Origin: a phage
NCBI GenBank assembly: GCA_027263115.1
Contig: GCA_027263115.1_3656.1
Reading direction: 5' to 3' (one strand)
Length of the DNA: 64,000 bases
Each line of letters begins with the position of its first letter. Within the stretch, counting starts at the first letter, position 1. A program made the position numbers and the translations under genes. The notes beneath the pieces are model-generated. The model had not been told where the DNA came from, did not search any database, and saw only the letters and a list, made by a program, of their open reading frames with translations. Of this stretch, positions 1-64,000 are shown in pieces.

Positions 1-263
1 ACACCGATGCGGAAAACAATATCTGCTGGGAGTTCGAAACTGAAGATATCCATAAACTTTTCACCTTCCTAGGTATTAAGGTTGAGGCCAAGTTTGAAGA
101 AGGCGAGTGCGACGATTGTGGATTCTACGAGGTAACAGATTTCTATCTCCCAAGTGGTGAGAACCTTTACTATGAAAGCCACTTCGGCAACTCAAATATG
201 CCACAAGGTTGGGATGAGTTTTTTGAAATTGCGGAAGAGGAGCTGACATACCGTGATTATTGA
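1..263 (+). CDS. hypothetical protein, C-terminal fragment (gene begins upstream of window)
   Basis: Open frame from window edge to TGA at 261-263, no internal stop. Confidence 0.45.
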   Translation, partial: TDAENNICWEFETEDIHKLFTFLGIKVEAKFEEGECDDCGFYEVTDFYLPSGENLYYESHFGNSNMPQGWDEFFEIAEEELTYRDY

Positions 264-711
264 TACTGTAGCGGGAGATTTAATCTCCCTTTTTAAGAGC
301 GGTGCTGGTCACCTGATCCACGGTTGTAACTGCTTTCATACAATGGGTGCAGGCATAGCGAAAGATATTGCCCGTGAGTTCCCTCAAGCACTGGCAGCCG
401 ACAAAGAGACTGCCTATGGTAATCTGGACAAGCTGGGTATGTTTTCTTGTTGGGAGCATTTTGCCAAGAACAGGGTCGTATATGGAATCAACCTGTATAC
501 CCAGTTCTACCCAGGGCCCAATGCTGAATACTTCTCAATAATGAAAGGTTTTGAGCGAGTCAACGAGGTATTCAAAGGTGTGTCATTGCCGTTCTACATT
601 CCTAAAATTGGATGCGGTATTGGCGGTCTAAAGTGGGAACATGTAGAAGATGTAATTAATCTTGCAACCACAGATATTGATGTGGTTGTAGTAGAGTACA
701 AAAAGTGTTGA
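253..711 (+). CDS. macro-domain-like protein (ADP-ribose binding/processing fold)
   Basis: 152 aa, GTG start after GAGGAG; Gly-rich segments HGCNCFHTMGAGIAKDIAREFP and PKIGCGIGG resemble macrodomain loops. Confidence 0.6.
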   Translation: MIIDTVAGDLISLFKSGAGHLIHGCNCFHTMGAGIAKDIAREFPQALAADKETAYGNLDKLGMFSCWEHFAKNRVVYGINLYTQFYPGPNAEYFSIMKGFERVNEVFKGVSLPFYIPKIGCGIGGLKWEHVEDVINLATTDIDVVVVEYKKC

Positions 712-736
712 CGACCATCTTCTGAGGTGATATAGT
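708..736 (+). promoter_or_regulatory. sigma70-type promoter TTGACG-N17-TATAGT
   Basis: Near-consensus -35/-10 with 17-nt spacer, upstream of small ORF 766..936. Confidence 0.5.
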
Positions 737-765
737 TTCCACAACAACTAAGAGAGGAGAGCACT

Positions 766-936
766 GTGGAGACTAAAATCTTAATTCTTGCTGTGGTAGA
801 TACAACCGAAGGAGCTATATTCGAATCTGCAGGGGGGTATTTCTACCTACCATACGGAAAAAGAACTTCCGAGCCAAGTAAAGATTCAATCCTCAAGGTG
901 TTCCCGTGTGCTTTCTGGCTGGAGATTTTGGTATAA
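766..936 (+). CDS. small hypothetical protein (56 aa)
   Basis: GTG start 5 nt after AGAGGAGAG; below 60-aa track cutoff; promoter immediately upstream. Confidence 0.4.
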   Translation: METKILILAVVDTTEGAIFESAGGYFYLPYGKRTSEPSKDSILKVFPCAFWLEILV

Positions 937-962
937 GATTGCAGAGGATTTGGGAGAGAATT

Positions 963-1157
963 ATGAGAAACAAGAAAGAGCTTTACTCTGGTGAGTGGAT
1001 CAACGATCAACAGGTGGGAGAGGTAACCTGCTTCAGATGTTTTACCAGGTACAATCTTAAAACTGCACCAAAAAGTGTTCCAAAGACTGATGGTTATTAC
1101 ATAAAAGAACCTCATTGCCCAAAATGTAAATGCCGATTGTACTGGAGCAATCTGTAA
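963..1157 (+). CDS. small zinc-ribbon protein
   Basis: ATG after GGGAGAG; two CxxC pairs (CFRC, CPKC); start trimmed from track ORF 906..1157. Confidence 0.5.
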   Translation: MRNKKELYSGEWINDQQVGEVTCFRCFTRYNLKTAPKSVPKTDGYYIKEPHCPKCKCRLYWSNL

Positions 1158-1161
1158 GAGG

Positions 1162-1189
1162 TTGACATCTGAAAACTGCAGTGTATAAT
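1162..1189 (+). promoter_or_regulatory. sigma70-type promoter TTGACA-N16-TATAAT
   Basis: Consensus hexamers upstream of ORF 1221. Confidence 0.55.
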
Positions 1190-1220
1190 ATACGCATAAA
1201 CTAACAGAGAGCGATGTATT

Positions 1221-1412
1221 ATGGTAATTTTTAACCGGGATGGTATCATAGTTAGACAGCACCCGTTCCTTGAATACTATCAAATTGAGCAATGGTGCTA
1301 CGGGGATTGCAATCACTCCTATGGGCAAAGTTGGGGATATCGTACAGTTTTTGAATCAACAGATCTTGACAAAGTAAGACAGAGAGTTTTAGAACTTATT
1401 AACAACAAGTGA
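1221..1412 (+). CDS. hypothetical protein
   Basis: 63 aa ORF downstream of consensus promoter. Confidence 0.5.
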   Translation: MVIFNRDGIIVRQHPFLEYYQIEQWCYGDCNHSYGQSWGYRTVFESTDLDKVRQRVLELINNK

Positions 1413-1419
1413 GTATGAT

Positions 1420-1755
1420 ATGGTAACATTAGAAAGACGTAAAGCTATCGCCGCCACACTGGCAGACATCTTTTGGGAGTGCAATTTAAAAGATACCCGA
1501 TATTGTGGCGCATCTGTAGATGCATTATTCCCACGGCCCACTATTGTTGCAATGGGAAACCTGTCAAACGTGGTGTATGGAGCATGGGACAAAGAAGGTG
1601 GATTTTATATCTGGCAACCTGACTACGGGACCTGGAAAGAGGTAAGGGGTGCGGATGACTTTGGGCCTGCAGTTGCCAAAACGATGGATGGCTGGCAAAT
1701 TTATGTTGGAAATGACATGAAGCTGAAAGGCGAGATTGTTTACTGGTTACCTTAA
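1420..1755 (+). CDS. hypothetical protein
   Basis: 111 aa ORF, 8 nt after previous stop (operon-like). Confidence 0.55.
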   Translation: MVTLERRKAIAATLADIFWECNLKDTRYCGASVDALFPRPTIVAMGNLSNVVYGAWDKEGGFYIWQPDYGTWKEVRGADDFGPAVAKTMDGWQIYVGNDMKLKGEIVYWLP

Positions 1756-1775
1756 GAAAGTGCAGGAGATAAAGT

Positions 1776-2021
1776 ATGAACAAAGGGTGGACATTTGTAG
1801 ACGGCGTTGAAAACATGCCTCTAGGAAAGTATATTGTAGCCATGGCAGATGAGAATGGCAAGGTTGATTTCGGAGCTTGCGAGATTGTTCTTGCAGGATC
1901 TGGTGACCATGTGCACAAAACTGGGATAATTAACGGTCATTTCTACTTTGATTACAACCCTGTTGTGGCGTATATGGCTATGCCAGAGTTAGAGCTCCCA
2001 AAGGAGGGTGCAGATGTTTAA
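1776..2021 (+). CDS. hypothetical protein
   Basis: 81 aa, SD GGAG upstream. Confidence 0.55.
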   Translation: MNKGWTFVDGVENMPLGKYIVAMADENGKVDFGACEIVLAGSGDHVHKTGIINGHFYFDYNPVVAYMAMPELELPKEGADV

Positions 2022-2211
2022 GCTTAAATCTGCATGGAACATCGCTGTGGGGGACGAGATCCGCATCCCAGGTGGAAAGACCATTATGAAGATATCACGT
2101 ATCGAGTATGAAGGTGATCGTGTATTTCATATCTTTGCAGAAGATGGTCGAGAAATTTATATACAGGCAGGCTCTCACATCTATATCCATAAGAAAGGGG
2201 ACGACAAATGA
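2008..2211 (+). CDS. hypothetical protein
   Basis: 67 aa, SD AAGGAGGG, overlaps previous stop. Confidence 0.5.
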   Translation: MQMFKLKSAWNIAVGDEIRIPGGKTIMKISRIEYEGDRVFHIFAEDGREIYIQAGSHIYIHKKGDDK

Positions 2212-2540
2212 CAGAGATCATCGTTTCAACTGCAGGGTATGTATTCCTGACAATCATTGCGTTGGCTATTCTGGTGGCGGTGTATGGATTTGTTATCCTG
2301 CCTATTCTTGAGACATTTAGCTTGTGTCGGTGTTGGAGAAAAGCTTACGGACCACAACCGTGGAAAGACTGGTTTCATTTGGTGCGTATAGCGTTCTCTT
2401 ATGCCTATGATCACTCCAGCAGTGCATGCGTAACCGGGTACCATGCCTACAACTGGAACTGGGAAGGGCTGGGGAGATGGACTGTTACAAAAACTATACC
2501 CTTACGGTTGTATAAAGGAAAGAACACACTGGGAGCCTGA
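2208..2540 (+). CDS. hypothetical membrane protein
   Basis: 110 aa, ATGA start/stop coupling, N-terminal hydrophobic helix. Confidence 0.55.
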   Translation: MTEIIVSTAGYVFLTIIALAILVAVYGFVILPILETFSLCRCWRKAYGPQPWKDWFHLVRIAFSYAYDHSSSACVTGYHAYNWNWEGLGRWTVTKTIPLRLYKGKNTLGA

Positions 2541-2850
2541 TATTTTAAGTTATCAGGTTGCCAGAGATCAGGAGGATTTCTAAAATGGATTTCCTCCTTT
2601 TGATATTTTACCTACCAGGATATTTTAAAATCCTTAGAAAATCAGAAAATGGATCGAAAACTAAAATGGATTTTTCAGAGCAGGCACGACGAGATGAACC
2701 ACTCATCCTATCGTCTGCACCATATTCCAGACCACCATTACAGATTTCCCGCACATGCTCACACCCTTCTACTAGAACTTCCCCCACTTACCCTTGACCT
2801 TTTATAGTAATAATCCAACCACTACCTTGAAGTTGTGGCGCAGCTTTCCA

Positions 2851-2938
2851 AGTACTCGATCTGTTTTTCGTTTCAAAGATTGAATTTTCTGAAAATTTTT
2901 CTCGATAAATTTCTCAGTACTCGATCTGTTTTTCGTTT
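2851..2938. repeat. direct repeat pair (22 bp AGTACTCGATCTGTTTTTCGTTT x2) in ORF-poor T-rich segment
   Basis: Identical copies at about 2851-2873 and 2916-2938, surrounded by related tttcgtttt / aaatggattt motifs. Confidence 0.6.
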
Positions 2939-3554
2939 TCTGAATCTGATTTTCTGGAAATCGTTCCGGCTCTCGACCTGAAATTTTTGGGGACGAAATC
3001 GATTTTTCGTTTTCAGAAATGGATTTTTAAAATTTCTATATGGGAATATTTTAGTGGATACTATTTTATAGGAAATTGTTACGGAGGGTAATTAGCGTGC
3101 TAATTAAATTTATTAAATGCGAGGAGTTCTCATTTAGAATTTTGAATGATAATCATTCTCGTTTGCAGAATAACGGGCAGGCCCGGTGATTGTCTCCCGG
3201 CCCCTACTGCCCCGGCTTGTTATTATAGTAACACACAGGACAAAGAAAGCAAGAAGTTTTTGCATAAATTTTTAGACGATAATGATAATCGTTCTCATTT
3301 CATGCAGCGCCCATCCCCGGTGGTTGTCTCCCCCGTCACCGGTGCCTGCCGTCCTTTCGATAGGTATATTTTGCCACCTGGCGGGGCCGCTGTCAACACT
3401 TTTCAAAAAAATTTCTAACCTGATGCGCTGACCGCTGCAACCTGGCGGGGCCAGCCTGGCAGGGCCTAACTGACCAGGTAGGAGAGAATGAAGGCTTGCA
3501 AACCTGGTGGGCCTATGCTATAGGATAGGTAACAATTGAAGAGGAGGTACAAAA

Positions 3555-3731
3555 ATGGAAGGTAATATGATCCCCCTGGAAAATGTAGCTATTAATGACG
3601 CTGAGGCTATCGCCCTGGTTGAAAAGGCTATGGCGGGAGCGTTGGAACATAAAGAAGAGTACGAAAAAATGATGGTTAACCTGGCAGGGGCGGCGGCTGG
3701 AGAATTCTACCCAAAAAATAATTTTAACTAA
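3555..3731 (+). CDS. small hypothetical protein (58 aa)
   Basis: ATG after GAGGAGG; below track cutoff; position confirmed relative to downstream ORF 3817. Confidence 0.5.
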   Translation: MEGNMIPLENVAINDAEAIALVEKAMAGALEHKEEYEKMMVNLAGAAAGEFYPKNNFN

Positions 3732-3734
3732 TGG

Positions 3735-3763
3735 TTGACAGCTCGGACAGTTCTTGTTATTCT
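3735..3763 (+). promoter_or_regulatory. sigma70-type promoter TTGACA-N17-TATTCT
   Basis: -35 consensus, moderate -10, upstream of ORF 3817. Confidence 0.45.
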
Positions 3764-3816
3764 TATCCTCGCAAGGTGAACAACACCACACTAATTAACA
3801 GAGAGGATAAAAAATC

Positions 3817-4014
3817 ATGAACGCCTACGGAATTAAAGTACGTCGCAACACTCGCCAGGTGGTCACCAATCAAGTGATTTGCCGGGTGGATGTAACCATC
3901 AACAACGGGCAAGGCCTTTATAAATTTCGTCGCGGTCATAGCTATACCCTGCAACAGCTTAACCGTTGCGCCCTGACAAAAGGTCAGATCAACCACTGGT
4001 TTAATAAAAAATAA
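3817..4014 (+). CDS. hypothetical protein
   Basis: 65 aa, SD AGAGGA upstream. Confidence 0.55.
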   Translation: MNAYGIKVRRNTRQVVTNQVICRVDVTINNGQGLYKFRRGHSYTLQQLNRCALTKGQINHWFNKK

Positions 4015-4026
4015 TGTTGACATATG

Positions 4027-4055
4027 GTCTGACACAAAATACACTGAAATCGCAA
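4027..4055 (+). promoter_or_regulatory. sigma70-type promoter TTGACA-N17-TACACT
   Basis: Hexamers upstream of ORF 4078. Confidence 0.45.
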
Positions 4056-4077
4056 AAGACACTAAGAGGATAAAATC

Positions 4078-4476
4078 ATGAAAACCACTACCTTTAATTT
4101 TGATAATGCGGACTTTTCTTTTTCTGATGTCAAGAACTGCCGCCGTGATCGTGGATTTTACAAGGCTTATAATCTGGTGGGCCTGGACGATGACAATAAT
4201 TTGCACGAAGTAGCTGAGATCCGGTATTATGCCGCCGCCAGTGGTAACACTCACTACTGCGTGTTTTGGATTCACGACAACAAGAACAATAAGTACGGTT
4301 ATACTGGCGGCAAGGCGAGCGGTCACGGTTACGATAAAGCTAACGCAGCACTTGAGAGTGCATTAAATGCTATGGGGATCACTGCCGACGGCTGGATCTA
4401 CGAAGAAGAGTTTTTGTCGGCACTTGCTGACCACCTGGGCTATAAAAAGCACATTGTGACATGCGCCCACGAATAA
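4078..4476 (+). CDS. hypothetical protein
   Basis: 132 aa, SD AAGAGGA upstream. Confidence 0.6.
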   Translation: MKTTTFNFDNADFSFSDVKNCRRDRGFYKAYNLVGLDDDNNLHEVAEIRYYAAASGNTHYCVFWIHDNKNNKYGYTGGKASGHGYDKANAALESALNAMGITADGWIYEEEFLSALADHLGYKKHIVTCAHE

Positions 4477-4482
4477 AAATCA

Positions 4483-4510
4483 TTGACACGCTGCAAAATT
4501 TAAGTAAACT
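4483..4510 (+). promoter_or_regulatory. promoter-like TTGACA-N16-TAAACT followed by leader hairpin
   Basis: Consensus -35, weak -10; GC hairpin GGCGGGG...CCCGCC then CA-rich leader. Confidence 0.4.
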
Positions 4511-4558
4511 AGACACAAAAGGCGGGGATGTTTCCCGCCAGCACAAAGGAAAAAGATC

Positions 4559-4954
4559 ATGAATAAGAACGTACGCCGCATCATGAACGAACTGGCAAAC
4601 GATGAAAAAATTATTGACATGCATTTATTCAACATTTGCCGCCGTTGTGTAACATATAACAACCGCGCCGCAAAAGCGCGTGAGATGAATGCGAAAGGCA
4701 CCTTAAAGCCCTTTCAGGTGGTTGTAAAATCTATAACCAGTGCAGCAGGCCAGGCGCATGACCACAACAACGAGAGCGCTAATATTGATCCGTCTTACGT
4801 AATGAAACGGATCCGGACTTGCAAGAATAAAGAGCAGGTGTATAACGTCATAGATTGGCTGGACTCCCTGGGTGATGTGGTTTACAATAGGTTTTCTGCA
4901 GCTATCGAGATCCAGCTTGACAGATTGGACGGGAAAGTACTGAAAACTTACTGA
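4559..4954 (+). CDS. hypothetical protein
   Basis: 131 aa, SD AAAGGAAAAAG. Confidence 0.6.
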   Translation: MNKNVRRIMNELANDEKIIDMHLFNICRRCVTYNNRAAKAREMNAKGTLKPFQVVVKSITSAAGQAHDHNNESANIDPSYVMKRIRTCKNKEQVYNVIDWLDSLGDVVYNRFSAAIEIQLDRLDGKVLKTY

Positions 4955-4955
4955 G

Positions 4956-5001
4956 TTTATTTTTAGATGGCCTTGACTCCAGGGCCATCAATAAAGTAAA
5001 C
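4956..5001. repeat. 46-bp intergenic repeat element, copy 1 (TTTATTTTTAGATGGCCTTGACTCCAGGGCCATCAATAAAGTAAAC)
   Basis: Near-identical copies at 5575-5620 and 9310-9355; contains ATGGCC/GGCCAT inverted repeat and TTGACT box. Confidence 0.7.
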
Positions 5002-5033
5002 TAACCACAGTTGAGCGGAAAGGGGGCTTAAAG

Positions 5034-5153
5034 ATGAGTACTACACGCCAGCACACAAAGGTAACTATTATCGTTTGCATCATTGGTTACATCCTGGCGC
5101 AAATGTTGATGGGTAGCGCCAACGGTATCGCAAAATTTTTCTTAAACTTTTAA
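5034..5153 (+). CDS. small hydrophobic peptide (39 aa)
   Basis: ATG after AAGGGGG; single TM-like helix; paralog-like to the 11513 peptide (shared S-x-NGI motif). Confidence 0.4.
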   Translation: MSTTRQHTKVTIIVCIIGYILAQMLMGSANGIAKFFLNF

Positions 5154-5181
5154 TTGACAAGCTAACTTAGATCAGTATACT
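5154..5181 (+). promoter_or_regulatory. sigma70-type promoter TTGACA-N16-TATACT
   Basis: Hexamers followed by GGGAA/TTCCC leader hairpin. Confidence 0.5.
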
Positions 5182-5231
5182 AAACACATAAACGGGAAAA
5201 CTTCCCAGAACACACAAAAGGAGAAAACACC

Positions 5232-5573
5232 ATGACTACTATGACCGCCGCAGAAAAAGCTATGCAGATCGCCGCGCTGAAAAAACAGATCGCAGACCTT
5301 GAGAATAAGATCGATAACTTTGAAATCGACGAGGACAAGTACGACGAAAACTATGATGAATGGTTAGACGAGATCTACGGCGAAATTATGATCGGAAACA
5401 TTTCTTTTCTTCCGTCGCGTATCCTCAAGGAGCTAGATCCTATCGCTTACCGCTGCGGATTTAGCGACTACATCGACAGCTTGGATATTGAGGACGATGA
5501 AGAATACCAGGAATTGCATACAGAGCTTGAAGAAGTGAAAGAAGAGCTTGCAGAACTGGAAGAAAACGAGTAA
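5232..5573 (+). CDS. highly acidic coiled-coil protein (DNA-mimic candidate)
   Basis: 113 aa, SD AAGGAG; roughly one third Asp/Glu with heptad-like N-terminus. Confidence 0.6.
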   Translation: MTTMTAAEKAMQIAALKKQIADLENKIDNFEIDEDKYDENYDEWLDEIYGEIMIGNISFLPSRILKELDPIAYRCGFSDYIDSLDIEDDEEYQELHTELEEVKEELAELEENE

Positions 5574-5574
5574 A

Positions 5575-5620
5575 TTTATTTTTAGATGGCCTTGACTCCA
5601 GGGCCATCAATAAAGTAAAC
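5575..5620. repeat. 46-bp intergenic repeat element, copy 2
   Basis: Identical to copy 1 over about 46 bp. Confidence 0.7.
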
Positions 5621-5662
5621 TTTATACTGTTAACACTGAACTAATGCATAGGAGTTAAAACC

Positions 5663-5908
5663 ATGGCAGCACTAATCACCAAATATTATGCCCCTACCAA
5701 CACCAAAAGCGCCCGTATCATGGTAAAAGGCTTCGGACGTAAAAAGGTTTACACCTGGGATTATGCCTTAGACACGGAAGACAACTACACCAACGCGATG
5801 ACCGATTTTATTAATGACCTGAACACGCGGATCTTGACAAATTATCAAATTACCGATATTGCCTATATAGGGGAAGGCGGGATCTGTTTTGTCGGTATCG
5901 TCAAATAA
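5663..5908 (+). CDS. hypothetical protein
   Basis: 81 aa, SD TAGGAG. Confidence 0.55.
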   Translation: MAALITKYYAPTNTKSARIMVKGFGRKKVYTWDYALDTEDNYTNAMTDFINDLNTRILTNYQITDIAYIGEGGICFVGIVK

Positions 5909-5983
5909 GCTGGTTTTTCGGTGGTCCTGGTAGCAGGGCCATCTATAAAGATAGTTTATCAACACAATGAAAGGAGAAAGTAC

Positions 5984-6331
5984 ATGATCAGCGGGGCTAG
6001 TTTTATTATTGGCGCTATTGCTACGGCTTTAATTGTAAACAAGATCCAGGATAAAAAGGAAAGTACCGCCCTTGCAGAATATCCATTTTGGACATTCAAC
6101 GATAATGAAGATTATATTATAAAGTATAAAAATAAAGAAGGTGACCAAGTAACACCGCGACCGATCCCGGCTTACAAAATGCAGGAAACACTGTACCGCC
6201 TGGAAGCGGGGGGCGCAAAAATTGTAGACTTTTGGGGATACGATCACACAGATCAGGAAGTTATAAAGCGCCGTATCCGGGCTATTCAGGCCAATATTGA
6301 AGTTAGCAAGGGGGGAATATATGAAGATTAA
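5984..6331 (+). CDS. hypothetical membrane-anchored protein
   Basis: ATG after AAAGGAGAAAG (start trimmed from track ORF 5921); N-terminal hydrophobic helix. Confidence 0.55.
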   Translation: MISGASFIIGAIATALIVNKIQDKKESTALAEYPFWTFNDNEDYIIKYKNKEGDQVTPRPIPAYKMQETLYRLEAGGAKIVDFWGYDHTDQEVIKRRIRAIQANIEVSKGGIYED

Positions 6332-6518
6332 TTTTGAGAAGATTGTAAAGCGATCTCATGATTCCGAAGATCTGCCGGAACGACGCCAGCGTAACAATAA
6401 ACTGAATAAGCCAAAAAGATTTGGGAAGATCTGGCGAAATCATTATGATCGTAAACTGCCGGGCCTGCTTTTGGAACGTGAACGACAGGCGGAACGATAC
6501 CGCCACAAAGACAAATAG
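6321..6518 (+). CDS. small basic protein
   Basis: ATG after AAGGGGGG, overlaps previous gene by 11 nt; Arg/Lys-rich. Confidence 0.45.
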   Translation: MKINFEKIVKRSHDSEDLPERRQRNNKLNKPKRFGKIWRNHYDRKLPGLLLERERQAERYRHKDK

Positions 6519-6525
6519 CAACCAA

Positions 6526-6553
6526 CGCCCCGCCATTGTGCGGGGCTTTTTAT
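6526..6553 (+). terminator. rho-independent terminator
   Basis: GCCCCG-loop-CGGGGC hairpin followed by TTTTTATTT. Confidence 0.6.
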
Positions 6554-6698
6554 TTCTATCCCGCCGATAGCGCCCCTGGTTGGCCCTACAAGCGCCATAA
6601 AGGCCCCTACCTATGCAATCCCCTTTATTAACCTGAAAACATCGCCCAGGGCCGTTTTATGGTGTTAAAATATTATTGATAGTTATTTTATTTAAAGC

Positions 6699-6727
6699 TT
6701 GACACCTTGGAATAGTCCGGATATACT
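6699..6727 (+). promoter_or_regulatory. sigma70-type promoter TTGACA-N17-TATACT
   Basis: Hexamers upstream of ORF 6763. Confidence 0.5.
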
Positions 6728-6762
6728 AACCACATCAAAGCAAGAAGGAAGGAGTAAACGCC

Positions 6763-7032
6763 ATGCGTAAATTAAAAAATTTTGATAAAGTTGATATTGT
6801 CCTGAATAATTTTTACTACTGCAATAACAAGGCCGTTTGGTGGCGTGATAGTTCCACCGATAAAGTCAAGGCGCGCTTTCTCCAGGGGCACTGGCAAGGC
6901 CGCCCAGTGATTAAAATCATGGGGCAATTGGTAGCGTTTAAAAATTGCCGCCGTGTTGATGACGTTGAAGAGATTTTAAACATTTTGCGCCACAATAATT
7001 TAAAAATAGTGTTGACAAGTAAATCTCAATAA
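6763..7032 (+). CDS. hypothetical protein
   Basis: 89 aa, SD GGAAGGAG. Confidence 0.55.
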   Translation: MRKLKNFDKVDIVLNNFYYCNNKAVWWRDSSTDKVKARFLQGHWQGRPVIKIMGQLVAFKNCRRVDDVEEILNILRHNNLKIVLTSKSQ

Positions 7033-7039
7033 GTATAAT
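7012..7039 (+). promoter_or_regulatory. sigma70-type promoter TTGACA-N16-TATAAT
   Basis: Consensus hexamers, then leader hairpin GGCGG...CCGCC. Confidence 0.55.
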
Positions 7040-7096
7040 TAAAAACACAGGCGGGAAAACTTACCGCCACTAACAAAGAAAACAGGAGAAAATATC

Positions 7097-7720
7097 ATGA
7101 CCACCGTTAACATTACCACAGGTTGCAATTTATCTTTCGACGTGCTGACCGACGAACAAAAAGAAAAAGCTATTGAAATGGTCCGCGAAAGAGAAGAACA
7201 CAGCGGAGAGGATTTTTTCGCAGAAAGTGTAATTGAATATTATAAAGAACAAGTTTTTCCAGAGTACGGCCTTGAAGATACCGATGTACATTGGTCCGGC
7301 TTTTGGTGCCAGGGTGACGGCGCGTCAATCAGTGCTGAAAACGTGGATTTAGAAAAATTCTTGCGTAAAGTAAAGGCCCTGACCAAGTTCCGATCAATTC
7401 GTCACTTGTTTGGCACAATGCACGATGGCGAGTTATCAGCCAGTATTGAACGCGACAAGTACAGCCATTACAGCCATGAAAACACTGTAAGCGGATACAT
7501 TGATACCACCTGGCTAGATCTGACCGCCAAACAAGAAAACAAAGTGGAAGACCTGGAAGAGCTGATCACCGAGACGGTACGGGAGCTATCCCGCAAGGTT
7601 TACGTAGACCTGGAGGAGGCCTATCTAGAACAGTTCACTACCGAAAACCTGATCGGCCTTATTGAGGCCAATGATTGGCGGTTTGATGTGGATGAATATG
7701 GAGAGATGAGTTTTTCATAA
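7097..7720 (+). CDS. acidic hypothetical protein (207 aa)
   Basis: Largest early ORF; SD CAGGAG; Asp/Glu-rich. Confidence 0.65.
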   Translation: MTTVNITTGCNLSFDVLTDEQKEKAIEMVREREEHSGEDFFAESVIEYYKEQVFPEYGLEDTDVHWSGFWCQGDGASISAENVDLEKFLRKVKALTKFRSIRHLFGTMHDGELSASIERDKYSHYSHENTVSGYIDTTWLDLTAKQENKVEDLEELITETVRELSRKVYVDLEEAYLEQFTTENLIGLIEANDWRFDVDEYGEMSFS

Positions 7721-7728
7721 ATAAAGTG

Positions 7729-7756
7729 TTGCAATAATCTAAAAACCTGCTATATT
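7729..7756 (+). promoter_or_regulatory. promoter TTGCAA-N16-TATATT with leader hairpin
   Basis: Followed by GGGGCAA-loop-TTGCCCC hairpin and CA-rich leader. Confidence 0.45.
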
Positions 7757-7809
7757 AAAACTCAAGGGGGCAAGACGTTTGCCCCACACAAAACAAAGAG
7801 GAAAACATT

Positions 7810-8190
7810 ATGAAAAACACTACTAAAGCTATTGACACCGTTATGTTTAACCTGGTTACCTTTCGCGAGGATATGAAAGATCTTCCACGTGAAACAGTGT
7901 GCGATCACATTGAAAACTATCGCAAACTAATCAAAGAGTTGCCTTTAAAACGTGACCAGTATGCGGCTAACGCTATGCTCAACGCCATGATCAAAAAGAT
8001 GATTCAGTGTGATTTAACCCTGGCCTATGATTATGCAGGTGGTCGTTTTGCAGTATACAATCAGCCCGTGCCTGGTATGGGCACCACCGAAGAATTGCAC
8101 GCGCTCAATCTAAAACAAGACGTGTGGGATAGTATGCCCCGCGTGGTGGTGTGGGCAGAAAGCGGAAAGATTTACGGCGATAATTTTTAA
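7810..8190 (+). CDS. hypothetical protein
   Basis: 126 aa, SD AAGAGGAAAA. Confidence 0.6.
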   Translation: MKNTTKAIDTVMFNLVTFREDMKDLPRETVCDHIENYRKLIKELPLKRDQYAANAMLNAMIKKMIQCDLTLAYDYAGGRFAVYNQPVPGMGTTEELHALNLKQDVWDSMPRVVVWAESGKIYGDNF

Positions 8191-8200
8191 TCAGGTAACA

Positions 8201-8226
8201 GGCGGCATATTTGCCGCCTTATTGTT
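8201..8226 (+). terminator. rho-independent terminator
   Basis: GGCGGCA-loop-GCCGCC hairpin followed by TTATTGTT. Confidence 0.55.
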
Positions 8227-8254
8227 AAACAGAACTGCAAAAGAGGTACATAGA

Positions 8255-8626
8255 ATGGAATTTATTATTTTGGCCGTATTAGTTGCCTTGTTTAACGCCT
8301 GGATCGCTGGCAAGATGGGTAGATCCGCCTTTTTATGGTTTATTATATCTATTTTCCTGGGGGTGGTTTCAACTATTGTACTTGTTATCCTTGCAATTGT
8401 TGACAAAGGTGATAATAGAAAGGGTAAAGTATTTTCCGACCTGTATGACGCGCAAACATTTGTCAACGCCTATTATAGTGATCTTCCAGTCTCCCTACGC
8501 TGCAGCCTTGCACAACAGGTTTTCGATGAAGCTAAAACCAGAGATCACGCCCATGAGATTTGTTTAACTGAGGCGGATCGCCTATTTGAGAGGAATAGAA
8601 AATATGTGGGCCAGCCGTTTAAATAA
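8255..8626 (+). CDS. hypothetical membrane protein (two predicted TM helices)
   Basis: ATG after AAAGAGGTA (start trimmed from track ORF 8222). Confidence 0.55.
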   Translation: MEFIILAVLVALFNAWIAGKMGRSAFLWFIISIFLGVVSTIVLVILAIVDKGDNRKGKVFSDLYDAQTFVNAYYSDLPVSLRCSLAQQVFDEAKTRDHAHEICLTEADRLFERNRKYVGQPFK

Positions 8627-8849
8627 TACCACGTTAATTAATCCCTTTGATGAAGATTTGAAGCCAGCCGCCTGGCGTGATGGATTCAATAACGAACGCT
8701 TTATTTTCAGGCCTGATCTTAAGGAATTTTATAACAATGGATCGAACAACGACAGAGATAATTTTTCTTGTGATGTGCGTGGTGATGGTACTCCTGGGGG
8801 CCATTGTAAACCACGTCACTACTACCAGGATGAAAGGGGGAGACGATGA
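8604..8849 (+). CDS. hypothetical protein
   Basis: ATG after GAGAGGAATAG, overlaps previous gene by 23 nt. Confidence 0.4.
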   Translation: MWASRLNNTTLINPFDEDLKPAAWRDGFNNERFIFRPDLKEFYNNGSNNDRDNFSCDVRGDGTPGGHCKPRHYYQDERGRR

Positions 8850-8965
8850 CAACCAAGGATAAGCCCCGCACCGATAAGGTGCGCCGGGTTATGGTATGGC
8901 TTGAGATCATCGCCCTTGAAATATTGTTAGGCGTAGGGATGTATTTTATCGCTGTAAGTAACTGA
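8846..8965 (+). CDS. small hydrophobic peptide (39 aa)
   Basis: ATGA overlap with previous stop, SD GGGGGAG, single TM-like helix. Confidence 0.4.
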   Translation: MTTKDKPRTDKVRRVMVWLEIIALEILLGVGMYFIAVSN

Positions 8966-8969
8966 TAAC

Positions 8970-9012
8970 GGCCCCCGATCCCTGGGGGCCTAACTTTTTA
9001 AAATTTTTTTTC
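8970..9012 (+). terminator. rho-independent terminator
   Basis: GGCCCCC-loop-GGGGGCC hairpin followed by long T-rich run. Confidence 0.6.
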
Positions 9013-9022
9013 TCCCTGAGTG

Positions 9023-9052
9023 TTGCAATCCGATCCAGAATATGGATAATAA
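9023..9052 (+). promoter_or_regulatory. promoter-like TTGCAA-N18-TAATAA
   Basis: Shares ATATGGATAATAA core with the 10186 promoter; followed by leader hairpin. Confidence 0.4.
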
Positions 9053-9106
9053 TAATCAACGGGGAGCTAATCCCCACCAACACAAAAACCAGAAAGGAGA
9101 AACAAA

Positions 9107-9307
9107 ATGAGCAACAATATCCGCGTTATTAACTTCAAAAAAGAAGAAAAAATTGCCGTGCTGATTGACGGTCAAGAAATCTTCAAGGGCTATTATGAAG
9201 ATCATCAAACGGCGATTAGTATCACTCGCGTGATTGGTTACCATAATTTTTACCCCCAAGGCGCTGAGGCGGCGGTTAAACGAATCAAAGAGATTGTAGG
9301 CCTGTAA
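9107..9307 (+). CDS. hypothetical protein
   Basis: 66 aa, SD AAAGGAGAAA. Confidence 0.55.
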   Translation: MSNNIRVINFKKEEKIAVLIDGQEIFKGYYEDHQTAISITRVIGYHNFYPQGAEAAVKRIKEIVGL

Positions 9308-9309
9308 AA

Positions 9310-9355
9310 TTTATTTTTAGATGGCCTTGACTTCAGGGCCATCAATAAAGTAAAT
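9310..9355. repeat. 46-bp intergenic repeat element, copy 3
   Basis: Two mismatches relative to copies 1 and 2. Confidence 0.65.
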
Positions 9356-9391
9356 TTAAACCCTGTTAAAAGACCACGCAGTTAACAAGGA

Positions 9392-9700
9392 GTGATAGAC
9401 ATGTTTATCCAGGCTAATAATCTTTATTTCTTTGATGGTCAGATCGTAGATGGTGTGGAAGTGGAGATCACCGGGTGCCCTGGCGGTCAGGCTATGACTT
9501 TTCGGAATAATGCCTTTGATGATTCTCATATCGTTATGAGAATGGAAGTTACGAAGCTGGACGACAAGAAAACACTTATTGACTATTCTGTGAAAGATCA
9601 TCCAGACTACCACATGATCTATGGTGATTTGTGCGTTGTTGACCGTGACAAGGTGGGCGGCATTGTGATCGCTATTGTGAACGATGTTTTCTCAAACTAA
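9392..9700 (+). CDS. hypothetical protein
   Basis: 102 aa, SD AAGGAG. Confidence 0.6.
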   Translation: MIDMFIQANNLYFFDGQIVDGVEVEITGCPGGQAMTFRNNAFDDSHIVMRMEVTKLDDKKTLIDYSVKDHPDYHMIYGDLCVVDRDKVGGIVIAIVNDVFSN

Positions 9701-9717
9701 TTTCAGCAGGTGATTTT

Positions 9718-10068
9718 ATGAAAATAAAACTATATTACCTTAATGAGCTTAACCCCCTTGCCCAGGTCCGCGCCATAGCTAATACCTTGATTTGTGAGAA
9801 ATCTGTATATTGTGTTGAGCTTAACGCCATGCGTGAACGTCTCAAAGGTGGTTACTTTGACATCCATACTGCAATCAACGGCCTGAATATGGAATTTATA
9901 CGCTTACGTAACAGCCGCTGGAATCTGGCAAGAATGGAACAAGATCCGGCCTACCTTCGTAAGCTGGTTATTGAAAATCATCTGATGTTTAATGCCGAGG
10001 GTGATTATTACCATTTTCACCGCAGACGCTGGTACCGTGGCGGCAATACAGGCAAGAATGCAAAATAA
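9718..10068 (+). CDS. hypothetical protein
   Basis: 116 aa ORF following previous gene. Confidence 0.5.
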   Translation: MKIKLYYLNELNPLAQVRAIANTLICEKSVYCVELNAMRERLKGGYFDIHTAINGLNMEFIRLRNSRWNLARMEQDPAYLRKLVIENHLMFNAEGDYYHFHRRRWYRGGNTGKNAK

Positions 10069-10103
10069 GGCCCCTAGCAGGGCCTGCAGCAATATAATCA
10101 CAT

Positions 10104-10137
10104 AAAGGCCATGCAACCGCATGGCCTTTATTATTTT
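10104..10137 (+). terminator. rho-independent terminator
   Basis: 11-bp stem AAAGGCCATGC/GCATGGCCTTT, then ATTATTTTGG. Confidence 0.65.
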
Positions 10138-10185
10138 GGCGTTACAACGGCATACGGGGCGCTTAAAAAATTTTTAAAGAAGTAC

Positions 10186-10215
10186 TTGCATCATTCCCGA
10201 CAATATGGATAATAA
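10186..10215 (+). promoter_or_regulatory. promoter-like TTGCAT-N18-TAATAA
   Basis: Paralog of the 9023 promoter, followed by GGGGG/CCCCC hairpin. Confidence 0.4.
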
Positions 10216-10270
10216 GAGTTGTCGAGGGGGAGGCCCCCAATCGTTGACCAGATAGATAGGAGTTAAAATC

Positions 10271-10555
10271 ATGGCTATTGTTACCGCTGGCGATGTAGTA
10301 GAAATGGAAGCAAAATACTTAAAAGCGGGTATGCACATCCTACGGAATGATCAAGAGTTATTATTAACGATGGTTGACTATAATCCCGGCCAGGATTATC
10401 CAAGCATCGACTACTTTTTTGAGTATGTTGATGAAGAGTTGAAAGAGGATGAGGCATATTGCGGTGAGTTCTGCAACTTCTTTTGTCCTGATGAGGTTGT
10501 AAAGGTTATTTATCAACCTGGCGTACCTTTCCCACTGCACGCTATCAATAAATAA
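10271..10555 (+). CDS. hypothetical protein
   Basis: 94 aa, SD TAGGAG. Confidence 0.6.
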   Translation: MAIVTAGDVVEMEAKYLKAGMHILRNDQELLLTMVDYNPGQDYPSIDYFFEYVDEELKEDEAYCGEFCNFFCPDEVVKVIYQPGVPFPLHAINK

Positions 10556-10609
10556 ACCTGGCGGGGCCGAAAAGGCCCCAATTATGAAAATAAAGAGAGG
10601 TAAATCATC

Positions 10610-10843
10610 ATGATGGAACAAATTAAACGCGCTGAGGCTATTAATGGCAATGTGATCTATTTTGTCAGCAAAAACGAAAAAGGCGTACCATATGCGGCGG
10701 TAATAGTACAACCTGACGGCGATTATTGGTTTACTGTGTACGGCGCTTATTCTTTTGGGCGTCCAGTGCATGATAAAATTTTGAAAGTAGCGAACCCTAC
10801 CGGGAAGAATATCACAGCAGAAAAATTTTTTGAAAATAGTTGA
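10610..10843 (+). CDS. hypothetical protein
   Basis: 77 aa, SD AGAGAGGTAAA. Confidence 0.55.
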   Translation: MMEQIKRAEAINGNVIYFVSKNEKGVPYAAVIVQPDGDYWFTVYGAYSFGRPVHDKILKVANPTGKNITAEKFFENS

Positions 10844-10867
10844 CATGACCATATAAGACTGTAATAT
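10840..10867 (+). promoter_or_regulatory. sigma70-type promoter TTGACA-N16-TAATAT
   Basis: Hexamers then leader hairpin GGGGC/GCCCC. Confidence 0.5.
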
Positions 10868-10918
10868 ATAAATCAAAGGGGGCAACAAGCCCCACCAACC
10901 ACAAAGAGGATAAAAATC

Positions 10919-11098
10919 ATGGCTATTATTGCAAAGACTGAGATCGTAGGCTTAGATTCTATTCTACTCGCATATGAGGAAGCTATAGAAATGTATGTGG
11001 TTTCCTACGGTGAATATATCCGTGAATATAAATCTATTGATCTAGCTTTTGAATGTTATATTCGCCAGGTCAATAAAGCATATGATGATTATCGTTAA
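10919..11098 (+). CDS. small hypothetical protein (59 aa)
   Basis: ATG after AAGAGGATAAAAA; below track cutoff. Confidence 0.5.
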   Translation: MAIIAKTEIVGLDSILLAYEEAIEMYVVSYGEYIREYKSIDLAFECYIRQVNKAYDDYR

Positions 11099-11189
11099 AA
11101 TAGTTTGACAACAAACAACCATCTAACAAAGCATAATACATAAGGTGGTAGAATGATCCGCCACCTGGAACAAAGAAGAGGTAAACACC

Positions 11190-11435
11190 ATGAAAAGCAA
11201 TAAAGGTTATAACGGTTACAAAAACAAAACTCATTGGAATGTAAGCCTTTGGATTAATAACGATGAGTCATTGTACCGGTTGGCCCAAGGCTTTATTAAC
11301 GCCAATGCTAATCGTAATGATGCGGCGCGGGATATGATGCTTTTTCTGGAGCTAACCGGACAAGATAAGACCCCGGACGGCTTCAAGTACAGCACTACGG
11401 CGATCCGTGCCGCGATGGTTGGAATGAAACACTAA
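11190..11435 (+). CDS. hypothetical protein
   Basis: 81 aa, SD AAGAGGTAAA; preceded by GGTGG...CCACC leader hairpin. Confidence 0.55.
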   Translation: MKSNKGYNGYKNKTHWNVSLWINNDESLYRLAQGFINANANRNDAARDMMLFLELTGQDKTPDGFKYSTTAIRAAMVGMKH

Positions 11436-11512
11436 AAGCATATAGCCGCCTTACCCTGGGGCCGCTGCTACGGCCCCATGAATAAGGTTACTAACAGAAG
11501 AGAATAAACACC

Positions 11513-11617
11513 ATGAAACAAAAATTAATTGATGCTGTGATCCTGGTTATTGCCTTAGGTATTGGCCTGATTGCAACCATGGCTAATGTGATCTTGTCTT
11601 CCAACGGTATCGGGTGA
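11513..11617 (+). CDS. small hydrophobic peptide (34 aa)
   Basis: ATG after leader hairpin and AGAAGAGAATAAA; TM-like; shares SSNGI motif with the 5034 peptide. Confidence 0.4.
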   Translation: MKQKLIDAVILVIALGIGLIATMANVILSSNGIG

Positions 11618-11626
11618 GGTTGACAA

Positions 11627-11842
11627 ATGATCACTAACAAAACAGGAAAAACAGAATTTTTACGCAACTTACAGATCGGCAAGCCTGAGATCTGGCATTG
11701 CACTAAAACACCACGTGACGAAATGAAAGACTTCACCGCCACGCTGCAACGGGTAAAGATATCCATCACGCAGAAAAAGGCCTTGCTAGTGGTGGAAGGT
11801 GAGATCCCCCAAACCGTTGTTATAGTTGAGCGTACAGCATAG
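11627..11842 (+). CDS. hypothetical protein
   Basis: 71 aa, weak SD GAGGT. Confidence 0.45.
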   Translation: MITNKTGKTEFLRNLQIGKPEIWHCTKTPRDEMKDFTATLQRVKISITQKKALLVVEGEIPQTVVIVERTA

Positions 11843-11933
11843 TTTAATTTATAGAGATACCTGAAAATTAACCAATAAAGCATAAACAGGCGGTTACCGC
11901 CGCCTTAAACGTAGCAGAAAGAGGATAGACACA

Positions 11934-12218
11934 ATGAAAAAGATGATCGCAGTGGTTGCCCTAGTTGTTGGACTTAATGCGCCTGTAATGGCTAAAGAGC
12001 TGGCAAAAGAGGTTAATCTAACGGATATTCATGCCGTCAATCAAATCGGGGTTACTTATCGCTTATGCCTTGCCGCTAAAACTTTTAATGACGGCACAAC
12101 AGAGTACTACGGATTCGAGGGTATCCGGTGCGGTGAGCTTGCTCGCGACCTTAAGGAAGATCCAGATCTGGAAGATCTACCCATCACCGTAAACGGTAAA
12201 GCTTACGTAAACCGTTAA
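11934..12218 (+). CDS. secreted/periplasmic small protein
   Basis: 94 aa, SD AAGAGGA; N-terminal signal-peptide-like MKKMIAVVALVVGLNAPVMA. Confidence 0.6.
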   Translation: MKKMIAVVALVVGLNAPVMAKELAKEVNLTDIHAVNQIGVTYRLCLAAKTFNDGTTEYYGFEGIRCGELARDLKEDPDLEDLPITVNGKAYVNR

Positions 12219-12220
12219 CC

Positions 12221-12355
12221 ATGAGAAAGATAATCATCACCTTGGGGATTGTGGTAGCAATACTGGCGCTCTTTCCCCTTATGGTTAGGTATGTGCTGAT
12301 CAGTGTTGTCCTGATAGTCAGCGATCTATTGGAAACGGTTGGCACCTTGTTTTAA
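12221..12355 (+). CDS. small hydrophobic peptide (44 aa)
   Basis: Starts 3 nt after previous stop, no clear SD, strongly hydrophobic. Confidence 0.3.
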   Translation: MRKIIITLGIVVAILALFPLMVRYVLISVVLIVSDLLETVGTLF

Positions 12356-12368
12356 AGAGCGATAAAAA

Positions 12369-12560
12369 ATGAATATCGAACAAGTTAGAAAGGTATTAGC
12401 GGTACTGCGTTATCATAATCATAGAAAGGTCATAGACGATCCTGATTATGTTGATTCAAGTCTAGAAGAGGATACACTACAAGCCATAAGTAACATGCAA
12501 GAATTGCTAAAGCGCATGACAGAGAAAAACAGACCGGACTACATAGGCGAAAAAATATAA
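12369..12560 (+). CDS. hypothetical protein
   Basis: 63 aa ORF in gene array. Confidence 0.5.
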   Translation: MNIEQVRKVLAVLRYHNHRKVIDDPDYVDSSLEEDTLQAISNMQELLKRMTEKNRPDYIGEKI

Positions 12561-12577
12561 TATTTATAAACTACAAA

Positions 12578-12607
12578 ACAGGGCTTGCAATGGCCCTGTT
12601 TTTGTTA
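12578..12607 (+). terminator. rho-independent terminator
   Basis: ACAGGGC-loop-GCCCTGT hairpin followed by TTTTTGTT. Confidence 0.65.
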
Positions 12608-12687
12608 TACTTATTCTACGGCAGGCACCTGGCGACGGGGGGAGACAATCACCGGGCCTGCCTGTCATACAAGAACTATAAAAACCG

Positions 12688-12716
12688 TTGACATCTGCCA
12701 TGGGGTGGGGTAACAT
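12688..12716 (+). promoter_or_regulatory. promoter TTGACA-N17-TAACAT
   Basis: Followed by GGGCA/TGCCC hairpin and CA-rich leader. Confidence 0.45.
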
Positions 12717-12770
12717 TTATCTTGAAGGGGCAAAAGTGCCCACACAACAACCAGGAGAGAGGAAAACATT

Positions 12771-13043
12771 ATGTCAAGCTGGATTAATCAAGAAGTCGAA
12801 TCACGTTTTAATGCTATATGGGATCTCATCGAAAAAGAGGACGGAACATCAAGCCCCTACCTCAACAATTTGGAATTCCATTTTGTGGAAGCGATGAACG
12901 CAGAACATGATCACGAAGGTGGCGCGGATGAGTTCGCTAAAGGTTATGGCTTTAACAATGCCAACGAAATGATCGAGGCGGTTGTACTCCAGGCTGAGGA
13001 AGATTATCAATTAAAAACGCTTGAATTCTGCCGCCGTAAGTAA
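12771..13043 (+). CDS. acidic hypothetical protein
   Basis: 90 aa, SD AGGAGAGAGG. Confidence 0.6.
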   Translation: MSSWINQEVESRFNAIWDLIEKEDGTSSPYLNNLEFHFVEAMNAEHDHEGGADEFAKGYGFNNANEMIEAVVLQAEEDYQLKTLEFCRRK

Positions 13044-13103
13044 TAAGATAATGACACGGGCCAAAAGGCCCACTAATCAGAACCACACAAAGGGAGAAAG
13101 AAA

Positions 13104-13322
13104 ATGACAACCCGTAAAATTAAAGTTGTTTGCATTGAATCGACTGGGGGCGCTTTTGTAGTTGGTCAGGAATATAATGCGGTTTTAATGGGTACGGATT
13201 GGAAGGTTAAAGGCCTTAATGGTTACGAGTACGGCACTACTTGCGGCTTGCGTGGTCGAATCGGATACGTGAGTTTAGACAATAAAGAAAAATTTGTTTT
13301 CGACACCCTTGTGAGTAAATAG
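13104..13322 (+). CDS. hypothetical protein
   Basis: 72 aa, SD AAGGGAGAAAG; preceded by GGGCC/GGCCC hairpin. Confidence 0.55.
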   Translation: MTTRKIKVVCIESTGGAFVVGQEYNAVLMGTDWKVKGLNGYEYGTTCGLRGRIGYVSLDNKEKFVFDTLVSK

Positions 13323-13400
13323 CATGAATTGCTAAAGACTGATCTGCGAACTGCTGTATTATCAACTAATCAAAACGAACCACATAAAGAGGTAAACATC

Positions 13401-13664
13401 ATGAAACGTCTTGATCAGCTCAAACTAGTTCAGTACATGGCCTACAGAATTCTTGAAGTCCAAAAAGGTAGCAAAAAAGAGGTTTGCGAGAAAGCTTATA
13501 AGATCTTTACCCGCAAAAAAGATGACTGGATGCTACGCCAGACCAAAAAGGCTGACATCTTGGGGTACCTGGAAGAAGAGATCCGCCTTGAAGAGCAAGA
13601 AGAGATCCGCCGCAGTGAAGCAGATTATCAGGCAGCTTGGGAAAACTGGATGAATAACAAATAA
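13401..13664 (+). CDS. hypothetical protein
   Basis: ATG after AAGAGGTAAA (start trimmed from track ORF 13329); Lys/Glu-rich. Confidence 0.5.
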   Translation: MKRLDQLKLVQYMAYRILEVQKGSKKEVCEKAYKIFTRKKDDWMLRQTKKADILGYLEEEIRLEEQEEIRRSEADYQAAWENWMNNK

Positions 13665-13728
13665 TACAACAAGTTACGGTCAGGGGGCAATAAAGCCCCT
13701 TGATCACATAAAAATTATGCTATCCTTA

Positions 13729-13757
13729 TTGACAAGGATCGGCAGTTTTGCTATATT
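13729..13757 (+). promoter_or_regulatory. sigma70-type promoter TTGACA-N17-TATATT
   Basis: Hexamers upstream of ORF 13807. Confidence 0.5.
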
Positions 13758-13806
13758 CTTTTTTAAAGGGAAGTTGTAAGAAAATTAACTAAGAGGTAAA
13801 AACACC

Positions 13807-14226
13807 ATGAACATTAAATCTAATAATCCGGCATATAGCTTTGATAACGCTTTTTGTCACGGTCCGGCGGCGAAAGGATTCGAAATCGATGGTAAACTAA
13901 TTATTGTCAATGTTGACGGGGAAGAGGTTGCAGTATATCCGGTGGCAGACGTAAAAAGCCGTTTACAATGCCGCATTGATGTTACCGCCTATCAGCTTGA
14001 TCCGGTCCGCATAGTTGCCCTGGTCCTGGAAGAAGAAATTAAAGCCATGCACCATAGCAACAGGTTTATTGGTGACGCTCAGGATAATATGAAGGTGTGC
14101 CGCCATAAAGTTAATGAAGTGCTTAAAGAGTACGGCTATAAAGATCTTATGATCAAACGTGATGAAAAATTCCGGTACCGTAACGACCTGGCAAATCGAA
14201 TCTATGAAATATACGAATCATTATAA
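13807..14226 (+). CDS. hypothetical protein
   Basis: 139 aa, SD AAGAGGTAAAAA; last gene of rightward early array. Confidence 0.6.
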   Translation: MNIKSNNPAYSFDNAFCHGPAAKGFEIDGKLIIVNVDGEEVAVYPVADVKSRLQCRIDVTAYQLDPVRIVALVLEEEIKAMHHSNRFIGDAQDNMKVCRHKVNEVLKEYGYKDLMIKRDEKFRYRNDLANRIYEIYESL

Positions 14227-14244
14227 TTTTTTAACTGAATTATC

Positions 14245-14270
14245 AAGGGGCTTAGGCCCCTTTCTTTTTG
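14245..14270 (+). terminator. rho-independent terminator closing the early array
   Basis: AAGGGGC-loop-GCCCCTT hairpin followed by TCTTTTTG. Confidence 0.65.
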
Positions 14271-14877
14271 TCTGATCTTCCCCCTACCATAAACGGCCCT
14301 ACCTGGCAAGTGGAATAATTGACGAGCCATCAACCCCACACACTGTACAAATATACATGTAAAATAACTATTGCATAACTTTTCATTGTGTGGTAGCAGG
14401 GCTATTTTTACCCGTTTTTCCTTCCAAAATTGCACGTAATGCAGCTATTGCACAAAATTTAACCTGATGCATATCTTCAGTGTCTTGTCAACAACTAAAA
14501 ATCTTTATAAGTCATGCACTTACATAACCACAAAAGCGTGCTCTACGTGAAAAATCGAGTATAACTATAGCCGCCAGATCTCAGAATTTACGTACGCTCA
14601 CCATTCTATAGTCTGCTAAGTATTTATTCCAACCATAGAATAACGGAATAGTCAATACCTGCATAAAATAATTATTCGTGTAAACTGCATAACATAAATC
14701 AGCTTAGGTGTCAACATTTTTCGTAAACAGTCTGAAATTATCACGATGAGTTATCATAAACAGAGAAATCTTTAGTCGTCTAATGTTTACTGTACGTTAC
14801 TATACTAACTGAAATCATTAGATGACTAATAGAAAGATAAGAAATAATTAACAATACAATTATTTTATCTGTAACAA

Positions 14878-15165
14878 TAAGGCAACTATGCAAACGAATG
14901 GCATGGCGCGACGGAGTCGCGACATAATATAAAAGCAGTAACCATCACCCCCGTGATAGTTTGTCTGCAATCTATTAATCAGATCATAGTTGCCTTGTAT
15001 TTAGTTAATCATGACATAACAAGCAAGGCAACTATAGATCTGCTAATAGTTGCCCTGCTTTTATATTATGTCATAGGAACGCCCGAAGGGGTGACCTAGT
15101 CACCTGGCATAGCCAGCGAAAGATTATTAACTTGGTAATAGTTATCATGCAAACGAATGGCATGG
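14878..15165. repeat. nested palindromic region: 18-bp inverted repeat (about 14921-14938 vs 15055-15072), 19-bp direct repeat ATGCAAACGAATGGCATGG x2, AGGCAACTAT/ATAGTTGCC inverted copies
   Basis: Reverse complements and direct copies read directly in the sequence; no ORF with a ribosome-binding site. Confidence 0.65.
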
Positions 15166-15179
15166 CTTATCATCTCTGT

Positions 15180-15420
15180 GTAAACAGTCAATCATGTAAA
15201 CTATTAGATATGTAAACAGTAAAGGGCGTGAACAGTAAGCGAGGGAATAGTAATAGCGTGAATAGTGACAGCGTAAACAGTGACAGCGTAAACAGTCAGG
15301 CATGTCAATTATGTCATATTGTGTCACCATTATGTCACTATTGTGTCACCAGTATGCCCAGTATGTCAATTGAGTCTAAAGTGTCAAAGGTGTCAGACAA
15401 GTTTTTCTCCTCTTTGTCAA
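15180..15420. repeat. tandem short-repeat arrays (GTAAACAGT family incl. 15-mer TGACAGCGTAAACAG x2; then 22-bp TTATGTCAYTATTGTGTCACCA x2 with further TGTCA units)
   Basis: Direct reading; track ORFs here are low-complexity artefacts of the repeats. Confidence 0.7.
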
Positions 15421-16866
15421 GTGCTGCATGAAAAATTTACAAGCTTGTATGGTAGCATTTTTGCGGCCCGTTTACATTCAGTGATGTATGTATAACCCTT
15501 GTTGTGTGGGAGTTTAGACGTCTAGACGGTTGGAAGTCTGCAGGTCAATATCTAATCTATCGGCTGCTAACTATATCCCACACAAATAGTAAGAAATATA
15601 ATTGTTATATGTGTAAACAGTAACTCATGTTATCAATCCCTGTATGGATCGCCAGTGGTGCGCATAATGGGTATTATGTTAAATTGCCCGTAATGATAAC
15701 AGTTCTCACAATGATAGGTATTCTCATTCATCCACACAAAATAGGTTGCAAATGTTGTGCCACTGTGTGAACGGCCTGGCCTATTAATTTCTCTCACTGC
15801 CTCGATATTTGAGGATTGTTATAAGAATGAGAAGTATTCCCATTCCGTCCGCCTGGCAGCGCTCCTGTAGGTCCTGCAAGGACTCTAGCTGAAAGCTAGA
15901 CCCTTCGGGCCTCCCTGTAGGTCAGGTCAAAATCGTGGCAGAACTGAGCCTGTTCAGATATTTCTGGCTGACTCTTCAGGTCTGTGTGGGAAAAGCCAAC
16001 CTCTCCGGCGGGGCAGGGGAGGGAGGTAAATTAAAAAATTTACGTGGTGTATGAAGCGCTCTTCAGGTAAGGCAGGTATTATGTGATGAAACCCTCTTCA
16101 GGCAATGATATTTGTGGGTGTGATATTTGCTGGAAAGCCAGATATGACGGGACTCCCGGCGGGGCAGGGGTAGTACAGACGGGGGAAATATGGGGATGTA
16201 GTTGGGGAAATTGATCAGGCAGGTAGAGTATGGAATATGTTACAAGTATGTTAAATATGGAGGTTGAATATCTGTAGGATTTGTGTGTAAAATCAAAGAC
16301 TTAAGTGGTGTTGTGGTATTTTCTATAAATAATTCAAGTTTAATAGGTAATATTTGCCTCTATCCACTTTGTGTGGTAAACAGATTCAGATGAGATTAGT
16401 TTACAAGTGTATACATAATATACAAATTAAAGATACAAGAAACCCCCCTCCCCCCTTCGGCTACCATTCACCTTTTCCTCTGACTGGTACTTAAACACTT
16501 ATTCAGACTCTTCAGGTTATCACCCATATATCATATGGCAGTGACTGGTGTCCTCCGGCCCCTCTTTCGTCACCCGTCCGCTTCGCCATGCTAATGCCAT
16601 AGCTAATGGTTCGGTTGTTCACCCTGTTCACTCAGGTGTATCTCTATACCCCTTCAAACCGAAGAGAACAGAAAACCCGAATTACTCGGTAAAAGAAAAG
16701 AGAAGAACTTAATTTTATCAGGATAGGCAAGAATGTCAAGGCATGACTGCTCACTAAACAAGCAAACAGTCATGTGTGGGAGGTAAGTGATTGTGGTGGT
16801 AGGAAATTTAGTTGAAAGATGTGTTATAGGTGCTTCCAGCACTTTAGCCGGGCAGCTAATTGTGTG

Positions 16867-17082
16867 TCAGTCCAGCGGTTCATCCTCTACTTCACTGAAA
16901 TCAATGTTCATGGTCTCTTCCCAACCATCGATCTCAGCACAAGAGTGGAGTTCTTTAGGGTTTACTCCCAAAGCCTCAGCAACAGAGTCTATATTTAACA
17001 CCTCTGGCAGGTATGATTCATCGAATTCAAGGTAAATCAGGCCACGAGTGTTGTCAGCTCCACCAAATATCTCTATCTTCAT
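16867..17082 (-). CDS. hypothetical protein (distal end of leftward block)
   Basis: 71 aa, ATG preceded by GAGGAG on minus strand; N-terminus MKIEI like several upstream paralogs. Confidence 0.5.
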   Translation of the reverse strand: MKIEIFGGADNTRGLIYLEFDESYLPEVLNIDSVAEALGVNPKELHSCAEIDGWEETMNIDFSEVEDEPLD

Positions 17083-17203
17083 AAAATCTCCTCTGGGAAT
17101 GAAAGTGTGAACAGGGTTTTATACGTTCTAATGCACAGGAATTATACACGTTTGCCTCTTCAGGCCATGCTTTAGCATGAGGAACCTGTGTGGGCTCGGT
17201 GCT

Positions 17204-17416
17204 TCATAGTCTACCACCTCTGAACTCTTCGTGCTCAGGCATAATAGAGAACCAGATATCTACGATGTCCTCCCACGTCAGGTCATCAGCCTCAGGATCT
17301 GTCTGGGACGAAGATGAAGAGTCCTCAGAATCTAAGTTTTCCTCTTTAACTGGCTCATCCAAGGGACATATGGTCACTCCTTCGGATGTCTCTTCAGATG
17401 CATGTGTGTTGATCAT
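17204..17416 (-). CDS. small acidic hypothetical protein
   Basis: 70 aa, weak SD GGGTGG; very Asp/Glu/Ser-rich. Confidence 0.4.
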   Translation of the reverse strand: MINTHASEETSEGVTICPLDEPVKEENLDSEDSSSSSQTDPEADDLTWEDIVDIWFSIMPEHEEFRGGRL

Positions 17417-17776
17417 GTTCCACCCGTGAGTATTCCGGCAACAGCCGCTATGGAAGTAATGATCATCAGGATCACCACTAAAACTTCAGACAATGTTCTC
17501 ATTGTGTATTCCATATTCTCCAAACTGTGTGTGGATACTATCACGGGAGCGGTAATGTGTCAACAGCAACGCCGCGAGGGTTTGGTTAAAATCCGAGCGT
17601 ATGGTGATTTGGGTCAAAACGGACGTGCGTTCTCGCTACGCTCGAAAGAGAGACTTGTTTGTAGAAAGCTCTTAAACGCTCTGTAACGAGATTATCTGTC
17701 CAAGGTATGCAATCGTGCACCAGATAAAGAAAAGGACGCCACAGAGCGTCCTAGGTGTCTTAAATTTGATATTTTG

Positions 17777-18088
17777 CTATACCCATGATGGCTTATCAAG
17801 GTTGGAGTAGCTGAAAGGTGTCAAAAGGTGACTGTCAAAATCTCTCAAACTATCCAGATCTTTTTCCTCGTCCTGACACCATCTGTGCCTGCATTTATTG
17901 TTGTAGTGCATAGAATGCATGGCGTTCTGCAACTTAACAGGCACAAGTGATTCCGGAGTAGATAGTATTGTTGGGTATGCCAGAACCACCTCAAACAGTG
18001 GAAACACATCGAAACTAAAATCTACCTCTGCAGAGGTTGATGGCATGTAGGAGTATTTAGCCGTCTTTGTAGACATAATCCACCTCAC
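17777..18088 (-). CDS. hypothetical protein
   Basis: 103 aa, ATGA coupling with upstream gene. Confidence 0.5.
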   Translation of the reverse strand: MRWIMSTKTAKYSYMPSTSAEVDFSFDVFPLFEVVLAYPTILSTPESLVPVKLQNAMHSMHYNNKCRHRWCQDEEKDLDSLRDFDSHLLTPFSYSNLDKPSWV

Positions 18089-18411
18089 ACAGGTTTGATA
18101 ATACCTTTACCGAATAATTCTTCGTATCTAATCTTATCCGGATCCCACTCTTGGATAATTTCGAAGACAATATCCAACCCAGGGATAATCACTTCTCCAG
18201 TGTCAAGTTTGGCAAGAACAAAACCAGAAGGCTGAATGGTTTCCCAGTTGCGCCGATTGGAATAGAAGACCTCGAAAATATCGCCGACCTTTATCTGTTG
18301 ATCAAGATGTTCAAGATTCTCTTTCATATAGACGCAGCGGATTTTTCGTGCAGGCCATAGACCACCTGCATCACGTTCATTTAGCTCTTTTACAGTAATC
18401 GGTATACCCAT
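18085..18411 (-). CDS. hypothetical protein
   Basis: 108 aa in tiled leftward array. Confidence 0.55.
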   Translation of the reverse strand: MGIPITVKELNERDAGGLWPARKIRCVYMKENLEHLDQQIKVGDIFEVFYSNRRNWETIQPSGFVLAKLDTGEVIIPGLDIVFEIIQEWDPDKIRYEELFGKGIIKPV

Positions 18412-18433
18412 CTCAAATCTCCTTCATAGATAG

Positions 18434-18464
18434 TAAAAAGAGGGGCCCAAGCCCCCCCTCTTTG
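18434..18464 (-). terminator. hairpin terminator (G/C-rich stem, T-run on minus strand)
   Basis: AGAGGGGG...CCCCTCT stem between genes 18468..18773 and 18085..18411. Confidence 0.5.
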
Positions 18465-18467
18465 TCA

Positions 18468-18773
18468 TTATTCTACAGAGCGTTTGAACAGAATGTCTGC
18501 CTCAGACATGTGCTCAACCTCTTCTTCGATTTTAGCGCGACGTTTTTCAGCCTCATAGCGAATATCGAACTCGGTAGCCACCAGAGATTTGATGAATTTA
18601 GGAGAATACAGGTGATCCTGCTTCTCAACGAGAATGATATCCTTAATGGCATCTTTCAGATCTTTAATCTGAAGTTGGAGTTCTACCAGTTCTTCGATTG
18701 TTTTGCGAAGGCGATCACGCTCTGCAGTGTCAGAAGGAAGAGAGGTGAACAGTTCAACTTTAGATTTAGCCAT
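18468..18773 (-). CDS. hypothetical protein
   Basis: 101 aa, coiled-coil-like, tiled array. Confidence 0.55.
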   Translation of the reverse strand: MAKSKVELFTSLPSDTAERDRLRKTIEELVELQLQIKDLKDAIKDIILVEKQDHLYSPKFIKSLVATEFDIRYEAEKRRAKIEEEVEHMSEADILFKRSVE

Positions 18774-18801
18774 AGTAAGAGTCTCCTTATGTTGTTTTAA
18801 A

Positions 18802-19119
18802 TTAACGTTCTACAAAAATACCGTTCAGTTCAATAACCAGGAATTTCTGGTCTTCACTATCGTCTCGTGCCAGCACCTCACAGACGTATCGGTCATCCCC
18901 ATCATCATCGCAGTCAAATACAAGACTGAGGACTTTATCATGGTAAACCTTCGCCACTACCGCCTCGTAAGTATTGCCGATTGTGAATCCAAGATAATCT
19001 CCGATGCATTTGACAACAACATGGTCTCCAGCATTTAAGTCAATCTTCGTCATTACTGCGCTCCTTGGGTAATAATACTGTATGTAAAACTTTAACCAGA
19101 GATGTGAATAACGCCCCAA
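18802..19119 (-). CDS. hypothetical protein
   Basis: 105 aa, tiled array. Confidence 0.55.
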   Translation of the reverse strand: MGRYSHLWLKFYIQYYYPRSAVMTKIDLNAGDHVVVKCIGDYLGFTIGNTYEAVVAKVYHDKVLSLVFDCDDDGDDRYVCEVLARDDSEDQKFLVIELNGIFVER

Positions 19120-19208
19120 AACACACCGATAGCGCTAAAACAGACAAGGCCATCATTAAAGCTTCAGTAAAATCAGTCATTCCTCACCTCTTGTTAGTCA
19201 CTATACTA

Positions 19209-19472
19209 TCATTTATCCTTGTCGTCAAGAACTTTTTTAAATCTTTCAGGGATATCTCCCGTTCTTAGATAGTTCATGACCTCGCAAGGTTCCCACTTGA
19301 ATTTCTTACAGAGCAGGGCGGCTGAGATTGTTTCATTGCGAAAAGAAAGGATATTAATATCCCACTCTGAGAACCCCAACTTCCGAAGGGTAGCTACAGA
19401 AATCCTCACCGCAACCCAGCAGCAAAAACATGCAACAAACGCCACTGCTACAACCCACATCAGGATGTTCAT
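19209..19472 (-). CDS. hypothetical membrane protein
   Basis: 87 aa, N-terminal TM helix. Confidence 0.5.
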   Translation of the reverse strand: MNILMWVVAVAFVACFCCWVAVRISVATLRKLGFSEWDINILSFRNETISAALLCKKFKWEPCEVMNYLRTGDIPERFKKVLDDKDK

Positions 19473-19561
19473 ATAAGCACCTTACTGAAATACAAGACAC
19501 AGTGTTAAGGTTACTGACCAGCAAATAATTAACAGTGCCGTTGCAACCTTGGCAAGATTTA

Positions 19562-19849
19562 TCATAGTGCCTCTAAGATTTCATATCCTTCGGGTCGGAA
19601 TACAAGCCACTCCGTGGCTCCGTTTGGTCGATACGCTTTATACAGAACAACCTGGTCTCGGCACATGCACATGGCTACATAGTTTTCATCCACACCTGCA
19701 GCCTGCATTGCATCTTCTTCTCCGGCAACTGCTTTGCTTACAACTTCCTTGGTAGGCAGGTGTGCGATCAGCTCGTCACCATCATTAATTCCAAAATGGC
19801 TGAGTTCGCCGTTGGTATCTTTAATCTTAATCTTAACCAGATCTTTCAT
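19562..19849 (-). CDS. hypothetical protein
   Basis: 95 aa; stop overlaps next start. Confidence 0.55.
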   Translation of the reverse strand: MKDLVKIKIKDTNGELSHFGINDGDELIAHLPTKEVVSKAVAGEEDAMQAAGVDENYVAMCMCRDQVVLYKAYRPNGATEWLVFRPEGYEILEAL

Positions 19850-20178
19850 TAGTCTTCCCCCAGGTTCAAAGGTCCTAAGATTTCATATGCCAGATTAGAA
19901 GTTACAAGAGGGTCTTCTGCGTCTTTAGTATTATACCACCCGTGAATAACCAGAGTCCCACTTTGTTTCATGTCCAACTGGAACTCTTCTGCCGTTTCCT
20001 CATCCAGCTCCAAGATTTCCATAAGGTATTTGATGTTAGGGAGGTATGCAGCTGTTACAGTCCCCTCTACCAGACCTTCAGGCCAACCTACATCTGGATG
20101 ACAAGTAGGAACCAGGTTGGTCAGCTTAATGGTGTACGCTTTTTCTGCACGAGCCTTCAGTAACGGGTCAATCTTCAT
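19849..20178 (-). CDS. hypothetical protein
   Basis: 109 aa; 1-nt overlaps on both sides. Confidence 0.55.
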   Translation of the reverse strand: MKIDPLLKARAEKAYTIKLTNLVPTCHPDVGWPEGLVEGTVTAAYLPNIKYLMEILELDEETAEEFQLDMKQSGTLVIHGWYNTKDAEDPLVTSNLAYEILGPLNLGED

Positions 20179-20528
20179 TATTCGTCCTCCTCTTCGGTAC
20201 CTGCTTCCAGTAATAAGTTAAGAATATCTTCTGCACAAGGTTCATAGAACTCTTGGCCTTCATTATCGATGATTTTGTAGTCATCTCCACGAATAATCAG
20301 GGGATCACTCTCAAAATTATCGAGACCTTTAACAACGACAACACGATCGATTGCCATCATTGTAAGAACTTTATCGACATCTTCCTCTGCTACACCATAC
20401 TGCAGCAGAATGTCTTTGGTAGGAGGAACAGCATCCACCACAACGCCGTTACCAAAACCTTCTGGAAGTTTAGCTAAAATATCTTCCGGAACCACATTCA
20501 CATCAAAACCGGTAATTTCTACTTTCAT
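20178..20528 (-). CDS. hypothetical protein (MKVEITG paralog family)
   Basis: 116 aa; acidic C-terminus. Confidence 0.55.
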   Translation of the reverse strand: MKVEITGFDVNVVPEDILAKLPEGFGNGVVVDAVPPTKDILLQYGVAEEDVDKVLTMMAIDRVVVVKGLDNFESDPLIIRGDDYKIIDNEGQEFYEPCAEDILNLLLEAGTEEEDE

Positions 20529-20789
20529 TTACAGCACCTCTTCGTCAACTACTTCATAAAAATGGCCTGGGATTGCAATAGCGTTCTCACCTTCACCTAC
20601 AAACACAGTTCCGTCAAGAATCAACATCATAAGAATTTCTGTAATATCCTCTTCCGGAACGTTGCCAAAACCTTTAATCAGCTCGTAGGTTGGAATATTT
20701 ACCTCTAAGATGTCACCATCTTTAGAACGGAAATCAACACCGTCCTGAATCTCTGCCGTTTCAAGGTTTTTCAATTTAATCTTCATCAA
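20529..20789 (-). CDS. hypothetical protein (MKIKL paralog family)
   Basis: 86 aa; minus-strand promoter TTGACA-N17-AATAAT at about 20819-20847. Confidence 0.55.
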   Translation of the reverse strand: MMKIKLKNLETAEIQDGVDFRSKDGDILEVNIPTYELIKGFGNVPEEDITEILMMLILDGTVFVGEGENAIAIPGHFYEVVDEEVL

Positions 20790-20865
20790 TCGGTCCCCTG
20801 TCTTGTTAAGATGAAGGTATTATTTCACACAGGGTTGGCGTTGTCAACACCTGTGTGCAAGAAAA

Positions 20866-21261
20866 TTACTGAAACAGTGCGGATAAATTACCTTCTGGTG
20901 GGAACTTATCTGCCAAAAACGGTGTTAGCACAGTAGCCTTCTGAAGATCTGGGGTCCACTCGTTGTTCAGAACATCCCAGTAGTACGCAATGTTGCTGTG
21001 TGGGTGCCGCATTACGAACTTTTTCCCTTCGTAGTCATCTGAAACCTCTACAGAAGAAATAACAACAGAATCTTCAAGGGTTTCTTCATAGAAAGATCCA
21101 CCTTCAAATTTCCAACGAGATGCAAGAGCCCCTGCCTTGAACGCTGCAGATAACGGACTGTCGGCAAGAACATACATTTCTTGCACTCTGTCGCTGCGAT
21201 CTTTGCTTCTTACGTTGTATACAGTATCTGAGCTATACTCAACACGGTATAGGCTTACCAT
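20866..21261 (-). CDS. hypothetical protein (paralog of 23068..23466)
   Basis: 131 aa; shares HP...YYW...WTP motifs with 23068..23466. Confidence 0.55.
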   Translation of the reverse strand: MVSLYRVEYSSDTVYNVRSKDRSDRVQEMYVLADSPLSAAFKAGALASRWKFEGGSFYEETLEDSVVISSVEVSDDYEGKKFVMRHPHSNIAYYWDVLNNEWTPDLQKATVLTPFLADKFPPEGNLSALFQ

Positions 21262-21593
21262 TACCGCACCTCCTCAATAACTTCCACATCTGAACCTACC
21301 ACAAATGCAAAAGGACAGGTTTCATGAAAGATATCCGGATCGCCGCCAAGCTTGCTAACAATTTCTCCACCACTAATAAACACAAGCTCACCGATATTCA
21401 TCAGATTGCTGAAATAGTACCCATAATGATTAAAGAATGCAGCAGGGTCAGGTAGACTAGTAGCCTCAAGCACTACATCGGTTGAGGTTACTTTCTTATC
21501 ATAACCTCTCGCCTTTTGAGATGCAAGATCTGCAGAATCCTCAGGCGACCGGAGATGCATAGGAATTGTTTCACCAATAAAGCGTACTTTCAT
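21261..21593 (-). CDS. hypothetical protein
   Basis: ATG after GGTGA (track ORF 21261..21620 opens with TTG). Confidence 0.5.
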   Translation of the reverse strand: MKVRFIGETIPMHLRSPEDSADLASQKARGYDKKVTSTDVVLEATSLPDPAAFFNHYGYYFSNLMNIGELVFISGGEIVSKLGGDPDIFHETCPFAFVVGSDVEVIEEVR

Positions 21594-21597
21594 ATTA

Positions 21598-21861
21598 TCA
21601 CCCAACAACCATAGCTTCAAAAGGAGTCATGAACGAATAAACGGCATCATCATCTGCTTCAGGGAATGCTCCCAAAGACTTCATATCTGAGCCCTTGACA
21701 AATACAAGGTTTTGATCAAAGGCTTCTTGGGGGTCAATCCGATACATATTTCGTAAAATATCGCTTACCTCCTCATCAAGAGGTGAGTATGCTGTGCACG
21801 TTTTTCCGATCAAGCTTTGAGAATCAGGGTATCCACCTGAAGTTTTAAAATAAACAATCAT
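21598..21861 (-). CDS. hypothetical protein
   Basis: 87 aa, tiled array. Confidence 0.5.
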   Translation of the reverse strand: MIVYFKTSGGYPDSQSLIGKTCTAYSPLDEEVSDILRNMYRIDPQEAFDQNLVFVKGSDMKSLGAFPEADDDAVYSFMTPFEAMVVG

Positions 21862-21952
21862 ATAGTATCACCTCTGGTAAGAGATTGGGACTCCTTTCCC
21901 ACAAATAATTACAAATCTTCCTTAGCGAGGAAGTATGCTAATCCAAGCAGGA

Positions 21953-22222
21953 TTATTCCTCTACAATCTCATACACATCAGGAGTTACAATCAACTCTTC
22001 TCCGTTACCCGGTGCAACAAACACCACCAAACCTTCAGGTGTGTGCTTTTTAGCCATCTCGATAACATCTTCTCGCAGAGCTGGCTCCATCAGATCAAAA
22101 CCTTCACCTAGGGCATCACGAACCACCTTCATATAGTCCACTGGTTGTGCTTCAACAATCATGCCTTCAACCAGTCCACAATTTTTGTCTGCCAGCTCAG
22201 TTTGGAATAATTTAATTTTCAT
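21953..22222 (-). CDS. hypothetical protein (MKIKL paralog family)
   Basis: 89 aa; C-terminal VYEIVEE. Confidence 0.55.
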   Translation of the reverse strand: MKIKLFQTELADKNCGLVEGMIVEAQPVDYMKVVRDALGEGFDLMEPALREDVIEMAKKHTPEGLVVFVAPGNGEELIVTPDVYEIVEE

Positions 22223-22248
22223 TTAGAGGTCTCCTCAATTATTTGATA

Positions 22249-22350
22249 TTAATAGCCGTAACCTAACACATTAACTACAACTGCGATTGCAAACATAATT
22301 TCAAAGCATGCAATCTCTACACTTGGGACTAATTTCTTAATCACGCCCAT
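22249..22350 (-). CDS. small hydrophobic peptide (33 aa)
   Basis: ATG after GGAGAATGAGGTG on minus strand, just downstream of hpf. Confidence 0.35.
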   Translation of the reverse strand: MGVIKKLVPSVEIACFEIMFAIAVVVNVLGYGY

Positions 22351-22359
22351 TGTAGCACC

Positions 22360-22677
22360 TCATTCTCCAAAGTCAATCTTTACTTTTCCTTTCCCTTTAC
22401 CTTTCTTTCCACCGCATTTAGCCAGCTGACGTGCTGCAACATCTACCATACGGTCAGTTGCCTCGTAAGCATCACTGCCTTTAGCTTTGGCAATAACTTC
22501 TTTTCCAGAAGTGTCAAAAATGAACGCCATAACTTCCTGGTGATCATTTTCAACTTTTACACTTACACGTGCATGATTTACAGAAGGATGTAGACGCTCC
22601 AGTTTTGACATTTTGTGGGAAATGAAAGACACCATACCTTCGGTGATTTCTACGTTGCCAGTAATCTCAATTTGCAT
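22360..22677 (-). CDS. hpf: ribosome hibernation promoting factor (HPF/RaiA family)
   Basis: 105 aa; MQIEITGNVEITEGM...LERLHP...ARVSVKVE...EVIAKAKGSDAYEATDRMVDVAARQLAK parallels E. coli HPF; lysine-rich tail. Confidence 0.8.
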   Translation of the reverse strand: MQIEITGNVEITEGMVSFISHKMSKLERLHPSVNHARVSVKVENDHQEVMAFIFDTSGKEVIAKAKGSDAYEATDRMVDVAARQLAKCGGKKGKGKGKVKIDFGE

Positions 22678-22724
22678 AACGTGTTCCTTTTAAAGAAGAG
22701 AGAATAACTCTCTCTTTGAAAACA

Positions 22725-22753
22725 ATAATACTATAACTGAAGCGTTGTGTCAA
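22725..22753 (-). promoter_or_regulatory. sigma70-type promoter TTGACA-N17-TATTAT (minus strand) for hpf
   Basis: Consensus hexamers, followed on minus strand by an AGAGAG/CTCTCT leader hairpin. Confidence 0.55.
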
Positions 22754-22759
22754 CAGTTT

Positions 22760-23050
22760 TTACAGATTGTTGTCGATAGTATTTAAAATATCTACAGCAA
22801 GATCTGCCATTTTTCGAACATACTCTGCAAACTCAACAGGATCCTTGATCAAAGAATTCACAGGGTCGTACCCTAGAGCGTTTAAAATGGCTGCAGCATC
22901 TACAACCTTCTCATCATTTGCGAAGATCTCTCCGTCAAACTTGTAGGTCCATTTTGAGTCAACCTTAGCAGAGCAGGGTTTGTCCATGCTTGTTACACCA
23001 TCGTCTTTAAACTCTCCTGCGTTATCAATATTTAGAATTAAATCCATCAT
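22760..23050 (-). CDS. hypothetical protein
   Basis: 96 aa, tiled array. Confidence 0.55.
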   Translation of the reverse strand: MMDLILNIDNAGEFKDDGVTSMDKPCSAKVDSKWTYKFDGEIFANDEKVVDAAAILNALGYDPVNSLIKDPVEFAEYVRKMADLAVDILNTIDNNL

Positions 23051-23067
23051 GGTGACACCTCACTGTT

Positions 23068-23466
23068 TCAGTTTAGCTTTTCTTCAACAACCCCATAACT
23101 TGGGGCAGAGTCAAGAGCTTTCTGGTTTAAAAGTGGCGTAGCAGAATCTGCAAACGGTGTCCAAGTTTTTGTTCTGGCATTCCAGTAATGCTTCACTCTG
23201 GAATCTGGATGCACTATAACAAAAACTTTTTCACTTGTCAACACATTAATTTCTTCTACACCCTTGCTGATAATTTCTCCGTCATAGCCCCCAGTCTGGT
23301 ATCCTTCGTACCAGGTTCTTGCATAGGCATAGCCAGCCTGCCAGCATGCAGCCTCCTCCGAGGTGGAGACTACGTAGAAGTCTTTCTCAAATTCTGGAAT
23401 ACGCCCTTGCTTTACGCTCCAAGCCCCGCGAATTTTCATTGTAACTTTAAACAGTTTATTTTTCAC
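23068..23466 (-). CDS. hypothetical protein (paralog of 20866..21261)
   Basis: 132 aa; shared HPDSRVKHYWNARTKTWTP-type motif. Confidence 0.55.
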   Translation of the reverse strand: MKNKLFKVTMKIRGAWSVKQGRIPEFEKDFYVVSTSEEAACWQAGYAYARTWYEGYQTGGYDGEIISKGVEEINVLTSEKVFVIVHPDSRVKHYWNARTKTWTPFADSATPLLNQKALDSAPSYGVVEEKLN

Positions 23467-23478
23467 AACGGTTACCCA

Positions 23479-23733
23479 TCACAGCTCTACAATATCTGCA
23501 TCTGACCCTACCCCAAAGGCATAGTAGGACTCTTCCCCGAAATAATATTCAGGTGCACCAGCGGTGATCAGGTCTGATCCCAAGATAAACACCACGTTGT
23601 GGCCTACATAACTGTGATGTTGCCGCACAGGATCATCCCACGGCAACCCTTCAAAGTATACCGCAGGAACGACCTTTCCATTCAGGAAGGATTGTCCCAA
23701 GTAGACGTTAGAATCAAGAATTTTAACCTTCAT
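23479..23733 (-). CDS. hypothetical protein (MKVK / DLIAAGA paralog family)
   Basis: 84 aa; motifs MKVKILDS, DLITAGA. Confidence 0.55.
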   Translation of the reverse strand: MKVKILDSNVYLGQSFLNGKVVPAVYFEGLPWDDPVRQHHSYVGHNVVFILGSDLITAGAPEYYFGEESYYAFGVGSDADIVEL

Positions 23734-23950
23734 GATCGTCCTCCACTACCTCTACATCCTCACCTAGGGCAAAGTTATAGGTCCACTGACTGTCAAAGCA
23801 TTCCTGAGATGCACCAGCGGCAATAAGATCTGCTCCTTTTATTTTTAAAAGGTCAGGGTAATCTTCGTTAGGGACAGCAGTAAACACTTTTCCTACTAAA
23901 GGCTCCTGACCAATATAGAAGCTTGAATCTAAAACTTTAACTTTCATCAA
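23723..23950 (-). CDS. hypothetical protein (MKVK / DLIAAGA paralog family)
   Basis: 75 aa; motifs MKVKVLDS, DLIAAGA, VEVVEDD. Confidence 0.55.
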   Translation of the reverse strand: MMKVKVLDSSFYIGQEPLVGKVFTAVPNEDYPDLLKIKGADLIAAGASQECFDSQWTYNFALGEDVEVVEDDHEG

Positions 23951-24234
23951 CGGTCTCCATCAGGTGGTTGTGGGACGTAAACACTGTTACGAATATCGTC
24001 AGCAGTGTAGTAATAAGTGGTTCCAACCCTGTCTCGGGCTGCAATGTACTCTGCTATACCAATAAGTGCCATTGATTTGGTGGCGTATCTTCCCAACTCG
24101 TTAGCTCCCCAGTAGAATTTAGACCAGTAGGGAATAAGACCGAACAAATATACCTTTTGACGAACTTCCCAGTAAGTGCCTTTTCCGACAAGTTTAAACT
24201 CTACTTCACTACTGTTAATCTTTTTCATTATCAA
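23947..24234 (-). CDS. hypothetical protein
   Basis: 95 aa, ATGA coupling. Confidence 0.55.
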   Translation of the reverse strand: MIMKKINSSEVEFKLVGKGTYWEVRQKVYLFGLIPYWSKFYWGANELGRYATKSMALIGIAEYIAARDRVGTTYYYTADDIRNSVYVPQPPDGDR

Positions 24235-24527
24235 TCTCCCTCTACCGTGGTCGGATTGTCAGTAAGAAATTGAGCATTGGCTGGAGGCACGCCTGACATT
24301 TTCCACACAACCATAAGTTTGTAACCAGGCACTCTATTAAGTGCAGATCGAGTAGAGTTTGTGCACGTATACTTTCGCTTTCCAAACCCGTTCTCCATCA
24401 TAATCCAGTACCCAGTATCTTTGTCACCAGGTATCGGTAGACCACCTTCATCAACCCACTGAATGGACCACGGCACGATGGCTACAGCTTTATATTTAAA
24501 CTTTTTAAACCACTCAAAAAGTTTCAT
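24231..24527 (-). CDS. hypothetical protein
   Basis: 98 aa, ATGA coupling. Confidence 0.55.
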   Translation of the reverse strand: MKLFEWFKKFKYKAVAIVPWSIQWVDEGGLPIPGDKDTGYWIMMENGFGKRKYTCTNSTRSALNRVPGYKLMVVWKMSGVPPANAQFLTDNPTTVEGD

Positions 24528-24712
24528 AATTCAGCCTCGCTTGGCAACTCTTCTACCTTAACATGCCGAAAAGTGTTACCGTAATGGTTGATCCATGACA
24601 TCAGCTCGCTTTCTTGCTCTTCCTCTGGGATGAACTCTCGAATGCTGACAAGTTTTAAGAAAACCCAATCACAATCTGCACCCATTCTACCAGACAGGCA
24701 ATAGTGCTTCAT
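24524..24712 (-). CDS. hypothetical protein
   Basis: 62 aa, ATGA coupling. Confidence 0.5.
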   Translation of the reverse strand: MKHYCLSGRMGADCDWVFLKLVSIREFIPEEEQESELMSWINHYGNTFRHVKVEELPSEAEL

Positions 24713-24730
24713 AAAACCCTCCTGCCTGGT

Positions 24731-24925
24731 TTAGAATATTGCTTCTTCCATTGCGCCTGAGAGCAACAAAGAGGTGATCTGGCTAACATTCATCTCAGAC
24801 TCTACTTCCTCCCCTTTGAAAGGTTCGCGGCAGAATAGGACTGTTTCAGGACTTTTACTTCGAACAATATAATACAAATCATTCAATGTGTTGTAGTAAT
24901 AAGTGTTAAAACGTAAGTTTTTCAT
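24731..24925 (-). CDS. hypothetical protein
   Basis: 64 aa. Confidence 0.5.
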   Translation of the reverse strand: MKNLRFNTYYYNTLNDLYYIVRSKSPETVLFCREPFKGEEVESEMNVSQITSLLLSGAMEEAIF

Positions 24926-25209
24926 TTTCTAGTCCTCTTCTTAGATTTTTGGGGAGAAACGCTTTCTGCAATACGAGACAGACGTTCTTCTGAAGCCTTA
25001 CCTACTCCAGGTTTTTTGAGTGGATTATCTTTATGACCACAATCCAACTGGATATTGGATACCTCTCCAACTTTGTAAGTCAATTCTAGCAAAAGGTTGT
25101 CGTCCTTGTCAAATGTTTTTACGATAAATTTTTTATCGTTCTCCTGAACTTCATATCTGGTACCTGCAGTATACAGCATGGTGCCATCAGCATAGGATAT
25201 CCAGATCAT
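24922..25209 (-). CDS. hypothetical protein
   Basis: 95 aa, ATGA coupling. Confidence 0.55.
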   Translation of the reverse strand: MIWISYADGTMLYTAGTRYEVQENDKKFIVKTFDKDDNLLLELTYKVGEVSNIQLDCGHKDNPLKKPGVGKASEERLSRIAESVSPQKSKKRTRK

Positions 25210-25553
25210 TGAGCCTCCTTTTGCTGCAACAGCATTAACTCTTTGTTAGAGATCTTTACTGCTGTTTTTATTGTTCCATCTTCACGAAACCACGACCAGA
25301 ACTCTACAGTGTCACCACTATCAAGTAAAGCATGCCCATGGTAAAAATCTTTGTCCTTAGACAGTTTCTCATCTATATCTGCATCAACACATTCGTGATC
25401 CATAGCATTTTGCCTGAACGCATCGGTTATGCCAATGCACGCCTTGCTCTCAAGACTGGTATATCCGATATCTTTTAATTCAGTTTCCCAAGTCCAGTAC
25501 CCTATAAAAGCTAAAACAGCTACCCACAGTAATAACGTTTTAATCTTTGGCAT
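25206..25553 (-). CDS. hypothetical protein with N-terminal signal/anchor
   Basis: 115 aa; hydrophobic N-terminus LLLWVAVLAFIGYW. Confidence 0.55.
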   Translation of the reverse strand: MPKIKTLLLWVAVLAFIGYWTWETELKDIGYTSLESKACIGITDAFRQNAMDHECVDADIDEKLSKDKDFYHGHALLDSGDTVEFWSWFREDGTIKTAVKISNKELMLLQQKEAQ

Positions 25554-25615
25554 TCTCTCTACCTCTTTCTTAGTTTATTTCACTATGGCACATCCTTTGT
25601 GCCATATCTCAACTA

Positions 25616-26086
25616 CTACTTAAATAGTAGTTCAAAATAGTGCAAAATTAACAGAAGTTGAACTACACCTAGTGCAACGGCGAGTATGTTAATCTTAGAA
25701 TCGAAAAACTTCTTAACTTTTACTCTAAAAGGTTCCTTAATGTCCTTTACGATCCTATCTATAGATGACCTCATATCTCTGATTACCATCCTGAACATTA
25801 AAGACGGATGCTCCCCCATCTCTGTAACGGAATCGAAAACATACTCTCTTCGGTCATAAGGGCCGCCAGCTCTGCGTATTAACCTCTCCACAGAGACCTC
25901 GAACGTCACACCTGTAACGTAATCATCTATAACAAGTCGTGACGGGTCTTTACCTTTACTATCAAGAGGTATCAAAGTTATCTTTCCAGATTTTGTTAAA
26001 ATTTCCCCTTTTTCAAGCAAGGTGTACCAATGCTCTCTGCCAAGACTGTTGAGGCACGTTTTTACATATTTAACAAACATCGTCAC
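25616..26086 (-). CDS. hypothetical protein with C-terminal TM helix
   Basis: 156 aa. Confidence 0.55.
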   Translation of the reverse strand: MTMFVKYVKTCLNSLGREHWYTLLEKGEILTKSGKITLIPLDSKGKDPSRLVIDDYVTGVTFEVSVERLIRRAGGPYDRREYVFDSVTEMGEHPSLMFRMVIRDMRSSIDRIVKDIKEPFRVKVKKFFDSKINILAVALGVVQLLLILHYFELLFK

Positions 26087-26286
26087 CCCTCATCGCACGT
26101 CTGATATAACCACTCTATAAAATCTTGATACCATTCGCCCTCTGAGCGCTCCGTAGGCCAATAATCTTCACCCTCTCGTGCATTAAAATCTGAGTATTCA
26201 ACTTTCCACTCCTTTACCAGCTCGTGGAGAAGGTTTTCAGCCTGCTCTAAAGATTTATTTTTTACCATTGCTGTCTCCTTTTTCAA
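26083..26286 (-). CDS. hypothetical protein
   Basis: 67 aa, ATGA coupling, SD AAAGGAGA. Confidence 0.5.
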   Translation of the reverse strand: MKKETAMVKNKSLEQAENLLHELVKEWKVEYSDFNAREGEDYWPTERSEGEWYQDFIEWLYQTCDEG

Positions 26287-26351
26287 GATAGTTATACATC
26301 AGAACTGCACCACCTAAGATGGCTACCAGTAACAATATCCCAGATAGCATC

Positions 26352-26504
26352 TCAATAAACATGGCTTGAAACACTGGAAGGTCTCCCTAAATTAACGCAC
26401 CATTTTAAATACATGCTCTTTTCCCATAAAGGTGCCTGGCTAAGATCTGCGTAGAACGCAATCTCTTTAAGAACAGTATAGATAGTTTTAGGTGCGGTCT
26501 CCAT
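26352..26504 (-). CDS. small hypothetical protein (50 aa)
   Basis: Internal ATG preceded by AGGAAGGAGA (track ORF 26352..26540 trimmed). Confidence 0.35.
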   Translation of the reverse strand: METAPKTIYTVLKEIAFYADLSQAPLWEKSMYLKWCVNLGRPSSVSSHVY

Positions 26505-26715
26505 CCCTACTCTCCTTCCTGATATTCTTGTAGTAATCAACTAGGCACATTATTACGATGAAGATAACAACAGGCCAAAAAGGTGCAGCAGTGATGATGG
26601 TGATAAAATCATCAAACTTCACCCTTCGTCTGGACACGATGCATACACCTGTCAAGAATACCGCTGTTATAACGGACATTACCAGGTAACCTATTAGCAC
26701 AACATTTATACTCAT
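26488..26715 (-). CDS. holin-like small membrane protein (two TM helices, charged C-terminus)
   Basis: 75 aa; two hydrophobic helices and a KESRDGDRT tail. Confidence 0.4.
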   Translation of the reverse strand: MSINVVLIGYLVMSVITAVFLTGVCIVSRRRVKFDDFITIITAAPFWPVVIFIVIMCLVDYYKNIRKESRDGDRT

Positions 26716-26745
26716 TGGTCCTCCCTTTGTAGGTTAAATTGTATA

Positions 26746-27279
26746 CTACAAATGGTCGCTGAGGGTGTCAAGAAAATTATCCCGTTCTTTCTCAGAGTTT
26801 TCATGTGTGTAGCTGAAAAACATATCGAGAATAACCTTATTGATATATTCCAGCTCCTCTGTGTTCAGATGCTTAGCAGGATCTACAATGACATCCCAAA
26901 TATCATACAGACCACACTCATGATACCCATAACGCCACTCAATTGTCAAGCTGAGCGGCAAATCTTTACCTTCACAAACAACCTTCCATCTACATATGTT
27001 GGTATCTGGTCGTACCTGTGCACGGTACACCTGCACAAAATCCAATTTGAATTTGAGGTACTCGTCATACAATTTAAGCACAAAGCTCTCGATTTGTGGA
27101 GACACTTTTGCAGCAAACTGTGCGTATTTGTACTTGCACTGGATGATCTTTCTGCGTTTTGCAGTTAAATTTTTTGCCGCCAGTTGTTCTTCAGTGTATC
27201 TCCACCTACGATCAACAAACGCAACAGGGTCTTTGTCCCCATAGAGGTCTTCCCAGTTAATCAGAAGCATACCTGTCAC
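26746..27279 (-). CDS. hypothetical protein
   Basis: 177 aa. Confidence 0.6.
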   Translation of the reverse strand: MTGMLLINWEDLYGDKDPVAFVDRRWRYTEEQLAAKNLTAKRRKIIQCKYKYAQFAAKVSPQIESFVLKLYDEYLKFKLDFVQVYRAQVRPDTNICRWKVVCEGKDLPLSLTIEWRYGYHECGLYDIWDVIVDPAKHLNTEELEYINKVILDMFFSYTHENSEKERDNFLDTLSDHL

Positions 27280-27509
27280 TCCTCCACAACTTCAAGGCCT
27301 TTACCGCCTCGCTCTGGCAGATTACTTAAAGATAGGTAATACATATAATCAGGAGAGATCCTGCCAGACTCTGCACCTGCAGCTAGTAAATCCTTCCCTT
27401 TAACCAGGACAACATTCTCGTTTGCAGATAGCCGTTTTGCTTCCACAATTTTACCAACACAGTCAACCAAGGAAGGGTACCCTAAATCTGTAAGAAATTT
27501 AACTTTCAT
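27276..27509 (-). CDS. hypothetical protein (MKVK / DLLAAGA paralog family)
   Basis: 77 aa; motifs MKVKFLTD, DLLAAGA, VVEE. Confidence 0.55.
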   Translation of the reverse strand: MKVKFLTDLGYPSLVDCVGKIVEAKRLSANENVVLVKGKDLLAAGAESGRISPDYMYYLSLSNLPERGGKGLEVVEE

Positions 27510-27546
27510 GCTACCTCCTACCTACCGTCCCTGGTAAGATAAATTA

Positions 27547-27945
27547 TTACTGAACAGAGCGCGGTGCTGGGAAGGATAACTCTTCTAAAGAGAAGATTTC
27601 ATTTCCTACCACCCAAGTTGCTGGGTCATCTGGATCAACAGGTTGGATAATCATTACCTCATCCGCCTCGCACACACGTTTCCCACCCATAGTAGCGTCA
27701 GCCACTAACATACGCGGCTCTTCAGAAATGCACAGGTAGCCACCTCGGCCCACTGTTCCTTCCACGGGATCCTGCCCTTTGACCACAATGAATACCTTCT
27801 CTCCTGTGGAGATATTACTTTTCACACTAACAGTTTGACCAACTTTAGATGTACCGATCTTGGTGGCTTCAAACATTAAATCCCGAATTACTGTTGCATA
27901 GTTGCCGGACACTTTCTTACCTTCTTTAGTAATCTCAATCTTCAT
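27547..27945 (-). CDS. hypothetical protein
   Basis: 132 aa, SD AAGGAG. Confidence 0.6.
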   Translation of the reverse strand: MKIEITKEGKKVSGNYATVIRDLMFEATKIGTSKVGQTVSVKSNISTGEKVFIVVKGQDPVEGTVGRGGYLCISEEPRMLVADATMGGKRVCEADEVMIIQPVDPDDPATWVVGNEIFSLEELSFPAPRSVQ

Positions 27946-28181
27946 AATCTAGGCTCCTTAAATGAATCTATGTAATCAATTAAATCCCAAGCATCGCGAT
28001 GGGCTGTCAGAGGGTATACTTCTCCGAGAGGGATCATAGCAATAAGTCTATCAAAAACCCAGTCTGGACGCAACATTTTATGGTGATATTCCCACTCACC
28101 TTCCACAGATTTTTTCTGAGTGATCAGGATCTCTGTGTAGTGTTTCGCCTGTCTTGAGTAGATTGAAAATGACTTGTACAT
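27942..28181 (-). CDS. hypothetical protein
   Basis: ATG after AGAGGGGG (track ORF 27942..28217 opens with TTG). Confidence 0.5.
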   Translation of the reverse strand: MYKSFSIYSRQAKHYTEILITQKKSVEGEWEYHHKMLRPDWVFDRLIAMIPLGEVYPLTAHRDAWDLIDYIDSFKEPRL

Positions 28182-28217
28182 AAATGACCCCCTCTTGTTG
28201 AAAACAACAATACACAA

Positions 28218-28502
28218 CTACCAGGTTACTGTCAAGTAGGCAACCGTATTATTTTTCTCTGGGGAGATGCCAACAACATCTACCTGCAGACCTCCTGCCC
28301 TTAAATCTCCAACAATGTGCGGGAAGTAATCTGAGAGATGCGAGGGTAGATTTATCGAAAATCCGCACCCCAGAAAGCCTGCTAACGCTTTATTTTGTAT
28401 CTCCCCTACAATCGCATCATAAATGGAGTTAAGCTCGTCAGGGAGCGTTACAGGGCGTTTTAGCGCTAGCTGGTGTAATTTGTCCTTAGCACTCATTTTC
28501 AT
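28218..28502 (-). CDS. hypothetical protein
   Basis: Internal ATG adjacent to stop of upstream methyltransferase gene. Confidence 0.5.
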   Translation of the reverse strand: MKMSAKDKLHQLALKRPVTLPDELNSIYDAIVGEIQNKALAGFLGCGFSINLPSHLSDYFPHIVGDLRAGGLQVDVVGISPEKNNTVAYLTVTW

Positions 28503-29032
28503 TTCAGGTCTACCTCTGGGGGTGCCAACCACATAAACGGCGGCAAGTCTAAACGGTTTTTCTTATCCCACACAAAATATGCATATGCTTGCCCGTCAGT
28601 TCTGCCGTTTGATTGAAATGATGGACGCTTAGATATTGTGATCACAGTAGTAGGTGCATTATCAAGCCACCATTCAAATCTGGCTTTGCTTTCCAGAAAA
28701 TTAAGACGCAAAAGCATAATAACTACGTCAGCATCTTTCAACGCCTTGTCTACAAACTCACGAGCCAGGCTGTATGGTGGGTTGGTGATAATACAGTCAA
28801 CATGGTTGTATTCTGTATTCAGATAGTCAACACCTTCTTGTATTTCTCCCCATGCAGATCCTAACGGCATACGGGAGTAGAACACACCTGAGGCACTATT
28901 CCTGCAAGGCTCTAAGTAGGTCCAGTCTTCTGGGAACGGAATAAGGTCATACAGCCCTTCTGCACACCACTCCGGTGTCACATACTCATCGTAGGCGTTA
29001 CGTTGTTCATCAGGTTTTCTAGCACAAGTCAT
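28499..29032 (-). CDS. DNA N6-adenine methyltransferase (small, Dam-like)
   Basis: 177 aa; catalytic IITNPPYS motif. Confidence 0.7.
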   Translation of the reverse strand: MTCARKPDEQRNAYDEYVTPEWCAEGLYDLIPFPEDWTYLEPCRNSASGVFYSRMPLGSAWGEIQEGVDYLNTEYNHVDCIITNPPYSLAREFVDKALKDADVVIMLLRLNFLESKARFEWWLDNAPTTVITISKRPSFQSNGRTDGQAYAYFVWDKKNRLDLPPFMWLAPPEVDLK

Positions 29033-29045
29033 GCAAATCTCCAGA

Positions 29046-29068
29046 TCATAAAAGCCCTCCGAAGAGGG
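29046..29068 (-). terminator. rho-independent terminator (minus strand)
   Basis: AAAGCCCTC-TTCG-GAGGGCTTT hairpin followed by TTTTAT on minus strand. Confidence 0.55.
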
Positions 29069-29083
29069 CTTTAGAATTAATGT

Positions 29084-30133
29084 TTAAGCTTCTTCGACAA
29101 TTCCTGCACCCAGGATTTTTTCATTGAGCTCTTTTGCTGTTTTAATAATATTGTCCACCAGACGCTTGCGAGTCTTATCTTTCACCTTAACCTCTTCACC
29201 GCCGTTCAGAGTAGTCTTCAATTGAGACAGAATATCCTGAAGTTCAACGACAGAGAATCTCTGCAGATCTTCTGAAGTAATCTCACTCAGGGCAATTCTG
29301 ACGGTCTCGCCACTTTCCATCTGCAGATTCAGGAACACAGTGTGAACATCACCTTTCGAACCACCCGCTTTTGCAGATTCAACAGCATGAACTAACTCAT
29401 CTAAAGATGTGCACTGGTGAATCTCCGGAAGACCTGCTTCACCTAACACGCCTTCTTCATCACCTTTTGCCAGAAGCTTTTTCGGTTTTTGTCCGTTCTG
29501 GATGCGTTGTATGTTGCCTTCATCCAGAATAATAGCTCCAGTGCGTGCTGCCAGCTCTTCTCCGTCCAACCACACTTCGCCACCAGCTGTGATGGATGCG
29601 ATCTCATCTTCTGTCAGCACCCCACCGTAGTATTTTTCGATCAGGCGTTCAAAACGTTTTTTCCAGTAGCTGACCTGAGTATTCATGTTCACACCGTTAC
29701 CATAAGTGCCACCTTGATAGTAGTGGAACATAAACTCTGTGTCCGGAGCCACAGTACGTTCTTTACAACCAAGCCATAAGATTGTTCCAGCAGAGCAGCA
29801 CATCCCTTCAGCATGTGCAACAACGCTTGCCTGAGACTCTCGGAATGCCTGCAGATAAGCCATTGCAATGTGCACGCAACCCCCAGGGCTATTGATGATC
29901 ACCCGAATGCTTTCTTCCGGCTGAGCCATACGGATCGTCTGCAGACGAGACATATGATCTTGTAAGTCTTCCAAATCGTCGATATAAAGAACGTGGTCAA
30001 CAACAGGTGTTGGGTAGCTGTATGTTTCCATGATACCGCCCGGCATACCAAACATTTTATTACTCATAGGTTCGAAACCGTTCTGTTTTTCTTTCATGCC
30101 GTGTACCATGGTGCTGCGAGGTGTTAAATTCAT
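29084..30133 (-). CDS. ClpP/S49-like serine peptidase with C-terminal extension
   Basis: 349 aa; VINSPGGCVHIA, GMCCSAGTIL (Ser), FHYYQGG (His) resemble ClpP-family motifs. Confidence 0.6.
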   Translation of the reverse strand: MNLTPRSTMVHGMKEKQNGFEPMSNKMFGMPGGIMETYSYPTPVVDHVLYIDDLEDLQDHMSRLQTIRMAQPEESIRVIINSPGGCVHIAMAYLQAFRESQASVVAHAEGMCCSAGTILWLGCKERTVAPDTEFMFHYYQGGTYGNGVNMNTQVSYWKKRFERLIEKYYGGVLTEDEIASITAGGEVWLDGEELAARTGAIILDEGNIQRIQNGQKPKKLLAKGDEEGVLGEAGLPEIHQCTSLDELVHAVESAKAGGSKGDVHTVFLNLQMESGETVRIALSEITSEDLQRFSVVELQDILSQLKTTLNGGEEVKVKDKTRKRLVDNIIKTAKELNEKILGAGIVEEA

Positions 30134-30193
30134 GAGAAATCCTTAATATTGGAAGTTGAAAGCTATTTATTTAAACCTGATTCACATTTACCT

Positions 30194-30505
30194 TTATTTA
30201 GCAATCACTATGGAATACTTACGATTGTCAGAAGCATCACAGCTCAATGATTGCCAGTCTACCACATACCACGTATCATTGTCAACAATTACTTTATCGC
30301 CTGTTCTGTAGCAGGTGCTGCTTTCAATAATCCGAGACTCGATAAAGAATCTGTGTCGGCGCTCACGTAGCAACGCTAAGTTGATTATATTACCACCACT
30401 GTCCTTGATCCACACATTCTTGGATCCTTTATTTGCCAAAATTGTCTCGCCGTTATAGACAAACAGGCAGTATATTTTATTCAGTCTCTCTTGTATTGTA
30501 GCCAT
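30194..30505 (-). CDS. hypothetical protein
   Basis: 103 aa. Confidence 0.55.
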   Translation of the reverse strand: MATIQERLNKIYCLFVYNGETILANKGSKNVWIKDSGGNIINLALLRERRHRFFIESRIIESSTCYRTGDKVIVDNDTWYVVDWQSLSCDASDNRKYSIVIAK

Positions 30506-30608
30506 ACTATCTCCTTCTCCTTGTCTTGTCCGATAATAATATCTAAAGCTTACCTGTTTGTCAACAACTGTTTTAGATATTTAAGGGTGGAATAACCACC
30601 CTTCTGTA

Positions 30609-31397
30609 TTACTCGGAAACAGGGGTCCAAATATGATTTGCACGATCCTCAATAAGATTGAGTGCAATCTGACGACCCAACCCGGAACGAACAACATCGT
30701 CTGGACTATCAAAGCTGATCATTCCAACCTCAGGGTCTGGATGACGAGTAAAGAAATCCGTCACCCATGCAAGGCCAGATTTACCAGGGATGTCACGTTG
30801 GCTATTATCGCCCATAATTACAAGGGTGGCCTGATCAGAGATCCTTGTGATAATTGACAACATTTCTTCAGGGTTAGTTTGCTGTGCCTCGTCAATCAGG
30901 ACAAAGCATCGCTCATCGAAACTACGACCACGAATGCTTTCAACCTCACAAATCTCGATACGGCTGTTCTGACCGTCTCCCAGCATTGCGGCAAAAGCAC
31001 CTTTGCCAACACGACGACAAATCGTGTCCATCATGCTTCGAAGATAGGGCCACAGTTTCTGCATTGCATTTCCAGGTTTAAATCCTGAAGTCTTTCCTGT
31101 CTGAACGTAAGGACGTGCAACAATGATCTTATCAATCTCGTTCTTACGCAGAAGATCACCTGCATATGCAGATGCCATGAATGTCTTACCGGATCCAAAC
31201 ACACCGTTTACAATGATAATCTTACGTGACCCTAGATAATCAAGATACTTTTGCTGCTTCTTATTCATTGGTCGGAGAGCTGGAGCGGTGTGCTCTCTTT
31301 CGTCAGCAAATTTCTCAGCAGCCTTGCGCAGGCGATCAGATTTGCGAGCCTCTCTAGCTTCATCACGCATGCGTTTTGTTTCTTTAGCTCGACCCAT
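30609..31397 (-). CDS. phoH: PhoH-like ATPase
   Basis: 262 aa; Walker A GVFGSGKTF and PhoH-like overall pattern. Confidence 0.85.
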   Translation of the reverse strand: MGRAKETKRMRDEAREARKSDRLRKAAEKFADEREHTAPALRPMNKKQQKYLDYLGSRKIIIVNGVFGSGKTFMASAYAGDLLRKNEIDKIIVARPYVQTGKTSGFKPGNAMQKLWPYLRSMMDTICRRVGKGAFAAMLGDGQNSRIEICEVESIRGRSFDERCFVLIDEAQQTNPEEMLSIITRISDQATLVIMGDNSQRDIPGKSGLAWVTDFFTRHPDPEVGMISFDSPDDVVRSGLGRQIALNLIEDRANHIWTPVSE

Positions 31398-31435
31398 GTT
31401 GGGACTCCTTTCAGATTGAGATGTGCCAAGTACTT

Positions 31436-31786
31436 TTACTGCAACAGTTTTTCAATAGCCGCTTCCATGCTGCTTGCAACAGCCTGAACTCGGATATTCA
31501 TCTCTTCTTGGTGGATCAGCTCCTTAAGCTCTTTAATGGTAAATTCTTTAGAGAAACCTTCCACCATAATCTTGTGTAAGGCTTCTTGCGTATCTACTTG
31601 CAAGAACTTTTCCAGTTTGTTGGCAGAGGCTTCTAAATCAGCCCGAATGCGAGGGTCATCTGTGCGATTCAGCATTAGGCGTAAGCCATCAAGATTAGTA
31701 GAAATAGCGTCTGCATGTTGAGTAACTAACCGTGGCAAAATGAGATCTACAAACTTATTAGCCAAATCGATACGTTCTTGTGTCAC
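31436..31786 (-). CDS. hypothetical protein
   Basis: 116 aa, GTG start overlapping stop of upstream micro-ORF. Confidence 0.5.
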   Translation of the reverse strand: MTQERIDLANKFVDLILPRLVTQHADAISTNLDGLRLMLNRTDDPRIRADLEASANKLEKFLQVDTQEALHKIMVEGFSKEFTIKELKELIHQEEMNIRVQAVASSMEAAIEKLLQ

Positions 31787-31896
31787 TGTTGCACCCCCTC
31801 TTCATCCTCATGATGTTTCTTTTCACGCTTGTGTTTTTTCTTGAGCTCAAGCGCAATTTCTTTTTTGTACGCCTTCTTCAAGGCTTTTTTAGCCAT
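31783..31896 (-). CDS. small highly basic protein (37 aa)
   Basis: ATG after GAGGAGGTG; Lys-rich; GTGA coupling with downstream gene. Confidence 0.45.
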   Translation of the reverse strand: MAKKALKKAYKKEIALELKKKHKREKKHHEDEEGVQQ

Positions 31897-31960
31897 TTGG
31901 CACCTCCTCTGCTTTCATTTTACGATAATTATACCTATCTAAACAAAGCTTTGTCAACAG

Positions 31961-32434
31961 CTAGTCTACCTGAACCCAACCGCCTGATACTTTTTTAAAC
32001 ATTCTTTGGTTATCACTGCCTCGGAACGGTTTCTTGGTTGGTAAATCTTTTACATACTTACCGTCAATGATGATATCAGCCAGTTTAAGAACATCACTAG
32101 AGATATGGTCAAATGTGAACCCAGTATATACAAGAATAGTTTTCTTGTCACCAAATTTTTCCTTAATTTTCTCCATCAGGCTAATAATATCTGGCTCATT
32201 ATAGTATGCTAAGGGTTCTCCACCCAGCAGAGAGATACCGCACACAGACGGGTTATCTAAATCTGACAAGATTTTTTGCAAGTCTTCTTCAGTAAACTCT
32301 CTCCCCTTATCTTTTGACCAAAATGCCTGATTAAAGCAACCAGGGCAAGCGTGTGGGCACCCAGATACCCATAAGGCAGTTCTAATACCTGGCCCTTCGG
32401 TGTAAGATATTTCTGTGTATCCGGCAATATTCAT
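31961..32434 (-). CDS. nrdG: anaerobic ribonucleotide reductase activating protein (radical SAM)
   Basis: 157 aa; CPHACPGC radical-SAM cysteine cluster; adjacent to nrdD. Confidence 0.85.
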   Translation of the reverse strand: MNIAGYTEISYTEGPGIRTALWVSGCPHACPGCFNQAFWSKDKGREFTEEDLQKILSDLDNPSVCGISLLGGEPLAYYNEPDIISLMEKIKEKFGDKKTILVYTGFTFDHISSDVLKLADIIIDGKYVKDLPTKKPFRGSDNQRMFKKVSGGWVQVD

Positions 32435-32547
32435 AGATACTCCGCATCACATTTAGGGCAATGCCAAATAAAATCGTCCAGTGCCTTGCACCAACGAAGA
32501 TTGCAACGACAACCACACTTGCAAATTTTATAAATACCTGTAGACAT
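32431..32547 (-). CDS. small cysteine-rich protein (38 aa, 7 Cys)
   Basis: ATG after AGGAGGT; ATGA coupling with nrdG start; sits between nrdD and nrdG. Confidence 0.5.
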   Translation of the reverse strand: MSTGIYKICKCGCRCNLRWCKALDDFIWHCPKCDAEYL

Positions 32548-32610
32548 ACTGTACCTCCTAGCTCACTGTGTGTCAATAATATGCCACATCCTTGTGGCTT
32601 TTGTCAAGTA

Positions 32611-34734
32611 TCAGCAACCACAACTTCCGTAGTGCTTAACCCGTTCTATAACTTCCGCTTGCTTACCTTTATTGTAAGGACGGGAGTTTGGACTAGACAG
32701 GTACCCGGATACACGTCTGATCACACTGATCGTTCCCTCTTCATGGTTTCCACACTCTGGGCATACAAAGCCTTTAGCTGTTGCACTAAACTCACCAGAG
32801 AAACCACACTTGAGACATTTATCCACAGGTTGGTTAATACCAAAATACATAATGTGTTTATACCCGAAGTCAACAAGAGCCTCTAAAGCATCCAGGTTGT
32901 TTTTCAGATTTGGTGTCTCTACGTATCCGATGTTGCCACCAGAGGAGATCATAGCAAAACCTTCTTCATACTTCCACTTATCAAAAGGAGAGCTATTGAT
33001 CCATACTGGCTGATGGAAACTGTTGGTGAGATATTCATGCTCGTGCTTCAACACTTCAGGATATTCACGATCCAGACAGGTTGCAGCTTTATAGCATAGG
33101 CTCTCAGAAGGGGTGCCGTACAAGCTAAATGCTAGTCTACTTTCCTTCTTGTATCGCTCACAAGCATCTCTCATGTGCTGAAGGATTCCAAGAGCTAAAG
33201 CCTTGTCACCCTCTCTGCCCAAAATCTGACAGGTTTCATACACACCAATATACCCAATACTGATGGAAGCGTACCCGTCATAGAAGAGTTTATCAATACT
33301 CTCTTCAGGATCCAGGCGAGCAAGAGCGCCTTCACACCACATGATAGGGTTCTGCCCTGCCTTGGTGCCTTTCAGACGGTTAACCCTTACAAGGTGAGCC
33401 TCGTATGCAAGATCCAGATACTCGTCAAGAACGGCAAAGAAATCAACACCTTCCGTCTTAGCTTTTGCCGCAATCATTGGCAGGTTAAGACTAACAACAC
33501 CCAAGTTGAATCTGCCGAGGTATTTCTCCTCGCCTGTTTCCAAGTCATTGTATTTGCTAAGAAAACTCCGGCAACCCATGCTCGTTACTTTACCATCTGT
33601 CGAGCCTGTCACTTTACGATTTAGTGGAACAGAAACAAAGTCAGGATAAATCCGCTCTGCAGAGCATTCCAGAGCTAATCGTTTCAAATCATAGTTAGGA
33701 TCTCCAGGGTTCATGTTGACACCCTCTTCTAGGAAGAACAGCACTTTAGGGAACACAGGTGTGATACGTTCTTCACCAAGACCCATTTTGTGGACTTTCA
33801 AGTAATTTTTGGTAATCATTCTACCAAAGACCGAGGTATCCAGTCCTAAACTTAATGTGATGAATGGAGTTTGCCCGTTGACAGAAGTTAACGTATTGAT
33901 TTGATAGAGCAAAGTCTGCATGCTGTCAAATACGTCTTTATCTGTCATTTGCATTGCAACAGTCTCAGCATCTGGCAACCAATGTTCCTGGCAAAATTTA
34001 AGGTTCTTCTCATAGGTCGCTTCAGCATACTGTGCCAGATAATGATCAATATGGCTCATAGTCTGACCACCATATTGAGCACTAGCTACTGCACTAGAGA
34101 TTTGGCTAAGGATTGTTGTTGCAACCCCTATTGACTTCGGCTTACTGACATGGGCGTTACCAATGTTGAATCCGTTTTCCAACATATCTGGATAATTTAC
34201 CAAACAACAGTTTGTTAACGGACTGATCAAGTAGTCAAGATCATGCACATGGATGAAGCCTCTATTGTGCTCTTCTGAGACACGGTCTGGCAGGATCTGT
34301 GTTGATGCAAGGTGTTTGCTAAGGATGCCTGCAAGCAGGTCACGATGAGTGTGTACATGATTGGTAGGCTTATTTGCGTTTTCTTTTGTAAATTCATCAC
34401 AAGTGCGATCCAAGAAGCCACTAATATCTGCAAGCAGTTTTCCACCTGCCTCTCTATTATTATCTCTTGTCTGCCTATACTGGATGTATTCTCTGGCTGC
34501 ACATTTTAAACCCATATCCATAAGAGCGTCTTCAACAAGGATATGGATATTTTTTACAGAGATCGTGCACTGGTCGGTTGGTAGAGTGTTAGCAACAACT
34601 TCATTAACCGCGCAGGCGATCCGGTAAGCTTCTTCTTCAGTATGTCCAGACTCAAGTAAGGCGGACTCTGCCGCCTTGATCACCTTAATTCCGTTATAGA
34701 CCTCTTCTCTACCGTCCCGTTTTACAACTTTCAC
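32611..34734 (-). CDS. nrdD: anaerobic ribonucleoside-triphosphate reductase (class III)
   Basis: 707 aa; C-terminal glycyl-radical motif RRVSGYL and zinc-ribbon cysteines. Confidence 0.9.
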   Translation of the reverse strand: MKVVKRDGREEVYNGIKVIKAAESALLESGHTEEEAYRIACAVNEVVANTLPTDQCTISVKNIHILVEDALMDMGLKCAAREYIQYRQTRDNNREAGGKLLADISGFLDRTCDEFTKENANKPTNHVHTHRDLLAGILSKHLASTQILPDRVSEEHNRGFIHVHDLDYLISPLTNCCLVNYPDMLENGFNIGNAHVSKPKSIGVATTILSQISSAVASAQYGGQTMSHIDHYLAQYAEATYEKNLKFCQEHWLPDAETVAMQMTDKDVFDSMQTLLYQINTLTSVNGQTPFITLSLGLDTSVFGRMITKNYLKVHKMGLGEERITPVFPKVLFFLEEGVNMNPGDPNYDLKRLALECSAERIYPDFVSVPLNRKVTGSTDGKVTSMGCRSFLSKYNDLETGEEKYLGRFNLGVVSLNLPMIAAKAKTEGVDFFAVLDEYLDLAYEAHLVRVNRLKGTKAGQNPIMWCEGALARLDPEESIDKLFYDGYASISIGYIGVYETCQILGREGDKALALGILQHMRDACERYKKESRLAFSLYGTPSESLCYKAATCLDREYPEVLKHEHEYLTNSFHQPVWINSSPFDKWKYEEGFAMISSGGNIGYVETPNLKNNLDALEALVDFGYKHIMYFGINQPVDKCLKCGFSGEFSATAKGFVCPECGNHEEGTISVIRRVSGYLSSPNSRPYNKGKQAEVIERVKHYGSCGC

Positions 34735-35009
34735 TTTTTCTCTCCAAAACCATTCTTAACAAAAGAGATGAAATCGTCGGCACCGCCTATATGGACACTT
34801 TCAAGATTACTTTCTAAGAAGATCTGCGGCAACGTTCTGGGTACGATTGGACTGCACTTCTCAATAAGCTCTTCTTTTGTGTAACCCTCGCCAAGTGTCT
34901 TATATACAAAAGGCAGACCCTTACTGACTGCAAATTCTTTTGCTCTTACACAATGTGGGCAGTTATCTTTACCGTAAATAATAAAGAAAAAAGATTTTTC
35001 ACAGCTCAT
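34731..35009 (-). CDS. glutaredoxin/thioredoxin-like redoxin
   Basis: 92 aa; CPHC active site near N-terminus; adjacent to the nrd genes. Confidence 0.75.
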   Translation of the reverse strand: MSCEKSFFFIIYGKDNCPHCVRAKEFAVSKGLPFVYKTLGEGYTKEELIEKCSPIVPRTLPQIFLESNLESVHIGGADDFISFVKNGFGEKK

Positions 35010-35012
35010 GTA

Positions 35013-36101
35013 TTAAAACTCCCAAATTTCTTCTTCAGCGTCGTTAACAGTTGTGTTGACGCGGTAGTCAGTGTTCGACATTTCTTGGTTCGCCGTCTGT
35101 TGCAATGAAGGTTTCATCCACACCTGCATAAACGGTAGAGGGTCCTTTGTTGGCGGCACAAAGTCTTTGTCGATGTCGTAGTAATCATAAATCGGTGAGC
35201 AGTTATAGTCAACCCATTCTTTAAGCAACGGTGAGTTAAGACCTATAATCGCTCTTCCTTCGCTGAAAATATAGTCACTCCAACCGTACTCTTTGGTTCG
35301 TACTTCATCAAGAATCTCTTTTAACTCCCCTTTTATCTCAAGGAAGCTTTTCTCCCATGCGGGATCATTAAGCAGGATATCAATGATGGCAAAATCACCT
35401 TTCGAATGTAGCATTTCGTCAAGCATGATTTTTTGAACAAGCTGCGCCACCTGAACAAAGATACCCTGCTCAGCTACTGCGAAAGTGCATGCAAAACTTG
35501 CAATAAACTCAATACTTTCCAGAGCTAAAAGTGCAAAAAGCGCTCTAAGAATGCATTTCCGCACAACATCTTCTTCAACACTAGAAGGATCCAGTCGGTA
35601 TTTTGCACCAATAACCTCAAGCTCTTGCATGTATTTGACAATAACGCCGGATCTGCTCAGAACGTTTTGGTTTTCCTGAATCTCTTCTATAATCTCACGG
35701 GCATTGGGGAGGCATTGTCTAACAATCTCTGAGTAAGTTAGTGCGTGAAGAACTTCAATCTCTGACTGTTTCATCAATAGAGTGAAAAGCTCACTATTGG
35801 TGATAAATGGTGAAAACAGACAAATGATAGATCTTGCCGCAACGCTATCAGCCTCCCATTGCCACATCAAGGTCTGCACCATCACGTCATAAGTTGACTT
35901 TGAGCATGTTACAAAATCTGAAATAGATTGCGACAAATCCACTTCATCCTCTGCCCAGTCTTGTTCTTTTTGTTTTTTGTATAGTTCAAACAGTTGTGGA
36001 TATTTTTTGTTGATAGAGTCGTACATACCCATTTGCTGTCCTAGAAACAGCGGATAGTCACCAGTTTTATGAGCGGTGTTCTCAGCATTAAATACAGCCA
36101 T
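35013..36101 (-). CDS. nrdB: ribonucleotide reductase class Ia beta subunit
   Basis: 362 aa; ferritin-like di-iron protein immediately downstream of nrdA. Confidence 0.85.
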   Translation of the reverse strand: MAVFNAENTAHKTGDYPLFLGQQMGMYDSINKKYPQLFELYKKQKEQDWAEDEVDLSQSISDFVTCSKSTYDVMVQTLMWQWEADSVAARSIICLFSPFITNSELFTLLMKQSEIEVLHALTYSEIVRQCLPNAREIIEEIQENQNVLSRSGVIVKYMQELEVIGAKYRLDPSSVEEDVVRKCILRALFALLALESIEFIASFACTFAVAEQGIFVQVAQLVQKIMLDEMLHSKGDFAIIDILLNDPAWEKSFLEIKGELKEILDEVRTKEYGWSDYIFSEGRAIIGLNSPLLKEWVDYNCSPIYDYYDIDKDFVPPTKDPLPFMQVWMKPSLQQTANQEMSNTDYRVNTTVNDAEEEIWEF

Positions 36102-36107
36102 TATTCT

Positions 36108-36135
36108 AACCTCTAAAATGGGGCCGAAGCCCCTT
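36108..36135 (-). terminator. hairpin (possible attenuator/terminator) between nrdA and nrdB
   Basis: GGGGC-TTCG-GCCCC stem followed by ATTTTAG on minus strand. Confidence 0.4.
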
Positions 36136-36140
36136 TAAAA

Positions 36141-38456
36141 TTATAGTGCACAACTTTCGCAATACTGATCTTCAACTGAACTATCTGCATTCAAAGGATA
36201 GTTCTTTCTGGTTTCATCTTCAGCCTGTTTCTTGGCATGAAGTTCCTCTGCCAAGGAGTCGCCAGCACCAACCCTAGAGTTTAAATAATACCATGTCTTC
36301 ATTCCGAATTTAGTGGCACGGATAAGGTACCCTAGCTGCTCCTTCATTGAAATTTTACCATCTTTCAACTTGGTGTAGTCTATGTACAAATCCGCGCTGA
36401 TTGCCTGACCTGTGAATTTTTGAATCACAGCATACATATCGATCATGTCGTTAGTATCAACGTCCCAAGCCGAAGTGTAATACTCTTTCAACTCATCATA
36501 GTCAGGAACGATAAACAGCACCTGCCCTTGTGGCGACTTTTTAAAGATAATGTGCTCACGGACAGGATAGACCCCGTTAGTGGTGTTTGTTGCCAGCGAA
36601 GAGCTTTCATTAGGCATATATGCTTCAAGAACGCTATTACGTAGCCCACCATTTTCAATGATTTCTTTACGTAACCCTTCCCAATCCTGTTTAAGAGAAG
36701 GATCTTTCACCACGCTATCGACCTCTTTGTTATAGGTGTCGATTGGTAACCAACCTTCTGGATATTTTGTTTTATGCATCCACTCGCAGACACCACGCTC
36801 TTTTGCCAACCGTAAACTTGCCTTATGCAAGCTGTAGCTGTGAAGTTCTGCAAGATCGTGAACGAGCTGTTTACTTTCAGGAGATCCGTAAGTAACCTTG
36901 TGGCTGGCAATAAAATGTGCAACATTGGTAAGGCCAACCCCGATGGATCTGCGTTTTTTAACTGTGCTTTCCATATTTTCATACGGATATGTCATGATTT
37001 CCATAACATTGTCAATCATAAGCACCGTATAGTATGCAACATCCTCATACTCCTCTGGAGTAACCCTCCCAGCTACAAGAGATGACAGGAAGCACAATGC
37101 AACCTCTCCATCATCAGCATCGTACTTGAAGATATTACGCATATCTGAATAGCCTTTTGTCGGGAGGGCTATTTCTGCACACAGGTTACTTGAATAGATC
37201 ACATCTTTAAAAGGTGTATGTCTATTCATCTCATCTGTCCAGTATACATACAGCCTTCCCACCTCAGTACGCTGCGTGATCAGTTCAACAGCAAGATCTC
37301 TGGCCCGGATCCATGTTTTAGGAATACTGTCATCTTTAGCAATACGATCAACCTCTGCATCAAACTCCTCCATAGACATGGTGAAGATACCCTCATGCAG
37401 TTGAGGCGCGTGCTTATAAGAAACAAGCATCCAATCCAAATTCTTAGCCACACGGTTGATAAACGACCTATTAATACCGATGGAGTAGTCCATGGTGTTG
37501 ATTCTTTTTGAAGCAACAGTCATAGGGTTTCTCAAACGGATTAGCTCATCAATCTGCGGGTCTAGTGCAAGAAATGATACTGTTGCAGAACCGCCACGTG
37601 ATTGTTGTCTGTTCTCCTTAACCCCAGCATCAATACCTCGATAATATGGAATCTTACCCATGTGTTTAATAGTGTTACCACGAACACCATCGCCTGCAGA
37701 TCTTGATGATAAATAGTAGCCGATACCTGCTTGGTTAACCGTCATTGTGTACGCAACTTCACGTGCCACACCAATAGATTTTGCTGTATCGTCAGCTTTT
37801 ATTACACAACAAGATGCATACCCTGTCTTACCTGTGCGCAGCCCGTTTAAGTACGGTGTCGGGGCATTGATCTTTAAGTCGGACAGATAAGTGTATAATT
37901 TTACAACATCGTTGATACGACGTTCTTTCGGCATATTCTTCATGACAGCCATTGCTATCCCCATAAACATCATCTGGGGAGATTCAAACAAGGTGTCTTT
38001 AAGAGTATCCTTGATCCCGTATTTGTCGCGAAACTGTTTAAGGACTGCATAGCCATAACCGAGATCTTTACTGTGGTCAATAACAGCGTCTAAAGTGTTT
38101 AGCTCGGTAAAGCTATAGCCCATATCCTCCCAATACCCTTTCTCAACCATGGTATTGTAAAATGATGGTAAGGAAGGGATCTTTGTAAACCCTCCAAAAG
38201 CCTCTTTATAAATCTGACCAATAAGAACACGACCAGCCATACGGGAATGTGCTTCGTCTTTACGGCTAACACAGGAGTCTATGATAGCTTGGTTAACTTC
38301 TTTGGTTGTACATCCATCATACAGTCGTTTGTATGCATCCAGTGCAATATGTGACCAATTGCCGTTACCGTCGTCACCGAAAATAGCTGCCTTATTTAAA
38401 CGTTCTGGATCGAATGCTACCTCACATCCGTTGCTTTTAATTACCTTGGTGATCAA
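36141..38456 (-). CDS. nrdA: ribonucleotide reductase class Ia alpha subunit
   Basis: 771 aa; N-terminal ATP-cone-like region, active-site NLCAEI, C-terminal CESC; TTG start after GGAGGAAG. Confidence 0.9.
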   Translation of the reverse strand: MITKVIKSNGCEVAFDPERLNKAAIFGDDGNGNWSHIALDAYKRLYDGCTTKEVNQAIIDSCVSRKDEAHSRMAGRVLIGQIYKEAFGGFTKIPSLPSFYNTMVEKGYWEDMGYSFTELNTLDAVIDHSKDLGYGYAVLKQFRDKYGIKDTLKDTLFESPQMMFMGIAMAVMKNMPKERRINDVVKLYTYLSDLKINAPTPYLNGLRTGKTGYASCCVIKADDTAKSIGVAREVAYTMTVNQAGIGYYLSSRSAGDGVRGNTIKHMGKIPYYRGIDAGVKENRQQSRGGSATVSFLALDPQIDELIRLRNPMTVASKRINTMDYSIGINRSFINRVAKNLDWMLVSYKHAPQLHEGIFTMSMEEFDAEVDRIAKDDSIPKTWIRARDLAVELITQRTEVGRLYVYWTDEMNRHTPFKDVIYSSNLCAEIALPTKGYSDMRNIFKYDADDGEVALCFLSSLVAGRVTPEEYEDVAYYTVLMIDNVMEIMTYPYENMESTVKKRRSIGVGLTNVAHFIASHKVTYGSPESKQLVHDLAELHSYSLHKASLRLAKERGVCEWMHKTKYPEGWLPIDTYNKEVDSVVKDPSLKQDWEGLRKEIIENGGLRNSVLEAYMPNESSSLATNTTNGVYPVREHIIFKKSPQGQVLFIVPDYDELKEYYTSAWDVDTNDMIDMYAVIQKFTGQAISADLYIDYTKLKDGKISMKEQLGYLIRATKFGMKTWYYLNSRVGAGDSLAEELHAKKQAEDETRKNYPLNADSSVEDQYCESCAL

Positions 38457-38683
38457 TTTGCTTCCTCCACTTCATTAACGTATTTATCAAGGCAGGTATC
38501 AGTATCTTGCTGGATAAAGGTATCCTCTTCTACAGAGATATTTATAATTTTACCTGTATACTCGTCATAATAAACATCATCATACATTTTAATATCGTTT
38601 GTCAGGCCGTTGAACCAAAGCCAACCAACATACTCTGCCCGACTTGCAAAACCAAGATCCTTCCACTTGGAGTTATGGCTCAT
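38453..38683 (-). CDS. hypothetical protein
   Basis: Internal ATG after GGTGGTGAAG; TTGA coupling with nrdA start. Confidence 0.5.
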   Translation of the reverse strand: MSHNSKWKDLGFASRAEYVGWLWFNGLTNDIKMYDDVYYDEYTGKIINISVEEDTFIQQDTDTCLDKYVNEVEEAN

Positions 38684-38693
38684 CTTCACCACC

Positions 38694-39155
38694 TTAGCTT
38701 TCAATACCGAATAATTTTTCCAGGCGATGCAGATCTTCAAAATTGAAAGGTTCATCAACAATATGAATATCTTCAGCCTTTTCAGATTGTTTTGTATACT
38801 TTCTTACATTAACACGATCCTCTACTGGGATATCATACGGGAGATCTTGAACAAGCATTGCCTCACCAGGTGCTTTATCCACATCTAAAATATCTACACC
38901 GTTATACATTTGCGGGTATCTAAAGTCTGCACGCATAACACCAGCAAATACATCTGCCTTTCGATAATGTGTTGGCTTATTTTTGCATCGAACGTTTTTT
39001 CCACGAAGAACATCAATACTTTTTAAATCAAACCCTACGGCAAAGAGTGCAGCTCGGAGACCGTTTCGTGTGCGAACGTTAAACCCAGGGACGGTAGCTA
39101 GGAAATCTAAAGTAACTGAAATAAATGTCTTTTTAGGAATCATAACATTACTCAT
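38694..39155 (-). CDS. hypothetical protein
   Basis: ATG after GGAGA (track ORF 38694..39194 trimmed). Confidence 0.5.
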   Translation of the reverse strand: MSNVMIPKKTFISVTLDFLATVPGFNVRTRNGLRAALFAVGFDLKSIDVLRGKNVRCKNKPTHYRKADVFAGVMRADFRYPQMYNGVDILDVDKAPGEAMLVQDLPYDIPVEDRVNVRKYTKQSEKAEDIHIVDEPFNFEDLHRLEKLFGIES

Positions 39156-39253
39156 ATCTGTCTCCATTTCTGGCTCACCAACAAAGTGAGCCATTATTAT
39201 AGATTATCTGATACTATTAGTCAACACAAAAGTTACCTATCGCTGTGATAGGA

Positions 39254-40237
39254 TTAACCTTTCACGAAGTGGTTATTAAGCAGTTGTCTGTGCTGAACCC
39301 ACCCACAAAAGTTGGCAGACCAGAATTTACCATCACGGTCTTGATGGGTTACACCTTCCTGCCAAACACAGCTGTCTTGTGTGATTTCACATGAAGACAG
39401 GTAGTAGTTTAAACGTTCCATTGCGTTATCGTGATCCATAGGTGTTGCCTGGTGCTCGTAAGGGCTTGCATGGATACGATCCCCACCAATCAATTTTTTA
39501 GCCACACTGTCTGCCTTTTCAAACGTGCTGTCAATATTTCGATAAGATACTTGTGCACAGCAACTAGCACTGATAGACAGAGCTTCTTTAGTATCGAGAA
39601 TGCAGAGCTTTCCTTCTGTGTCACGTACAGCGTAGTTAAACTCTCCGTCCAAATAAACGTGCTCTACATATGGAGTGTGCCATTGCCCTGGTTTAAGGAT
39701 TTCAGGAGTGCTATTCACAAGAGCTTCCCACATACAATTAGCCAACATCTGAATCGTAGGATCCGCATCGTGCCAGCAACGGAGATGGAAAAAATTATTC
39801 CACTCTGTGCTTGTTACAACTGTTTTCATGCGCTGAAACGGCTCCACTAAGCGGTTACATACTTGTTTATGGTAACCAGCAAGGGCGAACTTCTCTGCAT
39901 GCCAAGCGGCGTTTTTTGCAGCTTCTTTCCAAAACTCTTCAGGGGTTAGCTCCATGTCAGTGTACTCTACACGGATCTTTTGATCGTGTTCTCCACCATC
40001 TTCCATACCTCGCTTATTTACACCGAAGCGAACTGGCATTGCCGGATTCTCCACAATCTGTTGCAGCATCTTGCCGACAGGTACTGCACGGGAAGACATG
40101 GCGTTTCGGCTGAACACTCGGTGCGTCATAAGCTCTGAGTGAATAATTCGAGGATACTCTAGTTCAAAAGTGGTGATACGCTTACCTTTCTCGGAAATGC
40201 TGTCAGCAATAATCTTTGCAGTGCACAGTTTTAGCAT
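39254..40237 (-). CDS. thyX: flavin-dependent thymidylate synthase-like protein (ThyX family)
   Basis: 327 aa; THRVFSRNAMSSRAVP matches the ThyX RHRxxSxxxxSxR signature except first Arg is Thr; SD AGGAGA. Confidence 0.7.
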   Translation of the reverse strand: MLKLCTAKIIADSISEKGKRITTFELEYPRIIHSELMTHRVFSRNAMSSRAVPVGKMLQQIVENPAMPVRFGVNKRGMEDGGEHDQKIRVEYTDMELTPEEFWKEAAKNAAWHAEKFALAGYHKQVCNRLVEPFQRMKTVVTSTEWNNFFHLRCWHDADPTIQMLANCMWEALVNSTPEILKPGQWHTPYVEHVYLDGEFNYAVRDTEGKLCILDTKEALSISASCCAQVSYRNIDSTFEKADSVAKKLIGGDRIHASPYEHQATPMDHDNAMERLNYYLSSCEITQDSCVWQEGVTHQDRDGKFWSANFCGWVQHRQLLNNHFVKG

Positions 40238-40437
40238 TATTTAGCTCTCCTTGTTTTAATTTTGGAAATTTCGTCTGGGTTTACGTTGGCCTTAAATGCA
40301 AGGTATCTGTTGAACATGTCAGAGCACATATCTTGGGTGATCCTGGAGGCATACACTAGCTTACCTCCTAGATCATACACCTCTAGCCAGTCACCGTATC
40401 TGACTACAGGATCGCCACCTTTAGAACATCTGCCCAT
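40237..40437 (-). CDS. hypothetical protein
   Basis: 66 aa. Confidence 0.5.
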   Translation of the reverse strand: MGRCSKGGDPVVRYGDWLEVYDLGGKLVYASRITQDMCSDMFNRYLAFKANVNPDEISKIKTRRAK

Positions 40438-40438
40438 T

Positions 40439-41032
40439 TCAAATACCTTCTAAAAATTTTCCTATTTTATACCAGCTATTAGCGGTATAGTCAACACTGA
40501 CCTTTAACTCCTCGAATTGCTCATAAGGTGTATCTTTTAGGATTTTAATAACTTCAGGTCGTGAAGCGAATTGGTTCAGGTATTCATGCCTGTCGTCAAT
40601 TATAACATCTACAGCCACATTCCCTTTGAAATGTGTGGCGTAGAAGCCGTGGCCCTGGGTGTGATCGTCCAGATCCATAAAATCACTGGTCCAACGCTTT
40701 AAGAACCTTGATTTAGATGCAAGGTGACCTTTCTTGCATACCGAGATAAATGCAAGCTTGTGACCACGAGCCACCAAATCTTTCATAACCTCAATAGCCC
40801 CCTCTTCAGGCTTAAGAAAGTCGTAGAGGAACGGATCACTCCAGAAATCAAAAGGTCCTATGATGTTTTCTTTGGGGCGATCAGGCCAATACTTTGACAG
40901 ATCGTAATACATCAGCCCATTAGAAGGTTTAACGACTGTCTTACTGGCTGGACCATACAAACGCTCCAACCACTCCCACCATGCTGTTCCTGAATCTACC
41001 AGTGTCAAATCTACATCAATTCCGATTAACAT
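40439..41032 (-). CDS. HAD-superfamily phosphatase (5'-nucleotidase-like)
   Basis: 197 aa; N-terminal IGIDVDLTLVDS (DxDxT motif). Confidence 0.6.
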   Translation of the reverse strand: MLIGIDVDLTLVDSGTAWWEWLERLYGPASKTVVKPSNGLMYYDLSKYWPDRPKENIIGPFDFWSDPFLYDFLKPEEGAIEVMKDLVARGHKLAFISVCKKGHLASKSRFLKRWTSDFMDLDDHTQGHGFYATHFKGNVAVDVIIDDRHEYLNQFASRPEVIKILKDTPYEQFEELKVSVDYTANSWYKIGKFLEGI

Positions 41033-41640
41033 TCTTCTTGGGCCTCTTTAGCATCAATATACTTGCACACAATCTCCGATGCACATTCCCAAGGTGCACC
41101 TTCAGGATTTACAACATCGAACTCAATCCCTTTTATTCCGTTATTTTCCAGACTTAGATAGGTTCTGGAATCATTTCCCCAGTCATATCCGACACGGTGA
41201 ATACGGAACAACAACAGATCTCCACCTGTGCTGTATGCGTACTCGCTAAGGCATGCCAGCTCCTCTTTGAATCCCCCATCGGAGTAAACAATAACCCCTT
41301 TACCTTCAGGGAAATCTTTCTTCAAAGATGCGACTGCGGCTTTACCGAAAGCATCTTCACCAAAGATAGGTTTAATCAGATTTTCACTACAATGGATCAT
41401 CCATTCTCGCGGAGAAACATGCTTGCCGTCTATCATTAAGAAAGGGCAAGGCTCTTCTTTGTAGTGGCGGTCATAAAGTGCATTCCAGAGTTGAGGAGTT
41501 ACACCAGCTGCCTTAATTGCCACACTGAAGAGCATTTCCTTAACCTCACGGTGGTGTGAGTTAGGAATAGCTTCCAACAAGAGATCTGCAATGTGATCCT
41601 TACCACTGCTGGGTGGGGCGTTAAGAACAATAATATCCAT
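41026..41640 (-). CDS. P-loop nucleotide kinase (dNMP kinase-like)
   Basis: 204 aa; N-terminal LNAPPSSGKDH P-loop. Confidence 0.5.
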   Translation of the reverse strand: MDIIVLNAPPSSGKDHIADLLLEAIPNSHHREVKEMLFSVAIKAAGVTPQLWNALYDRHYKEEPCPFLMIDGKHVSPREWMIHCSENLIKPIFGEDAFGKAAVASLKKDFPEGKGVIVYSDGGFKEELACLSEYAYSTGGDLLLFRIHRVGYDWGNDSRTYLSLENNGIKGIEFDVVNPEGAPWECASEIVCKYIDAKEAQEEC

Positions 41641-41843
41641 TAAAAACCTCCGTGGTATTCTTCAACTGCATCAATAATACTTTTACACTTATCTACCAGC
41701 TCGTTAGCCACTACAGCATCGTCTTCCCAAACAGCCTCCTCAATCTGATCAAGCAATGATCGCATCTTACTCATCATTTCTGGGATAAAGTTTTCTGAAA
41801 AGCTGTCTGGAATTGTTAACTCTAGTGTCATTTCGGTCTCCAA
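41640..41843 (-). CDS. small acidic hypothetical protein
   Basis: 67 aa. Confidence 0.5.
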   Translation of the reverse strand: METEMTLELTIPDSFSENFIPEMMSKMRSLLDQIEEAVWEDDAVVANELVDKCKSIIDAVEEYHGGF

Positions 41844-41858
41844 TCATACTATGCGTTA

Positions 41859-42317
41859 TTAGAAGTTTGTTTTTACACGTCCCTTCTCATCAACCTCGTT
41901 GTTAGCTAAAAGCGTTACAAAGTCTGTGAAACGAACATGAAGAACCCTTTTCTTATCAAGGTATCCTAAAGCCACCCCTGAGAAATTTAGCATCAAAGGG
42001 GCTAAAGAAGCTCTGGCACTGAAATGCTGTTGTTCTACCCTTCCAACACCCTTAGTGTAGGATGGGTTAAGATTGTAAGTTCTGAATCCCAGTTTTGTTG
42101 GAGCTTTAGAATTAAAAACGACTTTATAGCGTTTCTTACTCAACTTATGCTCCAGGATAAGCATTCCCTTATCACCTTTGATAAGTTGAAAATCTGTAAA
42201 GTGCTCTTTTAAGACGAAAGGTAGTGCCAGTCCCATCGCCTGTCCTCTTTGTACCGCTGTCTCACCAAAAGCTTTTGCATCAGTAAGTTCTTTGGTCAAG
42301 TCTATGCTTTTGATCAT
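41859..42317 (-). CDS. hypothetical protein
   Basis: 152 aa. Confidence 0.55.
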   Translation of the reverse strand: MIKSIDLTKELTDAKAFGETAVQRGQAMGLALPFVLKEHFTDFQLIKGDKGMLILEHKLSKKRYKVVFNSKAPTKLGFRTYNLNPSYTKGVGRVEQQHFSARASLAPLMLNFSGVALGYLDKKRVLHVRFTDFVTLLANNEVDEKGRVKTNF

Positions 42318-43128
42318 ACCTGGTCTCCAAAATGTATTGTAGTTCTTTCTTACCTATACTCTTCATTCCAGCAGTCTTACCTGCTTCTTCTTGAAAAGAA
42401 GAATAGCATTCAGCAAACACTCTGTCAACACCGTTAACTAAAGATTTTATGAAATATGTTGATTCTTCAGATTTTGGGTCATCATCCCCCAATACTTTTC
42501 CAGCATTATACCCAACACGTCTTACACAGAAGTCGTAGTCATCTGGTGTGCTAAAAGAAAATAACTTATTCTCTCCAATCTCTACAGGATCCCTATTGCA
42601 CGCCTTTTTCTCCCAAATTTGGAAAACACATGGCACGTCATAAGGTTTGCCATTAAGTAAAAACGAATTCTTAGGGCACCTTTCGCTGTAGACAAGGTGC
42701 ATCGACATGTCCAGTTTGTTTGCAAAAAATATTTTTTCAAATGTCCGTGGCAAGATGAAGGCTATAGCCCCTCCAAGCTCTAGCAATGATGCACAATGGT
42801 TAAAGAATTTGCAAGCTAAGGATGAATTCTTGCCAAATGGTGGGTTACCTATGAAGACATCTGCCTTGGGATGCACCTCCAAGAAGTTTGCCTGAATGCA
42901 CGGTGTTGGTCCTTCAAATTCAGGATCTGGTACTAAATCGTACGACAGTATCTCTGAAAATAGTTTTGAAAAAGAACCCCTTCCAGCAGAAGGCTCAACG
43001 TATGCACAATTCCCATACTTATCTTTTACTTTACCAACAAGATATTCTGCATACTCAGGGTTTGTGTAGTATTTGTCGTTGGACTCTTTCTTGCTCAAAG
43101 TGCCTCCAAAAGGAAAAGGGAGGCGCAA
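42280..43128 (-). CDS. DNA methyltransferase (N6-adenine/N4-cytosine type)
   Basis: Motif I YVEPSAGRGSF and motif IV FIGNPPFG; true start probably TTG at 43098 after GGAGG. Confidence 0.7.
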   Translation of the reverse strand: MRLPFPFGGTLSKKESNDKYYTNPEYAEYLVGKVKDKYGNCAYVEPSAGRGSFSKLFSEILSYDLVPDPEFEGPTPCIQANFLEVHPKADVFIGNPPFGKNSSLACKFFNHCASLLELGGAIAFILPRTFEKIFFANKLDMSMHLVYSERCPKNSFLLNGKPYDVPCVFQIWEKKACNRDPVEIGENKLFSFSTPDDYDFCVRRVGYNAGKVLGDDDPKSEESTYFIKSLVNGVDRVFAECYSSFQEEAGKTAGMKSIGKKELQYILETRYDQKHRLDQRTY

Positions 43129-43143
43129 GCCTCCCTATAATTG

Positions 43144-44127
43144 TTAGATTATCTGAATCAGGGTATTTTTCATTTCTTCTCTGGTGCGGATGTTGTTACG
43201 GTCACGAACAACAGATCCACAACCTTCGCAGCGGTATGTTTTAAATGCACTCAGTTGAGTATACGCCAAAGCTTCTTCCTCGTGAAGGTGTTCTCCACCA
43301 CAGCGTGGGCAACGAACTTTTGGCTCCTCATCCTGGTAGTACAATGACATGTTGGGGTGCTGCTTAGCAAACGGGCGAGCCAGCAAATACAGGCCTTCCA
43401 GAGATAGGATATCGCCAACATTGTACTCCCGCATCTGTTTAAACGCCTCAAGATCACCGTGAACACACTTGATCCACATTTCAAATGTGTGGTCAATCAG
43501 TTTCTGTCGGGCAAGTTGGAAGTATTTGCATGCATACTCCAAAGTGTTTGCATTCAAACGGAATGCCTTCTTGATCATTTTAAGGGTGTCAACCTCTTTG
43601 TAGGGGCTTGTTGGAGGCAATCCGTGAAATGCAAATCGTTGGTTGGCCCACCCACAGTCAAAACCTGAATTGTGGGCTACTGCGACATCACATTTATCCA
43701 GATAATACCACAAATCCTGAATCAATTCGAGATCATTGTGAATATCCTCATCCCACATTTTGTAATCAGGAAGAGCGCAGTCAACCACACTAGGACTGTC
43801 TAACCACTTACCTGCGAAAGTTAGCATGTAGGGCATAATTTCAATACCGCAGGTTTGAATGTTGGTCTTATAGTGCCCAAAGAACCAGCCGTTTGTTGGG
43901 GATGTCTCTGTATCATACACCCAAACTTTAGCACCTTTGTGCTCTTCAAGGAAGCGCTCCGTTGCTTCTCCTACAATCTCTGACATATTCTCTTGTGCAC
44001 GTTTAAGCTGTAGTCGGATCCAGCTCTCACGTGACTCACGGCCTAAAAATTCACGAGCAATTTGTCTATTAGTGTATCCTTGTTGCTTTAGTGTTAAAAT
44101 TTGCTCAAGAGTTAACTTTGTCATCAT
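43144..44127 (-). CDS. DnaQ-like 3'-5' exonuclease (DEDD) with N-terminal HTH and C-terminal zinc ribbon
   Basis: 327 aa; VYDTETSP, AHNSGFDCGW, YNVGDI motifs; CPRC...CEGC. Confidence 0.6.
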   Translation of the reverse strand: MMTKLTLEQILTLKQQGYTNRQIAREFLGRESRESWIRLQLKRAQENMSEIVGEATERFLEEHKGAKVWVYDTETSPTNGWFFGHYKTNIQTCGIEIMPYMLTFAGKWLDSPSVVDCALPDYKMWDEDIHNDLELIQDLWYYLDKCDVAVAHNSGFDCGWANQRFAFHGLPPTSPYKEVDTLKMIKKAFRLNANTLEYACKYFQLARQKLIDHTFEMWIKCVHGDLEAFKQMREYNVGDILSLEGLYLLARPFAKQHPNMSLYYQDEEPKVRCPRCGGEHLHEEEALAYTQLSAFKTYRCEGCGSVVRDRNNIRTREEMKNTLIQII

Positions 44128-44139
44128 CGTTAAGATTCC

Positions 44140-44361
44140 TTAGTAAAACTGAAGAATGTCTTTTAAAGCGAAGTCACGATATTCGCCCTTGTCTACATCG
44201 AAGGCACGCATCAACCACTGCTCTTCTTTATGATACTCTGTAGAGCCAAACCATAAATTAGGCTCAGTAACGCAGCGATCTGCAACAACACCTTTCCAGT
44301 TACGGTATTTCATCCTGATCAGGACTGAGTCGCAAGGATTGAATACCTTTTTCATCCCCAT
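44140..44361 (-). CDS. hypothetical protein
   Basis: 73 aa. Confidence 0.5.
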   Translation of the reverse strand: MGMKKVFNPCDSVLIRMKYRNWKGVVADRCVTEPNLWFGSTEYHKEEQWLMRAFDVDKGEYRDFALKDILQFY

Positions 44362-44905
44362 AGAAATCTCTCTCCTCAGTTTTCTTTATAAACTCCTGCA
44401 TGTAGAGCTCAATAGCCTCATGCTTGGTGCACTCTGGATTAATGACAAGATTGAGATCTGATTCTGCTCGTGCAATAATCGTAGCTTTAGAGCATCTCCT
44501 CAAGAACTTTGTCATATCATCTCTGTAGTTTTTGTGGAGCGGGAAGTCGCTGTAGTCTTTCTCCAAATAGTCAGCCATCCGGCGCAACGCCTCTGATAAA
44601 CTGCAATCTGTATACTCGTTACAGTATTTCATCCAGTATTTAAGCACATACCCCTCAAAGGTATTAGTGCATTGAGACAAAACACCCCTGCAACGACCAG
44701 TCAGATGATCATGATCTAAACAAGGCTTACGAAGTGGCTCGCACAAGATCGGATCAAGACCATCCTGCTCCTCTGACAATTCTTTTCGAAAGTTGGCTAT
44801 GTCCTTAGAATCTTTTAACCACCCGTTATGAACTGGGGCTTTGACAGCTTTCTTTCTTATTTTACGCTTTGCGATAATCCCTCCAGATGAGCCCTGCCTA
44901 TCCAA
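44300..44905 (-). CDS. endonuclease VII-like nuclease
   Basis: PCLDHDHLTGRCRGVLSQCTN matches the endonuclease VII signature; start uncertain (49-nt overlap). Confidence 0.55.
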   Translation of the reverse strand: MDRQGSSGGIIAKRKIRKKAVKAPVHNGWLKDSKDIANFRKELSEEQDGLDPILCEPLRKPCLDHDHLTGRCRGVLSQCTNTFEGYVLKYWMKYCNEYTDCSLSEALRRMADYLEKDYSDFPLHKNYRDDMTKFLRRCSKATIIARAESDLNLVINPECTKHEAIELYMQEFIKKTEERDFYGDEKGIQSLRLSPDQDEIP

Positions 44906-45486
44906 TAAGCATCTGCGAGATCGGCCTTACCTTGTACCAAATTGATCCCGTCTAGGAACCCAGGTTCAGATACTTCGCAGGCCTTAACCATCAACTTTTT
45001 ATCCATTGTAACAGGTTTCTTCACAGTATGCTCTTTACCTGTCTTTTTGTCAAGCTTTTTCTTCTCCTCAAAAGCAAGTTCTTCAGGAAGATGACTACGA
45101 GCAAACTTTTTGGCAGTTGTTGGTGTCACTGTGTGGACCTTAAACAGGCCGTCATTTTCACAATCAGCTAAGGCATCCCAAAGCATAATTTCAAGACCGT
45201 AAAACAACCCAGCCAGTTCACGTGTGGCATCCCCGCGTGATCCAAAGGAAAGCCCTTCCATAACCACGGTGTCAACGTGATGCGTGTGGATATAATATCT
45301 GACCTGTTTGCAGATCCAGTCAATACGCTCAGCAGCTGTTGCAAAAGAAACCGTCCCTGGTTTCTTCTCTTTTGCAGATGAGCTTTGAGTTCGTAACACA
45401 ACCTTATGAACAGGCTTTCCATCGTCCCATACAACGCAAGCTGTGTGTGTCAACGACTGGTCTATGGATAATAGACGCTCTCTCAT
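44857..45486 (-). CDS. RuvC-like Holliday junction resolvase
   Basis: 209 aa; LSIDQSLTHTACVV (Asp), MEGLSFG (Glu), ADLADAYWIG (Asp) in RuvC-like order. Confidence 0.55.
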   Translation of the reverse strand: MRERLLSIDQSLTHTACVVWDDGKPVHKVVLRTQSSSAKEKKPGTVSFATAAERIDWICKQVRYYIHTHHVDTVVMEGLSFGSRGDATRELAGLFYGLEIMLWDALADCENDGLFKVHTVTPTTAKKFARSHLPEELAFEEKKKLDKKTGKEHTVKKPVTMDKKLMVKACEVSEPGFLDGINLVQGKADLADAYWIGRAHLEGLSQSVK

Positions 45487-45818
45487 GCTTCCTCATCCTC
45501 CTCTCCTTCATCAGGAGCATAAGCCTTATCTTTGAACAAGACGAGAGAGCAAAGCTTAACATCTGTTTCCACACTGGTGAACATGCATAACCGCTCGCCC
45601 TCAATCAACTCACAATCCTCTTTTAAAACAGCAGACCATACACGGTCATCTGCGTAATCATCTGTGTACAGGATGTATGAAATAGTGTCATCTTCATACA
45701 ACCGCCACATACCTGTGGCAACAACGAATGTATTTTTTGTTTTAAGTGTCCCTGTTGTGTGATCATCCTCAAAAACAGCTTCCATAATTGCGTTATCTAC
45801 AGAATTTTTAGTCATCAA
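45483..45818 (-). CDS. acidic hypothetical protein
   Basis: 111 aa, ATGA coupling. Confidence 0.5.
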   Translation of the reverse strand: MMTKNSVDNAIMEAVFEDDHTTGTLKTKNTFVVATGMWRLYEDDTISYILYTDDYADDRVWSAVLKEDCELIEGERLCMFTSVETDVKLCSLVLFKDKAYAPDEGEEDEEA

Positions 45819-46954
45819 ATTGCTCCAACATTTCTAAGAACGTTAACAAGTTTTGTTTGATCATTGAATGTTCGCTTCATATACAAACAGTCAAAAATTA
45901 TACTCATCCATTGACCTACGGAGATTCTACGATCAATACCATTGAAGTCAGTATACTTAACAACACCTTTCGGGAACCACTTCTTGTACTGATCAATAAT
46001 AGCCACCCACATCTCCTTTGGAGTGCTGCACTGAGACAGTAGGTAGAATGCTGAGGCATCTCCGAACTTACCCTTACCGATAAGTCCTTGATACGGCTTG
46101 ATGTTGTCAGCAGAGTCACCACACAGCATTTGGTATCCGAAGAACAGCATTCCGTAACCACCAACCTCTCCATTAGGCTTCATGAAGATGTTCCCCATAC
46201 CGTTATCGATCAGCATAGGGGTTTCCCTTACAAAATCTCCCTTATCGTTTCGCATGGGATCGAACACAAGCCCCGGTAGTGTTCTTTGGTCCTTATCAAT
46301 AGAGATAATAAACTTGTTGAACTTACCTGTTTTTTGGTAGTGGTTCCAACCTTCAAATTGCTGGATAGCTAACCAGTCATCAGCCTCGATACCGTTGATC
46401 ACTTGAGCATTATACTGCTTTTGGAGATACTGTCTTGCATCTCCAAGCAGCAGTGGTCGAAGAGTATTGTTACGGTTGGCTTTATATCTTTCCGGCATGG
46501 GAAGATCTAGTCTGAAATTACCTGTGCCTCCAAGTACCCCCACGCACCGATCTTCCGGAATACCGAGATAATTAAGGACTGCATTAGCTTTACACTTAAT
46601 TGTGTGCAAGCAATTCTCTACAGGATCAGGGGTTTGGATATCCAAGACATCGAAATCTTCTCGTGTCCACGGAATAAACTCCTTGCCAGCCTTTTTACAT
46701 GCAGCTTCACGGTTGGTATTCTCAGCTTTTAACCAACCACCAACGGTGTTCTTCTGCCGCCCCCAGAACTCTGTTCGTGTTTTAAACATCTTCTTACGTC
46801 CGGAGGCTTTGTGTGTTACCTCAATTGTCCTTTTTTCACAACTTGCTGCAGCTTGATATGCAACCTGATCGAAGTCATAATAAACTATAGCGTCAGGTTC
46901 AAGAAGATCAGCCAGACAATCTATGGACTCAATAAGTGGATATTCTCTACTCAA
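45815..46954 (-). CDS. 5'-3' exonuclease / flap endonuclease (FEN family)
   Basis: 379 aa; GIEADDWLA and CGDSADNIKPYQGLIGKG helix-hairpin-helix-like motifs. Confidence 0.65.
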   Translation of the reverse strand: MSREYPLIESIDCLADLLEPDAIVYYDFDQVAYQAAASCEKRTIEVTHKASGRKKMFKTRTEFWGRQKNTVGGWLKAENTNREAACKKAGKEFIPWTREDFDVLDIQTPDPVENCLHTIKCKANAVLNYLGIPEDRCVGVLGGTGNFRLDLPMPERYKANRNNTLRPLLLGDARQYLQKQYNAQVINGIEADDWLAIQQFEGWNHYQKTGKFNKFIISIDKDQRTLPGLVFDPMRNDKGDFVRETPMLIDNGMGNIFMKPNGEVGGYGMLFFGYQMLCGDSADNIKPYQGLIGKGKFGDASAFYLLSQCSTPKEMWVAIIDQYKKWFPKGVVKYTDFNGIDRRISVGQWMSIIFDCLYMKRTFNDQTKLVNVLRNVGAI

Positions 46955-47255
46955 AGACCCTCCTGTTAGTTATTCTGCAAGATGGTTGGATGCTGTAATG
47001 GAATGCATCATCACTCTCTGCAATAAGTGACTCAACATCCCAATACTTTTCAAAAAGGAACGGATTAGACCCCCAGTGGTGGGTTATTTTCATCAAGGAG
47101 TCTGGTATCATATAACCACAGATCTTAATTACATCGCCAGGTTGAATTGTGTTTTCATGAAGGTTACTTGCCTTCTTCAGAATCATACCTTTATGATTCT
47201 CGTTTGCATACAACTGGACAATATCTTTATCTTCAATAATAAAAATTTTAAGCAT
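46947..47255 (-). CDS. hypothetical protein
   Basis: 102 aa. Confidence 0.5.
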   Translation of the reverse strand: MLKIFIIEDKDIVQLYANENHKGMILKKASNLHENTIQPGDVIKICGYMIPDSLMKITHHWGSNPFLFEKYWDVESLIAESDDAFHYSIQPSCRITNRRVFE

Positions 47256-47314
47256 ATCTGGTTCTCCTAGTTTATAGATATCTGACCGATAATATCAGAT
47301 TAATAACACTTTTG

Positions 47315-47608
47315 TCAAGACTTTTTAGTCTTTCTTGGAGAGCTTTTTGTTGATCTTTTCCTTTTGTGGTAGATTCCAAGTGCAGCGTTTTCTTGGGCGC
47401 ACGTTTTAACAGTTCTCAGACAAGAACTTTCAGCTTTAGGCAGGTTTAACTCCCACCAACCAAGCCAGTAAAGTTCTGATTCAGACAACTGCTCAGATTC
47501 AGCCTTCCGATACAAGGCTTGCATACCTCTGATGATATCGTCCAGAGGTGTATCGAATACAAAAGCTGTCTTATCGAATTTCTCTTTTACAGGTCTCTTA
47601 GCCATCAA
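47315..47608 (-). CDS. hypothetical protein
   Basis: 97 aa, basic C-terminus. Confidence 0.5.
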   Translation of the reverse strand: MMAKRPVKEKFDKTAFVFDTPLDDIIRGMQALYRKAESEQLSESELYWLGWWELNLPKAESSCLRTVKTCAQENAALGIYHKRKRSTKSSPRKTKKS

Positions 47609-48062
47609 GGTAACCCTCTATCCACGAAAAGTCAGTCTTCCATTCTGGAACTTTACTAAGCTCACGCCACTCTGCAAAGCAGTCTCGGTAATACGCCTCT
47701 GCCATACCTTTGGTGATCTTATTCACCTTAGCCAACTGATTAACTGCCTGAGCATACTTTCCACGGATATTTGCTAACCCAGGATGCACCGATGTGTGAC
47801 AATCTGGGCACAACGCTATCAGTCCGACAAGCCGGATCACTCCCTCTTCGAAAGTGTAAAGTTCATGACACTCCACTGGGTGTTTGCTGCCTTTACCGCC
47901 GCACACCTCACAGGTGTAGTTGGCTTCTCTATAGCACTTCTTGCGGATCTTATCCCACTCACTCTTCTTTACAGCGTTTCGGAGGTTATTATACCAAGCT
48001 GTTTCTGGGATCAGTTGCACAATAAGCCTGCGTTCAGACTTCATTAAACGTCCGTCTTCCAC
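47598..48062 (-). CDS. zinc-finger protein (possible HNH-like nuclease)
   Basis: 154 aa; CEVCGG...CHELY...CPDCH. Confidence 0.4.
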   Translation of the reverse strand: MEDGRLMKSERRLIVQLIPETAWYNNLRNAVKKSEWDKIRKKCYREANYTCEVCGGKGSKHPVECHELYTFEEGVIRLVGLIALCPDCHTSVHPGLANIRGKYAQAVNQLAKVNKITKGMAEAYYRDCFAEWRELSKVPEWKTDFSWIEGYLDG

Positions 48063-48071
48063 GTATTCTCC

Positions 48072-48278
48072 TCATTCAAAGAAATGGGTGCGAGGGCAGG
48101 AACCTGCCTCTCCTTGTTTCACAAGTTCGTAGAGCTCACCTTGGCTTGTCTCATAAAGGCAAATACGTTTACCATTGTCCCGATATACATCGACAAGATA
48201 CGCTGTTTCACCTGCAGACACGACACCACAGGCCAGACATGCCGCCATGAACAAAATTGCCAACAGAAAATCTTTCAT
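48072..48278 (-). CDS. small secreted or lipoprotein-like protein
   Basis: 68 aa; signal-like MKDFLLAILFMAACLACG; immediately downstream of endolysin. Confidence 0.5.
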   Translation of the reverse strand: MKDFLLAILFMAACLACGVVSAGETAYLVDVYRDNGKRICLYETSQGELYELVKQGEAGSCPRTHFFE

Positions 48279-48341
48279 GGTTAAACCCTCTCAAACATTT
48301 TATGAGGTGACAATACCACGTCCGTGTGGTTATGTCAATGA

Positions 48342-48812
48342 TCAATCCAGGACAACACCGCCTGCCTTTTTAAACACCTCGATCAACTTCTCGATCTTCT
48401 GTTCATGCTGACCATATCCAGCGCCGGGTAACGAAGCCCAGCGGGAACGGCATTTGCGGATAGCTTCGTGGATACGCCCTTCGTCAATGTCGGCGAGAGC
48501 CTTGCACTCACGGATCAGTTGCAACGCAATCTTGTCCTGACTGGCAGGGCCAAAATCTGGTAATCCTAACTGTTTCATGTAGTGTTTAGCAAACTTCTCC
48601 AAAACCTGGTAACGCCCAGCAGCGGAGGAGGTAAGTTTAGCATTTAGCTTAACGTAAACACCTGGATGCTTGCTGTAATCGCTGAACAGCTTGCCGCCGA
48701 CTATGACATCGTACCCCCGATCCTTGGTAGGTTGTCTACCATTATCTGTTCCTTCCGAATATGCGATCATATCCAAGAAAGCTTTTCGTTGAACATTTTT
48801 ATCAAGTTTCAT
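48342..48812 (-). CDS. endolysin, lambda R-like lytic transglycosylase
   Basis: 156 aa; near-colinear with lambda R (QRKAFLDM...SEGTDNGRQ...GYDVIVGG...WASLPGAGYGQ). Confidence 0.9.
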   Translation of the reverse strand: MKLDKNVQRKAFLDMIAYSEGTDNGRQPTKDRGYDVIVGGKLFSDYSKHPGVYVKLNAKLTSSAAGRYQVLEKFAKHYMKQLGLPDFGPASQDKIALQLIRECKALADIDEGRIHEAIRKCRSRWASLPGAGYGQHEQKIEKLIEVFKKAGGVVLD

Positions 48813-48936
48813 TTTTCATACTCTCCAGTTTACTCATAACTAACCCGATCAACAACACTGCATAGTGTGGTTATGTAGGTGCCAATTGAAAAACCATCAT
48901 TCAATTGGCTACCGTTACCTACTAAACCATCCTACA

Positions 48937-50220
48937 TCATTCCAGAACCTCCCAAGTGTCTGGGTTAACATTTCGGACGCAGATACCGACAGGGAATTGG
49001 TAGTTGTTGTCTTCTGTCCTTGCTTGATATTTGAAGGTGACAAACTTGCCGATCATTTCCTGCATCCTGTCATAGCTACGCTCCTCGTGCGTGCCTTTCA
49101 TCTTCATTTTAACAACAACACCTTCCTTGTCAACACAGATAAGAACACCTTCATCATTCTTATCTTTCTCAACGTCAATAACTTTCACCTCTGCGTCGTT
49201 GAACTTTTTCCATTTCAATGCTTCAGATGTTCGCTGACCATACTCATATTTACCACAGAAGTTACGCATAATGGTACCTTCATATCCCTCAGACATAAAT
49301 ATACCAACAGACTCTTCGCACCGATCAACTGTGTATGCAATCTCTGCATCAACAACCTTAATATGATCAAGCATCAAAGAAGCAATAGCACCATTTGCCT
49401 CCATAAGATCCTTACAGCGTCCAGACTCTGTTTCAGGATCCCACCACACCTTATCGCTAGGAATATCGAAAATATGATACTCTAAGTCGTAGCTGCAGTA
49501 CCCTCCGTAACGCAAATCATCACGAACAGGCTCAACATCAACAGGAATGTCCATCTTGTTGAAGTTTTTGTATGTTGCTAAACCTGCTTTAATCGCAGCC
49601 TGACGGCGTTTTTTATCTGCCTTGTAGTCTTTATCGATCTCGGCCTGAATTTCTTCCTGTGTGCGCCACCGTTTAGCAAGAGACACTATTTTCTGCAGAG
49701 GCAGACCATGAATATAGAGCTCTCCGTCGAGCTGTTTAATCCCGGTGGTTAGGTGGAAAGAGCGAAGTTGCTCCAGAAGCTTCCCTTGAATAGGGTAGGA
49801 CTTATTACCACGGGAAATAAATTTAGGCTCACCATTCTGGAAAACAACAAGTAGACGAAGGCCATCTAACTTACGCAAGATCCAGCAAGGTAATTTAAGT
49901 GCCTTGCCACGCTTCAGGTAGTCATGCACCAACATGGGTAAAAGATCAACACCTTGCTCACAATCTTCCATACTCTCCACGTACCCGAGTCGGACCTGTT
50001 TTTCCCACTTACTGATCGCTTCCAGCTCGGCCTGTTGCTCAGCTGTAGTTTCATTAGCGCGACCCACGTTCTTAGGTGTGCAGATCGTCTCTTTGTATTG
50101 CAGTTTACCATCAAGCTTGCCAAACTCTACGATAACCTTATCACCATCCGTGAATACTTTCCACTGTTGGTGGCTGCCATCTTTGTTCAGTGCGTACAGT
50201 GTTGTTTTGATCTGATGCAT
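48937..50220 (-). CDS. ATP-dependent DNA ligase
   Basis: 427 aa; motif I KLDGLR, motif IV EGYEGTIMR, motif V LKWKK. Confidence 0.7.
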   Translation of the reverse strand: MHQIKTTLYALNKDGSHQQWKVFTDGDKVIVEFGKLDGKLQYKETICTPKNVGRANETTAEQQAELEAISKWEKQVRLGYVESMEDCEQGVDLLPMLVHDYLKRGKALKLPCWILRKLDGLRLLVVFQNGEPKFISRGNKSYPIQGKLLEQLRSFHLTTGIKQLDGELYIHGLPLQKIVSLAKRWRTQEEIQAEIDKDYKADKKRRQAAIKAGLATYKNFNKMDIPVDVEPVRDDLRYGGYCSYDLEYHIFDIPSDKVWWDPETESGRCKDLMEANGAIASLMLDHIKVVDAEIAYTVDRCEESVGIFMSEGYEGTIMRNFCGKYEYGQRTSEALKWKKFNDAEVKVIDVEKDKNDEGVLICVDKEGVVVKMKMKGTHEERSYDRMQEMIGKFVTFKYQARTEDNNYQFPVGICVRNVNPDTWEVLE

Positions 50221-50489
50221 TACTCGGCCTCTTCCTTAAAAATGTTAAACATCTCTTCTTTACTCATTACCAGCCAGTCCCCCATAAAATCAACAAGCCA
50301 ATCACCCTGGTACAAGACTAGGTTACCAAACGGCTCTACAAGCTCACACATGCGACGAAGATCTCTGGTCCGAACAGGTGACGATGTAAACACACCTGTA
50401 TCAATCCACCGTTGCAGATCAGATACTGATGAAGAGCTTCCGTCAAACTGGTGTGCTTCTACAGGTTTAGCAAGATTAAATAATGGCAT
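50220..50489 (-). CDS. hypothetical protein
   Basis: 89 aa. Confidence 0.5.
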   Translation of the reverse strand: MPLFNLAKPVEAHQFDGSSSSVSDLQRWIDTGVFTSSPVRTRDLRRMCELVEPFGNLVLYQGDWLVDFMGDWLVMSKEEMFNIFKEEAE

Positions 50490-50784
50490 TGCAGTCCTCC
50501 TTATCTAATAGGTCTTTTATCGGGTAAACAAGCAGGTGTGGATCGTAATAATTTATAGTTTTATTCTGCCACACTATGAACTTAATTACAACTAAATTTA
50601 CCACATCTTTATCTCCATGTAGTCCAACACACAGATTTGTCCATATTTTGTGGTTGAATACTTTGCTGTCGATGTAGATTTTAGTGTCAAACTTATCCTC
50701 TATCCTGCCTATGAGTTTAACCAACTCTTTCATCTGATCCCCAAACACAGCATCGTTTTCAAGATCTCTAGAGTGCTTGTACAT
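50476..50784 (-). CDS. hypothetical protein
   Basis: 102 aa. Confidence 0.5.
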   Translation of the reverse strand: MYKHSRDLENDAVFGDQMKELVKLIGRIEDKFDTKIYIDSKVFNHKIWTNLCVGLHGDKDVVNLVVIKFIVWQNKTINYYDPHLLVYPIKDLLDKEDCNAII

Positions 50785-50809
50785 AACTAACTACCTCACT
50801 GCATACTTT

Positions 50810-50840
50810 CCATAATAAGTAAAGCCGGGTAATCCCGGCT
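50810..50840 (-). terminator. hairpin terminator (minus strand)
   Basis: AGCCGGG-ATTA-CCCGGCT stem followed by T-rich tract on minus strand. Confidence 0.45.
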
Positions 50841-50846
50841 ATGTTG

Positions 50847-51560
50847 TTAAATATACTCTGTTACATCCTTGAAGCTCGAAGGCTTCATGATCTTACCTTT
50901 ACTGTCAAGGAATATGATAACTTTATTACCGTTGTAGAATTCTTCCTTGGCAACAAAACCTTCATATCGACCATCAAAGCGTCGTTCAAGATCTTTAATC
51001 TCCAACTCGATTAGTTGTTCAGCAGGCATATCTGCACTGGCACCGTGTGAATACTGTAGATGGTTGACCCGTGCAAACTTGCTGTCATTCGATTTGAGAA
51101 CCTTACGCATCATCCCGCACACATCGCCGCGAAGCTGGAACAGTAAAGCTGTTGACAACTCCGCTAAGCGGTAAGCTGACGCTCTTTGCTTAGATGTGTT
51201 TTTAGCAGCGATCAGTGTATCATAGAACTCACCGATCTTGAACTTAAGACCTCGTGGATTATCAAACAGGTTTGACCACTTTTCGTGATTGTCATTAACA
51301 AGATAAGCGGCATAACTTGTGACAACGTGAAGATCGCAGGCCTCTTTTAGCAGGTGATCTCCACCATCACCTTTCTCCAGCTCTTCCAAAACTTCATTGA
51401 ACTCTTCCTCAATGAAGCTAAGCTGTAATTCGAACGGTGTGTATGATTTTTTCACTTTAGCTGCCACACGGTTCCAGTTTTCCACCCAGTTGGCAGACCA
51501 AAGGTAGTTTTCAGGTTGGGACAGTTTTTCCAGGTTGTCAATTAATTTGGTATTCAGCAT
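50847..51560 (-). CDS. hypothetical protein (possible MazG-like NTP pyrophosphohydrolase domain)
   Basis: 237 aa; acidic helix FIEEEFNEVLEELEKGD...LKEACDLHVV. Confidence 0.3.
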   Translation of the reverse strand: MLNTKLIDNLEKLSQPENYLWSANWVENWNRVAAKVKKSYTPFELQLSFIEEEFNEVLEELEKGDGGDHLLKEACDLHVVTSYAAYLVNDNHEKWSNLFDNPRGLKFKIGEFYDTLIAAKNTSKQRASAYRLAELSTALLFQLRGDVCGMMRKVLKSNDSKFARVNHLQYSHGASADMPAEQLIELEIKDLERRFDGRYEGFVAKEEFYNGNKVIIFLDSKGKIMKPSSFKDVTEYI

Positions 51561-51573
51561 TAAAGGTCTCCTT

Positions 51574-52335
51574 TTAAAGTTCCATAAAGTTTTCTACGGT
51601 CTCAATGAATGTTTTATCAGAGAAAGCGTCAACCGCCCCGTTAAACCAAACTGGGATGCCGCGATCCTCATACTGGTAAATATCACTACGTGAAATGCCA
51701 TTCTCCTCTAGATGCTGTGAGTCGTATTTGTTAACGATCAGCAGTTTGGTTCCCTTATTGCAGGCAGGGAATAGTTCCCAGTTAAAATTGATAACTGTGT
51801 TGGAACAACCTACAAGGATAACCATATCATTGCTAGTGAGAGAAGTCAACAGGTCATACATGTCTGTATACTTCGGAGCTACTTCTCCGAAGAACACCAC
51901 ATTAGGCTTAACCCAGATATACTTTCCTGCATCTACCTCAGAGTATCCAATGTCCCTAATGACGTTACTTCCTTCATCGTCATCATAGACTATTTCTGGC
52001 AAATACCCGTGGACATGTAGAATATCTTCATGTTTTACACCAGCACGCTCCAGCAAATCATCTACATTGGTGGTAAGATTGATCACACGGCCAGGCCAGC
52101 GGGAATACCACTCAGCGATCCGGAGATGCGCAAGGTTAGGATCAACACTGCCCAGAGCTACACGGCGTGCATTGTAAAAGTCATGCACCTTATAGTAGTT
52201 CTTGGCAAAGGTGTGGATGTTGCACACCTCATCGATGCTGAAATTCTCCCACATTGCAGTGCTACCAGATCGGAAAGTGGGAATACCAGATTCAGCGCTC
52301 AAACCAGCACCGGAGATAATAATCAGTCGTCGCAT
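51574..52335 (-). CDS. Sir2-family NAD-dependent deacylase / ADP-ribosyltransferase
   Basis: 253 aa; GAGLSAESGIPTFR, LTTNVDDL, LHVHGY; no obvious zinc-binding CxxC pairs. Confidence 0.8.
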   Translation of the reverse strand: MRRLIIISGAGLSAESGIPTFRSGSTAMWENFSIDEVCNIHTFAKNYYKVHDFYNARRVALGSVDPNLAHLRIAEWYSRWPGRVINLTTNVDDLLERAGVKHEDILHVHGYLPEIVYDDDEGSNVIRDIGYSEVDAGKYIWVKPNVVFFGEVAPKYTDMYDLLTSLTSNDMVILVGCSNTVINFNWELFPACNKGTKLLIVNKYDSQHLEENGISRSDIYQYEDRGIPVWFNGAVDAFSDKTFIETVENFMEL

Positions 52336-52343
52336 AAGTGTCC

Positions 52344-52694
52344 TCAGTAGATGTTTTGTTTAATCTCTATTCCAAACTTTTTAAACGAGTCAGCTGCAAG
52401 CATGAATTTACGAGCCGCTGATGGATTAGAAGTATGCACGAAAATCTTCACGTTGTCAACTACAGGAGGCTTACCAAATACAAATTTTTCCTCTAACATG
52501 CAGAAACAGTCGTACCCTTCGAAGACTTCTCCTAAATCGCTGTCAAAATGCCACTCAGAAACGCGCCTGTAGAGCTTTCTATTATCGTTAATAAAATCCA
52601 TGAACTCAGAAGAGTTCTTCAGCCAAAGAGCATCTTGGATTCCGTAATTTGACGGATCTCTCAAGTCATCCAGCCACACAATCAACTTCTTCAT
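52344..52694 (-). CDS. hypothetical protein
   Basis: Internal ATG (MKKLIVW) with ATGA coupling to upstream gene. Confidence 0.5.
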   Translation of the reverse strand: MKKLIVWLDDLRDPSNYGIQDALWLKNSSEFMDFINDNRKLYRRVSEWHFDSDLGEVFEGYDCFCMLEEKFVFGKPPVVDNVKIFVHTSNPSAARKFMLAADSFKKFGIEIKQNIY

Positions 52695-53608
52695 TGCATA
52701 TAGTCCTCGTTGTGAAAATAGCAATCAAGTATCTCACGGCGTTCCTGCTCCAGGAGGCAGTTCCACACATCTTCTGTGTAATTGCTACGAATGAAGTTTA
52801 CCATTCCGTAAAACTCTTCGTCAATACGTTTAAAGATATCATCATCCCAAATCTTCCAAGCTTTACCCCTCATTACGGCCTTCCGTGCCAAATAGTATGG
52901 AGACTTGATCTTCAGCTGCAGGTCATAAGGGTAGTAAGGCTTACGGATCATATACCCTTCGCCCATTGTTTCTGCAGCTAATTCTTTTGCATAGCTGAAC
53001 GGGATTTCACGCACAGTGTGAGGACGTTTTGCACCAAGGTATTTGGCAATCCCATCTAAAGCTGCTTCTGGTAGCATTATTCCAGAATCATTATATCTGC
53101 AACCTATCAAATATGCGCCATGGTCTTCTTGAACAATATGCGGATCTGAAGGGTGACAAATTTCAAACATGAATGTCATGTTTTCATTGCCCATAACCTT
53201 CTTGATAAGATCTAAATTACCACATTGCTCCCTGATGGTTTCTTTTGCGAGGTTACAATATGGGGAATCAAGAGACCCGGTTGTTGAGAACAATAGTTCA
53301 CCTTTATGAGATGATACCACACCGAGGAATCCGTTCTTTTTCTCTACCGCAGTAACAAGTTTACTGTCCGGTAGGTTGGTGGAGTTTTCTCCTAAGTTGA
53401 ATACTTTTGTGAAAGGCCATGCCACAACATTCCCCTCATTGCCAACAACAATACCTCGGCACTCCAGTAAACGCGGAGACAAATGCCACAGATCGTTGTA
53501 GAATACTTTTCTGGCATATTTATAGATCTTTAATCCAAGATCTGGATAATACCGACTGGTTACAAGACCTTTGTCTACTAGGTCATCTGCATTAAAATAC
53601 TTCATCAT
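52691..53608 (-). CDS. RNA ligase (Rnl2-like nucleotidyltransferase)
   Basis: Motif I KKNGF, motif IV EGYMIRK, motif V LKIKS; first ATG at 53626 lacks SD, ATG pair at 53608/53605 follows GAGGAA. Confidence 0.65.
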   Translation of the reverse strand: MMKYFNADDLVDKGLVTSRYYPDLGLKIYKYARKVFYNDLWHLSPRLLECRGIVVGNEGNVVAWPFTKVFNLGENSTNLPDSKLVTAVEKKNGFLGVVSSHKGELLFSTTGSLDSPYCNLAKETIREQCGNLDLIKKVMGNENMTFMFEICHPSDPHIVQEDHGAYLIGCRYNDSGIMLPEAALDGIAKYLGAKRPHTVREIPFSYAKELAAETMGEGYMIRKPYYPYDLQLKIKSPYYLARKAVMRGKAWKIWDDDIFKRIDEEFYGMVNFIRSNYTEDVWNCLLEQERREILDCYFHNEDYMQ

Positions 53609-53669
53609 ACGTTCCTCATTTGTCATTTTGTCAGTCTATCCTGCCACACAAATAACCTAGTGTCAACAC

Positions 53670-53698
53670 TTGAAATTAACAAAACAGTTAGGTATACT
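53670..53698 (+). promoter_or_regulatory. sigma70-type promoter TTGAAA-N17-TATACT
   Basis: In the 100-bp divergent region, upstream of the kinase gene. Confidence 0.5.
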
Positions 53699-53726
53699 AT
53701 CATTAAAATTAAAACGGAGGATTGCT

Positions 53727-54050
53727 ATGTCTAAAATGCTATATATCGTGCGTGGTCTGCCAGGGTCTGGCAAATCAACACTGGCAAATGCGCTATCTTT
53801 AGAAGGTCTGTATCCACATTTTGAGAATGACATGTTTTGGTATGACGATGACGGCAATTACAACTGGGATGCAAGTAAAGTAACACTCGCAGCAAAATGG
53901 TGCAAAGATAACGTAGAAGATATGATGCGTATGGGATACGACCGTATCGTGGTTGAAAACCGCCACGGTAATAAAAGCATTCATGATGTTCCAGACAAGG
54001 TTGTGGATCGTATGGAACGCCAGCTTAAAAACTGCATTAAACTTAAATGA
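53727..54050 (+). CDS. polynucleotide kinase-like P-loop kinase (T4 Pnk kinase-domain-like)
   Basis: 107 aa; N-terminus MLYIVRGLPGSGKSTLA parallels the T4 Pnk kinase P-loop; SD ACGGAGGA. Confidence 0.7.
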   Translation: MSKMLYIVRGLPGSGKSTLANALSLEGLYPHFENDMFWYDDDGNYNWDASKVTLAAKWCKDNVEDMMRMGYDRIVVENRHGNKSIHDVPDKVVDRMERQLKNCIKLK

Positions 54051-54057
54051 GGAATGT

Positions 54058-54612
54058 ATGAAATACTTTGTAACAAGCGATACGCACTTTCTCCACCAGC
54101 GGGTCATGGAGTTTGATTCATGTCAAAAACACAGATCTCAATATGATCACAATCTTGACAGTATGAATGCGGGAATCATCACCGAGTGGAACTCCGTTGT
54201 GTCACCTGCAGACACTGTGTTCCACCTGGGAGATATTGCGTGCACTAATGATAAGAATATCAACAACTTACTTCCAGATATTCTAAATATGTTGAACGGA
54301 CATATTATTCTTGTTCGTGGCAACCATGACACAAGGACGACTGTCAGAATTATGAAAGAGTTCGGTCATGAGGTTGTAGATTATTACGAGCTTCGCCACA
54401 ACAAGAATTTGATCTGTATGAGCCATTACCAGTTTGCAAAGTGGAACAGAAAGCCTCACGGATCAGTCCAACTGTTCGGTCATGCTCACGGAACCACACA
54501 ACAGTTGTTTGGCAGGCAGCTTGATGTCGGTTGGGATGTGTGGGGGAGACTCTTACCATTAGAAGAGGCATACCGTATTGCAATGAGTTTTGATATTGAC
54601 AGCAGGGAGTAA
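54058..54612 (+). CDS. calcineurin-like metallophosphoesterase
   Basis: 184 aa; motifs SDTHF, GDIA, GNHD; SD GAGGAA. Confidence 0.75.
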   Translation: MKYFVTSDTHFLHQRVMEFDSCQKHRSQYDHNLDSMNAGIITEWNSVVSPADTVFHLGDIACTNDKNINNLLPDILNMLNGHIILVRGNHDTRTTVRIMKEFGHEVVDYYELRHNKNLICMSHYQFAKWNRKPHGSVQLFGHAHGTTQQLFGRQLDVGWDVWGRLLPLEEAYRIAMSFDIDSRE

Positions 54613-54659
54613 TCCCTGCTATTTTAAAGAAAATTGCCACACAAGGAGAATCAGGAGAT

Positions 54660-55010
54660 ATGAAAGATGGGGATAAGCTGCTATATCTTAAAGTCCCCCT
54701 TGAAATACTATCTATGTCAAAAGTTTTGAATGACACAACTGGGGAGGTTGTTGTTCTTGACTTGTATGACAAGATTGTATACTGCTACCTGCACAACTGG
54801 TATAAGCTTGGAGGAAATTCCCGCTTCACACCAAGCACAAGGAAAATTGCAGCAGATGTTGGGATAAAGAAAACAAAAGCAGCAGCGTGCGTTAAAACTT
54901 TAGAATGTGCAGGAGTGGTTGAAACATCCACACAAGGGAGAGGTAAAAGATGCACATTTTCCAAAGTTTTGCCACCAGAAGAAGTTATTCGAATGTCAAC
55001 AACTGGTTAG
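54660..55010 (+). CDS. putative winged-helix DNA-binding protein
   Basis: 116 aa; SD AAGGAG; HTH-like TRKIAADVGIKKTKAAACVKTLECAGVVE; iteron array directly downstream. Confidence 0.5.
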   Translation: MKDGDKLLYLKVPLEILSMSKVLNDTTGEVVVLDLYDKIVYCYLHNWYKLGGNSRFTPSTRKIAADVGIKKTKAAACVKTLECAGVVETSTQGRGKRCTFSKVLPPEEVIRMSTTG

Positions 55011-55083
55011 ACCAGTAAAAACTTAAATATCTGTACTATAAGGGTTTGTATGTTTTATGTTCACCATGGAACAGAAACTATTA

Positions 55084-55167
55084 ACTGTCCGTGATACGGA
55101 CACCACTGTCCGTCACGCGGACACATCTGCCCGTAATACGGACACTAACTGTCCGTGATACGGACAC
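55084..55167. repeat. four tandem 21-bp palindromic iterons (core GTCCGTnAYRCGGACAC)
   Basis: Each unit carries GTCCG/CGGAC inverted half-sites; followed by AT-rich palindromic DNA. Confidence 0.75.
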
Positions 55168-55649
55168 ATAAAGAATATAACTAAAATAACTAAATAATAA
55201 AAAATAAAAGATCTAGTACTTATGGTACTAAGTACATATACTTAACTTATGTAGAATATACTAGATCCTAAGTACCATGTTTTAAATTTATTACTTTCTA
55301 TAGGTAGTGTCGGCCCTTCATTGGCACTCGCCTACGAGGGGCGAGATGCCGGGCCTCCATAGTGCACACATGCAGGTCTGTTAACATGTGTGGGAGCGAA
55401 GCGGCGCAGGCCAAAGGCCGAGCACTAATGTGGACCACCGACGAAAGCTTGCCAGCGCCGTAAGGAGTCGGTTGAGAGCCTCCCGCGCGAGTTTGGATAA
55501 AGTTTATGTGTGGAAACGGACAATGAGGCCCCTAAATCGCTCCACAGCCATATAAACTATACCAAGTAAGGCAATCGCACCAGTTTGATAGAAAAGCTCG
55601 TTACAAAGCGATACAGCGAGTTTTTCTATAACTTGAAGAGGAGGCAGCT

Positions 55650-56228
55650 ATGAGTCCACGCAAAGATGACCGTGAAAAGATTGCAAAACGTTATCAGAAT
55701 GAAGAACAGATGGAGAAAACTTTCAAGTGGAAGCCAGGTTTCCAGCGTAATCATTCTAACGCTCGTGATCGTAAGCATCCGGATAAGTGGTTAACACCGC
55801 CAAATGATGGCATGCAGGTTGGTGATGAGAAGGAGCTGTCACCTGGAAAAGATGGCAACTACATTCGCACTAAGGAAGCAGGTCCAAAGGATGACAGCTA
55901 TCTTGTAGATAAGGTTCTTGATGGTATTGATGTGGATGTTGACACTGCACGAAACCTTTTTCTTGGTTGGTATCGTACAGGGTTTTTCGACATCAAGGCT
56001 ATTCGTCGTGTTTGCGATATTAAAAAGTCTGCCTATGATGATGACTCTCTACATCGCACTCTGAGACAATACTCAGAGAGATACGGTCATCCAGTCATCA
56101 CTATTGACGATATTAACGAAGTGATGTATCATGCAGAGGTTGTTGCAGGTAGATTCGGTGATGCATATCTCGGTATTCTTTCTGCAAAAGATGAGGTAAT
56201 GTTAAATAAAATTTACTATGAACGCTGA
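55650..56228 (+). CDS. hypothetical protein
   Basis: 192 aa, SD GAAGAGGAGG. Confidence 0.65.
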   Translation: MSPRKDDREKIAKRYQNEEQMEKTFKWKPGFQRNHSNARDRKHPDKWLTPPNDGMQVGDEKELSPGKDGNYIRTKEAGPKDDSYLVDKVLDGIDVDVDTARNLFLGWYRTGFFDIKAIRRVCDIKKSAYDDDSLHRTLRQYSERYGHPVITIDDINEVMYHAEVVAGRFGDAYLGILSAKDEVMLNKIYYER

Positions 56229-56238
56229 GGAGCGCTTA

Positions 56239-56427
56239 ATGAACAACCCGGTAGCAAAGAACTGTAATAAGTTCAACAAGTCTGCAATTCACACTGACAG
56301 GAAAAAGAGCTGGTCTCCTGACATTGACGAGGAGCTTGAGAGTTACTTTGAAGACCTGGTCACTAATGCAGATGAGGTTGCGATTAAAGAATACGCAGAC
56401 AGGAAGGATAAGGCCGGAATCTGTTGA
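56239..56427 (+). CDS. hypothetical protein
   Basis: ATG after GAGGAG (track ORF 56218..56427 trimmed). Confidence 0.45.
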   Translation: MNNPVAKNCNKFNKSAIHTDRKKSWSPDIDEELESYFEDLVTNADEVAIKEYADRKDKAGIC

Positions 56428-56452
56428 CAAAAATAGTGTTACCTGATAAGAT
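56424..56452 (+). promoter_or_regulatory. promoter TTGACA-N17-TAAGAT
   Basis: Hexamers upstream of ORF 56504. Confidence 0.45.
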
Positions 56453-56503
56453 CTGCAATATGATGTGATGCAATTTTAACTTACGAGGTCTACAGGTAAT
56501 GCT

Positions 56504-56746
56504 ATGTTTAAGGTTAAGCTCGTTTTTCGTTCCATGAATGAGGATTATTTAGAAGATGAAGGTGAATTTCGTGCACTGGATGATGCAATAGATTTTGCCA
56601 ACGACTTAGCTTGTATGAATACAGGTTATGGGCTATGCTGTTGGGATGGTGGTGTTCAGATCGGTGATAGCAAGATCTTCTACTTCTACCCTGAGCCCGA
56701 TAACAAACAAATTAAGTATGTTTTATTTATTTGTGCTTTACAATGA
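56504..56746 (+). CDS. hypothetical protein
   Basis: 80 aa. Confidence 0.5.
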   Translation: MFKVKLVFRSMNEDYLEDEGEFRALDDAIDFANDLACMNTGYGLCCWDGGVQIGDSKIFYFYPEPDNKQIKYVLFICALQ

Positions 56747-57034
56747 GGTTGTTTTCGTGTATCATGATGAATATCCAATTTAAAGATGAATTTGATGGAT
56801 TTATCTCCGGATGCTTTGAAACAGGGTTCGGAGAAGACTGAGTTCCCCTTAGAGGGCTTGATAGTGCACCACACTTAAAATGGTAGGGGCAGCCAGCACA
56901 TGACGATGTGACCCCAGCCAACCTGTAATAAGGTCGAGCCAGAGCGCGGTAATGGGTATCTGGTAACCCACTTGTTGGGTCTTGCTGGTCCAGGACGCTG
57001 GGCAAGTCGCAGGGAATACCACCCTGCGGCGAAC

Positions 57035-57063
57035 TTGACAATCAGTATTTGCCGTGATAAAAT
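57035..57063 (+). promoter_or_regulatory. promoter TTGACA-N17-TAAAAT with extended -10 TG
   Basis: Upstream of ORF 57092. Confidence 0.5.
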
Positions 57064-57091
57064 CCACCTATCACGTGATAATGGAGGAAAC

Positions 57092-57430
57092 ATGGCGGAT
57101 ACAACTAAAAAGCGTCGCCGTAGAGGCAGACCTCTGAAAGAGGAGTCCAACGCCATTCAGCTAGAGAAGAACATTCTTGATATGAAGGAATCTTTTATAG
57201 CGATGGTTCCAGAAGCTCACAAAGTTTTAAGAGAGCTGATGTTGGACCCGAAAACCAAACAAAATATTCGTCAAAGCATTGCAGAGTATGTTCTTGATAA
57301 GGCAGACCGAATGCAGGAAGAATATGATGAGATGTTTGGTGAAGAGGAAGAGGTGGTAGTAGAAGAGGCTGAAAAACCAGCACCTTTTATGCCATTTACC
57401 ACAGAAATACAACCTGTTAGCAATAGCTAA
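57092..57430 (+). CDS. hypothetical protein with basic N-terminus and acidic C-terminus
   Basis: ATG after GGAGGAAAC (track ORF 56972 trimmed); KKRRRRGRPLKEE N-terminus. Confidence 0.55.
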   Translation: MADTTKKRRRRGRPLKEESNAIQLEKNILDMKESFIAMVPEAHKVLRELMLDPKTKQNIRQSIAEYVLDKADRMQEEYDEMFGEEEEVVVEEAEKPAPFMPFTTEIQPVSNS

Positions 57431-57526
57431 AATATTTTCTTGACAAACTTTGCTTAACAGTGTAATATTGTAAACATGGTCTCCCACCTTTTCTGGCGGC
57501 TAAGGTGTAAAAGAAAGCCACCCAGT

Positions 57527-57601
57527 GCCCTGTTAGCTTAGTGGATAAAGCAGCGGCCTTCTAAGCCGTTGACACTGGTTCGAGTCCAGTACGGGGTGCC
57601 A
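57527..57601 (+). tRNA. tRNA-Arg (anticodon TCT)
   Basis: Hand-folded cloverleaf: 7-bp acceptor, D-arm GCTT/AAGC, anticodon loop CTTCTAA, T-loop TTCGAGT, encoded CCA. Confidence 0.75.
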
Positions 57602-57605
57602 AATT

Positions 57606-57692
57606 GGGGAGTTATCCCGTAGAGGTAGCGGTGTAGACTGTAAATCTATTGTCATTGCGACTCGGGTGGTTCGACTCCACCACTCCCCACCA
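57606..57692 (+). tRNA. tRNA-Tyr (anticodon GTA), long variable arm
   Basis: Acceptor GGGGAGT/ACTCCCC, anticodon loop CTGTAAA, T-loop TTCGACT, CCA; 87 nt. Confidence 0.65.
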
Positions 57693-57805
57693 AATTTATA
57701 TTTTAGATGCATAAATAATACAGATAATGGCATTGATATTTATCGTCGTTTATACTAGTCACTAACTGCTCGAAAATCAGTGTCATTATCAGTATAATTT
57801 ACAAA

Positions 57806-57896
57806 GGAGGGTAGGGAGCAATGGTGCTCAAGCGGTCTTGAAAACCGTCCCATTGAGGATGACTCGATGATGGTTCGATTCCATTACTCTCCGCCA
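57806..57896 (+). tRNA. tRNA-Ser (anticodon TGA), long variable arm
   Basis: Acceptor GGAGGGT/ACTCTCC, anticodon loop CTTGAAA, T-loop TTCGATT, CCA; 91 nt. Confidence 0.65.
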
Positions 57897-57994
57897 CATT
57901 GTTGACCTTGTAATTAAGCGAAAGCCGGAAGCAGAACCGGATTATCAAATGTTACAGTCGTCATCGCCGACTAGCAACATGGTCAACATACTGA

Positions 57995-58093
57995 GCTAGG
58001 TAAGCCCTTTGGCAAGGGCGAGGATTTTTAATCCTGAAAATAGACGAGGTAGTCGTTGAATACATAGATGGTTCGATTCCATCACCTAGCACC
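57995..58093 (+). tRNA. atypical tRNA-like element (possible tRNA-Lys TTT with about 25-nt insertion, or pseudo-tRNA)
   Basis: Perfect 7-bp acceptor GCTAGGT/ACCTAGC, canonical T-arm GATGG-TTCGATT-CCATC, D-arm GCCC/GGGC, TTT-containing loop; about 99 nt; no encoded CCA. Confidence 0.35.
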
Positions 58094-58098
58094 TTTTT

Positions 58099-58174
58099 GC
58101 TGATGTAGCACAATTGGTAGTGCAATTGATTTGTAATCAATAGGTTGCAGGTTCAAGTCCTGCCATCAGCACCA
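58099..58174 (+). tRNA. tRNA-Thr (anticodon TGT)
   Basis: Acceptor GCTGATG/CATCAGC, D-arm GCAC/GTGC, anticodon loop TTTGTAA, T-loop TTCAAGT, CCA. Confidence 0.75.
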
Positions 58175-58175
58175 T

Positions 58176-58250
58176 GGCCCTGTAGCTGGAAGGTTCAAGC
58201 AAGCGACTCATAATCGCCAGACGGTGGTTCAATTCCACCCAGGGCCACCA
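58176..58250 (+). tRNA. tRNA-Met or tRNA-Ile2 (anticodon CAT), elongator-type
   Basis: Acceptor GGCCCTG/CAGGGCC with paired 1-72, anticodon loop CTCATAA, T-loop TTCAATT, CCA. Confidence 0.65.
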
Positions 58251-58261
58251 AATAGTAGATA

Positions 58262-58338
58262 CTCCGCGTAGCTCAGCTTGGTAGAGCGCCTGATTTGGGA
58301 TCAGGAGGTCGAGTGTTCGAATCACTCCGTGGAGACCA
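58262..58338 (+). tRNA. tRNA-Pro (anticodon TGG)
   Basis: C1-G72 acceptor, D-arm GCTC-AGCTTGGTAG-AGC, anticodon loop TTTGGGA, T-loop TTCGAAT, CCA. Confidence 0.75.
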
Positions 58339-58384
58339 CTTTCAGTTATACTTTAAACATATACAAACAAAAGGAACCTTTAAA

Positions 58385-58654
58385 ATGTATACACTTAAAA
58401 TTGTAGAGCGTGTGAATCCAACCCATACCGTAGATTTTCGTGACGATTTCAATCCTCTGGCTGTAAATCTTCGAGAGTCATATCATGAACTCAGCTGCGA
58501 TGCAGTGGTGGTCTTTTTTGAAGACAACTCTGAAGGGGCGGTAGCTTGTGTTGTTGATAGTGAGCAGAAGTTTTATATTTACAGAGATGTAGATGCATAC
58601 TTGATGAATGAAAATGCAGTTACTGTTAGAATCATCCACCGAGTGCCTCGATAA
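58385..58654 (+). CDS. hypothetical protein
   Basis: ATG after AAAAGGAACC (track ORF 58295 trimmed). Confidence 0.5.
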   Translation: MYTLKIVERVNPTHTVDFRDDFNPLAVNLRESYHELSCDAVVVFFEDNSEGAVACVVDSEQKFYIYRDVDAYLMNENAVTVRIIHRVPR

Positions 58655-58707
58655 GTATTAGTCTCCTTTTAGTTAGTTTCGATCTATTTAGGTTACTCAA
58701 TTTTAAC

Positions 58708-58745
58708 CCGCCCCGTTAGCTGTATAGCTGCGGGGTTTTTTCGTT
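58708..58745 (+). terminator. rho-independent terminator
   Basis: CCGCCCCG...CGGGG hairpin followed by TTTTTTCGTTT. Confidence 0.6.
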
Positions 58746-58759
58746 TCTGGAGCCTTAAA

Positions 58760-59158
58760 ATGATTTCAGGTTTAACATGGCTGAGTAGGTATAGAGGGAT
58801 CATAAAAGGTTTAGTTTTTGCAGCGGCTATAGGTGCAGCTTATCTTGGGGCCGTGTATTGGTTTAACTCTAAGCTTAATGATGCCTACCAAGAGGGTGTG
58901 TCAGCAACAGAGTTAAAGTGGGAACGGATCCTTGATCAGCAACAAAAGCAGGCCGACAAAATTAAAATGGGCCACGCAGAGGAGGTTAAAAACCTTGAAA
59001 AATCTCTTTCTGATTTGCAGGATAAATTAAATATAGCTGAGAGGGCAGGTAGAGAAAAGCAGATTATTTACCTCCAATCACCTGAAGGTAAGAAGTCAAC
59101 ACTTCCTGATCAGCTTATAGATATTTATAATGAGAGTATCAATCAGGAGGATCGATGA
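58760..59158 (+). CDS. i-spanin (Rz-like: N-terminal TM helix plus coiled coil)
   Basis: 132 aa; TM segment LVFAAAIGAAYLGAVYWF then helical region; ATGA coupling with next gene. Confidence 0.6.
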   Translation: MISGLTWLSRYRGIIKGLVFAAAIGAAYLGAVYWFNSKLNDAYQEGVSATELKWERILDQQQKQADKIKMGHAEEVKNLEKSLSDLQDKLNIAERAGREKQIIYLQSPEGKKSTLPDQLIDIYNESINQEDR

Positions 59159-59442
59159 GAGTTGCTACACTGTTTATTGCGTGCTTGTTATTATGCGGGT
59201 GTGCAACCAGTGTTGAGAAAGAATACAAGATTGACCCTCCAGATGTAGGAAGGTTGATTGTTAAACCCCCAGAAGGTGCCATGAAACCACCTGCTAAAGC
59301 TATGCCTTTGAAGAAAGGTGCGCCAGATGCAGTGAACTCTGGCATTATGAGGGATAATAATCTGTCTTGTAGCAATGATAGAGCTAAATTGATCATTTTG
59401 CAAGACTATATTAGAACACTGTTTCCAAAGGAGAGAGGTTAA
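59155..59442 (+). CDS. o-spanin (Rz1-like proline-rich lipoprotein)
   Basis: 95 aa; signal with LLLCGC lipobox-like site; Pro-rich DPPDVGRLIVKPPEGAMKPPAKAMP; SD CAGGAGGA. Confidence 0.6.
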   Translation: MRVATLFIACLLLCGCATSVEKEYKIDPPDVGRLIVKPPEGAMKPPAKAMPLKKGAPDAVNSGIMRDNNLSCSNDRAKLIILQDYIRTLFPKERG

Positions 59443-60989
59443 TGTCTAAGATTTACGGACCGTGTTCTGAAAAGCAGAAGATGATCCTAGAAAACGATGC
59501 AGATATTTTGGTAATCGGCGGTGCCGCAGGGTCTGGCAAGTCGTTCCTCTTGCAGTTGATGCCACTTAAAATTATTGATGACCCCCACAGCTCTGTGGTT
59601 ATGTTCCGAAGAACAACCCCACAGTTGGAAGGTGAGGGTGGACTATGGCCTAAAGCAGTAGCTATTTATAGTGATCTGCCTGAAAACATTAAGCCAAAGT
59701 TCAGAGAGAAGGATCATAAGTTCATTTTTCCACGGTTTGATCCGAACACTGGCAAGTGGGATAGGAGCAAAAAGGGAGCTGTTGTAAAATACTGCCACAT
59801 GGAGTATGTACAAGATAAGCTTAACCATCAAGGGCTTGAGTACACCATGGTTTGCTTCGATGAGGGAACGCAGTTCGAATGGGAGCAGATAGACTATCTG
59901 ATGTCTCGTCTGCGATCTCAGTCAAAGTATCCATCAAGAATGGTTATCAGCTGTAACCCCGATTCAGAACACATGCTTGCCAAACTGGTTAGATGGTGGT
60001 TGGACGATGAAGGGTATCCAGATCCGGAGAAATGCGGTAAGAAAAGATATTTTATCCGACGCGACGGTGAATTTATTTGGGGAGACTCTAAGGAAGAGTT
60101 GATAGAGAAATACACCACGGTTAACGGACTGGGTGTAGAGATCAAGCCAAGACCGTTGTCATTCTCGTTCATAGGCGCAACAATATTCGATAATCCTGTC
60201 TGTTTGAGAGACAACCCAGAATACCTTGCTTTCCTCGAAGGTCTACCAGAGCTGGAAAAAGCTCAGCTTCTCCATGGTAACTGGTTTGCAAAGCCTGAGG
60301 GTGCAAACTATTTTCAAAGATCTTTCCTTCGTGATGCCGATAGAGTACCCCTTGGATCAGTATCTTGCAGGGCATGGGATAAGGCAGGAACCGAGAGAAC
60401 TTCCGGCAATAAATTTCCTGACTTTACTGCCAGTATTAAGGTAAGTAAAGATAGCGACGGCTTTTATTACCTGTCAGGGGATTATTGTCCTGAAAACGTG
60501 GATGACGGGAGGTATTCCACAGGTCTGGAAGGCAAGTTCTGTAAAAAGGCTGGTGAACGAGATGTGATCATCAGGAAACAGGCGCAGTTTGATGGTGATG
60601 ATTGTATAATCGTATTCTCTGTGGACCCCGGTCAGGCAGGTAAGAGTGAGTTCTTAACCTCATCCAGATCCTTGCTCGCAGAAGGGTTCAGGGTTGAAGA
60701 AGATCCAATGCCTTCCAACAAGTCTAAACTGACAAGGTTCTCACCTTTTGCCAATCTTGCCCAACAAGGGATGGTGAGGATTGTAAAATCCAGTTTCCAT
60801 CCTGATACTCTGGAAGCATTTCTGACCGAACTTGAAAAATTCAACGGGGAAAGATCAACATTTAACAGAAAAGACGACTGGGCTGACTGTGTAGCTTCTG
60901 CAATTAATTTCCTGGAGAAAGAGGAGGTAGCACTTCCTTGTGTGATTCCATCAATCTCATCACCCTCTATGTTCAAGCGTTTTATCTAA
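59442..60989 (+). CDS. terminase large subunit
   Basis: 515 aa; N-terminal Walker A VIGGAAGSGKSF; position before portal gene; ATGA coupling with o-spanin. Confidence 0.8.
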   Translation: MSKIYGPCSEKQKMILENDADILVIGGAAGSGKSFLLQLMPLKIIDDPHSSVVMFRRTTPQLEGEGGLWPKAVAIYSDLPENIKPKFREKDHKFIFPRFDPNTGKWDRSKKGAVVKYCHMEYVQDKLNHQGLEYTMVCFDEGTQFEWEQIDYLMSRLRSQSKYPSRMVISCNPDSEHMLAKLVRWWLDDEGYPDPEKCGKKRYFIRRDGEFIWGDSKEELIEKYTTVNGLGVEIKPRPLSFSFIGATIFDNPVCLRDNPEYLAFLEGLPELEKAQLLHGNWFAKPEGANYFQRSFLRDADRVPLGSVSCRAWDKAGTERTSGNKFPDFTASIKVSKDSDGFYYLSGDYCPENVDDGRYSTGLEGKFCKKAGERDVIIRKQAQFDGDDCIIVFSVDPGQAGKSEFLTSSRSLLAEGFRVEEDPMPSNKSKLTRFSPFANLAQQGMVRIVKSSFHPDTLEAFLTELEKFNGERSTFNRKDDWADCVASAINFLEKEEVALPCVIPSISSPSMFKRFI

Positions 60990-61089
60990 GTGTTGCCAAT
61001 CTTAATTAGATGTGGTACAATAAAGTAATTGGAGATACTAGCCCTCTGACGAGGGCTATTTTGTTATACTGTTTTGAGGGGTAAAGCTT

Positions 61090-62646
61090 GTGTCCAAAAA
61101 GAACCGCAGGAAACACAACGCCACAGCCAAAACTGTGAATAAATCTGGGAACGCAGGCGCACCAACTCATAATGTTCGTATGAGTGAGATCGGTTCTGGC
61201 GCACTTTCCCAAATTATGGCAGAATCGCAATCTATGATGGTTGAGGAATTGCGTTGGCCTCAGCTGATTGCCACAGTGGAGACTATGAAATGTGATTCCA
61301 CAGTTGCTACTGCCTTAGATACAAAATATGTTTTCATCACGAAAGCATTCAATGATTTTAAGATCCTTTATAATGTTAAAAGTGAAGACTCTAAGAAAGC
61401 TGCCGAGCTTATAGAGTATTCTTTGCGTAATTTGGCAAACCAACAAACCCTTCGGGATATTGCAAGAAGCGCAGCTACCTTTAACGAGTATGGTTTTTCA
61501 CTGTTTGAGAAAGTATACCGCAGAGAGAAAGAAGGTAAATATGCCGGGATGCTTCTTATTGATAAAATTGCATTCCGACCTCAGGCCAGTCTGTCCAGAT
61601 CAGAGCCGTTTGTCTTTGACAAGAATAGTAGAACACTGACAGGTATTTATCAGTCACCTAATGCATTTCTAAACACTCAGAATGCACGCTGGGCTGGACC
61701 TCTTGCTGCAATGCCTTCAAAAGGCTTTAATGAGCCTGAAATTTTCATCCCTGCTAAAAAGCTTATGCTCATGACCCTGTCAGGAACAGAATCTAACCCT
61801 GCAGGTGTGTCACCTATGATAGGTTGCTACAGATCTTTCCGTGAGAAAGTTCTGATTGAAAACCTTGAGGTTGTTGGCTGTTCCAAAGACCTTGGTGGTG
61901 TGCTTGAGCTGAAAATTCCTTCCAATATTTTGAACAAGGCCAGCATTGATCCGAATTCAATGGAAGGGAGAATGGTTGCAGACCTTATGCTTGACGCAGC
62001 AAACGCCCATAGTGGTGAGCAAAGTTTCTTTATACTTCCGTCTGATAGAGATAAGTCTGGTAAAGAGCTTTACTCCATGACCCTGAAGGGGGTTGACGGT
62101 ATGGGTAAGCAGTATTCCACTAAAGATTTGATTGATGCCCGTAAGAAGGCGATTCTTGACCGTTTCGGTGCTGGCTTTATTAACCTCGGTAACGATAACG
62201 TTGGATCCTTCTCTCTGTCTGAGTCAAAACAGTCTATCCATGGTCATTTTGTTCAGCGTGATATAGATATTATCACTGAAGCCTTCAATAAAGATCTTAT
62301 TCCACAGCTTCTGGCATTGAATGGTATCATCCTTGAAGATGATGATATGCCTAAACTGAAACCTGGTCTGATTGAAGAAGTGGATATGGAGAGCTTCTCC
62401 AAGTTTGTCCAGAGGATCGGTGCTGTAGGTTACTTGCCAAAAACTCCTGCAGTAATTAATAAGATTCTTGAAGTAGGTGGGTTTGATGAAAGATTTGACG
62501 AGGACATGGATCAGGAAGAGCTGATGAAGCTCTTGGGCCAGGACATTAGTAGAGCTGGTGATGGAATGGCTGCAGGATCCACTGGTAACGGCACTTCTAA
62601 GATGTCATCAACCAGAGATAATTCCATATCCAACATGGAAAATTAA
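61090..62646 (+). CDS. portal protein (putative)
   Basis: 518 aa, GTG start; size and position immediately after terminase; no motif-level confirmation. Confidence 0.55.
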   Translation: MSKKNRRKHNATAKTVNKSGNAGAPTHNVRMSEIGSGALSQIMAESQSMMVEELRWPQLIATVETMKCDSTVATALDTKYVFITKAFNDFKILYNVKSEDSKKAAELIEYSLRNLANQQTLRDIARSAATFNEYGFSLFEKVYRREKEGKYAGMLLIDKIAFRPQASLSRSEPFVFDKNSRTLTGIYQSPNAFLNTQNARWAGPLAAMPSKGFNEPEIFIPAKKLMLMTLSGTESNPAGVSPMIGCYRSFREKVLIENLEVVGCSKDLGGVLELKIPSNILNKASIDPNSMEGRMVADLMLDAANAHSGEQSFFILPSDRDKSGKELYSMTLKGVDGMGKQYSTKDLIDARKKAILDRFGAGFINLGNDNVGSFSLSESKQSIHGHFVQRDIDIITEAFNKDLIPQLLALNGIILEDDDMPKLKPGLIEEVDMESFSKFVQRIGAVGYLPKTPAVINKILEVGGFDERFDEDMDQEELMKLLGQDISRAGDGMAAGSTGNGTSKMSSTRDNSISNMEN

Positions 62647-62713
62647 AAATTATCAACACAGGGGGTTGCAAAACCTCCTTTGGCGTGATAAAATAATCCA
62701 CATGGGGAATAAG

Positions 62714-63133
62714 ATGCCACAGGAAGAAATGATTTCCTACGAAATCATCTACGAGCCTGACACTAAAGATGCTCACGGTGAGTGGATGAGTAAAGACACC
62801 ATCAAAAAGGCTAAAGATAACTGGGACGCAGCATACGCCGCAGGACTAGTTTCTGAAAACCTTTTTCACTTGACCTCTACAGATGCTTTCACCATTGAAA
62901 AGACGTGGATTCAAGAAGAGTTTGATGTTGTAGTGATTGGCACTGAGCAGGTCATCAAGGCTGGCTCTTGGGTTGCTAAAGTTAAATACAATAATCCTGA
63001 ATTATGGGAAGCTAAGAAGGCTGGCATTGTTGGTGGCCTAAGCATTCAGGCAACAGGTAATGTTGATGAAGAAACTGGTGAAATTACCAACGTAAACTTC
63101 GGGATCAGTGTTGTAGAAGAGGGCAATGAATAA
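62714..63133 (+). CDS. head morphogenesis-associated protein (unassigned)
   Basis: 139 aa from internal ATG of track ORF 62558; between portal and scaffold-like gene. Confidence 0.4.
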   Translation: MPQEEMISYEIIYEPDTKDAHGEWMSKDTIKKAKDNWDAAYAAGLVSENLFHLTSTDAFTIEKTWIQEEFDVVVIGTEQVIKAGSWVAKVKYNNPELWEAKKAGIVGGLSIQATGNVDEETGEITNVNFGISVVEEGNE

Positions 63134-64000
63134 TGTCTGAAAAAACGATTACTATTAAAGAGAAGGGGATTGCCCTGTGCCACAAGGCGCAAGGCTATAG
63201 CGCTAACAACAGACCTGTATCTCTTTTGATGAAGAGTGATCTTAATCCTGAGCAGTTAACAGACGATATTGTTAAGGCACTTCGTCAAGTTACTGTGGAG
63301 CTTAGTTTTGAAGAATACCTGCGTCGTTTCTTCGATATGTGGTATGATGATGCTAAAGCACTTGCACACATGCTTGGCTTTGAGATTGAAGAAGAGGCTT
63401 GGGCTAAAGAGCATCCTGATTGGGAATGGGCGCAAGCTGACGCAGAGTCTTGTATTGCATGGCTGGAAGAGCGTTGTGATAACGTGACCATTCATAAAGC
63501 TGCAAAAGAAGGCAAGCAGCTTAGTGTGGTAGATCAATACAGTCTGTTAAAAACACAACAGATTTTTGAACAAGTAACCGCTGATCTCTTCGATAAAGAA
63601 GGGAACCTGATTAAGGCGGTACAGGAACCTGCTGAGGTGGATAAAACTACCAAGGTGGATGATATTGAAAAATCCGCAAATACCGAGGAGAATCCGGTGG
63701 ACGTAACCAAAACCAAAGAGTACCTGGACCTGCTGAAGCAAGTAGAAGAGCTGAAAGCGACCCAGAGTAAAGCTGAAGAAATTATTAAGGCCCAGGTTGA
63801 AGTTGAAAAAGCTAAAATGCTGACTAAGGCCCAAGCTTTAAGCTTTGTCGGTGAAGAAGATCATGCAACCTTGGTTGACTTCATGCTGGAAAAAGCTAAC
63901 GAACCTATCGTAGCTATGCTGGAGAAAGCTCAAGCACGCATCGCAGAGCTGCAAGCTGAAGTTGAAAAAGCTAAAGAAGAGTTTGCCACTACCGAGCACG
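63133..64000 (+). CDS. scaffold-like coiled-coil protein, N-terminal part (continues past window end)
   Basis: Open frame from ATG at about 63133 to window end without stop; Glu/Lys/Ala-rich helical repeats. Confidence 0.5.
   Translation, partial: MSEKTITIKEKGIALCHKAQGYSANNRPVSLLMKSDLNPEQLTDDIVKALRQVTVELSFEEYLRRFFDMWYDDAKALAHMLGFEIEEEAWAKEHPDWEWAQADAESCIAWLEERCDNVTIHKAAKEGKQLSVVDQYSLLKTQQIFEQVTADLFDKEGNLIKAVQEPAEVDKTTKVDDIEKSANTEENPVDVTKTKEYLDLLKQVEELKATQSKAEEIIKAQVEVEKAKMLTKAQALSFVGEEDHATLVDFMLEKANEPIVAMLEKAQARIAELQAEVEKAKEEFATTEH

Follow-up and report, generated by a model that had tools for sequence, protein, structure and literature searches.

Macrodomain proteins acting against the DarTG2 defense have been described in the phages T4 and PhiKZ. 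In T4, transposon sequencing on a DarTG2-expressing host gave tk.4 as the sole significant hit, and a clean tk.4 knockout was sensitised to DarTG2; the preprint reporting these results named the gene adfM, for anti-DarT factor Macrodomain (HIDEN-SEQ; 10.1101/2025.11.20.689424). The T4 evidence in this preprint is genetic, and enzymatic removal of ADP-ribose from DNA by AdfM was deduced there from likeness to DarG of Mycobacterium tuberculosis (10.1101/2025.11.20.689424). Another phage protein, gp104 of PhiKZ, was independently named AdfM and strips DarT2 adducts off DNA in vitro. Its active-site residues are N23 and K78, and the N23A substitution lowers its activity (PMC13309987).

Related activities are known for bacterial proteins. 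SCO6735 of Streptomyces coelicolor takes thymidine-linked, not guanosine-linked, ADP-ribose off DNA and saves E. coli from DarT toxicity; the Q85A substitution abolishes this activity, and a water-mediated mechanism with the Gln positioning the distal ribose was proposed (PMC9411070). Guanine-linked ADP-ribose placed by DarT1 is removed by the NADAR domain, which is found in DarG1 and in phage AdfN (PMC11825919).

The DNA analyzed here, herein referred to as the window, is a 64-kb stretch belonging to a Vequintavirus (rV5-like) phage. Its first 3 kb share 98.5% identity with Escherichia phage naam and 95–97% identity with many rV5-like phages. The gene under study (253..711, plus strand, stop codon included) encodes a single-domain macrodomain protein of 152 aa, assigned to the Tk.4/AdfM family by its open reading frame, Pfam and PHROG matches, AlphaFold2 model, and Foldseek search. 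As the sequence-only reading of this DNA had stated, it comes second among the genes of the window, after an ORF running in from the left edge. In records of rV5-like phages, the gene is already labelled 'macro domain protein', 'Poa1p-like family protein', or 'T4-like protein with Macro domain', and the 'Poa1p-like' label traces to yeast Poa1p. It is an ordinary, already annotated accessory gene of an already recognised counter-defense kind, and an anti-DarTG2 function has already been named for its family.

The GTG codon at 253 is the earliest start past an in-frame TGA (244..246), and the same N-terminal residue begins the homologues, including T4 Tk.4. A longer start, as annotated in phage PMBT16, is ruled out here by the same TGA. 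A Shine-Dalgarno-like GAGGAG, read from the sequence (237..242, plus strand), lies 10 nt ahead of the GTG and is kept in the relatives L001 and L003. According to the annotation of rV5_ev168 and PMBT16 and to the sequence, positions 1..263 (plus strand) are the 3' part of the preceding gene. The product of this gene has 141 aa in relatives and gave no match in a Pfam search. Its TGA (261..263) overlaps the macrodomain start, and this 11-nt overlap suggests co-transcription and, possibly, translational coupling.

In relatives, the macrodomain gene lies on the same strand as the genes for rIIA/rIIB, helicase, primase/helicase, DNA polymerase, and endonuclease VII and closes that block. It is followed on its 3' side by dozens of tiny ORFs, many of them with strong sigma-70-like promoters. 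In rV5_ev168, sigma-70-like sites are located about 310 and 530 nt 5' of the gene, past a strong terminator, in a region lying outside the window. Because of the shared strand, the position at the end of the replication-gene block, and these upstream sites, early or middle expression of the macrodomain gene is plausible. A further sigma-70-like promoter, TTGACG-17-TATAGT with a TG extension (708..736, plus strand), spans the macrodomain stop codon and is kept in rV5_ev168; it likely serves the next small gene (766..936) rather than the macrodomain gene. Additionally, a terminator-like hairpin, GGGAGAT-TTA-ATCTCCC followed by TTTTT (273..294, plus strand), is located within codons 8–14. In a comparison of 85 homologous loci, this hairpin was also found in tk.4 genes of T4, JSE, and T4-like phages, there with C:G in place of A:U, and its occurrence tracks the peptide GD[IL][IV][AS]L. 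The conserved hairpin might regulate expression of the macrodomain gene; it may also be a by-product of codon choice in the tk.4-family genes.

The macrodomain identity first proposed from Gly-rich segments was borne out by sequence, profile, and predicted fold, and the profile searches, which had been named as a check, matched macrodomain families and not an unrelated fold. The Gly-rich segments were found as MGAGIA (residues 31–36) and IGCGIGG (residues 119–125). Conservation in the family is highest in these two segments, where G34, A36, G120, and G122 are invariant. The protein matches the Pfam Macro family (PF01661) with 25.9 bits against a gathering cut-off of 22 (E=1e-5) and PHROG 335, labelled 'phosphatase', with E=1.4e-59. 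Together with the many homologues described below, these scores lie well outside what chance would give. In a single-sequence search, its best solved relatives are the DarG macrodomain of M. tuberculosis (5M3I), yeast Poa1p, SCO6735, and human TARG1; a search with the family profile lifts these PDB matches to E=1e-12 to 1e-14.

An AlphaFold2 model, built from an alignment of 77 homologues, reached a pLDDT of 96.7 and a pTM of 0.91. The modelled fold is predicted to be a three-layer alpha/beta/alpha arrangement with a central mixed sheet, as in solved macrodomains. Foldseek against the PDB gave a probability of 1.00 and TM scores of 0.71–0.78 to TARG1, Poa1p, DarG, and SCO6735. The top of the ranking was occupied by TARG1, Poa1p, DarG of T. 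aquaticus and M. tuberculosis, BT1257, and SCO6735, with viral MacroD-type domains clearly lower. From the profile matches, the model, and this ranking, the window protein is assigned with confidence to the TARG1/DarG/SCO6735 (ALC1-like) macrodomain class.

Within this class, the window protein falls into the Tk.4 family (PHROG 335). T4 Tk.4 is 39% identical to it over residues 1–150 (BLASTP E=1e-43), and Tk.4 of the T4-like phage JSE is 69% identical, its gene lying in the order vs - tk.4 - tk as in T4. This gene was probably exchanged between T4-like and rV5-like phages, as the protein similarities indicate. By tblastn, homologues were found in 2,742 of 50,697 phage records, including T4-like, rV5-like, Felix O1-like, and Vi01-like phages as well as phages of Acinetobacter, Vibrio, Pseudomonas, and Bacillus. 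When 1.84 billion representative proteins were searched with a profile, 1,253 clusters were recovered at E<=1e-30; at the looser threshold of E<=1e-3, the number rose to 18,018. In phage V18, the gene is reduced to residues 1–58; such truncation or loss in some relatives fits an accessory counter-defense gene.

Conservation was analyzed in 120 homologues. Residues H23, G24, N26, C27, M31, G34, A36, D50, K60, N80, Y82, T83, Q84, P117, G120, G122, and G125 are invariant or nearly so. The first of the putative ADP-ribose-binding loops, HGCNCFHTMGAGIA (residues 23–36; 319..360, plus strand), contains the invariant G24, N26, C27, M31, G34, and A36 in the alignments. The second Gly-rich loop, PKIGCGIGG (residues 117–125; 601..627, plus strand), contains the invariant P117, G120, and G122 and, by alignment with TARG1, would bind the diphosphate. 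Both loops align with those of TARG1, DarG, and SCO6735. In the first loop, N26 aligns with N22 of T. aquaticus DarG (TaqDarG) and N23 of PhiKZ AdfM, and H23, present in 119 of the 120 homologues, aligns with H23 of Poa1p and with the His of TARG1 and SCO6735.

Between the loops, the NLYTQ strand (residues 80–84; 490..504, plus strand) ends in Gln84, as defined by the homologue counts and by the TARG1 profile and MAFFT alignments. Gln occupies this position in 118 of the 120 homologues and Lys in none. In the profile alignment, Q84 falls in the column of TARG1 K84, with the numbering checked by D125 in the GCGLD motif. In the MAFFT alignment, it falls in the column of the DarG catalytic Lys (FPTK; K80 of TaqDarG), PhiKZ K78, and SCO6735 Q85 (IGQ). 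G124 stands at the column of TARG1 Asp125, so that neither residue of the Lys84/Asp125 dyad of TARG1 is retained. The NLYTQF motif, with Gln at the catalytic-Lys position, recurs in T4 Tk.4. Judged by these alignments, the whole Tk.4 family is of a Gln type, like SCO6735, and not of the Lys type of DarG and PhiKZ AdfM. D50, K60, and Y82 are family-specific invariants without counterpart in the reference proteins.

These substitutions bear on whether the protein is an enzyme at all. A non-catalytic reader of ADP-ribose, or an inhibitor acting on DarT by binding rather than by hydrolysis, would be in line with the replacement of both the DarG/TARG1 Lys and the TARG1 Asp (Q84, G124); SCO6735 without catalytic activity still blocks DarT through interaction with it (PMC9411070), and another phage anti-DarT factor, AdfB, acts by binding DarT. 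However, the two Gly loops, N26, and Q84 stay invariant over the 120 homologues, as would be expected of an active site; SCO6735 does not catalyse the reaction without the corresponding Gln (PMC9411070), and nothing in the window protein corresponds to the C-terminal domain with which DarG binds DarT. A purely binding role is thus very improbable. The family might also represent a distinct, phage-spread Gln-type branch of erasers, perhaps with an undescribed catalytic mechanism and broader substrates (DNA, protein, and nucleotide adducts), wired in some phages to NAD+ recycling through NAMPT-like or PRPP-synthetase-like genes and regulated by the hairpin. This proposal is based on the family's own invariants D50, K60, Y82, and Q84, taken in it to be without counterpart in DarG, TARG1, and SCO6735, and we regard it as doubtful.

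The window protein is probably an anti-DarT2 DNA ADP-ribosyl glycohydrolase of the Tk.4/AdfM family. Reversal of DarT-type DNA ADP-ribosylation had been suggested for this gene from its sequence, and the suggestion gains support from homology to T4 Tk.4/AdfM: the window protein is a full-length Tk.4 homologue with the same invariant motifs, and tk.4 is required by T4 on DarTG2 hosts. The Vequintavirus protein would accordingly share the substrate and role of its relatives. The identity to T4 Tk.4 of only 39% and the absence of the DarG catalytic Lys count against this assignment; because this Lys is absent, the predicted activity leans on the SCO6735 precedent.

In the proposed mechanism, host DarT2 would ADP-ribosylate thymidines of single-stranded phage DNA after infection and so block replication. 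The two Gly-rich loops and N26 of the phage macrodomain would grip the ADP-ribose, with the invariant Gln84 positioning the distal ribose. Hydrolysis of the thymidine-ribose bond would then yield free ADP-ribose and restored DNA, and by this repair the phage would escape DarTG2. Since Gln stands where DarG and TARG1 use a Lys for catalysis, the chemistry would more likely be water-mediated and dependent on substrate positioning, as proposed for SCO6735, than Lys-dependent. For the same reason, Q84A and N26A, and not a Lys mutant, would be the informative substitutions for mutagenesis.

Domain fusions in the family are consistent with a DNA substrate. The same Q-type macrodomain (NxYTQ) was found fused to NADAR in the multidomain family members P0161, P0212, and P0220 and fused to DUF4326 in P0161 and P0165. 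By analogy, joint action of the two fused domains on ADP-ribosylated DNA would fit the macro-NADAR arrangement. No NADAR partner or NARP1-like gene was found by tblastn in the 64-kb window, and a literature search for NARP1 together with a macrodomain returned nothing.

The distribution of the family was also compared with DarTG2 sensitivity. Phage T5 is restricted by DarTG2 (10.1101/2025.11.20.689424; PMC11825919), and no Tk.4-family member was found in its 121,750-bp genome by a profile search at E<=10, with T4, JSE, D22, Pontus, and the window as positive controls (1e-34 to 1e-62). No paper testing DarTG2 on Vequintavirinae was found in the literature; the work on Bas54, a V5-like phage, in the T4 preprint concerns other defense systems (10.1101/2025.11.20.689424).

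The substrate could also be ADP-ribose on proteins or RNA rather than on DNA, the protein then countering other ADP-ribosyltransferase defenses or toxins or resetting ADP-ribosylation that is placed in the course of infection. The characterised proteins nearest to it in fold, TARG1 and SCO6735, remove ADP-ribose from proteins as well, and SCO6735, itself of Gln type, works on both protein and DNA substrates (PMC9411070). In addition, the family is very large and includes lone bacterial chromosomal genes without DarT nearby. The locus itself speaks against such a role, as no ADP-ribosyltransferase gene was identified beside the macrodomain gene. In the Pfam search of its three upstream and seven downstream neighbors, no darT toxin gene was found, and the only match was a phage zinc-binding domain. 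Moreover, the T4 screen ties tk.4 specifically to DarTG2, and the NADAR fusions point to nucleic-acid adducts. A protein or RNA substrate is therefore considered unlikely, and removal of ADP-ribose from DNA is the preferred reading.

One further proposal made from the sequence, that the protein processes the O-acetyl-ADP-ribose produced by a Sir2-like enzyme, gained no support. A Sir2-family gene is present in the window (51574..52335, minus strand; Pfam SIR2, E=1.7e-26), beside an RNA ligase gene, but it lies 51 kb from the macrodomain gene, in an opposite transcription unit. Its phage homologues were found mostly in T5-like and phAPEC8-like phages, and T5 has a Sir2 (T5.102) but no Tk.4-type macrodomain. 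No Sir2 gene was found in the tk.4 neighborhoods of T4 and JSE or within 3 kb of the macrodomain gene in any of 80 viral loci. Coupling of Sir2 to the macrodomain gene was rejected on the distance, the T5 genome scan, and these 80 loci.

More generally, the protein could be a small-molecule hydrolase, either an Appr-1''-p phosphatase (Poa1p-like) or an O-acetyl-ADP-ribose deacetylase (TARG1/OARD1-like), converting NAD-derived by-products to free ADP-ribose; it might then act after the phage Sir2 or supply NAD+ reconstitution. Such a function would agree with the historical labels ('phosphatase', A1pp motif, Poa1p-like), with the place of Poa1p among the top sequence and fold matches, and with the presence of the Sir2 gene in the window. 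H23 and T30 align with H23 and S30 of Poa1p, which are mutated in deposited Poa1p structures, and this match also counts against the anti-DarT2 reading. Additionally, the homologues of Acinetobacter phage D22 and Vibrio phage Pontus, both Q-type, are located in PRPP-synthetase-like/NAMPT-like cassettes, and 3 of the 80 viral loci have a NAMPT-like or PRPP-synthetase-like neighbor. Cassettes of this kind in a few phages hint at NAD metabolism, instead of or besides DNA repair; in D22 and Pontus, they may serve the recycling of released ADP-ribose. Against this, the Sir2 evidence given above provides no link, no NAMPT or PRPP-synthetase homologue was found in the 64-kb window, and DarTG2 sensitivity is the only known phenotype of the family. 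Moreover, macrodomains widely show some weak phosphatase activity on Appr-1''-p in vitro, as a side reaction. A primary role in small-molecule hydrolysis is accordingly judged quite improbable.

If the preferred anti-DarT2 reading is true, rV5-like phages, considered for use in phage therapy and in the biocontrol of E. coli O157, already possess an enzyme that counteracts DarTG2, and knowledge of the gene would help to predict their host range on DarTG2-positive strains. The anti-DarT macrodomain strategy would then reach a third myovirus group, beyond the T4-like and PhiKZ-like phages. The Gln-for-Lys active site would tie the Tk.4 family mechanistically to SCO6735 and not to DarG.

The window protein can be compared with the known macrodomain systems as follows. 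Yeast Poa1p, an ADP-ribose-1''-phosphate phosphatase (PDB 6LFQ-6LFU), is a strong fold match and has the IH(S/G)CNC loop in common with it. The residues aligned with window H23 and T30 include a His also present in TARG1 and SCO6735. Poa1p is longer (180-residue chains), its middle part is unaligned in the single-sequence search, and its substrate is a by-product of tRNA splicing, with no evident source in this phage. Human TARG1/OARD1 (PDB 4J5R/4J5S), the top profile and Foldseek match, is of the same size and has the His before the loop-1 motif, but it is a eukaryotic enzyme whose main substrates are O-acetyl-ADP-ribose and ADP-ribose linked to Glu/Asp of proteins.

The DarG2 macrodomain (PDB 5M31, 5M3E, 5M3I) has the same fold, with the Asn and Gly loops in common, and 5M3I is the best single-sequence PDB match. 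DarG is a protein of about 340 aa with a C-terminal DarT-binding domain and Lys80, encoded beside darT, whereas the window protein is a single domain with Gln. The NCBIfam DarG2 equivalog model NF048014 gave 47.3 bits against a cut-off of 250 (E=1.7e-12), with profile positions 4–144 of 338 matched, and the PADLOC DarG model was matched at positions 9–143 of 329, the macro part alone (E=1.4e-13). A full DarG or a DarTG operon was rejected by the size, the score, the lack of a darT neighbor, and the missing Lys.

SCO6735 (PDB 5E3B) is ALC1-like and, as in the window protein, has Gln for the catalytic Lys and a His-x-Cys-Asn loop. It is encoded by an orphan gene without a DarT partner, and it cleaves ADP-ribose from the thymidines of DNA and counteracts DarT (PMC9411070). 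It differs in being bacterial and DNA-damage-regulated, with about 22% identity to the window protein in the structural alignment. Its 5-residue insertion 'MKTGS' after the Gln, forming a longer mobile loop, has no counterpart in the window protein; this is a further point against the anti-DarT2 reading.

T4 Tk.4 (AdfM) resembles the window protein in its membership of PHROG 335, its length, its stand-alone form, and its origin from a virulent E. coli myovirus. The two share the motifs HGCNCFHTMG(A/S)G(I/V)A, NLYTQF-PGPN, and P-IG-GIG. They differ in neighborhood, the T4 gene lying between vs and tk and the window gene at the end of the replication block, and in sequence, which is 61% diverged; the anti-DarTG2 phenotype was shown for T4 alone. 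PhiKZ gp104 is likewise a stand-alone phage macrodomain with the loop-1 Asn (N23 there, N26 here), but it is only 22% identical to the window protein (E=8e-5) and is DarG-like, with the catalytic K78 in place of Gln. It is imported into the phage nucleus, a structure that Vequintaviruses are not known to build. The T4-type and the PhiKZ proteins named AdfM belong to different branches of the macrodomain class. The Gln-type character of the Tk.4 family and the macro-NADAR fusions are useful additions of this analysis to the known picture.

The macrodomain protein of the window (152 aa; gene at 253-711, plus strand) carries three residues that are invariant or nearly so in the Tk.4 family: D50 (nt 400-402), K60 (nt 430-432), and Y82 (nt 496-498), all encoded on the plus strand. 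No equivalents of these residues were found in DarG, TARG1, SCO6735, or PhiKZ AdfM by alignment. In some relatives, namely phage V18 and the protein clusters P0017, P0018, and P0046, the gene is shortened. The tblastn match in phage V18 (H54; KY683736.1, 111289-111462) covers residues 1-58 only. The macrodomain gene appears to be dispensable and is at times lost.

Codons 8-14 of the macrodomain gene contain a terminator-like hairpin on the sense (plus) strand, GGGAGAT-TTA-ATCTCCC followed by TTTTT (273-294), with a stability of about -10 kcal/mol. The hairpin was also found at these codon positions in T4 tk.4 and JSE tk.4, in many T4-like viral contigs, and in the homologous loci L028 and L056. 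One of its pairs is A:U in Vequintaviruses (GGA/TCC, Ser12) versus C:G in T4-likes (GGC/GCC, Ala12). Because the hairpin is missing from homologues whose peptide differs from GD[IL][IV][AS]L, it may be either a by-product of the codons or a conserved regulatory element.

Near-consensus sigma-70 promoters were found before the small ORFs located 3' of the macrodomain gene, 26 being detected versus 12.4 expected from shuffled sequence, a twofold excess. Such promoters on the plus strand include those at 708-736, 1162-1189, 3735-3763, 4017-4045, 4483-4510, and 5154-5181; the one at 1162-1189 is perfect (TTGACA-16-TATAAT). Among the neighbours of the macrodomain gene (three upstream and seven downstream), no Pfam family match was found except for the second gene after it, a small plus-strand gene at 963-1157, whose product matches PF23903 ('Phage zinc binding domain') with E=8e-23. 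The terminator scan also detected a long stem of 16 pairs (2983-3020, plus strand). It lies in a region with few genes (about 2550-3550), where the annotation of relatives contains nothing beyond very small ORFs, if any.

At a distance from the macrodomain gene, the minus strand encodes a Sir2-family protein (51574-52335), having homologues in about 1,000 phage records, the majority of them T5-like, and an adjoining T4 Rnl1-like RNA ligase (52691-53626). A cluster of seven tRNA genes is located at 57527-58338 on the plus strand. One ARAGORN call in this cluster (57995-58093) has a 4-nt anticodon and no assigned identity.

In other genomes, NADAR and/or DUF4326 domains are naturally fused to Tk.4-like macrodomains of the Q-type (proteins P0161, P0212, P0220, and P0165; loci L092 and L093), and ORFans predominate in the contigs bearing these fusions. 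A pair of PRPP-synthetase-like and NAMPT-like genes encloses or adjoins the macrodomain gene of the Tk.4 type in several phages that are unrelated to one another. This arrangement was found in locus L004 of Acinetobacter phage D22 (940-4474 of the locus), in locus L005 of Vibrio phage Pontus (3132-6195 of the locus), and in the loci L057, L067, and L073. Genes of these two types belong to the pathways by which phages reconstitute NAD+, and their position suggests that ADP-ribose release is possibly tied to the rebuilding of NAD+.

Follow-up and report, generated by a model that had tools for sequence, protein, structure and literature searches.

The small-gene arm of an rV5-like coliphage: an accessory region under host-type promoters with a conserved non-coding island

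We read the block at 253-14226 of the 64-kb stretch of phage DNA analysed here (the window), with a probability of roughly 70%, as an rV5-type accessory region of small genes under host-type promoters, a toolbox with which the phage manipulates its host and counters its defences, and not as a first-injected genome end. The window belongs to a Vequintavirus (rV5-like coliphage) with about 95% identity to published genomes, matching Vequintavirus genomes at 93-95% nucleotide identity with 98% of the query covered. The block corresponds roughly to rV5 genes 206 to 164, the far (distal) end of the region of "88 mainly small ORFs" for which Kropinski et al. (2013) listed sigma-70 promoters P164-P205 and terminators t164-t184, and has already been described; this accessory small-gene region is common to all rV5-like phages (Vequintavirus). 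New here is a conserved non-coding island at about 2840-3540, which was unexpected within the block.

The original prediction let the block begin at 253. However, the same gene array runs on upstream of the window to the DNA polymerase gene; the primase (primase-helicase) and DNA polymerase genes lie upstream on the same strand, and the block is continuous with the polymerase operon. The block is followed by about 3.4 kb of non-coding repeats, beyond which lies a mirror-image arm on the minus strand (about 17.7 to 29 kb). The block flanks two candidate cis-acting regions.

The dense array of short genes on one strand was confirmed. In 253-14226 we found good support for 39 genes, all on the plus strand, 34-207 aa long and preceded by Shine-Dalgarno sites; two 'ORFs' included in the predicted number (2585-2797 and 3146-3418), both inside a non-coding stretch of roughly 1 kb, showed no codon periodicity. 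Bas54, the closest relative studied experimentally, annotates 43 genes across the same block, and a one-to-one map gave Bas54 orthologues for 38 of the 39 genes (86-100% amino acid identity). Compared with three relatives, substitutions in the block genes at codon positions 1:2:3 were 267:152:765, so these genes are genuine and evolve under purifying selection.

Sigma-70-type promoters were enriched in a strand-specific manner. On the plus strand, 15 sites matching at least 10/12 positions were found versus 2.79 ± 1.61 in shuffles, and five matching at least 11/12 versus 0.17 expected; TTGACA occurred 19 times on the plus and six times on the minus strand (5.25 expected). Still, a promoter and a terminator for most genes, as had been claimed, is an overstatement: a promoter of at least 10/12 lies in the upstream gap of 11 of the 39 genes and a 9/12 match in that of seven more, while 11 genes have an upstream gap below 25 nt or overlap their neighbour, leaving no room for a promoter. 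Clean plus-strand intrinsic terminators number only six, between genes or at the block end. Therefore, the block is better described as about 14 small operons, a layout derived from gap sizes, promoters and terminators. Features outside the island are as follows (substitutions by codon position; locus tags and fitness classes from Bas54):

253-711, +: g1, 152 aa, macrodomain protein, Tk.4/AdfM family; bas54_0092, non-essential on K-12
708-736, +: promoter TTGACG-17-TATAGT, 10/12, TG-extended, for g2-g3
766-936, +: g2, 56 aa; SD AGGAG; substitutions 8:1:14; bas54_0093, non-essential
963-1157, +: g3, 64 aa; Pfam Phage_zn_bind_2 (8e-23); bas54_0094, non-essential
1162-1189, +: promoter TTGACA-16-TATAAT, 12/12, for operon g4-g8; rV5 P205
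1221-2540, +: operon g4-g8 (g4 1221-1412, g5 1420-1755, g6 1776-2021, g7 2014-2211, g8 2208-2540) with gaps of 7, 20, -8 and -4 nt; g8 with a membrane helix; bas54_0095-0099, 0095 with reduced fitness, the others non-essential
3555-3731, +: g11, 58 aa; SD AGGAGG; bas54_0103, 'Intermediate'
3735-3763, +: promoter TTGACA-17-TATTCT, 10/12, for g12; rV5 P195A
3817-4014, +: g12, 65 aa, very basic (pI 11); bas54_0104, non-essential
4017-4045, +: promoter TTGACA-17-TACACT, 10/12, for g13; rV5 P195
4078-4476, +: g13, 132 aa; substitutions 3:0:18; bas54_0105, non-essential
4483-4510, +: promoter TTGACA-16-TAAACT, 10/12, for g14; rV5 P194
4559-4954, +: g14, 131 aa, helical; bas54_0106, non-essential on K-12
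5034-5153, +: g15, 39 aa, membrane peptide; 9/12 promoter at 4973; bas54_0107, non-essential
5154-5181, +: promoter TTGACA-16-TATACT, 11/12, for g16-g19; rV5 P192
5232-5573, +: g16, 113 aa, very acidic coiled coil; bas54_0108
5663-5908, +: g17, 81 aa; 9/12 promoter at 5592; substitutions 6:3:31; bas54_0109, non-essential
5984-6331, +: g18, 115 aa, N-terminal membrane helix; substitutions 10:6:38; bas54_0110
6321-6518, +: g19, 65 aa, T7 gp1.1-like basic protein; Pfam Phage_1_1 (8.9e-12); bas54_0111, non-essential
6527-6546, +: intrinsic terminator GCCCCGC...GCGGGGC-TTTTTATTT after g19
6699-6727, +: promoter TTGACA-17-TATACT, 11/12, for g20; rV5 P186
6763-7032, +: g20, 89 aa; bas54_0112, non-essential
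7012-7039, +: promoter TTGACA-16-TATAAT, 12/12, for g21-g22; rV5 P185
7097-7720, +: g21, 207 aa, acidic; bas54_0113, non-essential
7810-8190, +: g22, 126 aa; 9/12 promoter at 7729; substitutions 3:2:33; bas54_0114, non-essential
8200-8219, +: intrinsic terminator after g22; rV5 t184
8255-8965, +: operon g23-g25 (g23 8255-8626, g24 8604-8849, g25 8846-8965), no promoter match in the gap before g23; g23 a membrane protein labelled 'putative holin' in Bas54, g25 a membrane peptide; all non-essential (Bas54)
8970-8990, +: intrinsic terminator after g25; rV5 t181
9107-10068, +: g26 (9107-9307), g27 (9401-9700) and g28 (9718-10068); 9/12 promoters at 9023 and 9327; bas54_0118-0120, non-essential
10102-10131, +: intrinsic terminator after g28; rV5 t177
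10271-10843, +: g29 (10271-10555) and g30 (10610-10843); 9/12 promoter at 10244; bas54_0121 and 0122, non-essential
10840-10867, +: promoter TTGACA-16-TAATAT, 10/12, for operon g31-g37; rV5 P174
10919-12560, +: operon g31-g37 (g31 10919-11098, g32 11190-11435, g33 11513-11617, g34 11627-11842, g35 11934-12218, g36 12221-12355, g37 12369-12560); g35 with a signal-peptide-like N-terminus
12575-12602, no single strand: bidirectional terminator hairpin after g37
12688-12716, +: promoter TTGACA-17-TAACAT, 10/12, for g38-g40; rV5 P168
12771-13664, +: g38 (12771-13043), g39 (13104-13322) and g40 (13401-13664)
13729-13757, +: promoter TTGACA-17-TATATT, 11/12, TG-extended, for g41; rV5 P164
13807-14226, +: g41, 139 aa, last gene of the arm; bas54_0134, 'Intermediate' on K-12
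14245-14262, +: intrinsic terminator closing the arm; rV5 t164

According to Pfam, NCBIfam, PHROGs and PADLOC, the macrodomain of g1 is the sole enzymatic domain, as had been predicted; the remaining named matches are a phage zinc-binding domain (g3), the T7 gp1.1-like protein (g19) and DUF7249 (g32). Most families are functionally uncharacterised and narrowly distributed. The g21 family is very large and uncharacterised (1459 clusters at E ≤ 1e-3; motifs SGFWSQGDGASF and HYxHENT) and also occurs as a domain within giant proteins, one of which has an N-terminal Fic domain; g21 has no match in Pfam or PDB. Homologues of g14 are confined to rV5-like phages, and its AF2 model (pLDDT 76) consists of a long helix and a three-helix bundle. 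For g41 (AF2 pLDDT 70), no PDB fold match was obtained; in Phapecoctavirus, a 420-nt gene with DNA similarity to g41 also takes the last position. Some records label g40 'DNA translocase'; the Pfam search gave no FtsK domain in it.

Transposon sequencing of Bas54 on E. coli K-12 classed 34 of the 43 block genes as non-essential and two as having reduced fitness, so that about 36 of 43 are dispensable or near-dispensable on this host. The sole clearly protein-coding essential gene is g18, whose orthologue bas54_0110 is classed 'Essential' (9/31 TA sites with insertions). In a uropathogenic clinical isolate, seven orthologues were significantly depleted, namely those of g14, g31, g34, g35, g39, g40 and g41; the supplement sheet carries the label CFE303 but a command line that refers to the CFE311 library. 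The log2FC values were -3.18 for bas54_0106 (g14; q<1e-5), -4.34 and -5.18 for bas54_0132 and 0133 (g39, g40; q=0.003) and -2.88 for bas54_0134 (g41; q<1e-5). For bas54_0123-0129 (g31-g37), all values lay between -2.1 and -2.9, with 0123, 0126 and 0127 significant; this uniform depletion fits a single transcription unit with polar insertions and matches the operon predicted between the 10840 promoter and the 12575 terminator. Transposon effects in general may be polar. The preprint methods also mention bas54_0108 (g16 orthologue) as depleted in isolate CFE303.

Together with the homology of g1, the dispensability in Bas54 and the seven host-specific genes partly support the proposed anti-defence reservoir: an accessory, host-interaction region stands, while anti-restriction is not evident. 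No block gene matched ArdA, Ocr or another named inhibitor family, and Vequintavirinae are described as exceptionally sensitive to restriction-modification systems. The seven genes are at most candidate counter-defence genes, and g14 is a candidate host-specific (counter-defence) factor. Since the block accounts for 43 of 227 genes and for seven of the 27 that are conditionally essential in Bas54, with about five expected from gene number, an enrichment of such genes over the rest of the genome is not demonstrable; the anti-defence genes validated so far in the preprint (0063, 0140) both lie outside it.

In the preferred reading, the 39 genes would be transcribed in their short operons, each from a promoter recognisable by unmodified E. 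coli sigma-70 RNA polymerase, with the six terminators punctuating the array. Given host-type promoters, the genes would most likely be expressed from the start of infection beside the replication genes; early expression is plausible, judging from promoter type, and our literature search found no time-resolved transcription data for any Vequintavirus. Most products would be small, lineage-restricted proteins that the phage can do without on a laboratory host poor in defences; some of them matter only in particular hosts, as shown for the near-identical Bas54, and g1 would be the sole assignable tool in the toolbox. Accessory behaviour is seen in g28, g32, g33 and g39, whose presence varies between close relatives: phage YN3 lacks g28, and the g32 position in Bas54 is taken by another gene. 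Both g32 and g39 are also found in other genera, g32 at 80-93% nucleotide identity in jumbo phages and a siphovirus; matches of 80% or longer to the accessory gene g39 come from just 39 phage records, divided between Vequintavirus and Phapecoctavirus, and many Vequintavirus genomes lack it.

Replication and nucleotide-metabolism genes are preceded by the same promoter class at similar density, so the block does not form a separate temporal class by sequence. This also suits another reading, which at sequence level is indistinguishable from the preferred one: the accessory region would be delayed-early or middle and linked to DNA replication, its genes being expressed together with those for the polymerase and nucleotide metabolism and mainly tuning replication, membrane physiology or superinfection exclusion instead of serving immediate-early host takeover. 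The upstream replication genes, the adjacent candidate cis-acting regions, the many small membrane peptides (g8, g15, g18, g23, g25, g33, g36) and the essentiality of g18 are in line with it. However, the host-specific need for g14, g31-g37 and g39-g41 and the AdfM homologue speak for targets that vary with the host and not for core replication, and we consider this account unlikely.

Less probable still is evolutionary cargo, i.e., selfish or recently acquired ORFans of little function kept because large heads tolerate extra DNA. Dispensability on K-12 and the narrow, mostly uncharacterised families would agree with this, as would the gain and loss of some genes between close relatives. Against cargo stand the strong third-position bias in nearly all genes, gene order and content kept at 90-95% identity in dozens of isolates from several continents, and the host-dependent fitness effects of seven genes.

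Within the preferred accessory region, the non-coding island comprises the following elements:

2842-3027: part 1, three direct repeats of about 65 nt (2842, 2907, 2981), overlapping the annotated 'ORFs' bas54_0100 and 0101
3020-3140: part 2, A+T-rich segment, nearly invariant in 7 Vequintavirus genomes
3142-3160: Fur-box-like operator 1, TTGAATGATAATCATTCTC, 15/19 to GATAATGATAATCATTATC
3278-3296: Fur-box-like operator 2, GATAATGATAATCGTTCTC, 17/19, top match of the whole window, belonging to a second repeat unit of about 135 nt
3368-3396, -: promoter TTGACA-17-(TG)CAAAAT, directed back into the island
3372-3517: part 3, four copies of an (A/C)ACCTGGCGGGGCC motif (a fifth at 3678 within g11), with a poly-A tract of variable length near 3405-3411

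The island is nearly invariant among the 7 Vequintavirus genomes and lacks codon periodicity; its length changes by a 1-nt insertion in EdH4 and in the poly-A tract. It is kept across distant genera although the flanking genes differ, the operator 1 core showing 77-88% nucleotide identity in phages that come from six host genera and belong to Phapecoctavirus, Mydovirus, Certrevirus and Seunavirus. The predicted minus-strand transcript 3362->3100 has a folding z of -3.73 versus 0 for the plus strand. The current "essential genes" annotation falls on this island, here read as non-coding: bas54_0101 (window 2987-3091), with 0 of 11 TA sites carrying insertions, is classed 'Essential'. The island is more conserved than the genes and, by the Bas54 data, tolerates no transposon insertions; a cis-acting site or a locus for a non-coding RNA, with Fur-type operators, is its probable nature.

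Compared with known systems, a T5-style pre-early region, entering first, with an injection-stop or terminus in the repeat region and host shut-off for entry of the rest of the genome, is very improbable: several GenBank records do open inside the repeat region, which takes 0 transposon insertions in Bas54 according to the preprint, but rV5 (Kropinski et al., 2013) and, by PhageTerm, four Vequintavirus genomes are reported as circularly permuted and another as headful-packaged, so that no fixed end enters first, the block is joined upstream to the polymerase operon with a mirror arm beyond the repeats, no T5 A1-, A2- or Dmp-like proteins or domains were found in it, and nearly all its genes are dispensable (Bas54), unlike T5 A1 and A2. 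For g1, PADLOC DarG (1.4e-13), NCBIfam antitoxin_DarG (1.7e-12) and Pfam Macro matched, but the lysine aligned to the DarG 'PTKK' motif is missing, so its chemistry is deduced from T4 genetics only. The T-even (T2) Tk.4 protein is a full-length homologue with motifs in common (39% identity, E 1e-43), and the preprint with the Bas54 data identifies T4 Tk.4 as AdfM, an anti-DarTG2 factor; g1 is accordingly predicted to be a Tk.4/AdfM-type macrodomain that would strip DarT2 ADP-ribose marks off DNA.

Megablast of positions 1-14500 matched 299 phage records, and the best matches, with 98% query coverage and 93-95% identity, were all from Vequintavirus (rV5-like E. coli myophages), including SophiaRose, FFH2, rV5_ev168 and inoa. 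The nucleotide similarity to rV5-type genomes was collinear over the block, the plus-strand array of small genes at window 253-14226, and identity of the block to the experimentally studied relative Bas54 was 95.3-95.7%. The rV5 minus strand corresponds to the window plus strand, and the block corresponds approximately to rV5 genes 206 down to 164. This 'small ORF' region (genes about 164-206) was published by Kropinski et al. 2013 (PMC3606486), who placed the genes in the transcription unit '10-1-238-164' and listed in Table S4 ten sigma-70 promoters (P164, P168, P174, P185, P186, P192, P194, P195, P195A, and P205) and four terminators (t164, t177, t181, and t184). These promoters and terminators were recovered at the same sites here; the observation is thus real and describes a feature already published for these phages. 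The block is an already known accessory region, described for rV5 and mined experimentally in Bas54, and flagging such a textbook-style region again adds little. What is added here is a map in which the genes of the block are matched one by one with the Bas54 fitness data, together with a model of the operons that accounts for the polar pattern in these data. More important than the block itself, and the most interesting item, is the island, a conserved non-coding stretch at about 2840-3540. About 20 GenBank 'Campylobacter phage' records with C. jejuni as host (MG065644-MG065682) are 93-98% identical to the E. coli Vequintavirus block, which suggests that these entries are mislabelled or contaminated.

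By searching for ORFs with ribosome-binding sites, 41 candidate plus-strand genes of 34-207 aa were obtained and numbered g1-g41 from 5' to 3'. In an alignment of the block to three relatives, substitutions at the three codon positions totalled 267:152:765, the signature of coding sequence under purifying selection. Two candidates failed this codon-position test, namely 2585-2797 (14:17:19) and 3146-3418 (2:4:3). The remaining 39 supported genes cover about 75% of the block, so that the dense array of short ORFs described in the original prediction stands. Searches of Pfam, NCBIfam, PHROGs, and PADLOC also bore out that no enzymatic domain is present except the macrodomain, which was found in g1 alone. 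Other named domain matches were a phage zinc-binding domain in g3, a T7 gp1.1-like domain in g19, and DUF7249 in g32; all PHROG families matched are of unknown function except that of g1, which is labelled 'phosphatase'.

Plus-strand promoter-like sites matching at least 10 of 12 consensus positions numbered 15 compared to 2.79 +/- 1.61 in dinucleotide shuffles, and sites matching at least 11 of 12 numbered 5 compared to 0.17. TTGACA occurred 19 times on the plus strand and 6 times on the minus strand (5.25 expected). Sigma-70-type promoters are thus found before the operons on the coding strand more often than by chance, as in a host RNA polymerase-dependent early class. Eleven sites of at least 10/12 are located 30-58 nt upstream of the start codons of g2, g4, g12, g13, g14, g16, g20, g21, g31, g38, and g41, and 7 further genes have a 9/12 match. 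Another 11 genes overlap or nearly abut their neighbour, leaving no room for an own promoter, and clean plus-strand intrinsic terminators were found only after g19, g22, g25, g28, g37, and g41. Together, these counts indicate about 14 short operons, each with one to seven genes, rather than one promoter and one terminator per gene; the initial observation was largely right, with its details overstated. Two GC-rich hairpins (4521-4539 and 10879-10893) lie just 3' of the g14 and g31 promoters in the predicted 5' leaders and are annotated as terminators in phage EdH4. Other possibilities would be stem-loops of the leaders or termination of antisense transcripts. In Bas54, the two genes 3' of the hairpins are both conditionally essential. 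Neither the CRISPRi-ART nor the Hachiman paper, in which EdH4 was used, covers the block.

In annotated relatives, the block lies on one strand between the DNA polymerase operon and a large non-coding region, the order on this strand being primase-helicase, DNA polymerase, about 14 small genes, the macrodomain gene, and then the block. Since the small-gene array continues 5' in these relatives, coordinate 253 is no boundary. On the other side, a repeat-rich non-coding region of about 3.4 kb directly follows g41. The following features were found on this side:

14263-17700, large non-coding region between two convergent small-gene arms
14723-15637, iteron-like repeats of the GTAAACAGT type, with other direct and inverted repeats in the same 14263-17700 region
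near 15340-15387, minus strand, promoters inside the 14263-17700 region
about 17700-29000, minus strand, mirror-image arm with about 35 small genes, running towards the block and having the same promoter class

According to the Bas54 preprint (10.1101/2025.11.20.689424), the equivalent of the large non-coding region, about 2 kb in size, had zero transposon insertions. Several GenBank records were opened inside this region. Farther away, a cluster of seven tRNAs is located at 57527-58338, where one of the ARAGORN calls (57995-58093) is 99 nt long and has an anticodon of four bases (ATCC).

The promoter type of the block (TTGACA, a spacer of 16-18 nt, TAnnnT, and an A/T-rich upstream region) occurs at similar density on the coding strand of the mirror arm and also upstream of genes for replication and nucleotide metabolism, where 25 sites were counted over 36 kb. 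As these promoters are common to the replication genes and the mirror arm, the block is not a separate promoter class by sequence. The motif TGGTAAAATA, proposed as a 'late' motif in rV5, was tried as a discriminator and discarded, as it acts like an extended -10 and fails to set the block apart from other regions. Immediate-early timing is plausible from the promoter type; a literature search found no infection transcriptome for Vequintavirus.

Transposon-insertion sequencing of Bas54, identified as phage MaxBurger (MZ501093.1), has been reported in the HIDEN-SEQ preprint of 2025 (10.1101/2025.11.20.689424). The Bas54 genes bas54_0092-0134 map one-to-one onto g1-g41 with 86-100% amino-acid identity, with three exceptions: g9 has no counterpart, g32 is replaced by a different gene, and g33 shows 53% identity. 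On the laboratory host K-12, the 43 annotated Bas54 block genes were classified in the preprint (10.1101/2025.11.20.689424) as non-essential (34), of reduced fitness (2), intermediate (3), with a strong defect (bas54_0102), essential (bas54_0101 and bas54_0110), or unclassified (1). The counterpart of bas54_0110, g18 (5984-6331; 115 aa with an N-terminal membrane helix), is the sole clearly protein-coding essential gene of the block. The island is annotated in Bas54 as three genes, one of them 'essential' and one with a 'strong fitness defect', and is the only place in the block that resists transposon insertion. Its features are as follows:

2541-3554, gap of 1,014 nt between g8 and g11
2842-3027, three direct repeats of about 65 nt
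2987-3091, 'bas54_0101', 0 of 11 TA sites hit
3146-3424, 'bas54_0102', 5 of 15 TA sites hit, with very low counts
3142-3160, plus strand, Fur-box-like operator (15/19)
3278-3296, plus strand, Fur-box-like operator (17/19)
3396-3368, minus strand, strong promoter
within the island, an A/T-rich stretch and a pair of units (about 135 nt) that each contain a Fur box close to consensus
within the island, four copies of the ACCTGGCGGGGCC motif; a fifth copy lies in g11, just beyond the island

Annotators call differing small ORFs on both strands of the gap, and its substitutions (43:45:45) show no codon periodicity. The stretch at about 2900-3540 is almost invariant in seven Vequintavirus genomes differing by 5-9% elsewhere; among its few changes are a 1-nt insertion within 'ORF 0102' of EdH4 and length variation of a poly-A tract. 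Around the first Fur box, the core is 77-88% identical at the nucleotide level in phages from other rV5-supergroup genera, which infect Klebsiella, Proteus, Pectobacterium, Salmonella, Serratia, and Enterobacter. In these phages, the element mostly lacks an annotation and is flanked by unrelated genes. In the Klebsiella phage KpS11, the neighbours of the core are unrelated to g8 and g11, so that synteny does not explain the conservation. In homologues from phages that infect six genera of enterobacteria, the invariant part is the inverted repeat AATGAnAAnnnTTCTCnTT. When scored against the 19-bp consensus GATAATGATAATCATTATC, the two operators proved to be the two best plus-strand Fur-box matches in the 64-kb window. 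The island probably binds Fur or a Fur-like factor.

From these data we conclude that the island is an essential non-coding element, which may be either an RNA locus or a site acting in cis, such as an origin or a regulatory region. The transcript predicted for the minus strand had a more stable fold than any of 200 shuffles (z = -3.7), in contrast to the plus strand. A replication origin or start site would fit the 65-nt repeats, the A/T-rich stretch, and the GC-rich repeats; alternatively, the island could be a structured minus-strand RNA locus. In either case, Fur, the host iron sensor, would gate the activity via two to three conserved Fur-type operators, thereby coupling phage development to host iron status. 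For the full reading, an essential non-coding element of the rV5 supergroup, annotated as three small genes, which serves as an origin or start site or as a structured minus-strand RNA locus and is gated by Fur, we estimate a probability of about 0.3. If true, a large group of phages with therapeutic use would have a conserved control point in common, one that possibly senses iron.

There is no support for a conserved structured RNA on the plus strand, as neither a consensus structure nor covariation was convincing when the plus strand of the island core was analysed in eight homologues by RNAalifold (-4.8 kcal/mol). An Rfam search of 1-18000 in E-value mode yielded one sub-threshold chance match and none in the island. 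A conserved small protein is unlikely. A minus-strand frame ending in ...ARYSANENDYHS is open through the Fur-box core in the homologues examined, and a small protein encoded there was considered and rejected for having no conserved start, N-terminus, or ribosome-binding site; we judge the open frame to be a by-product of DNA conservation.

Among the protein-coding genes, seven block genes were significantly depleted in the competition on a uropathogenic isolate:

bas54_0106 (g14), log2FC -3.18
bas54_0123 (g31), log2FC -2.85
bas54_0126 (g34), log2FC -2.34
bas54_0127 (g35), log2FC -2.24
bas54_0132 (g39), log2FC -4.34
bas54_0133 (g40), log2FC -5.18
bas54_0134 (g41), log2FC -2.88

The entire run bas54_0123-0129 shows log2FC values of -2.1 to -2.9 and corresponds to one predicted operon (promoter at 10840 to terminator at 12575), so that polar insertions in a single unit are the simplest explanation. 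The sheet from which these values were read is labelled CFE303, one of the clinical E. coli isolates of the preprint, and its command line names the '311' library. It also shows depletion of bas54_0140, which the preprint text ties to the isolate CFE311, and on these two grounds it was treated as CFE311. In Extended Data Table 8 (10.1101/2025.11.20.689424), the 'K-12 vs CFE303' and 'K-12 vs CFE311' sheets share a command line (BW vs 311 library) and each contain 27 hits; the CFE303 table appears to duplicate the CFE311 analysis. On the mirror arm, the bas54_0140 orthologue (about 17777-18088) is one of two Bas54 genes shown to be needed against the defence system DS-28, and bas54_0150-0152 and 0157 are strongly depleted in the clinical isolate, too.

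The block thus accounts for 7 of the 27 hits with 43 of 227 genes, only slightly above expectation, which makes it a host-specific gene reservoir and not demonstrably the main one. The reading of the block as an accessory or counter-defence reservoir is supported in part by published experiments, with the dispensability on K-12, the seven isolate-depleted genes, and the Tk.4 homology of g1. Candidates for follow-up are g1 against DarTG2, and g14, g31-g37, and g39-g41 against the defences of CFE311.

The T4 gene tk.4 is required against DarTG2 and has been named adfM (10.1101/2025.11.20.689424). Over its full length, g1 aligns with T2 Tk.4 (39% identity and 65% positives over 150 aa, E 1e-43), and the two have the motifs HGCNCFHTMG, NLYTQFxPGPN, and PxIGxGIG in common. 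Its profile matches are Macro and DarG, and its best PDB match is the DarG macrodomain of M. tuberculosis (5M3I), so that g1 combines homology to T-even Tk.4 with the macrodomain fold signature of the AdfM/Tk.4 family. A DarG antitoxin proper would have a macrodomain plus a C-terminal DarT-binding domain, a score above the NCBIfam cutoff, and the lysine of the 'PTKK' motif. In g1 only the macrodomain is present, with 47 bits at a cutoff of 250, a match to the first 144 of 338 profile positions, and TQF in place of TKK, so that the aligned lysine is absent; this assignment was rejected. By homology, an anti-DarT2 role of g1, removing ADP-ribose from DNA, is a reasonable inference. The g1 counterpart bas54_0092 was neutral on K-12 and on the clinical isolate.

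Among the other genes, g21 (7097-7720) encodes an acidic protein of 207 aa from a very large uncharacterised family (1,459 clusters of 50% identity at E<=1e-3) with the motifs SGFWSQGDGASF and HYxHENT. Internal domains of this family were also found in giant multi-domain proteins, one of them with an N-terminal Fic domain, which was the only Pfam family found in g21 and these larger proteins; a profile search found no PDB relative of g21. Such a distribution would be typical of conflict-related proteins. The gene g32 (11190-11435, DUF7249) recurs with a nucleotide identity of 80-93% in phages that are not related, namely Phapecoctavirus and phi92-like phages, jumbo phages of 310-356 kb, and PGT2, a phage of 42 kb. 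It behaves as a promiscuously exchanged small gene; g32 and g39 are mobile between phage genera. Homologues of g14 and g41 were found only in close rV5-type relatives (at least 74% identity). The AlphaFold models of both are of moderate confidence, helical for g14, and with a small N-terminal sheet followed by helices for g41, which had no significant PDB match. The labels 'DNA translocase/FtsK' for g40 (13401-13664) and 'contains Rel homology domain' for g41 (13807-14226) in some records were not reproduced with Pfam and look like annotation carry-over.

Two further proposals for the block were not supported. With regard to anti-restriction genes, none of the 41 products matched an anti-restriction or anti-CRISPR family (ArdA, Ocr, KlcA, and others) in Pfam at E<=0.01; the matches at this threshold were Macro, Phage_zn_bind_2, DUF7249, Phage_1_1, and seven marginal ones (E 0.001-0.009), none of them an inhibitor family. 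In the BASEL study, Vequintavirinae were 'exceptionally susceptible' to restriction-modification systems and seem to be without effective protection, which argues against potent anti-restriction genes in the block. With regard to first-injected DNA next to an injection stop or terminus, rV5 has been reported to be circularly permuted (Kropinski et al. 2013, PMC3606486), and circular permutation was also the PhageTerm result for four bovine Vequintavirus genomes, with headful packaging for another one. The literature on rV5 and its relatives thus argues against a fixed genome end (terminal repeat) for the block, and with permuted ends no fixed segment enters first. As the genes are also nearly all dispensable, this idea should be dropped.

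When compared to T7 with its class I/II early genes (0.3 Ocr, 1.1, and 1.2), the block contains a member of the gp1.1 family, g19 (Pfam PF08200, 8.9e-12), gp1.1 itself being of unknown function. Unlike T7, it has no Ocr or gp1.2 homologue. The T5 pre-early region resembles the block in its compact small genes, host-type promoters, and repeat-rich non-coding neighbour. In contrast to the block, it lies in a fixed terminal repeat and contains the essential genes A1 and A2; the block belongs to a circularly permuted genome, nearly all of its genes are dispensable, and T5 homologues are absent (no A1, A2, or Dmp-like domains in Pfam, NCBIfam, and PHROGs). The essential takeover genes of a T5-type region are not what the Bas54 classes show, with 34/43 genes non-essential and 2 of reduced fitness.

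The non-essential early-gene clusters of T4 with their sigma-70 early promoters, which include tk.4/adfM, 30.3/adfN, and other counter-defence genes, are early by class, and the block is likened to them by promoter type. In both cases, numerous small genes follow strong promoters of the host type with A/T-rich sequence upstream; most of these genes can be dispensed with in the laboratory and become necessary under the condition of particular host defences. In addition, Tk.4 and g1 are homologous. Unlike in T4, an Alt/Mod-type ADP-ribosyltransferase, MotA/AsiA, or another promoter-switching factor was not found in the block, and rV5-like phages are without protective DNA modification and restriction-sensitive. 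The rV5 small-ORF region and bas54_0092-0134 represent the same locus as the block, with the same gene order and adjoining non-coding region; in comparison, the present isolate has its own mix of the variable genes g28, g32, g33, and g39, and the ORFs annotated at 2585-3424 are reclassified here as non-coding.

Follow-up and report, generated by a model that had tools for sequence, protein, structure and literature searches.

The locus and its conservation

Positions 2560-3540 of the window, by which we mean the whole 64-kb stretch of phage DNA analysed here, form a repeat-rich gap with few open reading frames (ORFs). The DNA at positions 2400-3700 is 99.7% identical to that of Escherichia phages of the genus Vequintavirus, the rV5-like lytic myoviruses, and 114 related records span this query in one piece. 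In JeffSchatz, the genes for primase-helicase and DNA polymerase lie ~8 kb upstream of the equivalent segment, which is part of a long array of small rightward genes; its annotation in the gap consists of only three short hypothetical ORFs, and in pangalan the gap carries no annotation. The features discussed below, in which all promoters are sigma-70 consensus predictions, are as follows:

2570-2609, plus strand: terminator-like hairpin (AGGAGGA...TCCTCCT) with a T-run; -15.1 kcal/mol, z = -2.3; invariant in Vequintavirus relatives
2582-2673, no strand: copies of the AAAATGGAT motif and GATATTT repeats (2602, 2619)
2691-2841, no strand: poorly conserved spacer; 24-40% invariant columns, indels
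2842-3027, no strand: iteron block, three ~47-nt units with 22-mers; 31% GC
3115-3135, no strand: predicted Fur box A, AAATGCGAGGAGTTCTCATTT; 16.9 bits, just above the shuffled maximum of 16.8
3142-3171, plus strand: candidate promoter P1, TTGAAT-18-CAGAAT, with box B in its spacer; predicted start near 3178
3144-3164, no strand: predicted Fur box B, GAATGATAATCATTCTCGTTT; 25.1 bits
3174-3215, minus strand: GC-rich leader element, copy 1; RNA sense CCGGGGCAGUAGGGGCCGGGAGACAAUCACCGGGCCUGCCCG; fold z = -2.6 on the minus strand
3222-3252, minus strand: predicted promoter P_L1, -35 TTGCTT (3252-3247), 19-nt spacer, -10 TATAAT (3227-3222); predicted start near 3215
3260-3289, plus strand: candidate promoter P1', TTGCAT-18-GATAAT, with box C over its -10 and putative start site (near 3296); weak, 8/12 consensus
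3280-3300, no strand: predicted Fur box C, TAATGATAATCGTTCTCATTT; 24.9 bits, 17/19 to the classical consensus
3304-3352, minus strand: GC-rich leader element, copy 2; 96% invariant columns
3368-3396, minus strand: predicted promoter P_L2, TTGACA-17-CAAAAT with an upstream TG; 10/12 consensus; predicted start near 3361
12573-12611, plus strand: terminator hairpin and predicted promoter before copy 3; fold z = -4.3; predicted start near 12618
12619-12666, plus strand: GC-rich leader element, copy 3 (the "inverted copy"); fold z = -2.4

The segment had been described as ORF-poor in a sequence-only reading, and comparison with seven Vequintavirus relatives bears this out. Of the six longer ORFs, five are disrupted in one or more of these relatives by a missing start codon, by stops or by frameshifts, so the region is evidently non-coding; the sixth (3282-3431) is open solely through near-invariant DNA and lacks a ribosome-binding site. 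The small ORFs annotated in the gap were ruled out as genes on the grounds of the same disruptions. A minus-strand small protein running through the GC-rich element and box B was also rejected, as it meets an in-frame stop before the box in Phapecoctavirus and a 2-nt indel in Klebsiella phages, its start codon is absent in the window, and tandem Fur boxes cannot all be coding.

Across eight Vequintavirus sequences, 84-96% of the columns are invariant between 2885 and 3460, versus 55-60% in the upstream gene, and this better conservation of non-coding DNA points to strong selection on the region. The same sequences are highly variable between 2664 and 2860 (24-40% invariant columns). The hairpin at 2570-2609 is terminator-like and, judged by its sequence, is the element that closes the upstream rightward operon. 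Beyond the genus Vequintavirus, distant BLAST aligns only ~150 nt around box B and the first GC-rich element.

Direct repeats in the left half

The 22-bp direct repeat reported earlier is indeed exact: GTACTCGATCTGTTTTTCGTTT occupies 2852-2873 and 2917-2938. This 22-mer is embedded in a three-copy family of ~47 nt, with units at 2842, 2907 and 2981, whose core, GKWCTCGATC..TTTTC, was found in two to five copies in every Vequintavirinae genus examined. Recurring short motifs had also been noted, and these proved to be a local feature: the only copies of AAAATGGAT(Y)(K) in the 64 kb are those at 2582, 2646 and 2663 (0.41 chance matches expected), with a fourth, related copy, AAATGGATTT, at 3017-3026. 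Both the RAAATGGWTTT and the GATATTT repeats reappear at the equivalent place in other genera.

GC-rich leader elements and their predicted promoters

The two GC-rich elements form islands at 3173-3216 (75% GC) and 3304-3352 (73% GC) in surroundings of 28-31% GC. Common to both is the 16-mer CCGGTGRTTGTCTCCC (at 3183 and 3317), of which a third copy lies on the minus strand at 12640. The inverted match between the first element and the distant copy, GGGAGACAATCACCGGGCCTGCC, is exact over 23 nt (3176-3198 versus 12640-12662); ~3e-5 matches of this kind would be expected by chance in 64 kb. Thus, the elements and their inverted counterpart lie where the earlier reading had placed them, and the match is far beyond chance. 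What did not stand is the strand, since copies 1 and 2 had been read opposite to the conserved promoters described below. The elements are conserved across phage genera, and orthologues of copy 1 are present in 14 of 14 representative genomes.

Each copy lies directly downstream of its own predicted promoter, and as a result all three would read ...GGGGGAGACAAYCACCGG... as the transcript start. Leftward, the GC-rich element begins 7-16 nt after each promoter. In the window, P_L1 combines a perfect -10 (TATAAT) with a poor -35 and a 19-nt spacer. At the orthologous position, among 12 loci from Certrevirus, Mydovirus, Seunavirus, Phapecoctavirus and uncultured relatives, 11 have TTGCAA, TTGACC or TTGATC, a spacer of 16 or 17 nt, and TATATT, GATAAT or TATTAT. 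A minus-strand promoter is predicted at the P_L2 position in all 12. Measured from the anchor, the first minus-strand promoter lies at 224-238 nt (12/12) and the second at 70-73 nt (11/12). The hexamers of the other genera are kept (TTGCAA/TTGACG/TTGACA; TATATT/CATAAT/TATACT) at a spacing of 16-18 nt, and the GC-rich spacer sequence has diverged. Kept hexamers with diverged spacers are the pattern that functional promoters leave, and these predicted promoters conform to it.

At 12.6 kb, the promoter is interlocked with the terminator that precedes it: a predicted -35 (TTGCAA, 12585-12590) lies in the hairpin loop, an extended -10 (TGtTATACT) follows at 12603-12611, and copy 3 begins after another 7 nt. 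Copy 3 is thereby the 5' end of a predicted transcript toward the gene at 12771. An orthologous copy-3 element is found in the same terminator/extended -10 arrangement in Certrevirus DU_PP_IV and in phAPEC8. The inverted orientation of copy 3 is best explained by one leader module heading transcription units that run in opposite ways, and the "inverted copy" 9.4 kb away would then be a further instance of the promoter-leader module, turned round, instead of a site of recombination.

Recombination between the inverted copies had been raised in the sequence-only reading, in which they would serve as substrates for inverting the intervening 9.4 kb. These 9.4 kb are indeed flanked by an inverted match, exact over 23 nt; however, the shared stretch is very short at 23-29 nt, both junctions are colinear in related genomes (114 and 105, respectively), and the six loci that include both copies all agree in order and orientation. 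Furthermore, in Certrevirus and Phapecoctavirus the orthologous copies face the same way relative to the adjacent genes. A Pfam search for recombinase domains found none in the eleven ORFs between 3555 and 8190 and at 12771, which returned only PHROGs of unknown function. Inversion is therefore not supported, and we regard it as extremely improbable.

The elements may not need to be RNAs at all. Folded singly, leader-strand sequences form hairpins at z = -1.8 to -2.6, versus z = +0.1 for the opposite strand, with a leader loop of GAGACAATCACC, and the GC skew is locally negative at the region. RNAalifold, however, recovered no consensus structure from the copy-1 orthologues. By eye, the outer leader stem shows G-C to A-U and G-U changes in a register that shifts between genera, and one Vequintavirus variant disrupts an inner pair of copy 2 and is uncompensated. 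The invariant feature of the leader element is its primary sequence, GAGACAAWCACCG. Given the missing consensus structure, the shifting stems and the uncompensated variant, the GC-rich element could work as a DNA site instead of an RNA. Rfam matched no family in the region or in eight related loci, and ARAGORN found no tRNA or tmRNA. Two other identities were discarded: a sigma-70 pause signal (GACAAT) in the leader is not conserved in other genera, and a likeness to type I-E/I-F CRISPR repeats, judged by eye only, was too weak. Genera other than Vequintavirus carry a strongly conserved block of ~110 nt behind P_L2 in place of box C and copy 2. One of its base pairs covaries from G-C to A-U (6 versus 6 sequences), and the block is absent from the 64-kb window and from Rfam.

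Predicted Fur boxes

Palindromes matching the Fur consensus GATAATGATAATCATTATC sit just left of each GC-rich element in the gap. Three near-consensus Fur boxes, overlooked by the earlier reading, are predicted here, with binding inferred from sequence. Over the 19 bp of the consensus, 15 positions match at 3142 (box B) and 17 at 3278 (box C), and a search allowing up to three mismatches gave two matches in the window versus 0.05 expected. For scoring, 21 operators lying in Fur ChIP-seq peaks at E. coli genes repressed by Fur (PMC10219339 Table S6) were compiled into a matrix. On this matrix the operators themselves range from 13 to 24 bits, with a host maximum of 24.0 (22.8 leave-one-out), and 30 shuffled windows reach no more than 16.8; predicted boxes B and C thus outscore every one of the E. 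coli operators in the matrix. Their geometry, TGAnAAT-N-ATTnTCA, is a 7-1-7 inverted repeat of 15 nt, as in Fur sites. ArgR and other palindromic operators were rejected, as the half-site spacing of 15 nt fits Fur and not ARG boxes (14 nt).

The likeness to host operators extends to identity, in that positions 3147-3165 match the E. coli K-12 mntH operator/promoter over 19 nt (found via the operator table) and share 16 nt with the fhuA site. A search of 3105-3350 against 5,426 E. coli genomes gave no match at E <= 0.01, the 19-nt mntH identity being too short for that search. The layout of P1 is that of host mntH as well: a TGAAT-type -35, the box in the spacer and the -10 right behind. In general, the E. 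coli mntH, fhuA and fecI promoters share with the window the 7-1-7 palindrome and a box in the spacer with a -10-like hexamer directly after it. Unlike these host promoters, the predicted boxes in the window are carried by a virulent phage, lie in tandem with 29-bp phasing and face a predicted constitutive convergent promoter, and no iron-related gene lies downstream of them. The downstream genes all belong to PHROGs of unknown function, so none of them can be named as an iron-related output.

Boxes recur beyond the genus. All 12 loci from other genera have one to four predicted boxes of 17.5-27 bits at the same place, mostly 29 bp apart, and the genera with such boxes belong to Vequintavirinae and Stephanstirmvirinae. 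A second cluster, conserved within the genus, was found in the window at 15691, 15709 and 15825 (17.8, 17.6 and 14.1 bits), inside a larger non-coding region at 14.4-17.7 kb. Near copy 3, neither a Fur box nor a convincing promoter in opposition is present in the window; in DU_PP_IV, a 21.4-bit box lies shortly downstream of the copy-3 orthologue.

Relative to the promoters, the boxes would fit a repressor position on P1 and P1', which are weak and not universal, and they fall at +50 to +100 of the conserved leftward starts; in Fur-repressed operators, the median position is -20 relative to the start site (PMC10219339). P1 itself matches 8/12 of the consensus and is present in 7 of 14 representative genomes, its -10 being without the critical A in the Klebsiella-phage group. 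Between 3020 and 4239, a scan detected no plus-strand terminator that would keep rightward transcripts from the gene at 3555. Across the GC-rich element, the start predicted for P1 (~3178) faces that predicted for P_L1 (~3215), and the transcripts would be complementary over ~38 nt.

A proposed iron-responsive control region

On balance, we lean toward the view that positions 2560-3540 constitute a conserved non-coding control region of rV5-like phages that is wired to the host iron sensor, Fur. The earlier suggestion that the GC-rich elements mark regulatory sites gains support here, in that they lie directly downstream of predicted sigma-70 promoters and beside predicted Fur operators. In iron-replete cells, Fur-Fe(II) would occupy the boxes, with box B covering the -35 and spacer of P1 in an mntH-like manner and box C covering the -10 of P1'; rightward transcription toward the gene at 3555 would consequently be repressed until iron runs low. 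P_L1 and P_L2, on the other hand, would fire leftward constitutively and yield short, G-rich leader RNAs complementary to the first ~38 nt of the P1/P1' transcripts. Such face-to-face promoters might allow both transcriptional interference and antisense control, comparable to RNA-IN/RNA-OUT of IS10. As the boxes lie 50-100 nt downstream of the leftward starts, Fur bound there could also stop leftward transcripts short of the iteron block. The 64-kb window encodes the phage's NrdA, NrdB and NrdD, which are iron enzymes, and a link between iron and DNA metabolism is for this reason plausible.

Several known systems resemble parts of this arrangement. Face-to-face promoters are familiar from pIN/pOUT of IS10 and pR/pL of coliphage 186. 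The likeness lies in convergent promoters with an overlap of a few tens of nucleotides between the transcripts, and in a short hairpin RNA as one of the two partners; the differences are that there is no sequence relationship, that the RNAs of the window are predicted and that the regulated partner would be under a host metal sensor. Similarly, nutL and nutR of phage lambda are the same element placed after the promoters of oppositely directed units, and in both cases a leader element shortly after opposed promoters gives rise to inverted repeats kilobases apart. The leader lacks a boxA/boxB consensus, however, and we know of no N-like protein or antitermination effect for it. Finally, the phage cargo genes stx1 and diphtheria tox are iron-regulated and, like the region described here, place a host iron-repressor operator on phage DNA. 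Those are single accessory genes of temperate phages, whereas the predicted boxes discussed here occupy a core, untranslated hub of lytic phages from two subfamilies. In lambdoid prophages, a Fur box lies upstream of sitABCD (PMC6969025).

The boxes could also act in another way. As maximal-affinity decoys on a genome replicated to high copy number, they would titrate Fur, derepress host iron uptake and feed the iron-dependent ribonucleotide reductases, and where they lie relative to promoters would be of secondary importance; such a role could coexist with the control-region explanation. Box scores at or above those of the best host operators, the tandem arrangement (one to four boxes by genus), the second cluster at 15.69-15.85 kb and the presence of NrdA, NrdB and NrdD in the window all agree with it. 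The idea gains plausibility from the Fur titration assay, in which a single Fur box on a multicopy plasmid derepresses a Fur-controlled reporter, fhuF::lacZ (PMC3145626). A pure decoy, however, would not need the fixed position and phase of the boxes relative to promoters and leader that is seen in every genus, and some genera have a single box. Titration as the explanation of the region is, in our judgement, distinctly unlikely.

A replication origin must be weighed against the control region as well. Here, the iteron block, taken as 2842-3114 and flanked on its left by GATATTT and AAATGGATTT repeats, would bind an initiator, the tandem leftward promoters would prime or activate replication, R-loops would be favoured by the G-rich leader, and Fur would make firing depend on iron status. 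There are precedents, as the primary origin of T7 consists of two promoters followed by an AT-rich segment, and oriF and oriG of T4 use R-loops. Three classes of direct repeats in DNA of 31% GC, their kind and order kept across genera, the conserved predicted promoters P_L1 and P_L2 aimed into this AT-rich block, the T7-type DNA polymerase and primase-helicase ~8 kb upstream and the reliance of the phage dNTP supply on iron enzymes are all in keeping with such a role. Conversely, the turning point of the cumulative GC skew is not here but at ~16-17.5 kb, at the flip in gene orientation; neither DnaA boxes nor GATC sites show enrichment; an initiator gene was not found alongside; the second, larger gap rich in repeats, at 14.4-17.7 kb, qualifies equally well; and copy 3 heads an ordinary mRNA. 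An origin at this site is consequently rather unlikely.

Comparison with T5 and uncultured phages

Like the segment described here, Repeat Region 3 of phage T5 is untranslated (~1.2-1.7 kb), conserved above nearby genes and packed with direct repeats and palindromes, and it has an inverted partner 3.2 kb away (bioRxiv 10.1101/866236). The window segment, too, has its inverted partner kilobases off. It could be supposed from this likeness that the segment is the counterpart of the T5 injection-stop, at which a host-factor nucleoprotein "knot" on untranslated repeats would control DNA entry or processing. However, DnaA boxes are not enriched in the window, and a T4-type large terminase together with public records that open at many points suggests that the genome does not enter from a fixed end. 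T5 combines paired DnaA boxes with a set position in the terminal repeat and a nearby nick; the window shows none of the three and has the GC-rich leader instead. A true counterpart is thus very improbable.

The annotated features of T5 are nonetheless relevant to Fur, since three of its palindromes register as Fur boxes in our scoring, with 26.8 bits for palindrome G (9576-9596), 22.5 bits for palindrome I (9611-9631) and 19.3 bits for palindrome E/direct repeat C (9472-9492). These palindromes adjoin the shear point at 9618 in Repeat Region 3, the injection-stop region. The preprint on the T5 region treats DnaA boxes and makes no mention of Fur or iron (10.1101/866236).

An exact-match scan of IMG/VR for AATGA[GT]AATCATTCTCATT returned at least 120 stretches. 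Among the matches listed, 46 of 118 loci have at least two sites of at least 19 bits within 400 bp, although some of these contigs may be prophages or carry bacterial flanks, and several contigs of 108-121 kb have three to five boxes beside DnaA boxes. One uncultured contig of 347 kb shows a terminator, an extended -10 promoter and a short leader ending in CCTGCCTGCTATTC, followed by a box, and it shares 13 nt, GAATAGCAGGCAG, with a Vequintavirinae-like contig. Neither this contig nor a 90-kb contig from IMG/VR has a near match among isolated phages.

Implications for phage biology

Host-repressor operators are known for the cargo genes of temperate phages, and in the searchable literature we did not find tandem Fur operators described in a lytic core region. 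Likewise, nothing relevant turned up there on Fur boxes for rV5-like phages, for lytic phages or for T5. It is tempting to go one step further and to suggest, tentatively and with somewhat less than even confidence, that virulent enterobacterial phages of unrelated families carry near-consensus Fur operator arrays in their most conserved untranslated hubs. The families in question would be Vequintavirinae/Stephanstirmvirinae, T5 and T5-like phages (palindromes G, I and E) and the uncultured viral contigs of 90 kb and 347 kb.

Therapy collections make use of rV5-like phages. Their ribonucleotide reductases require iron, which is in short supply in the gut and in infected tissue. These phages are also reported to be the commonest "persistent virulent phages" in bacterial isolates (bioRxiv 10.1101/2024.12.31.630880). 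If the control region operates as proposed, early transcription or replication of rV5-like phages would be coupled to iron availability. For T5, the broader suggestion would, if true, supply a concrete host factor for the injection-stop region and make a 50-year-old question testable. More generally, lytic phages would be able to read the iron status of their host via Fur, or to manipulate it by titration, which would amount to a general and previously undescribed layer of infection control.

Repeats and promoter spacers in the window

A 51-nt intergenic repeat occurs in four copies; its stem-loop, GATGGCC...GGCCATC, carries TTGAC in the loop and is followed by TAAAGT. This terminator-promoter arrangement may be likened to the promoter-early stem-loops of T4-type phages, and the same design is seen in the predicted promoter ahead of copy 3, the inverted GC-rich leader at 12619-12666. 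At 3372, a GC-rich repeated motif, ACCTGGCGGGGCC, forms the common spacer of overlapping, divergent promoter-like sites; in all genera, the promoter spacers of the control region are unusually high in GC.

Repeats and genes in the window
4953-5003, 5572-5622, 5907-5957, 9307-9357: 51-nt repeat
3372-3388, 3436-3452, 10552-10568: motif ACCTGGCGGGGCC
12573-12611: predicted promoter ahead of copy 3
32611-38456, minus strand: NrdD (anaerobic) and NrdA and NrdB (aerobic) ribonucleotide reductase genes
39254-40237: ThyX-like gene
48937-50220: DNA ligase
57527-58335: cluster of six tRNAs
59442-62646: terminase and portal genes

Both ribonucleotide reductases, NrdD and NrdA/NrdB, are iron-dependent, and their genes are followed in order by the ThyX-like gene, the ligase, the tRNA cluster, and the terminase/portal genes.

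A second ORF-poor and repeat-rich region, larger than the 2560-3540 gap, occupies 14430-17700, at the switch from the rightward gene array to the leftward genes, and the GC skew changes sign within it. Vequintavirus relatives keep its Fur-like boxes, and in phage pangalan one pair of them carries the annotation "repeat_region".

Elements of region 14430-17700
14921/15055: perfect 18-nt inverted repeat
15177-15400: iterons GTAAACAGT and GTGTCAC
15691, 15709, 15825: three Fur-like boxes (17.8, 17.6, and 14.1 bits, respectively)
16004, 16155: GC-rich repeats TCCGGCGGGGCAGGGG

Related elements in other phages

In genera outside Vequintavirus (L004-L008, L013-L022), a block of ~110 nt after the predicted leftward promoter P_L2 is strongly conserved. 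It lies on the minus strand, at a distance of roughly 100-230 nt to the right of the last Fur box, and reads, in the RNA sense, ...CGCCACCCCACGGCGAAAAGGCGGGGCUAACGUACC...GGUGGAUCGCCGGUAGUUCG... One pair covaries cleanly from G-C to A-U (6 versus 6), and a pseudoknot is possible. The block has no Rfam entry and no likeness to tRNA, and it is absent from the Vequintavirus window.

An IMG/VR scan with the exact 19-nt Fur-type palindrome matched at least 120 stretches. Among the matches listed (L030-L147; example loci: L034, L084, L087, L104, L058, L053, L077, L040), 46 of 118 loci carry clusters of two to eight high-scoring boxes, including T5-like contigs with DnaA boxes close by and a 347-kb contig that shows the same terminator-promoter-leader-box order. 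In T5 itself, three palindromes that the annotation names G, I, and E and that are copies of direct repeat C (9472-9631 of AY587007.1) score as putative Fur sites at 26.8, 22.5, and 19.3 bits with the E. coli matrix. They fall within the injection-stop region, adjoining the first-step-transfer shear point; a preprint dissecting this region makes no mention of Fur (bioRxiv 10.1101/866236).

Host labels

Sixteen to 18 GenBank records (MG0656xx) titled "Campylobacter phage" are 92-99% identical to the E. coli phage control region, and this identity suggests mislabelled hosts or carried-over coliphages. Among the "persistent virulent phages" found in bacterial isolates, Vequintavirinae are reported to make up the largest cluster (preprint, bioRxiv 10.1101/2024.12.31.630880).
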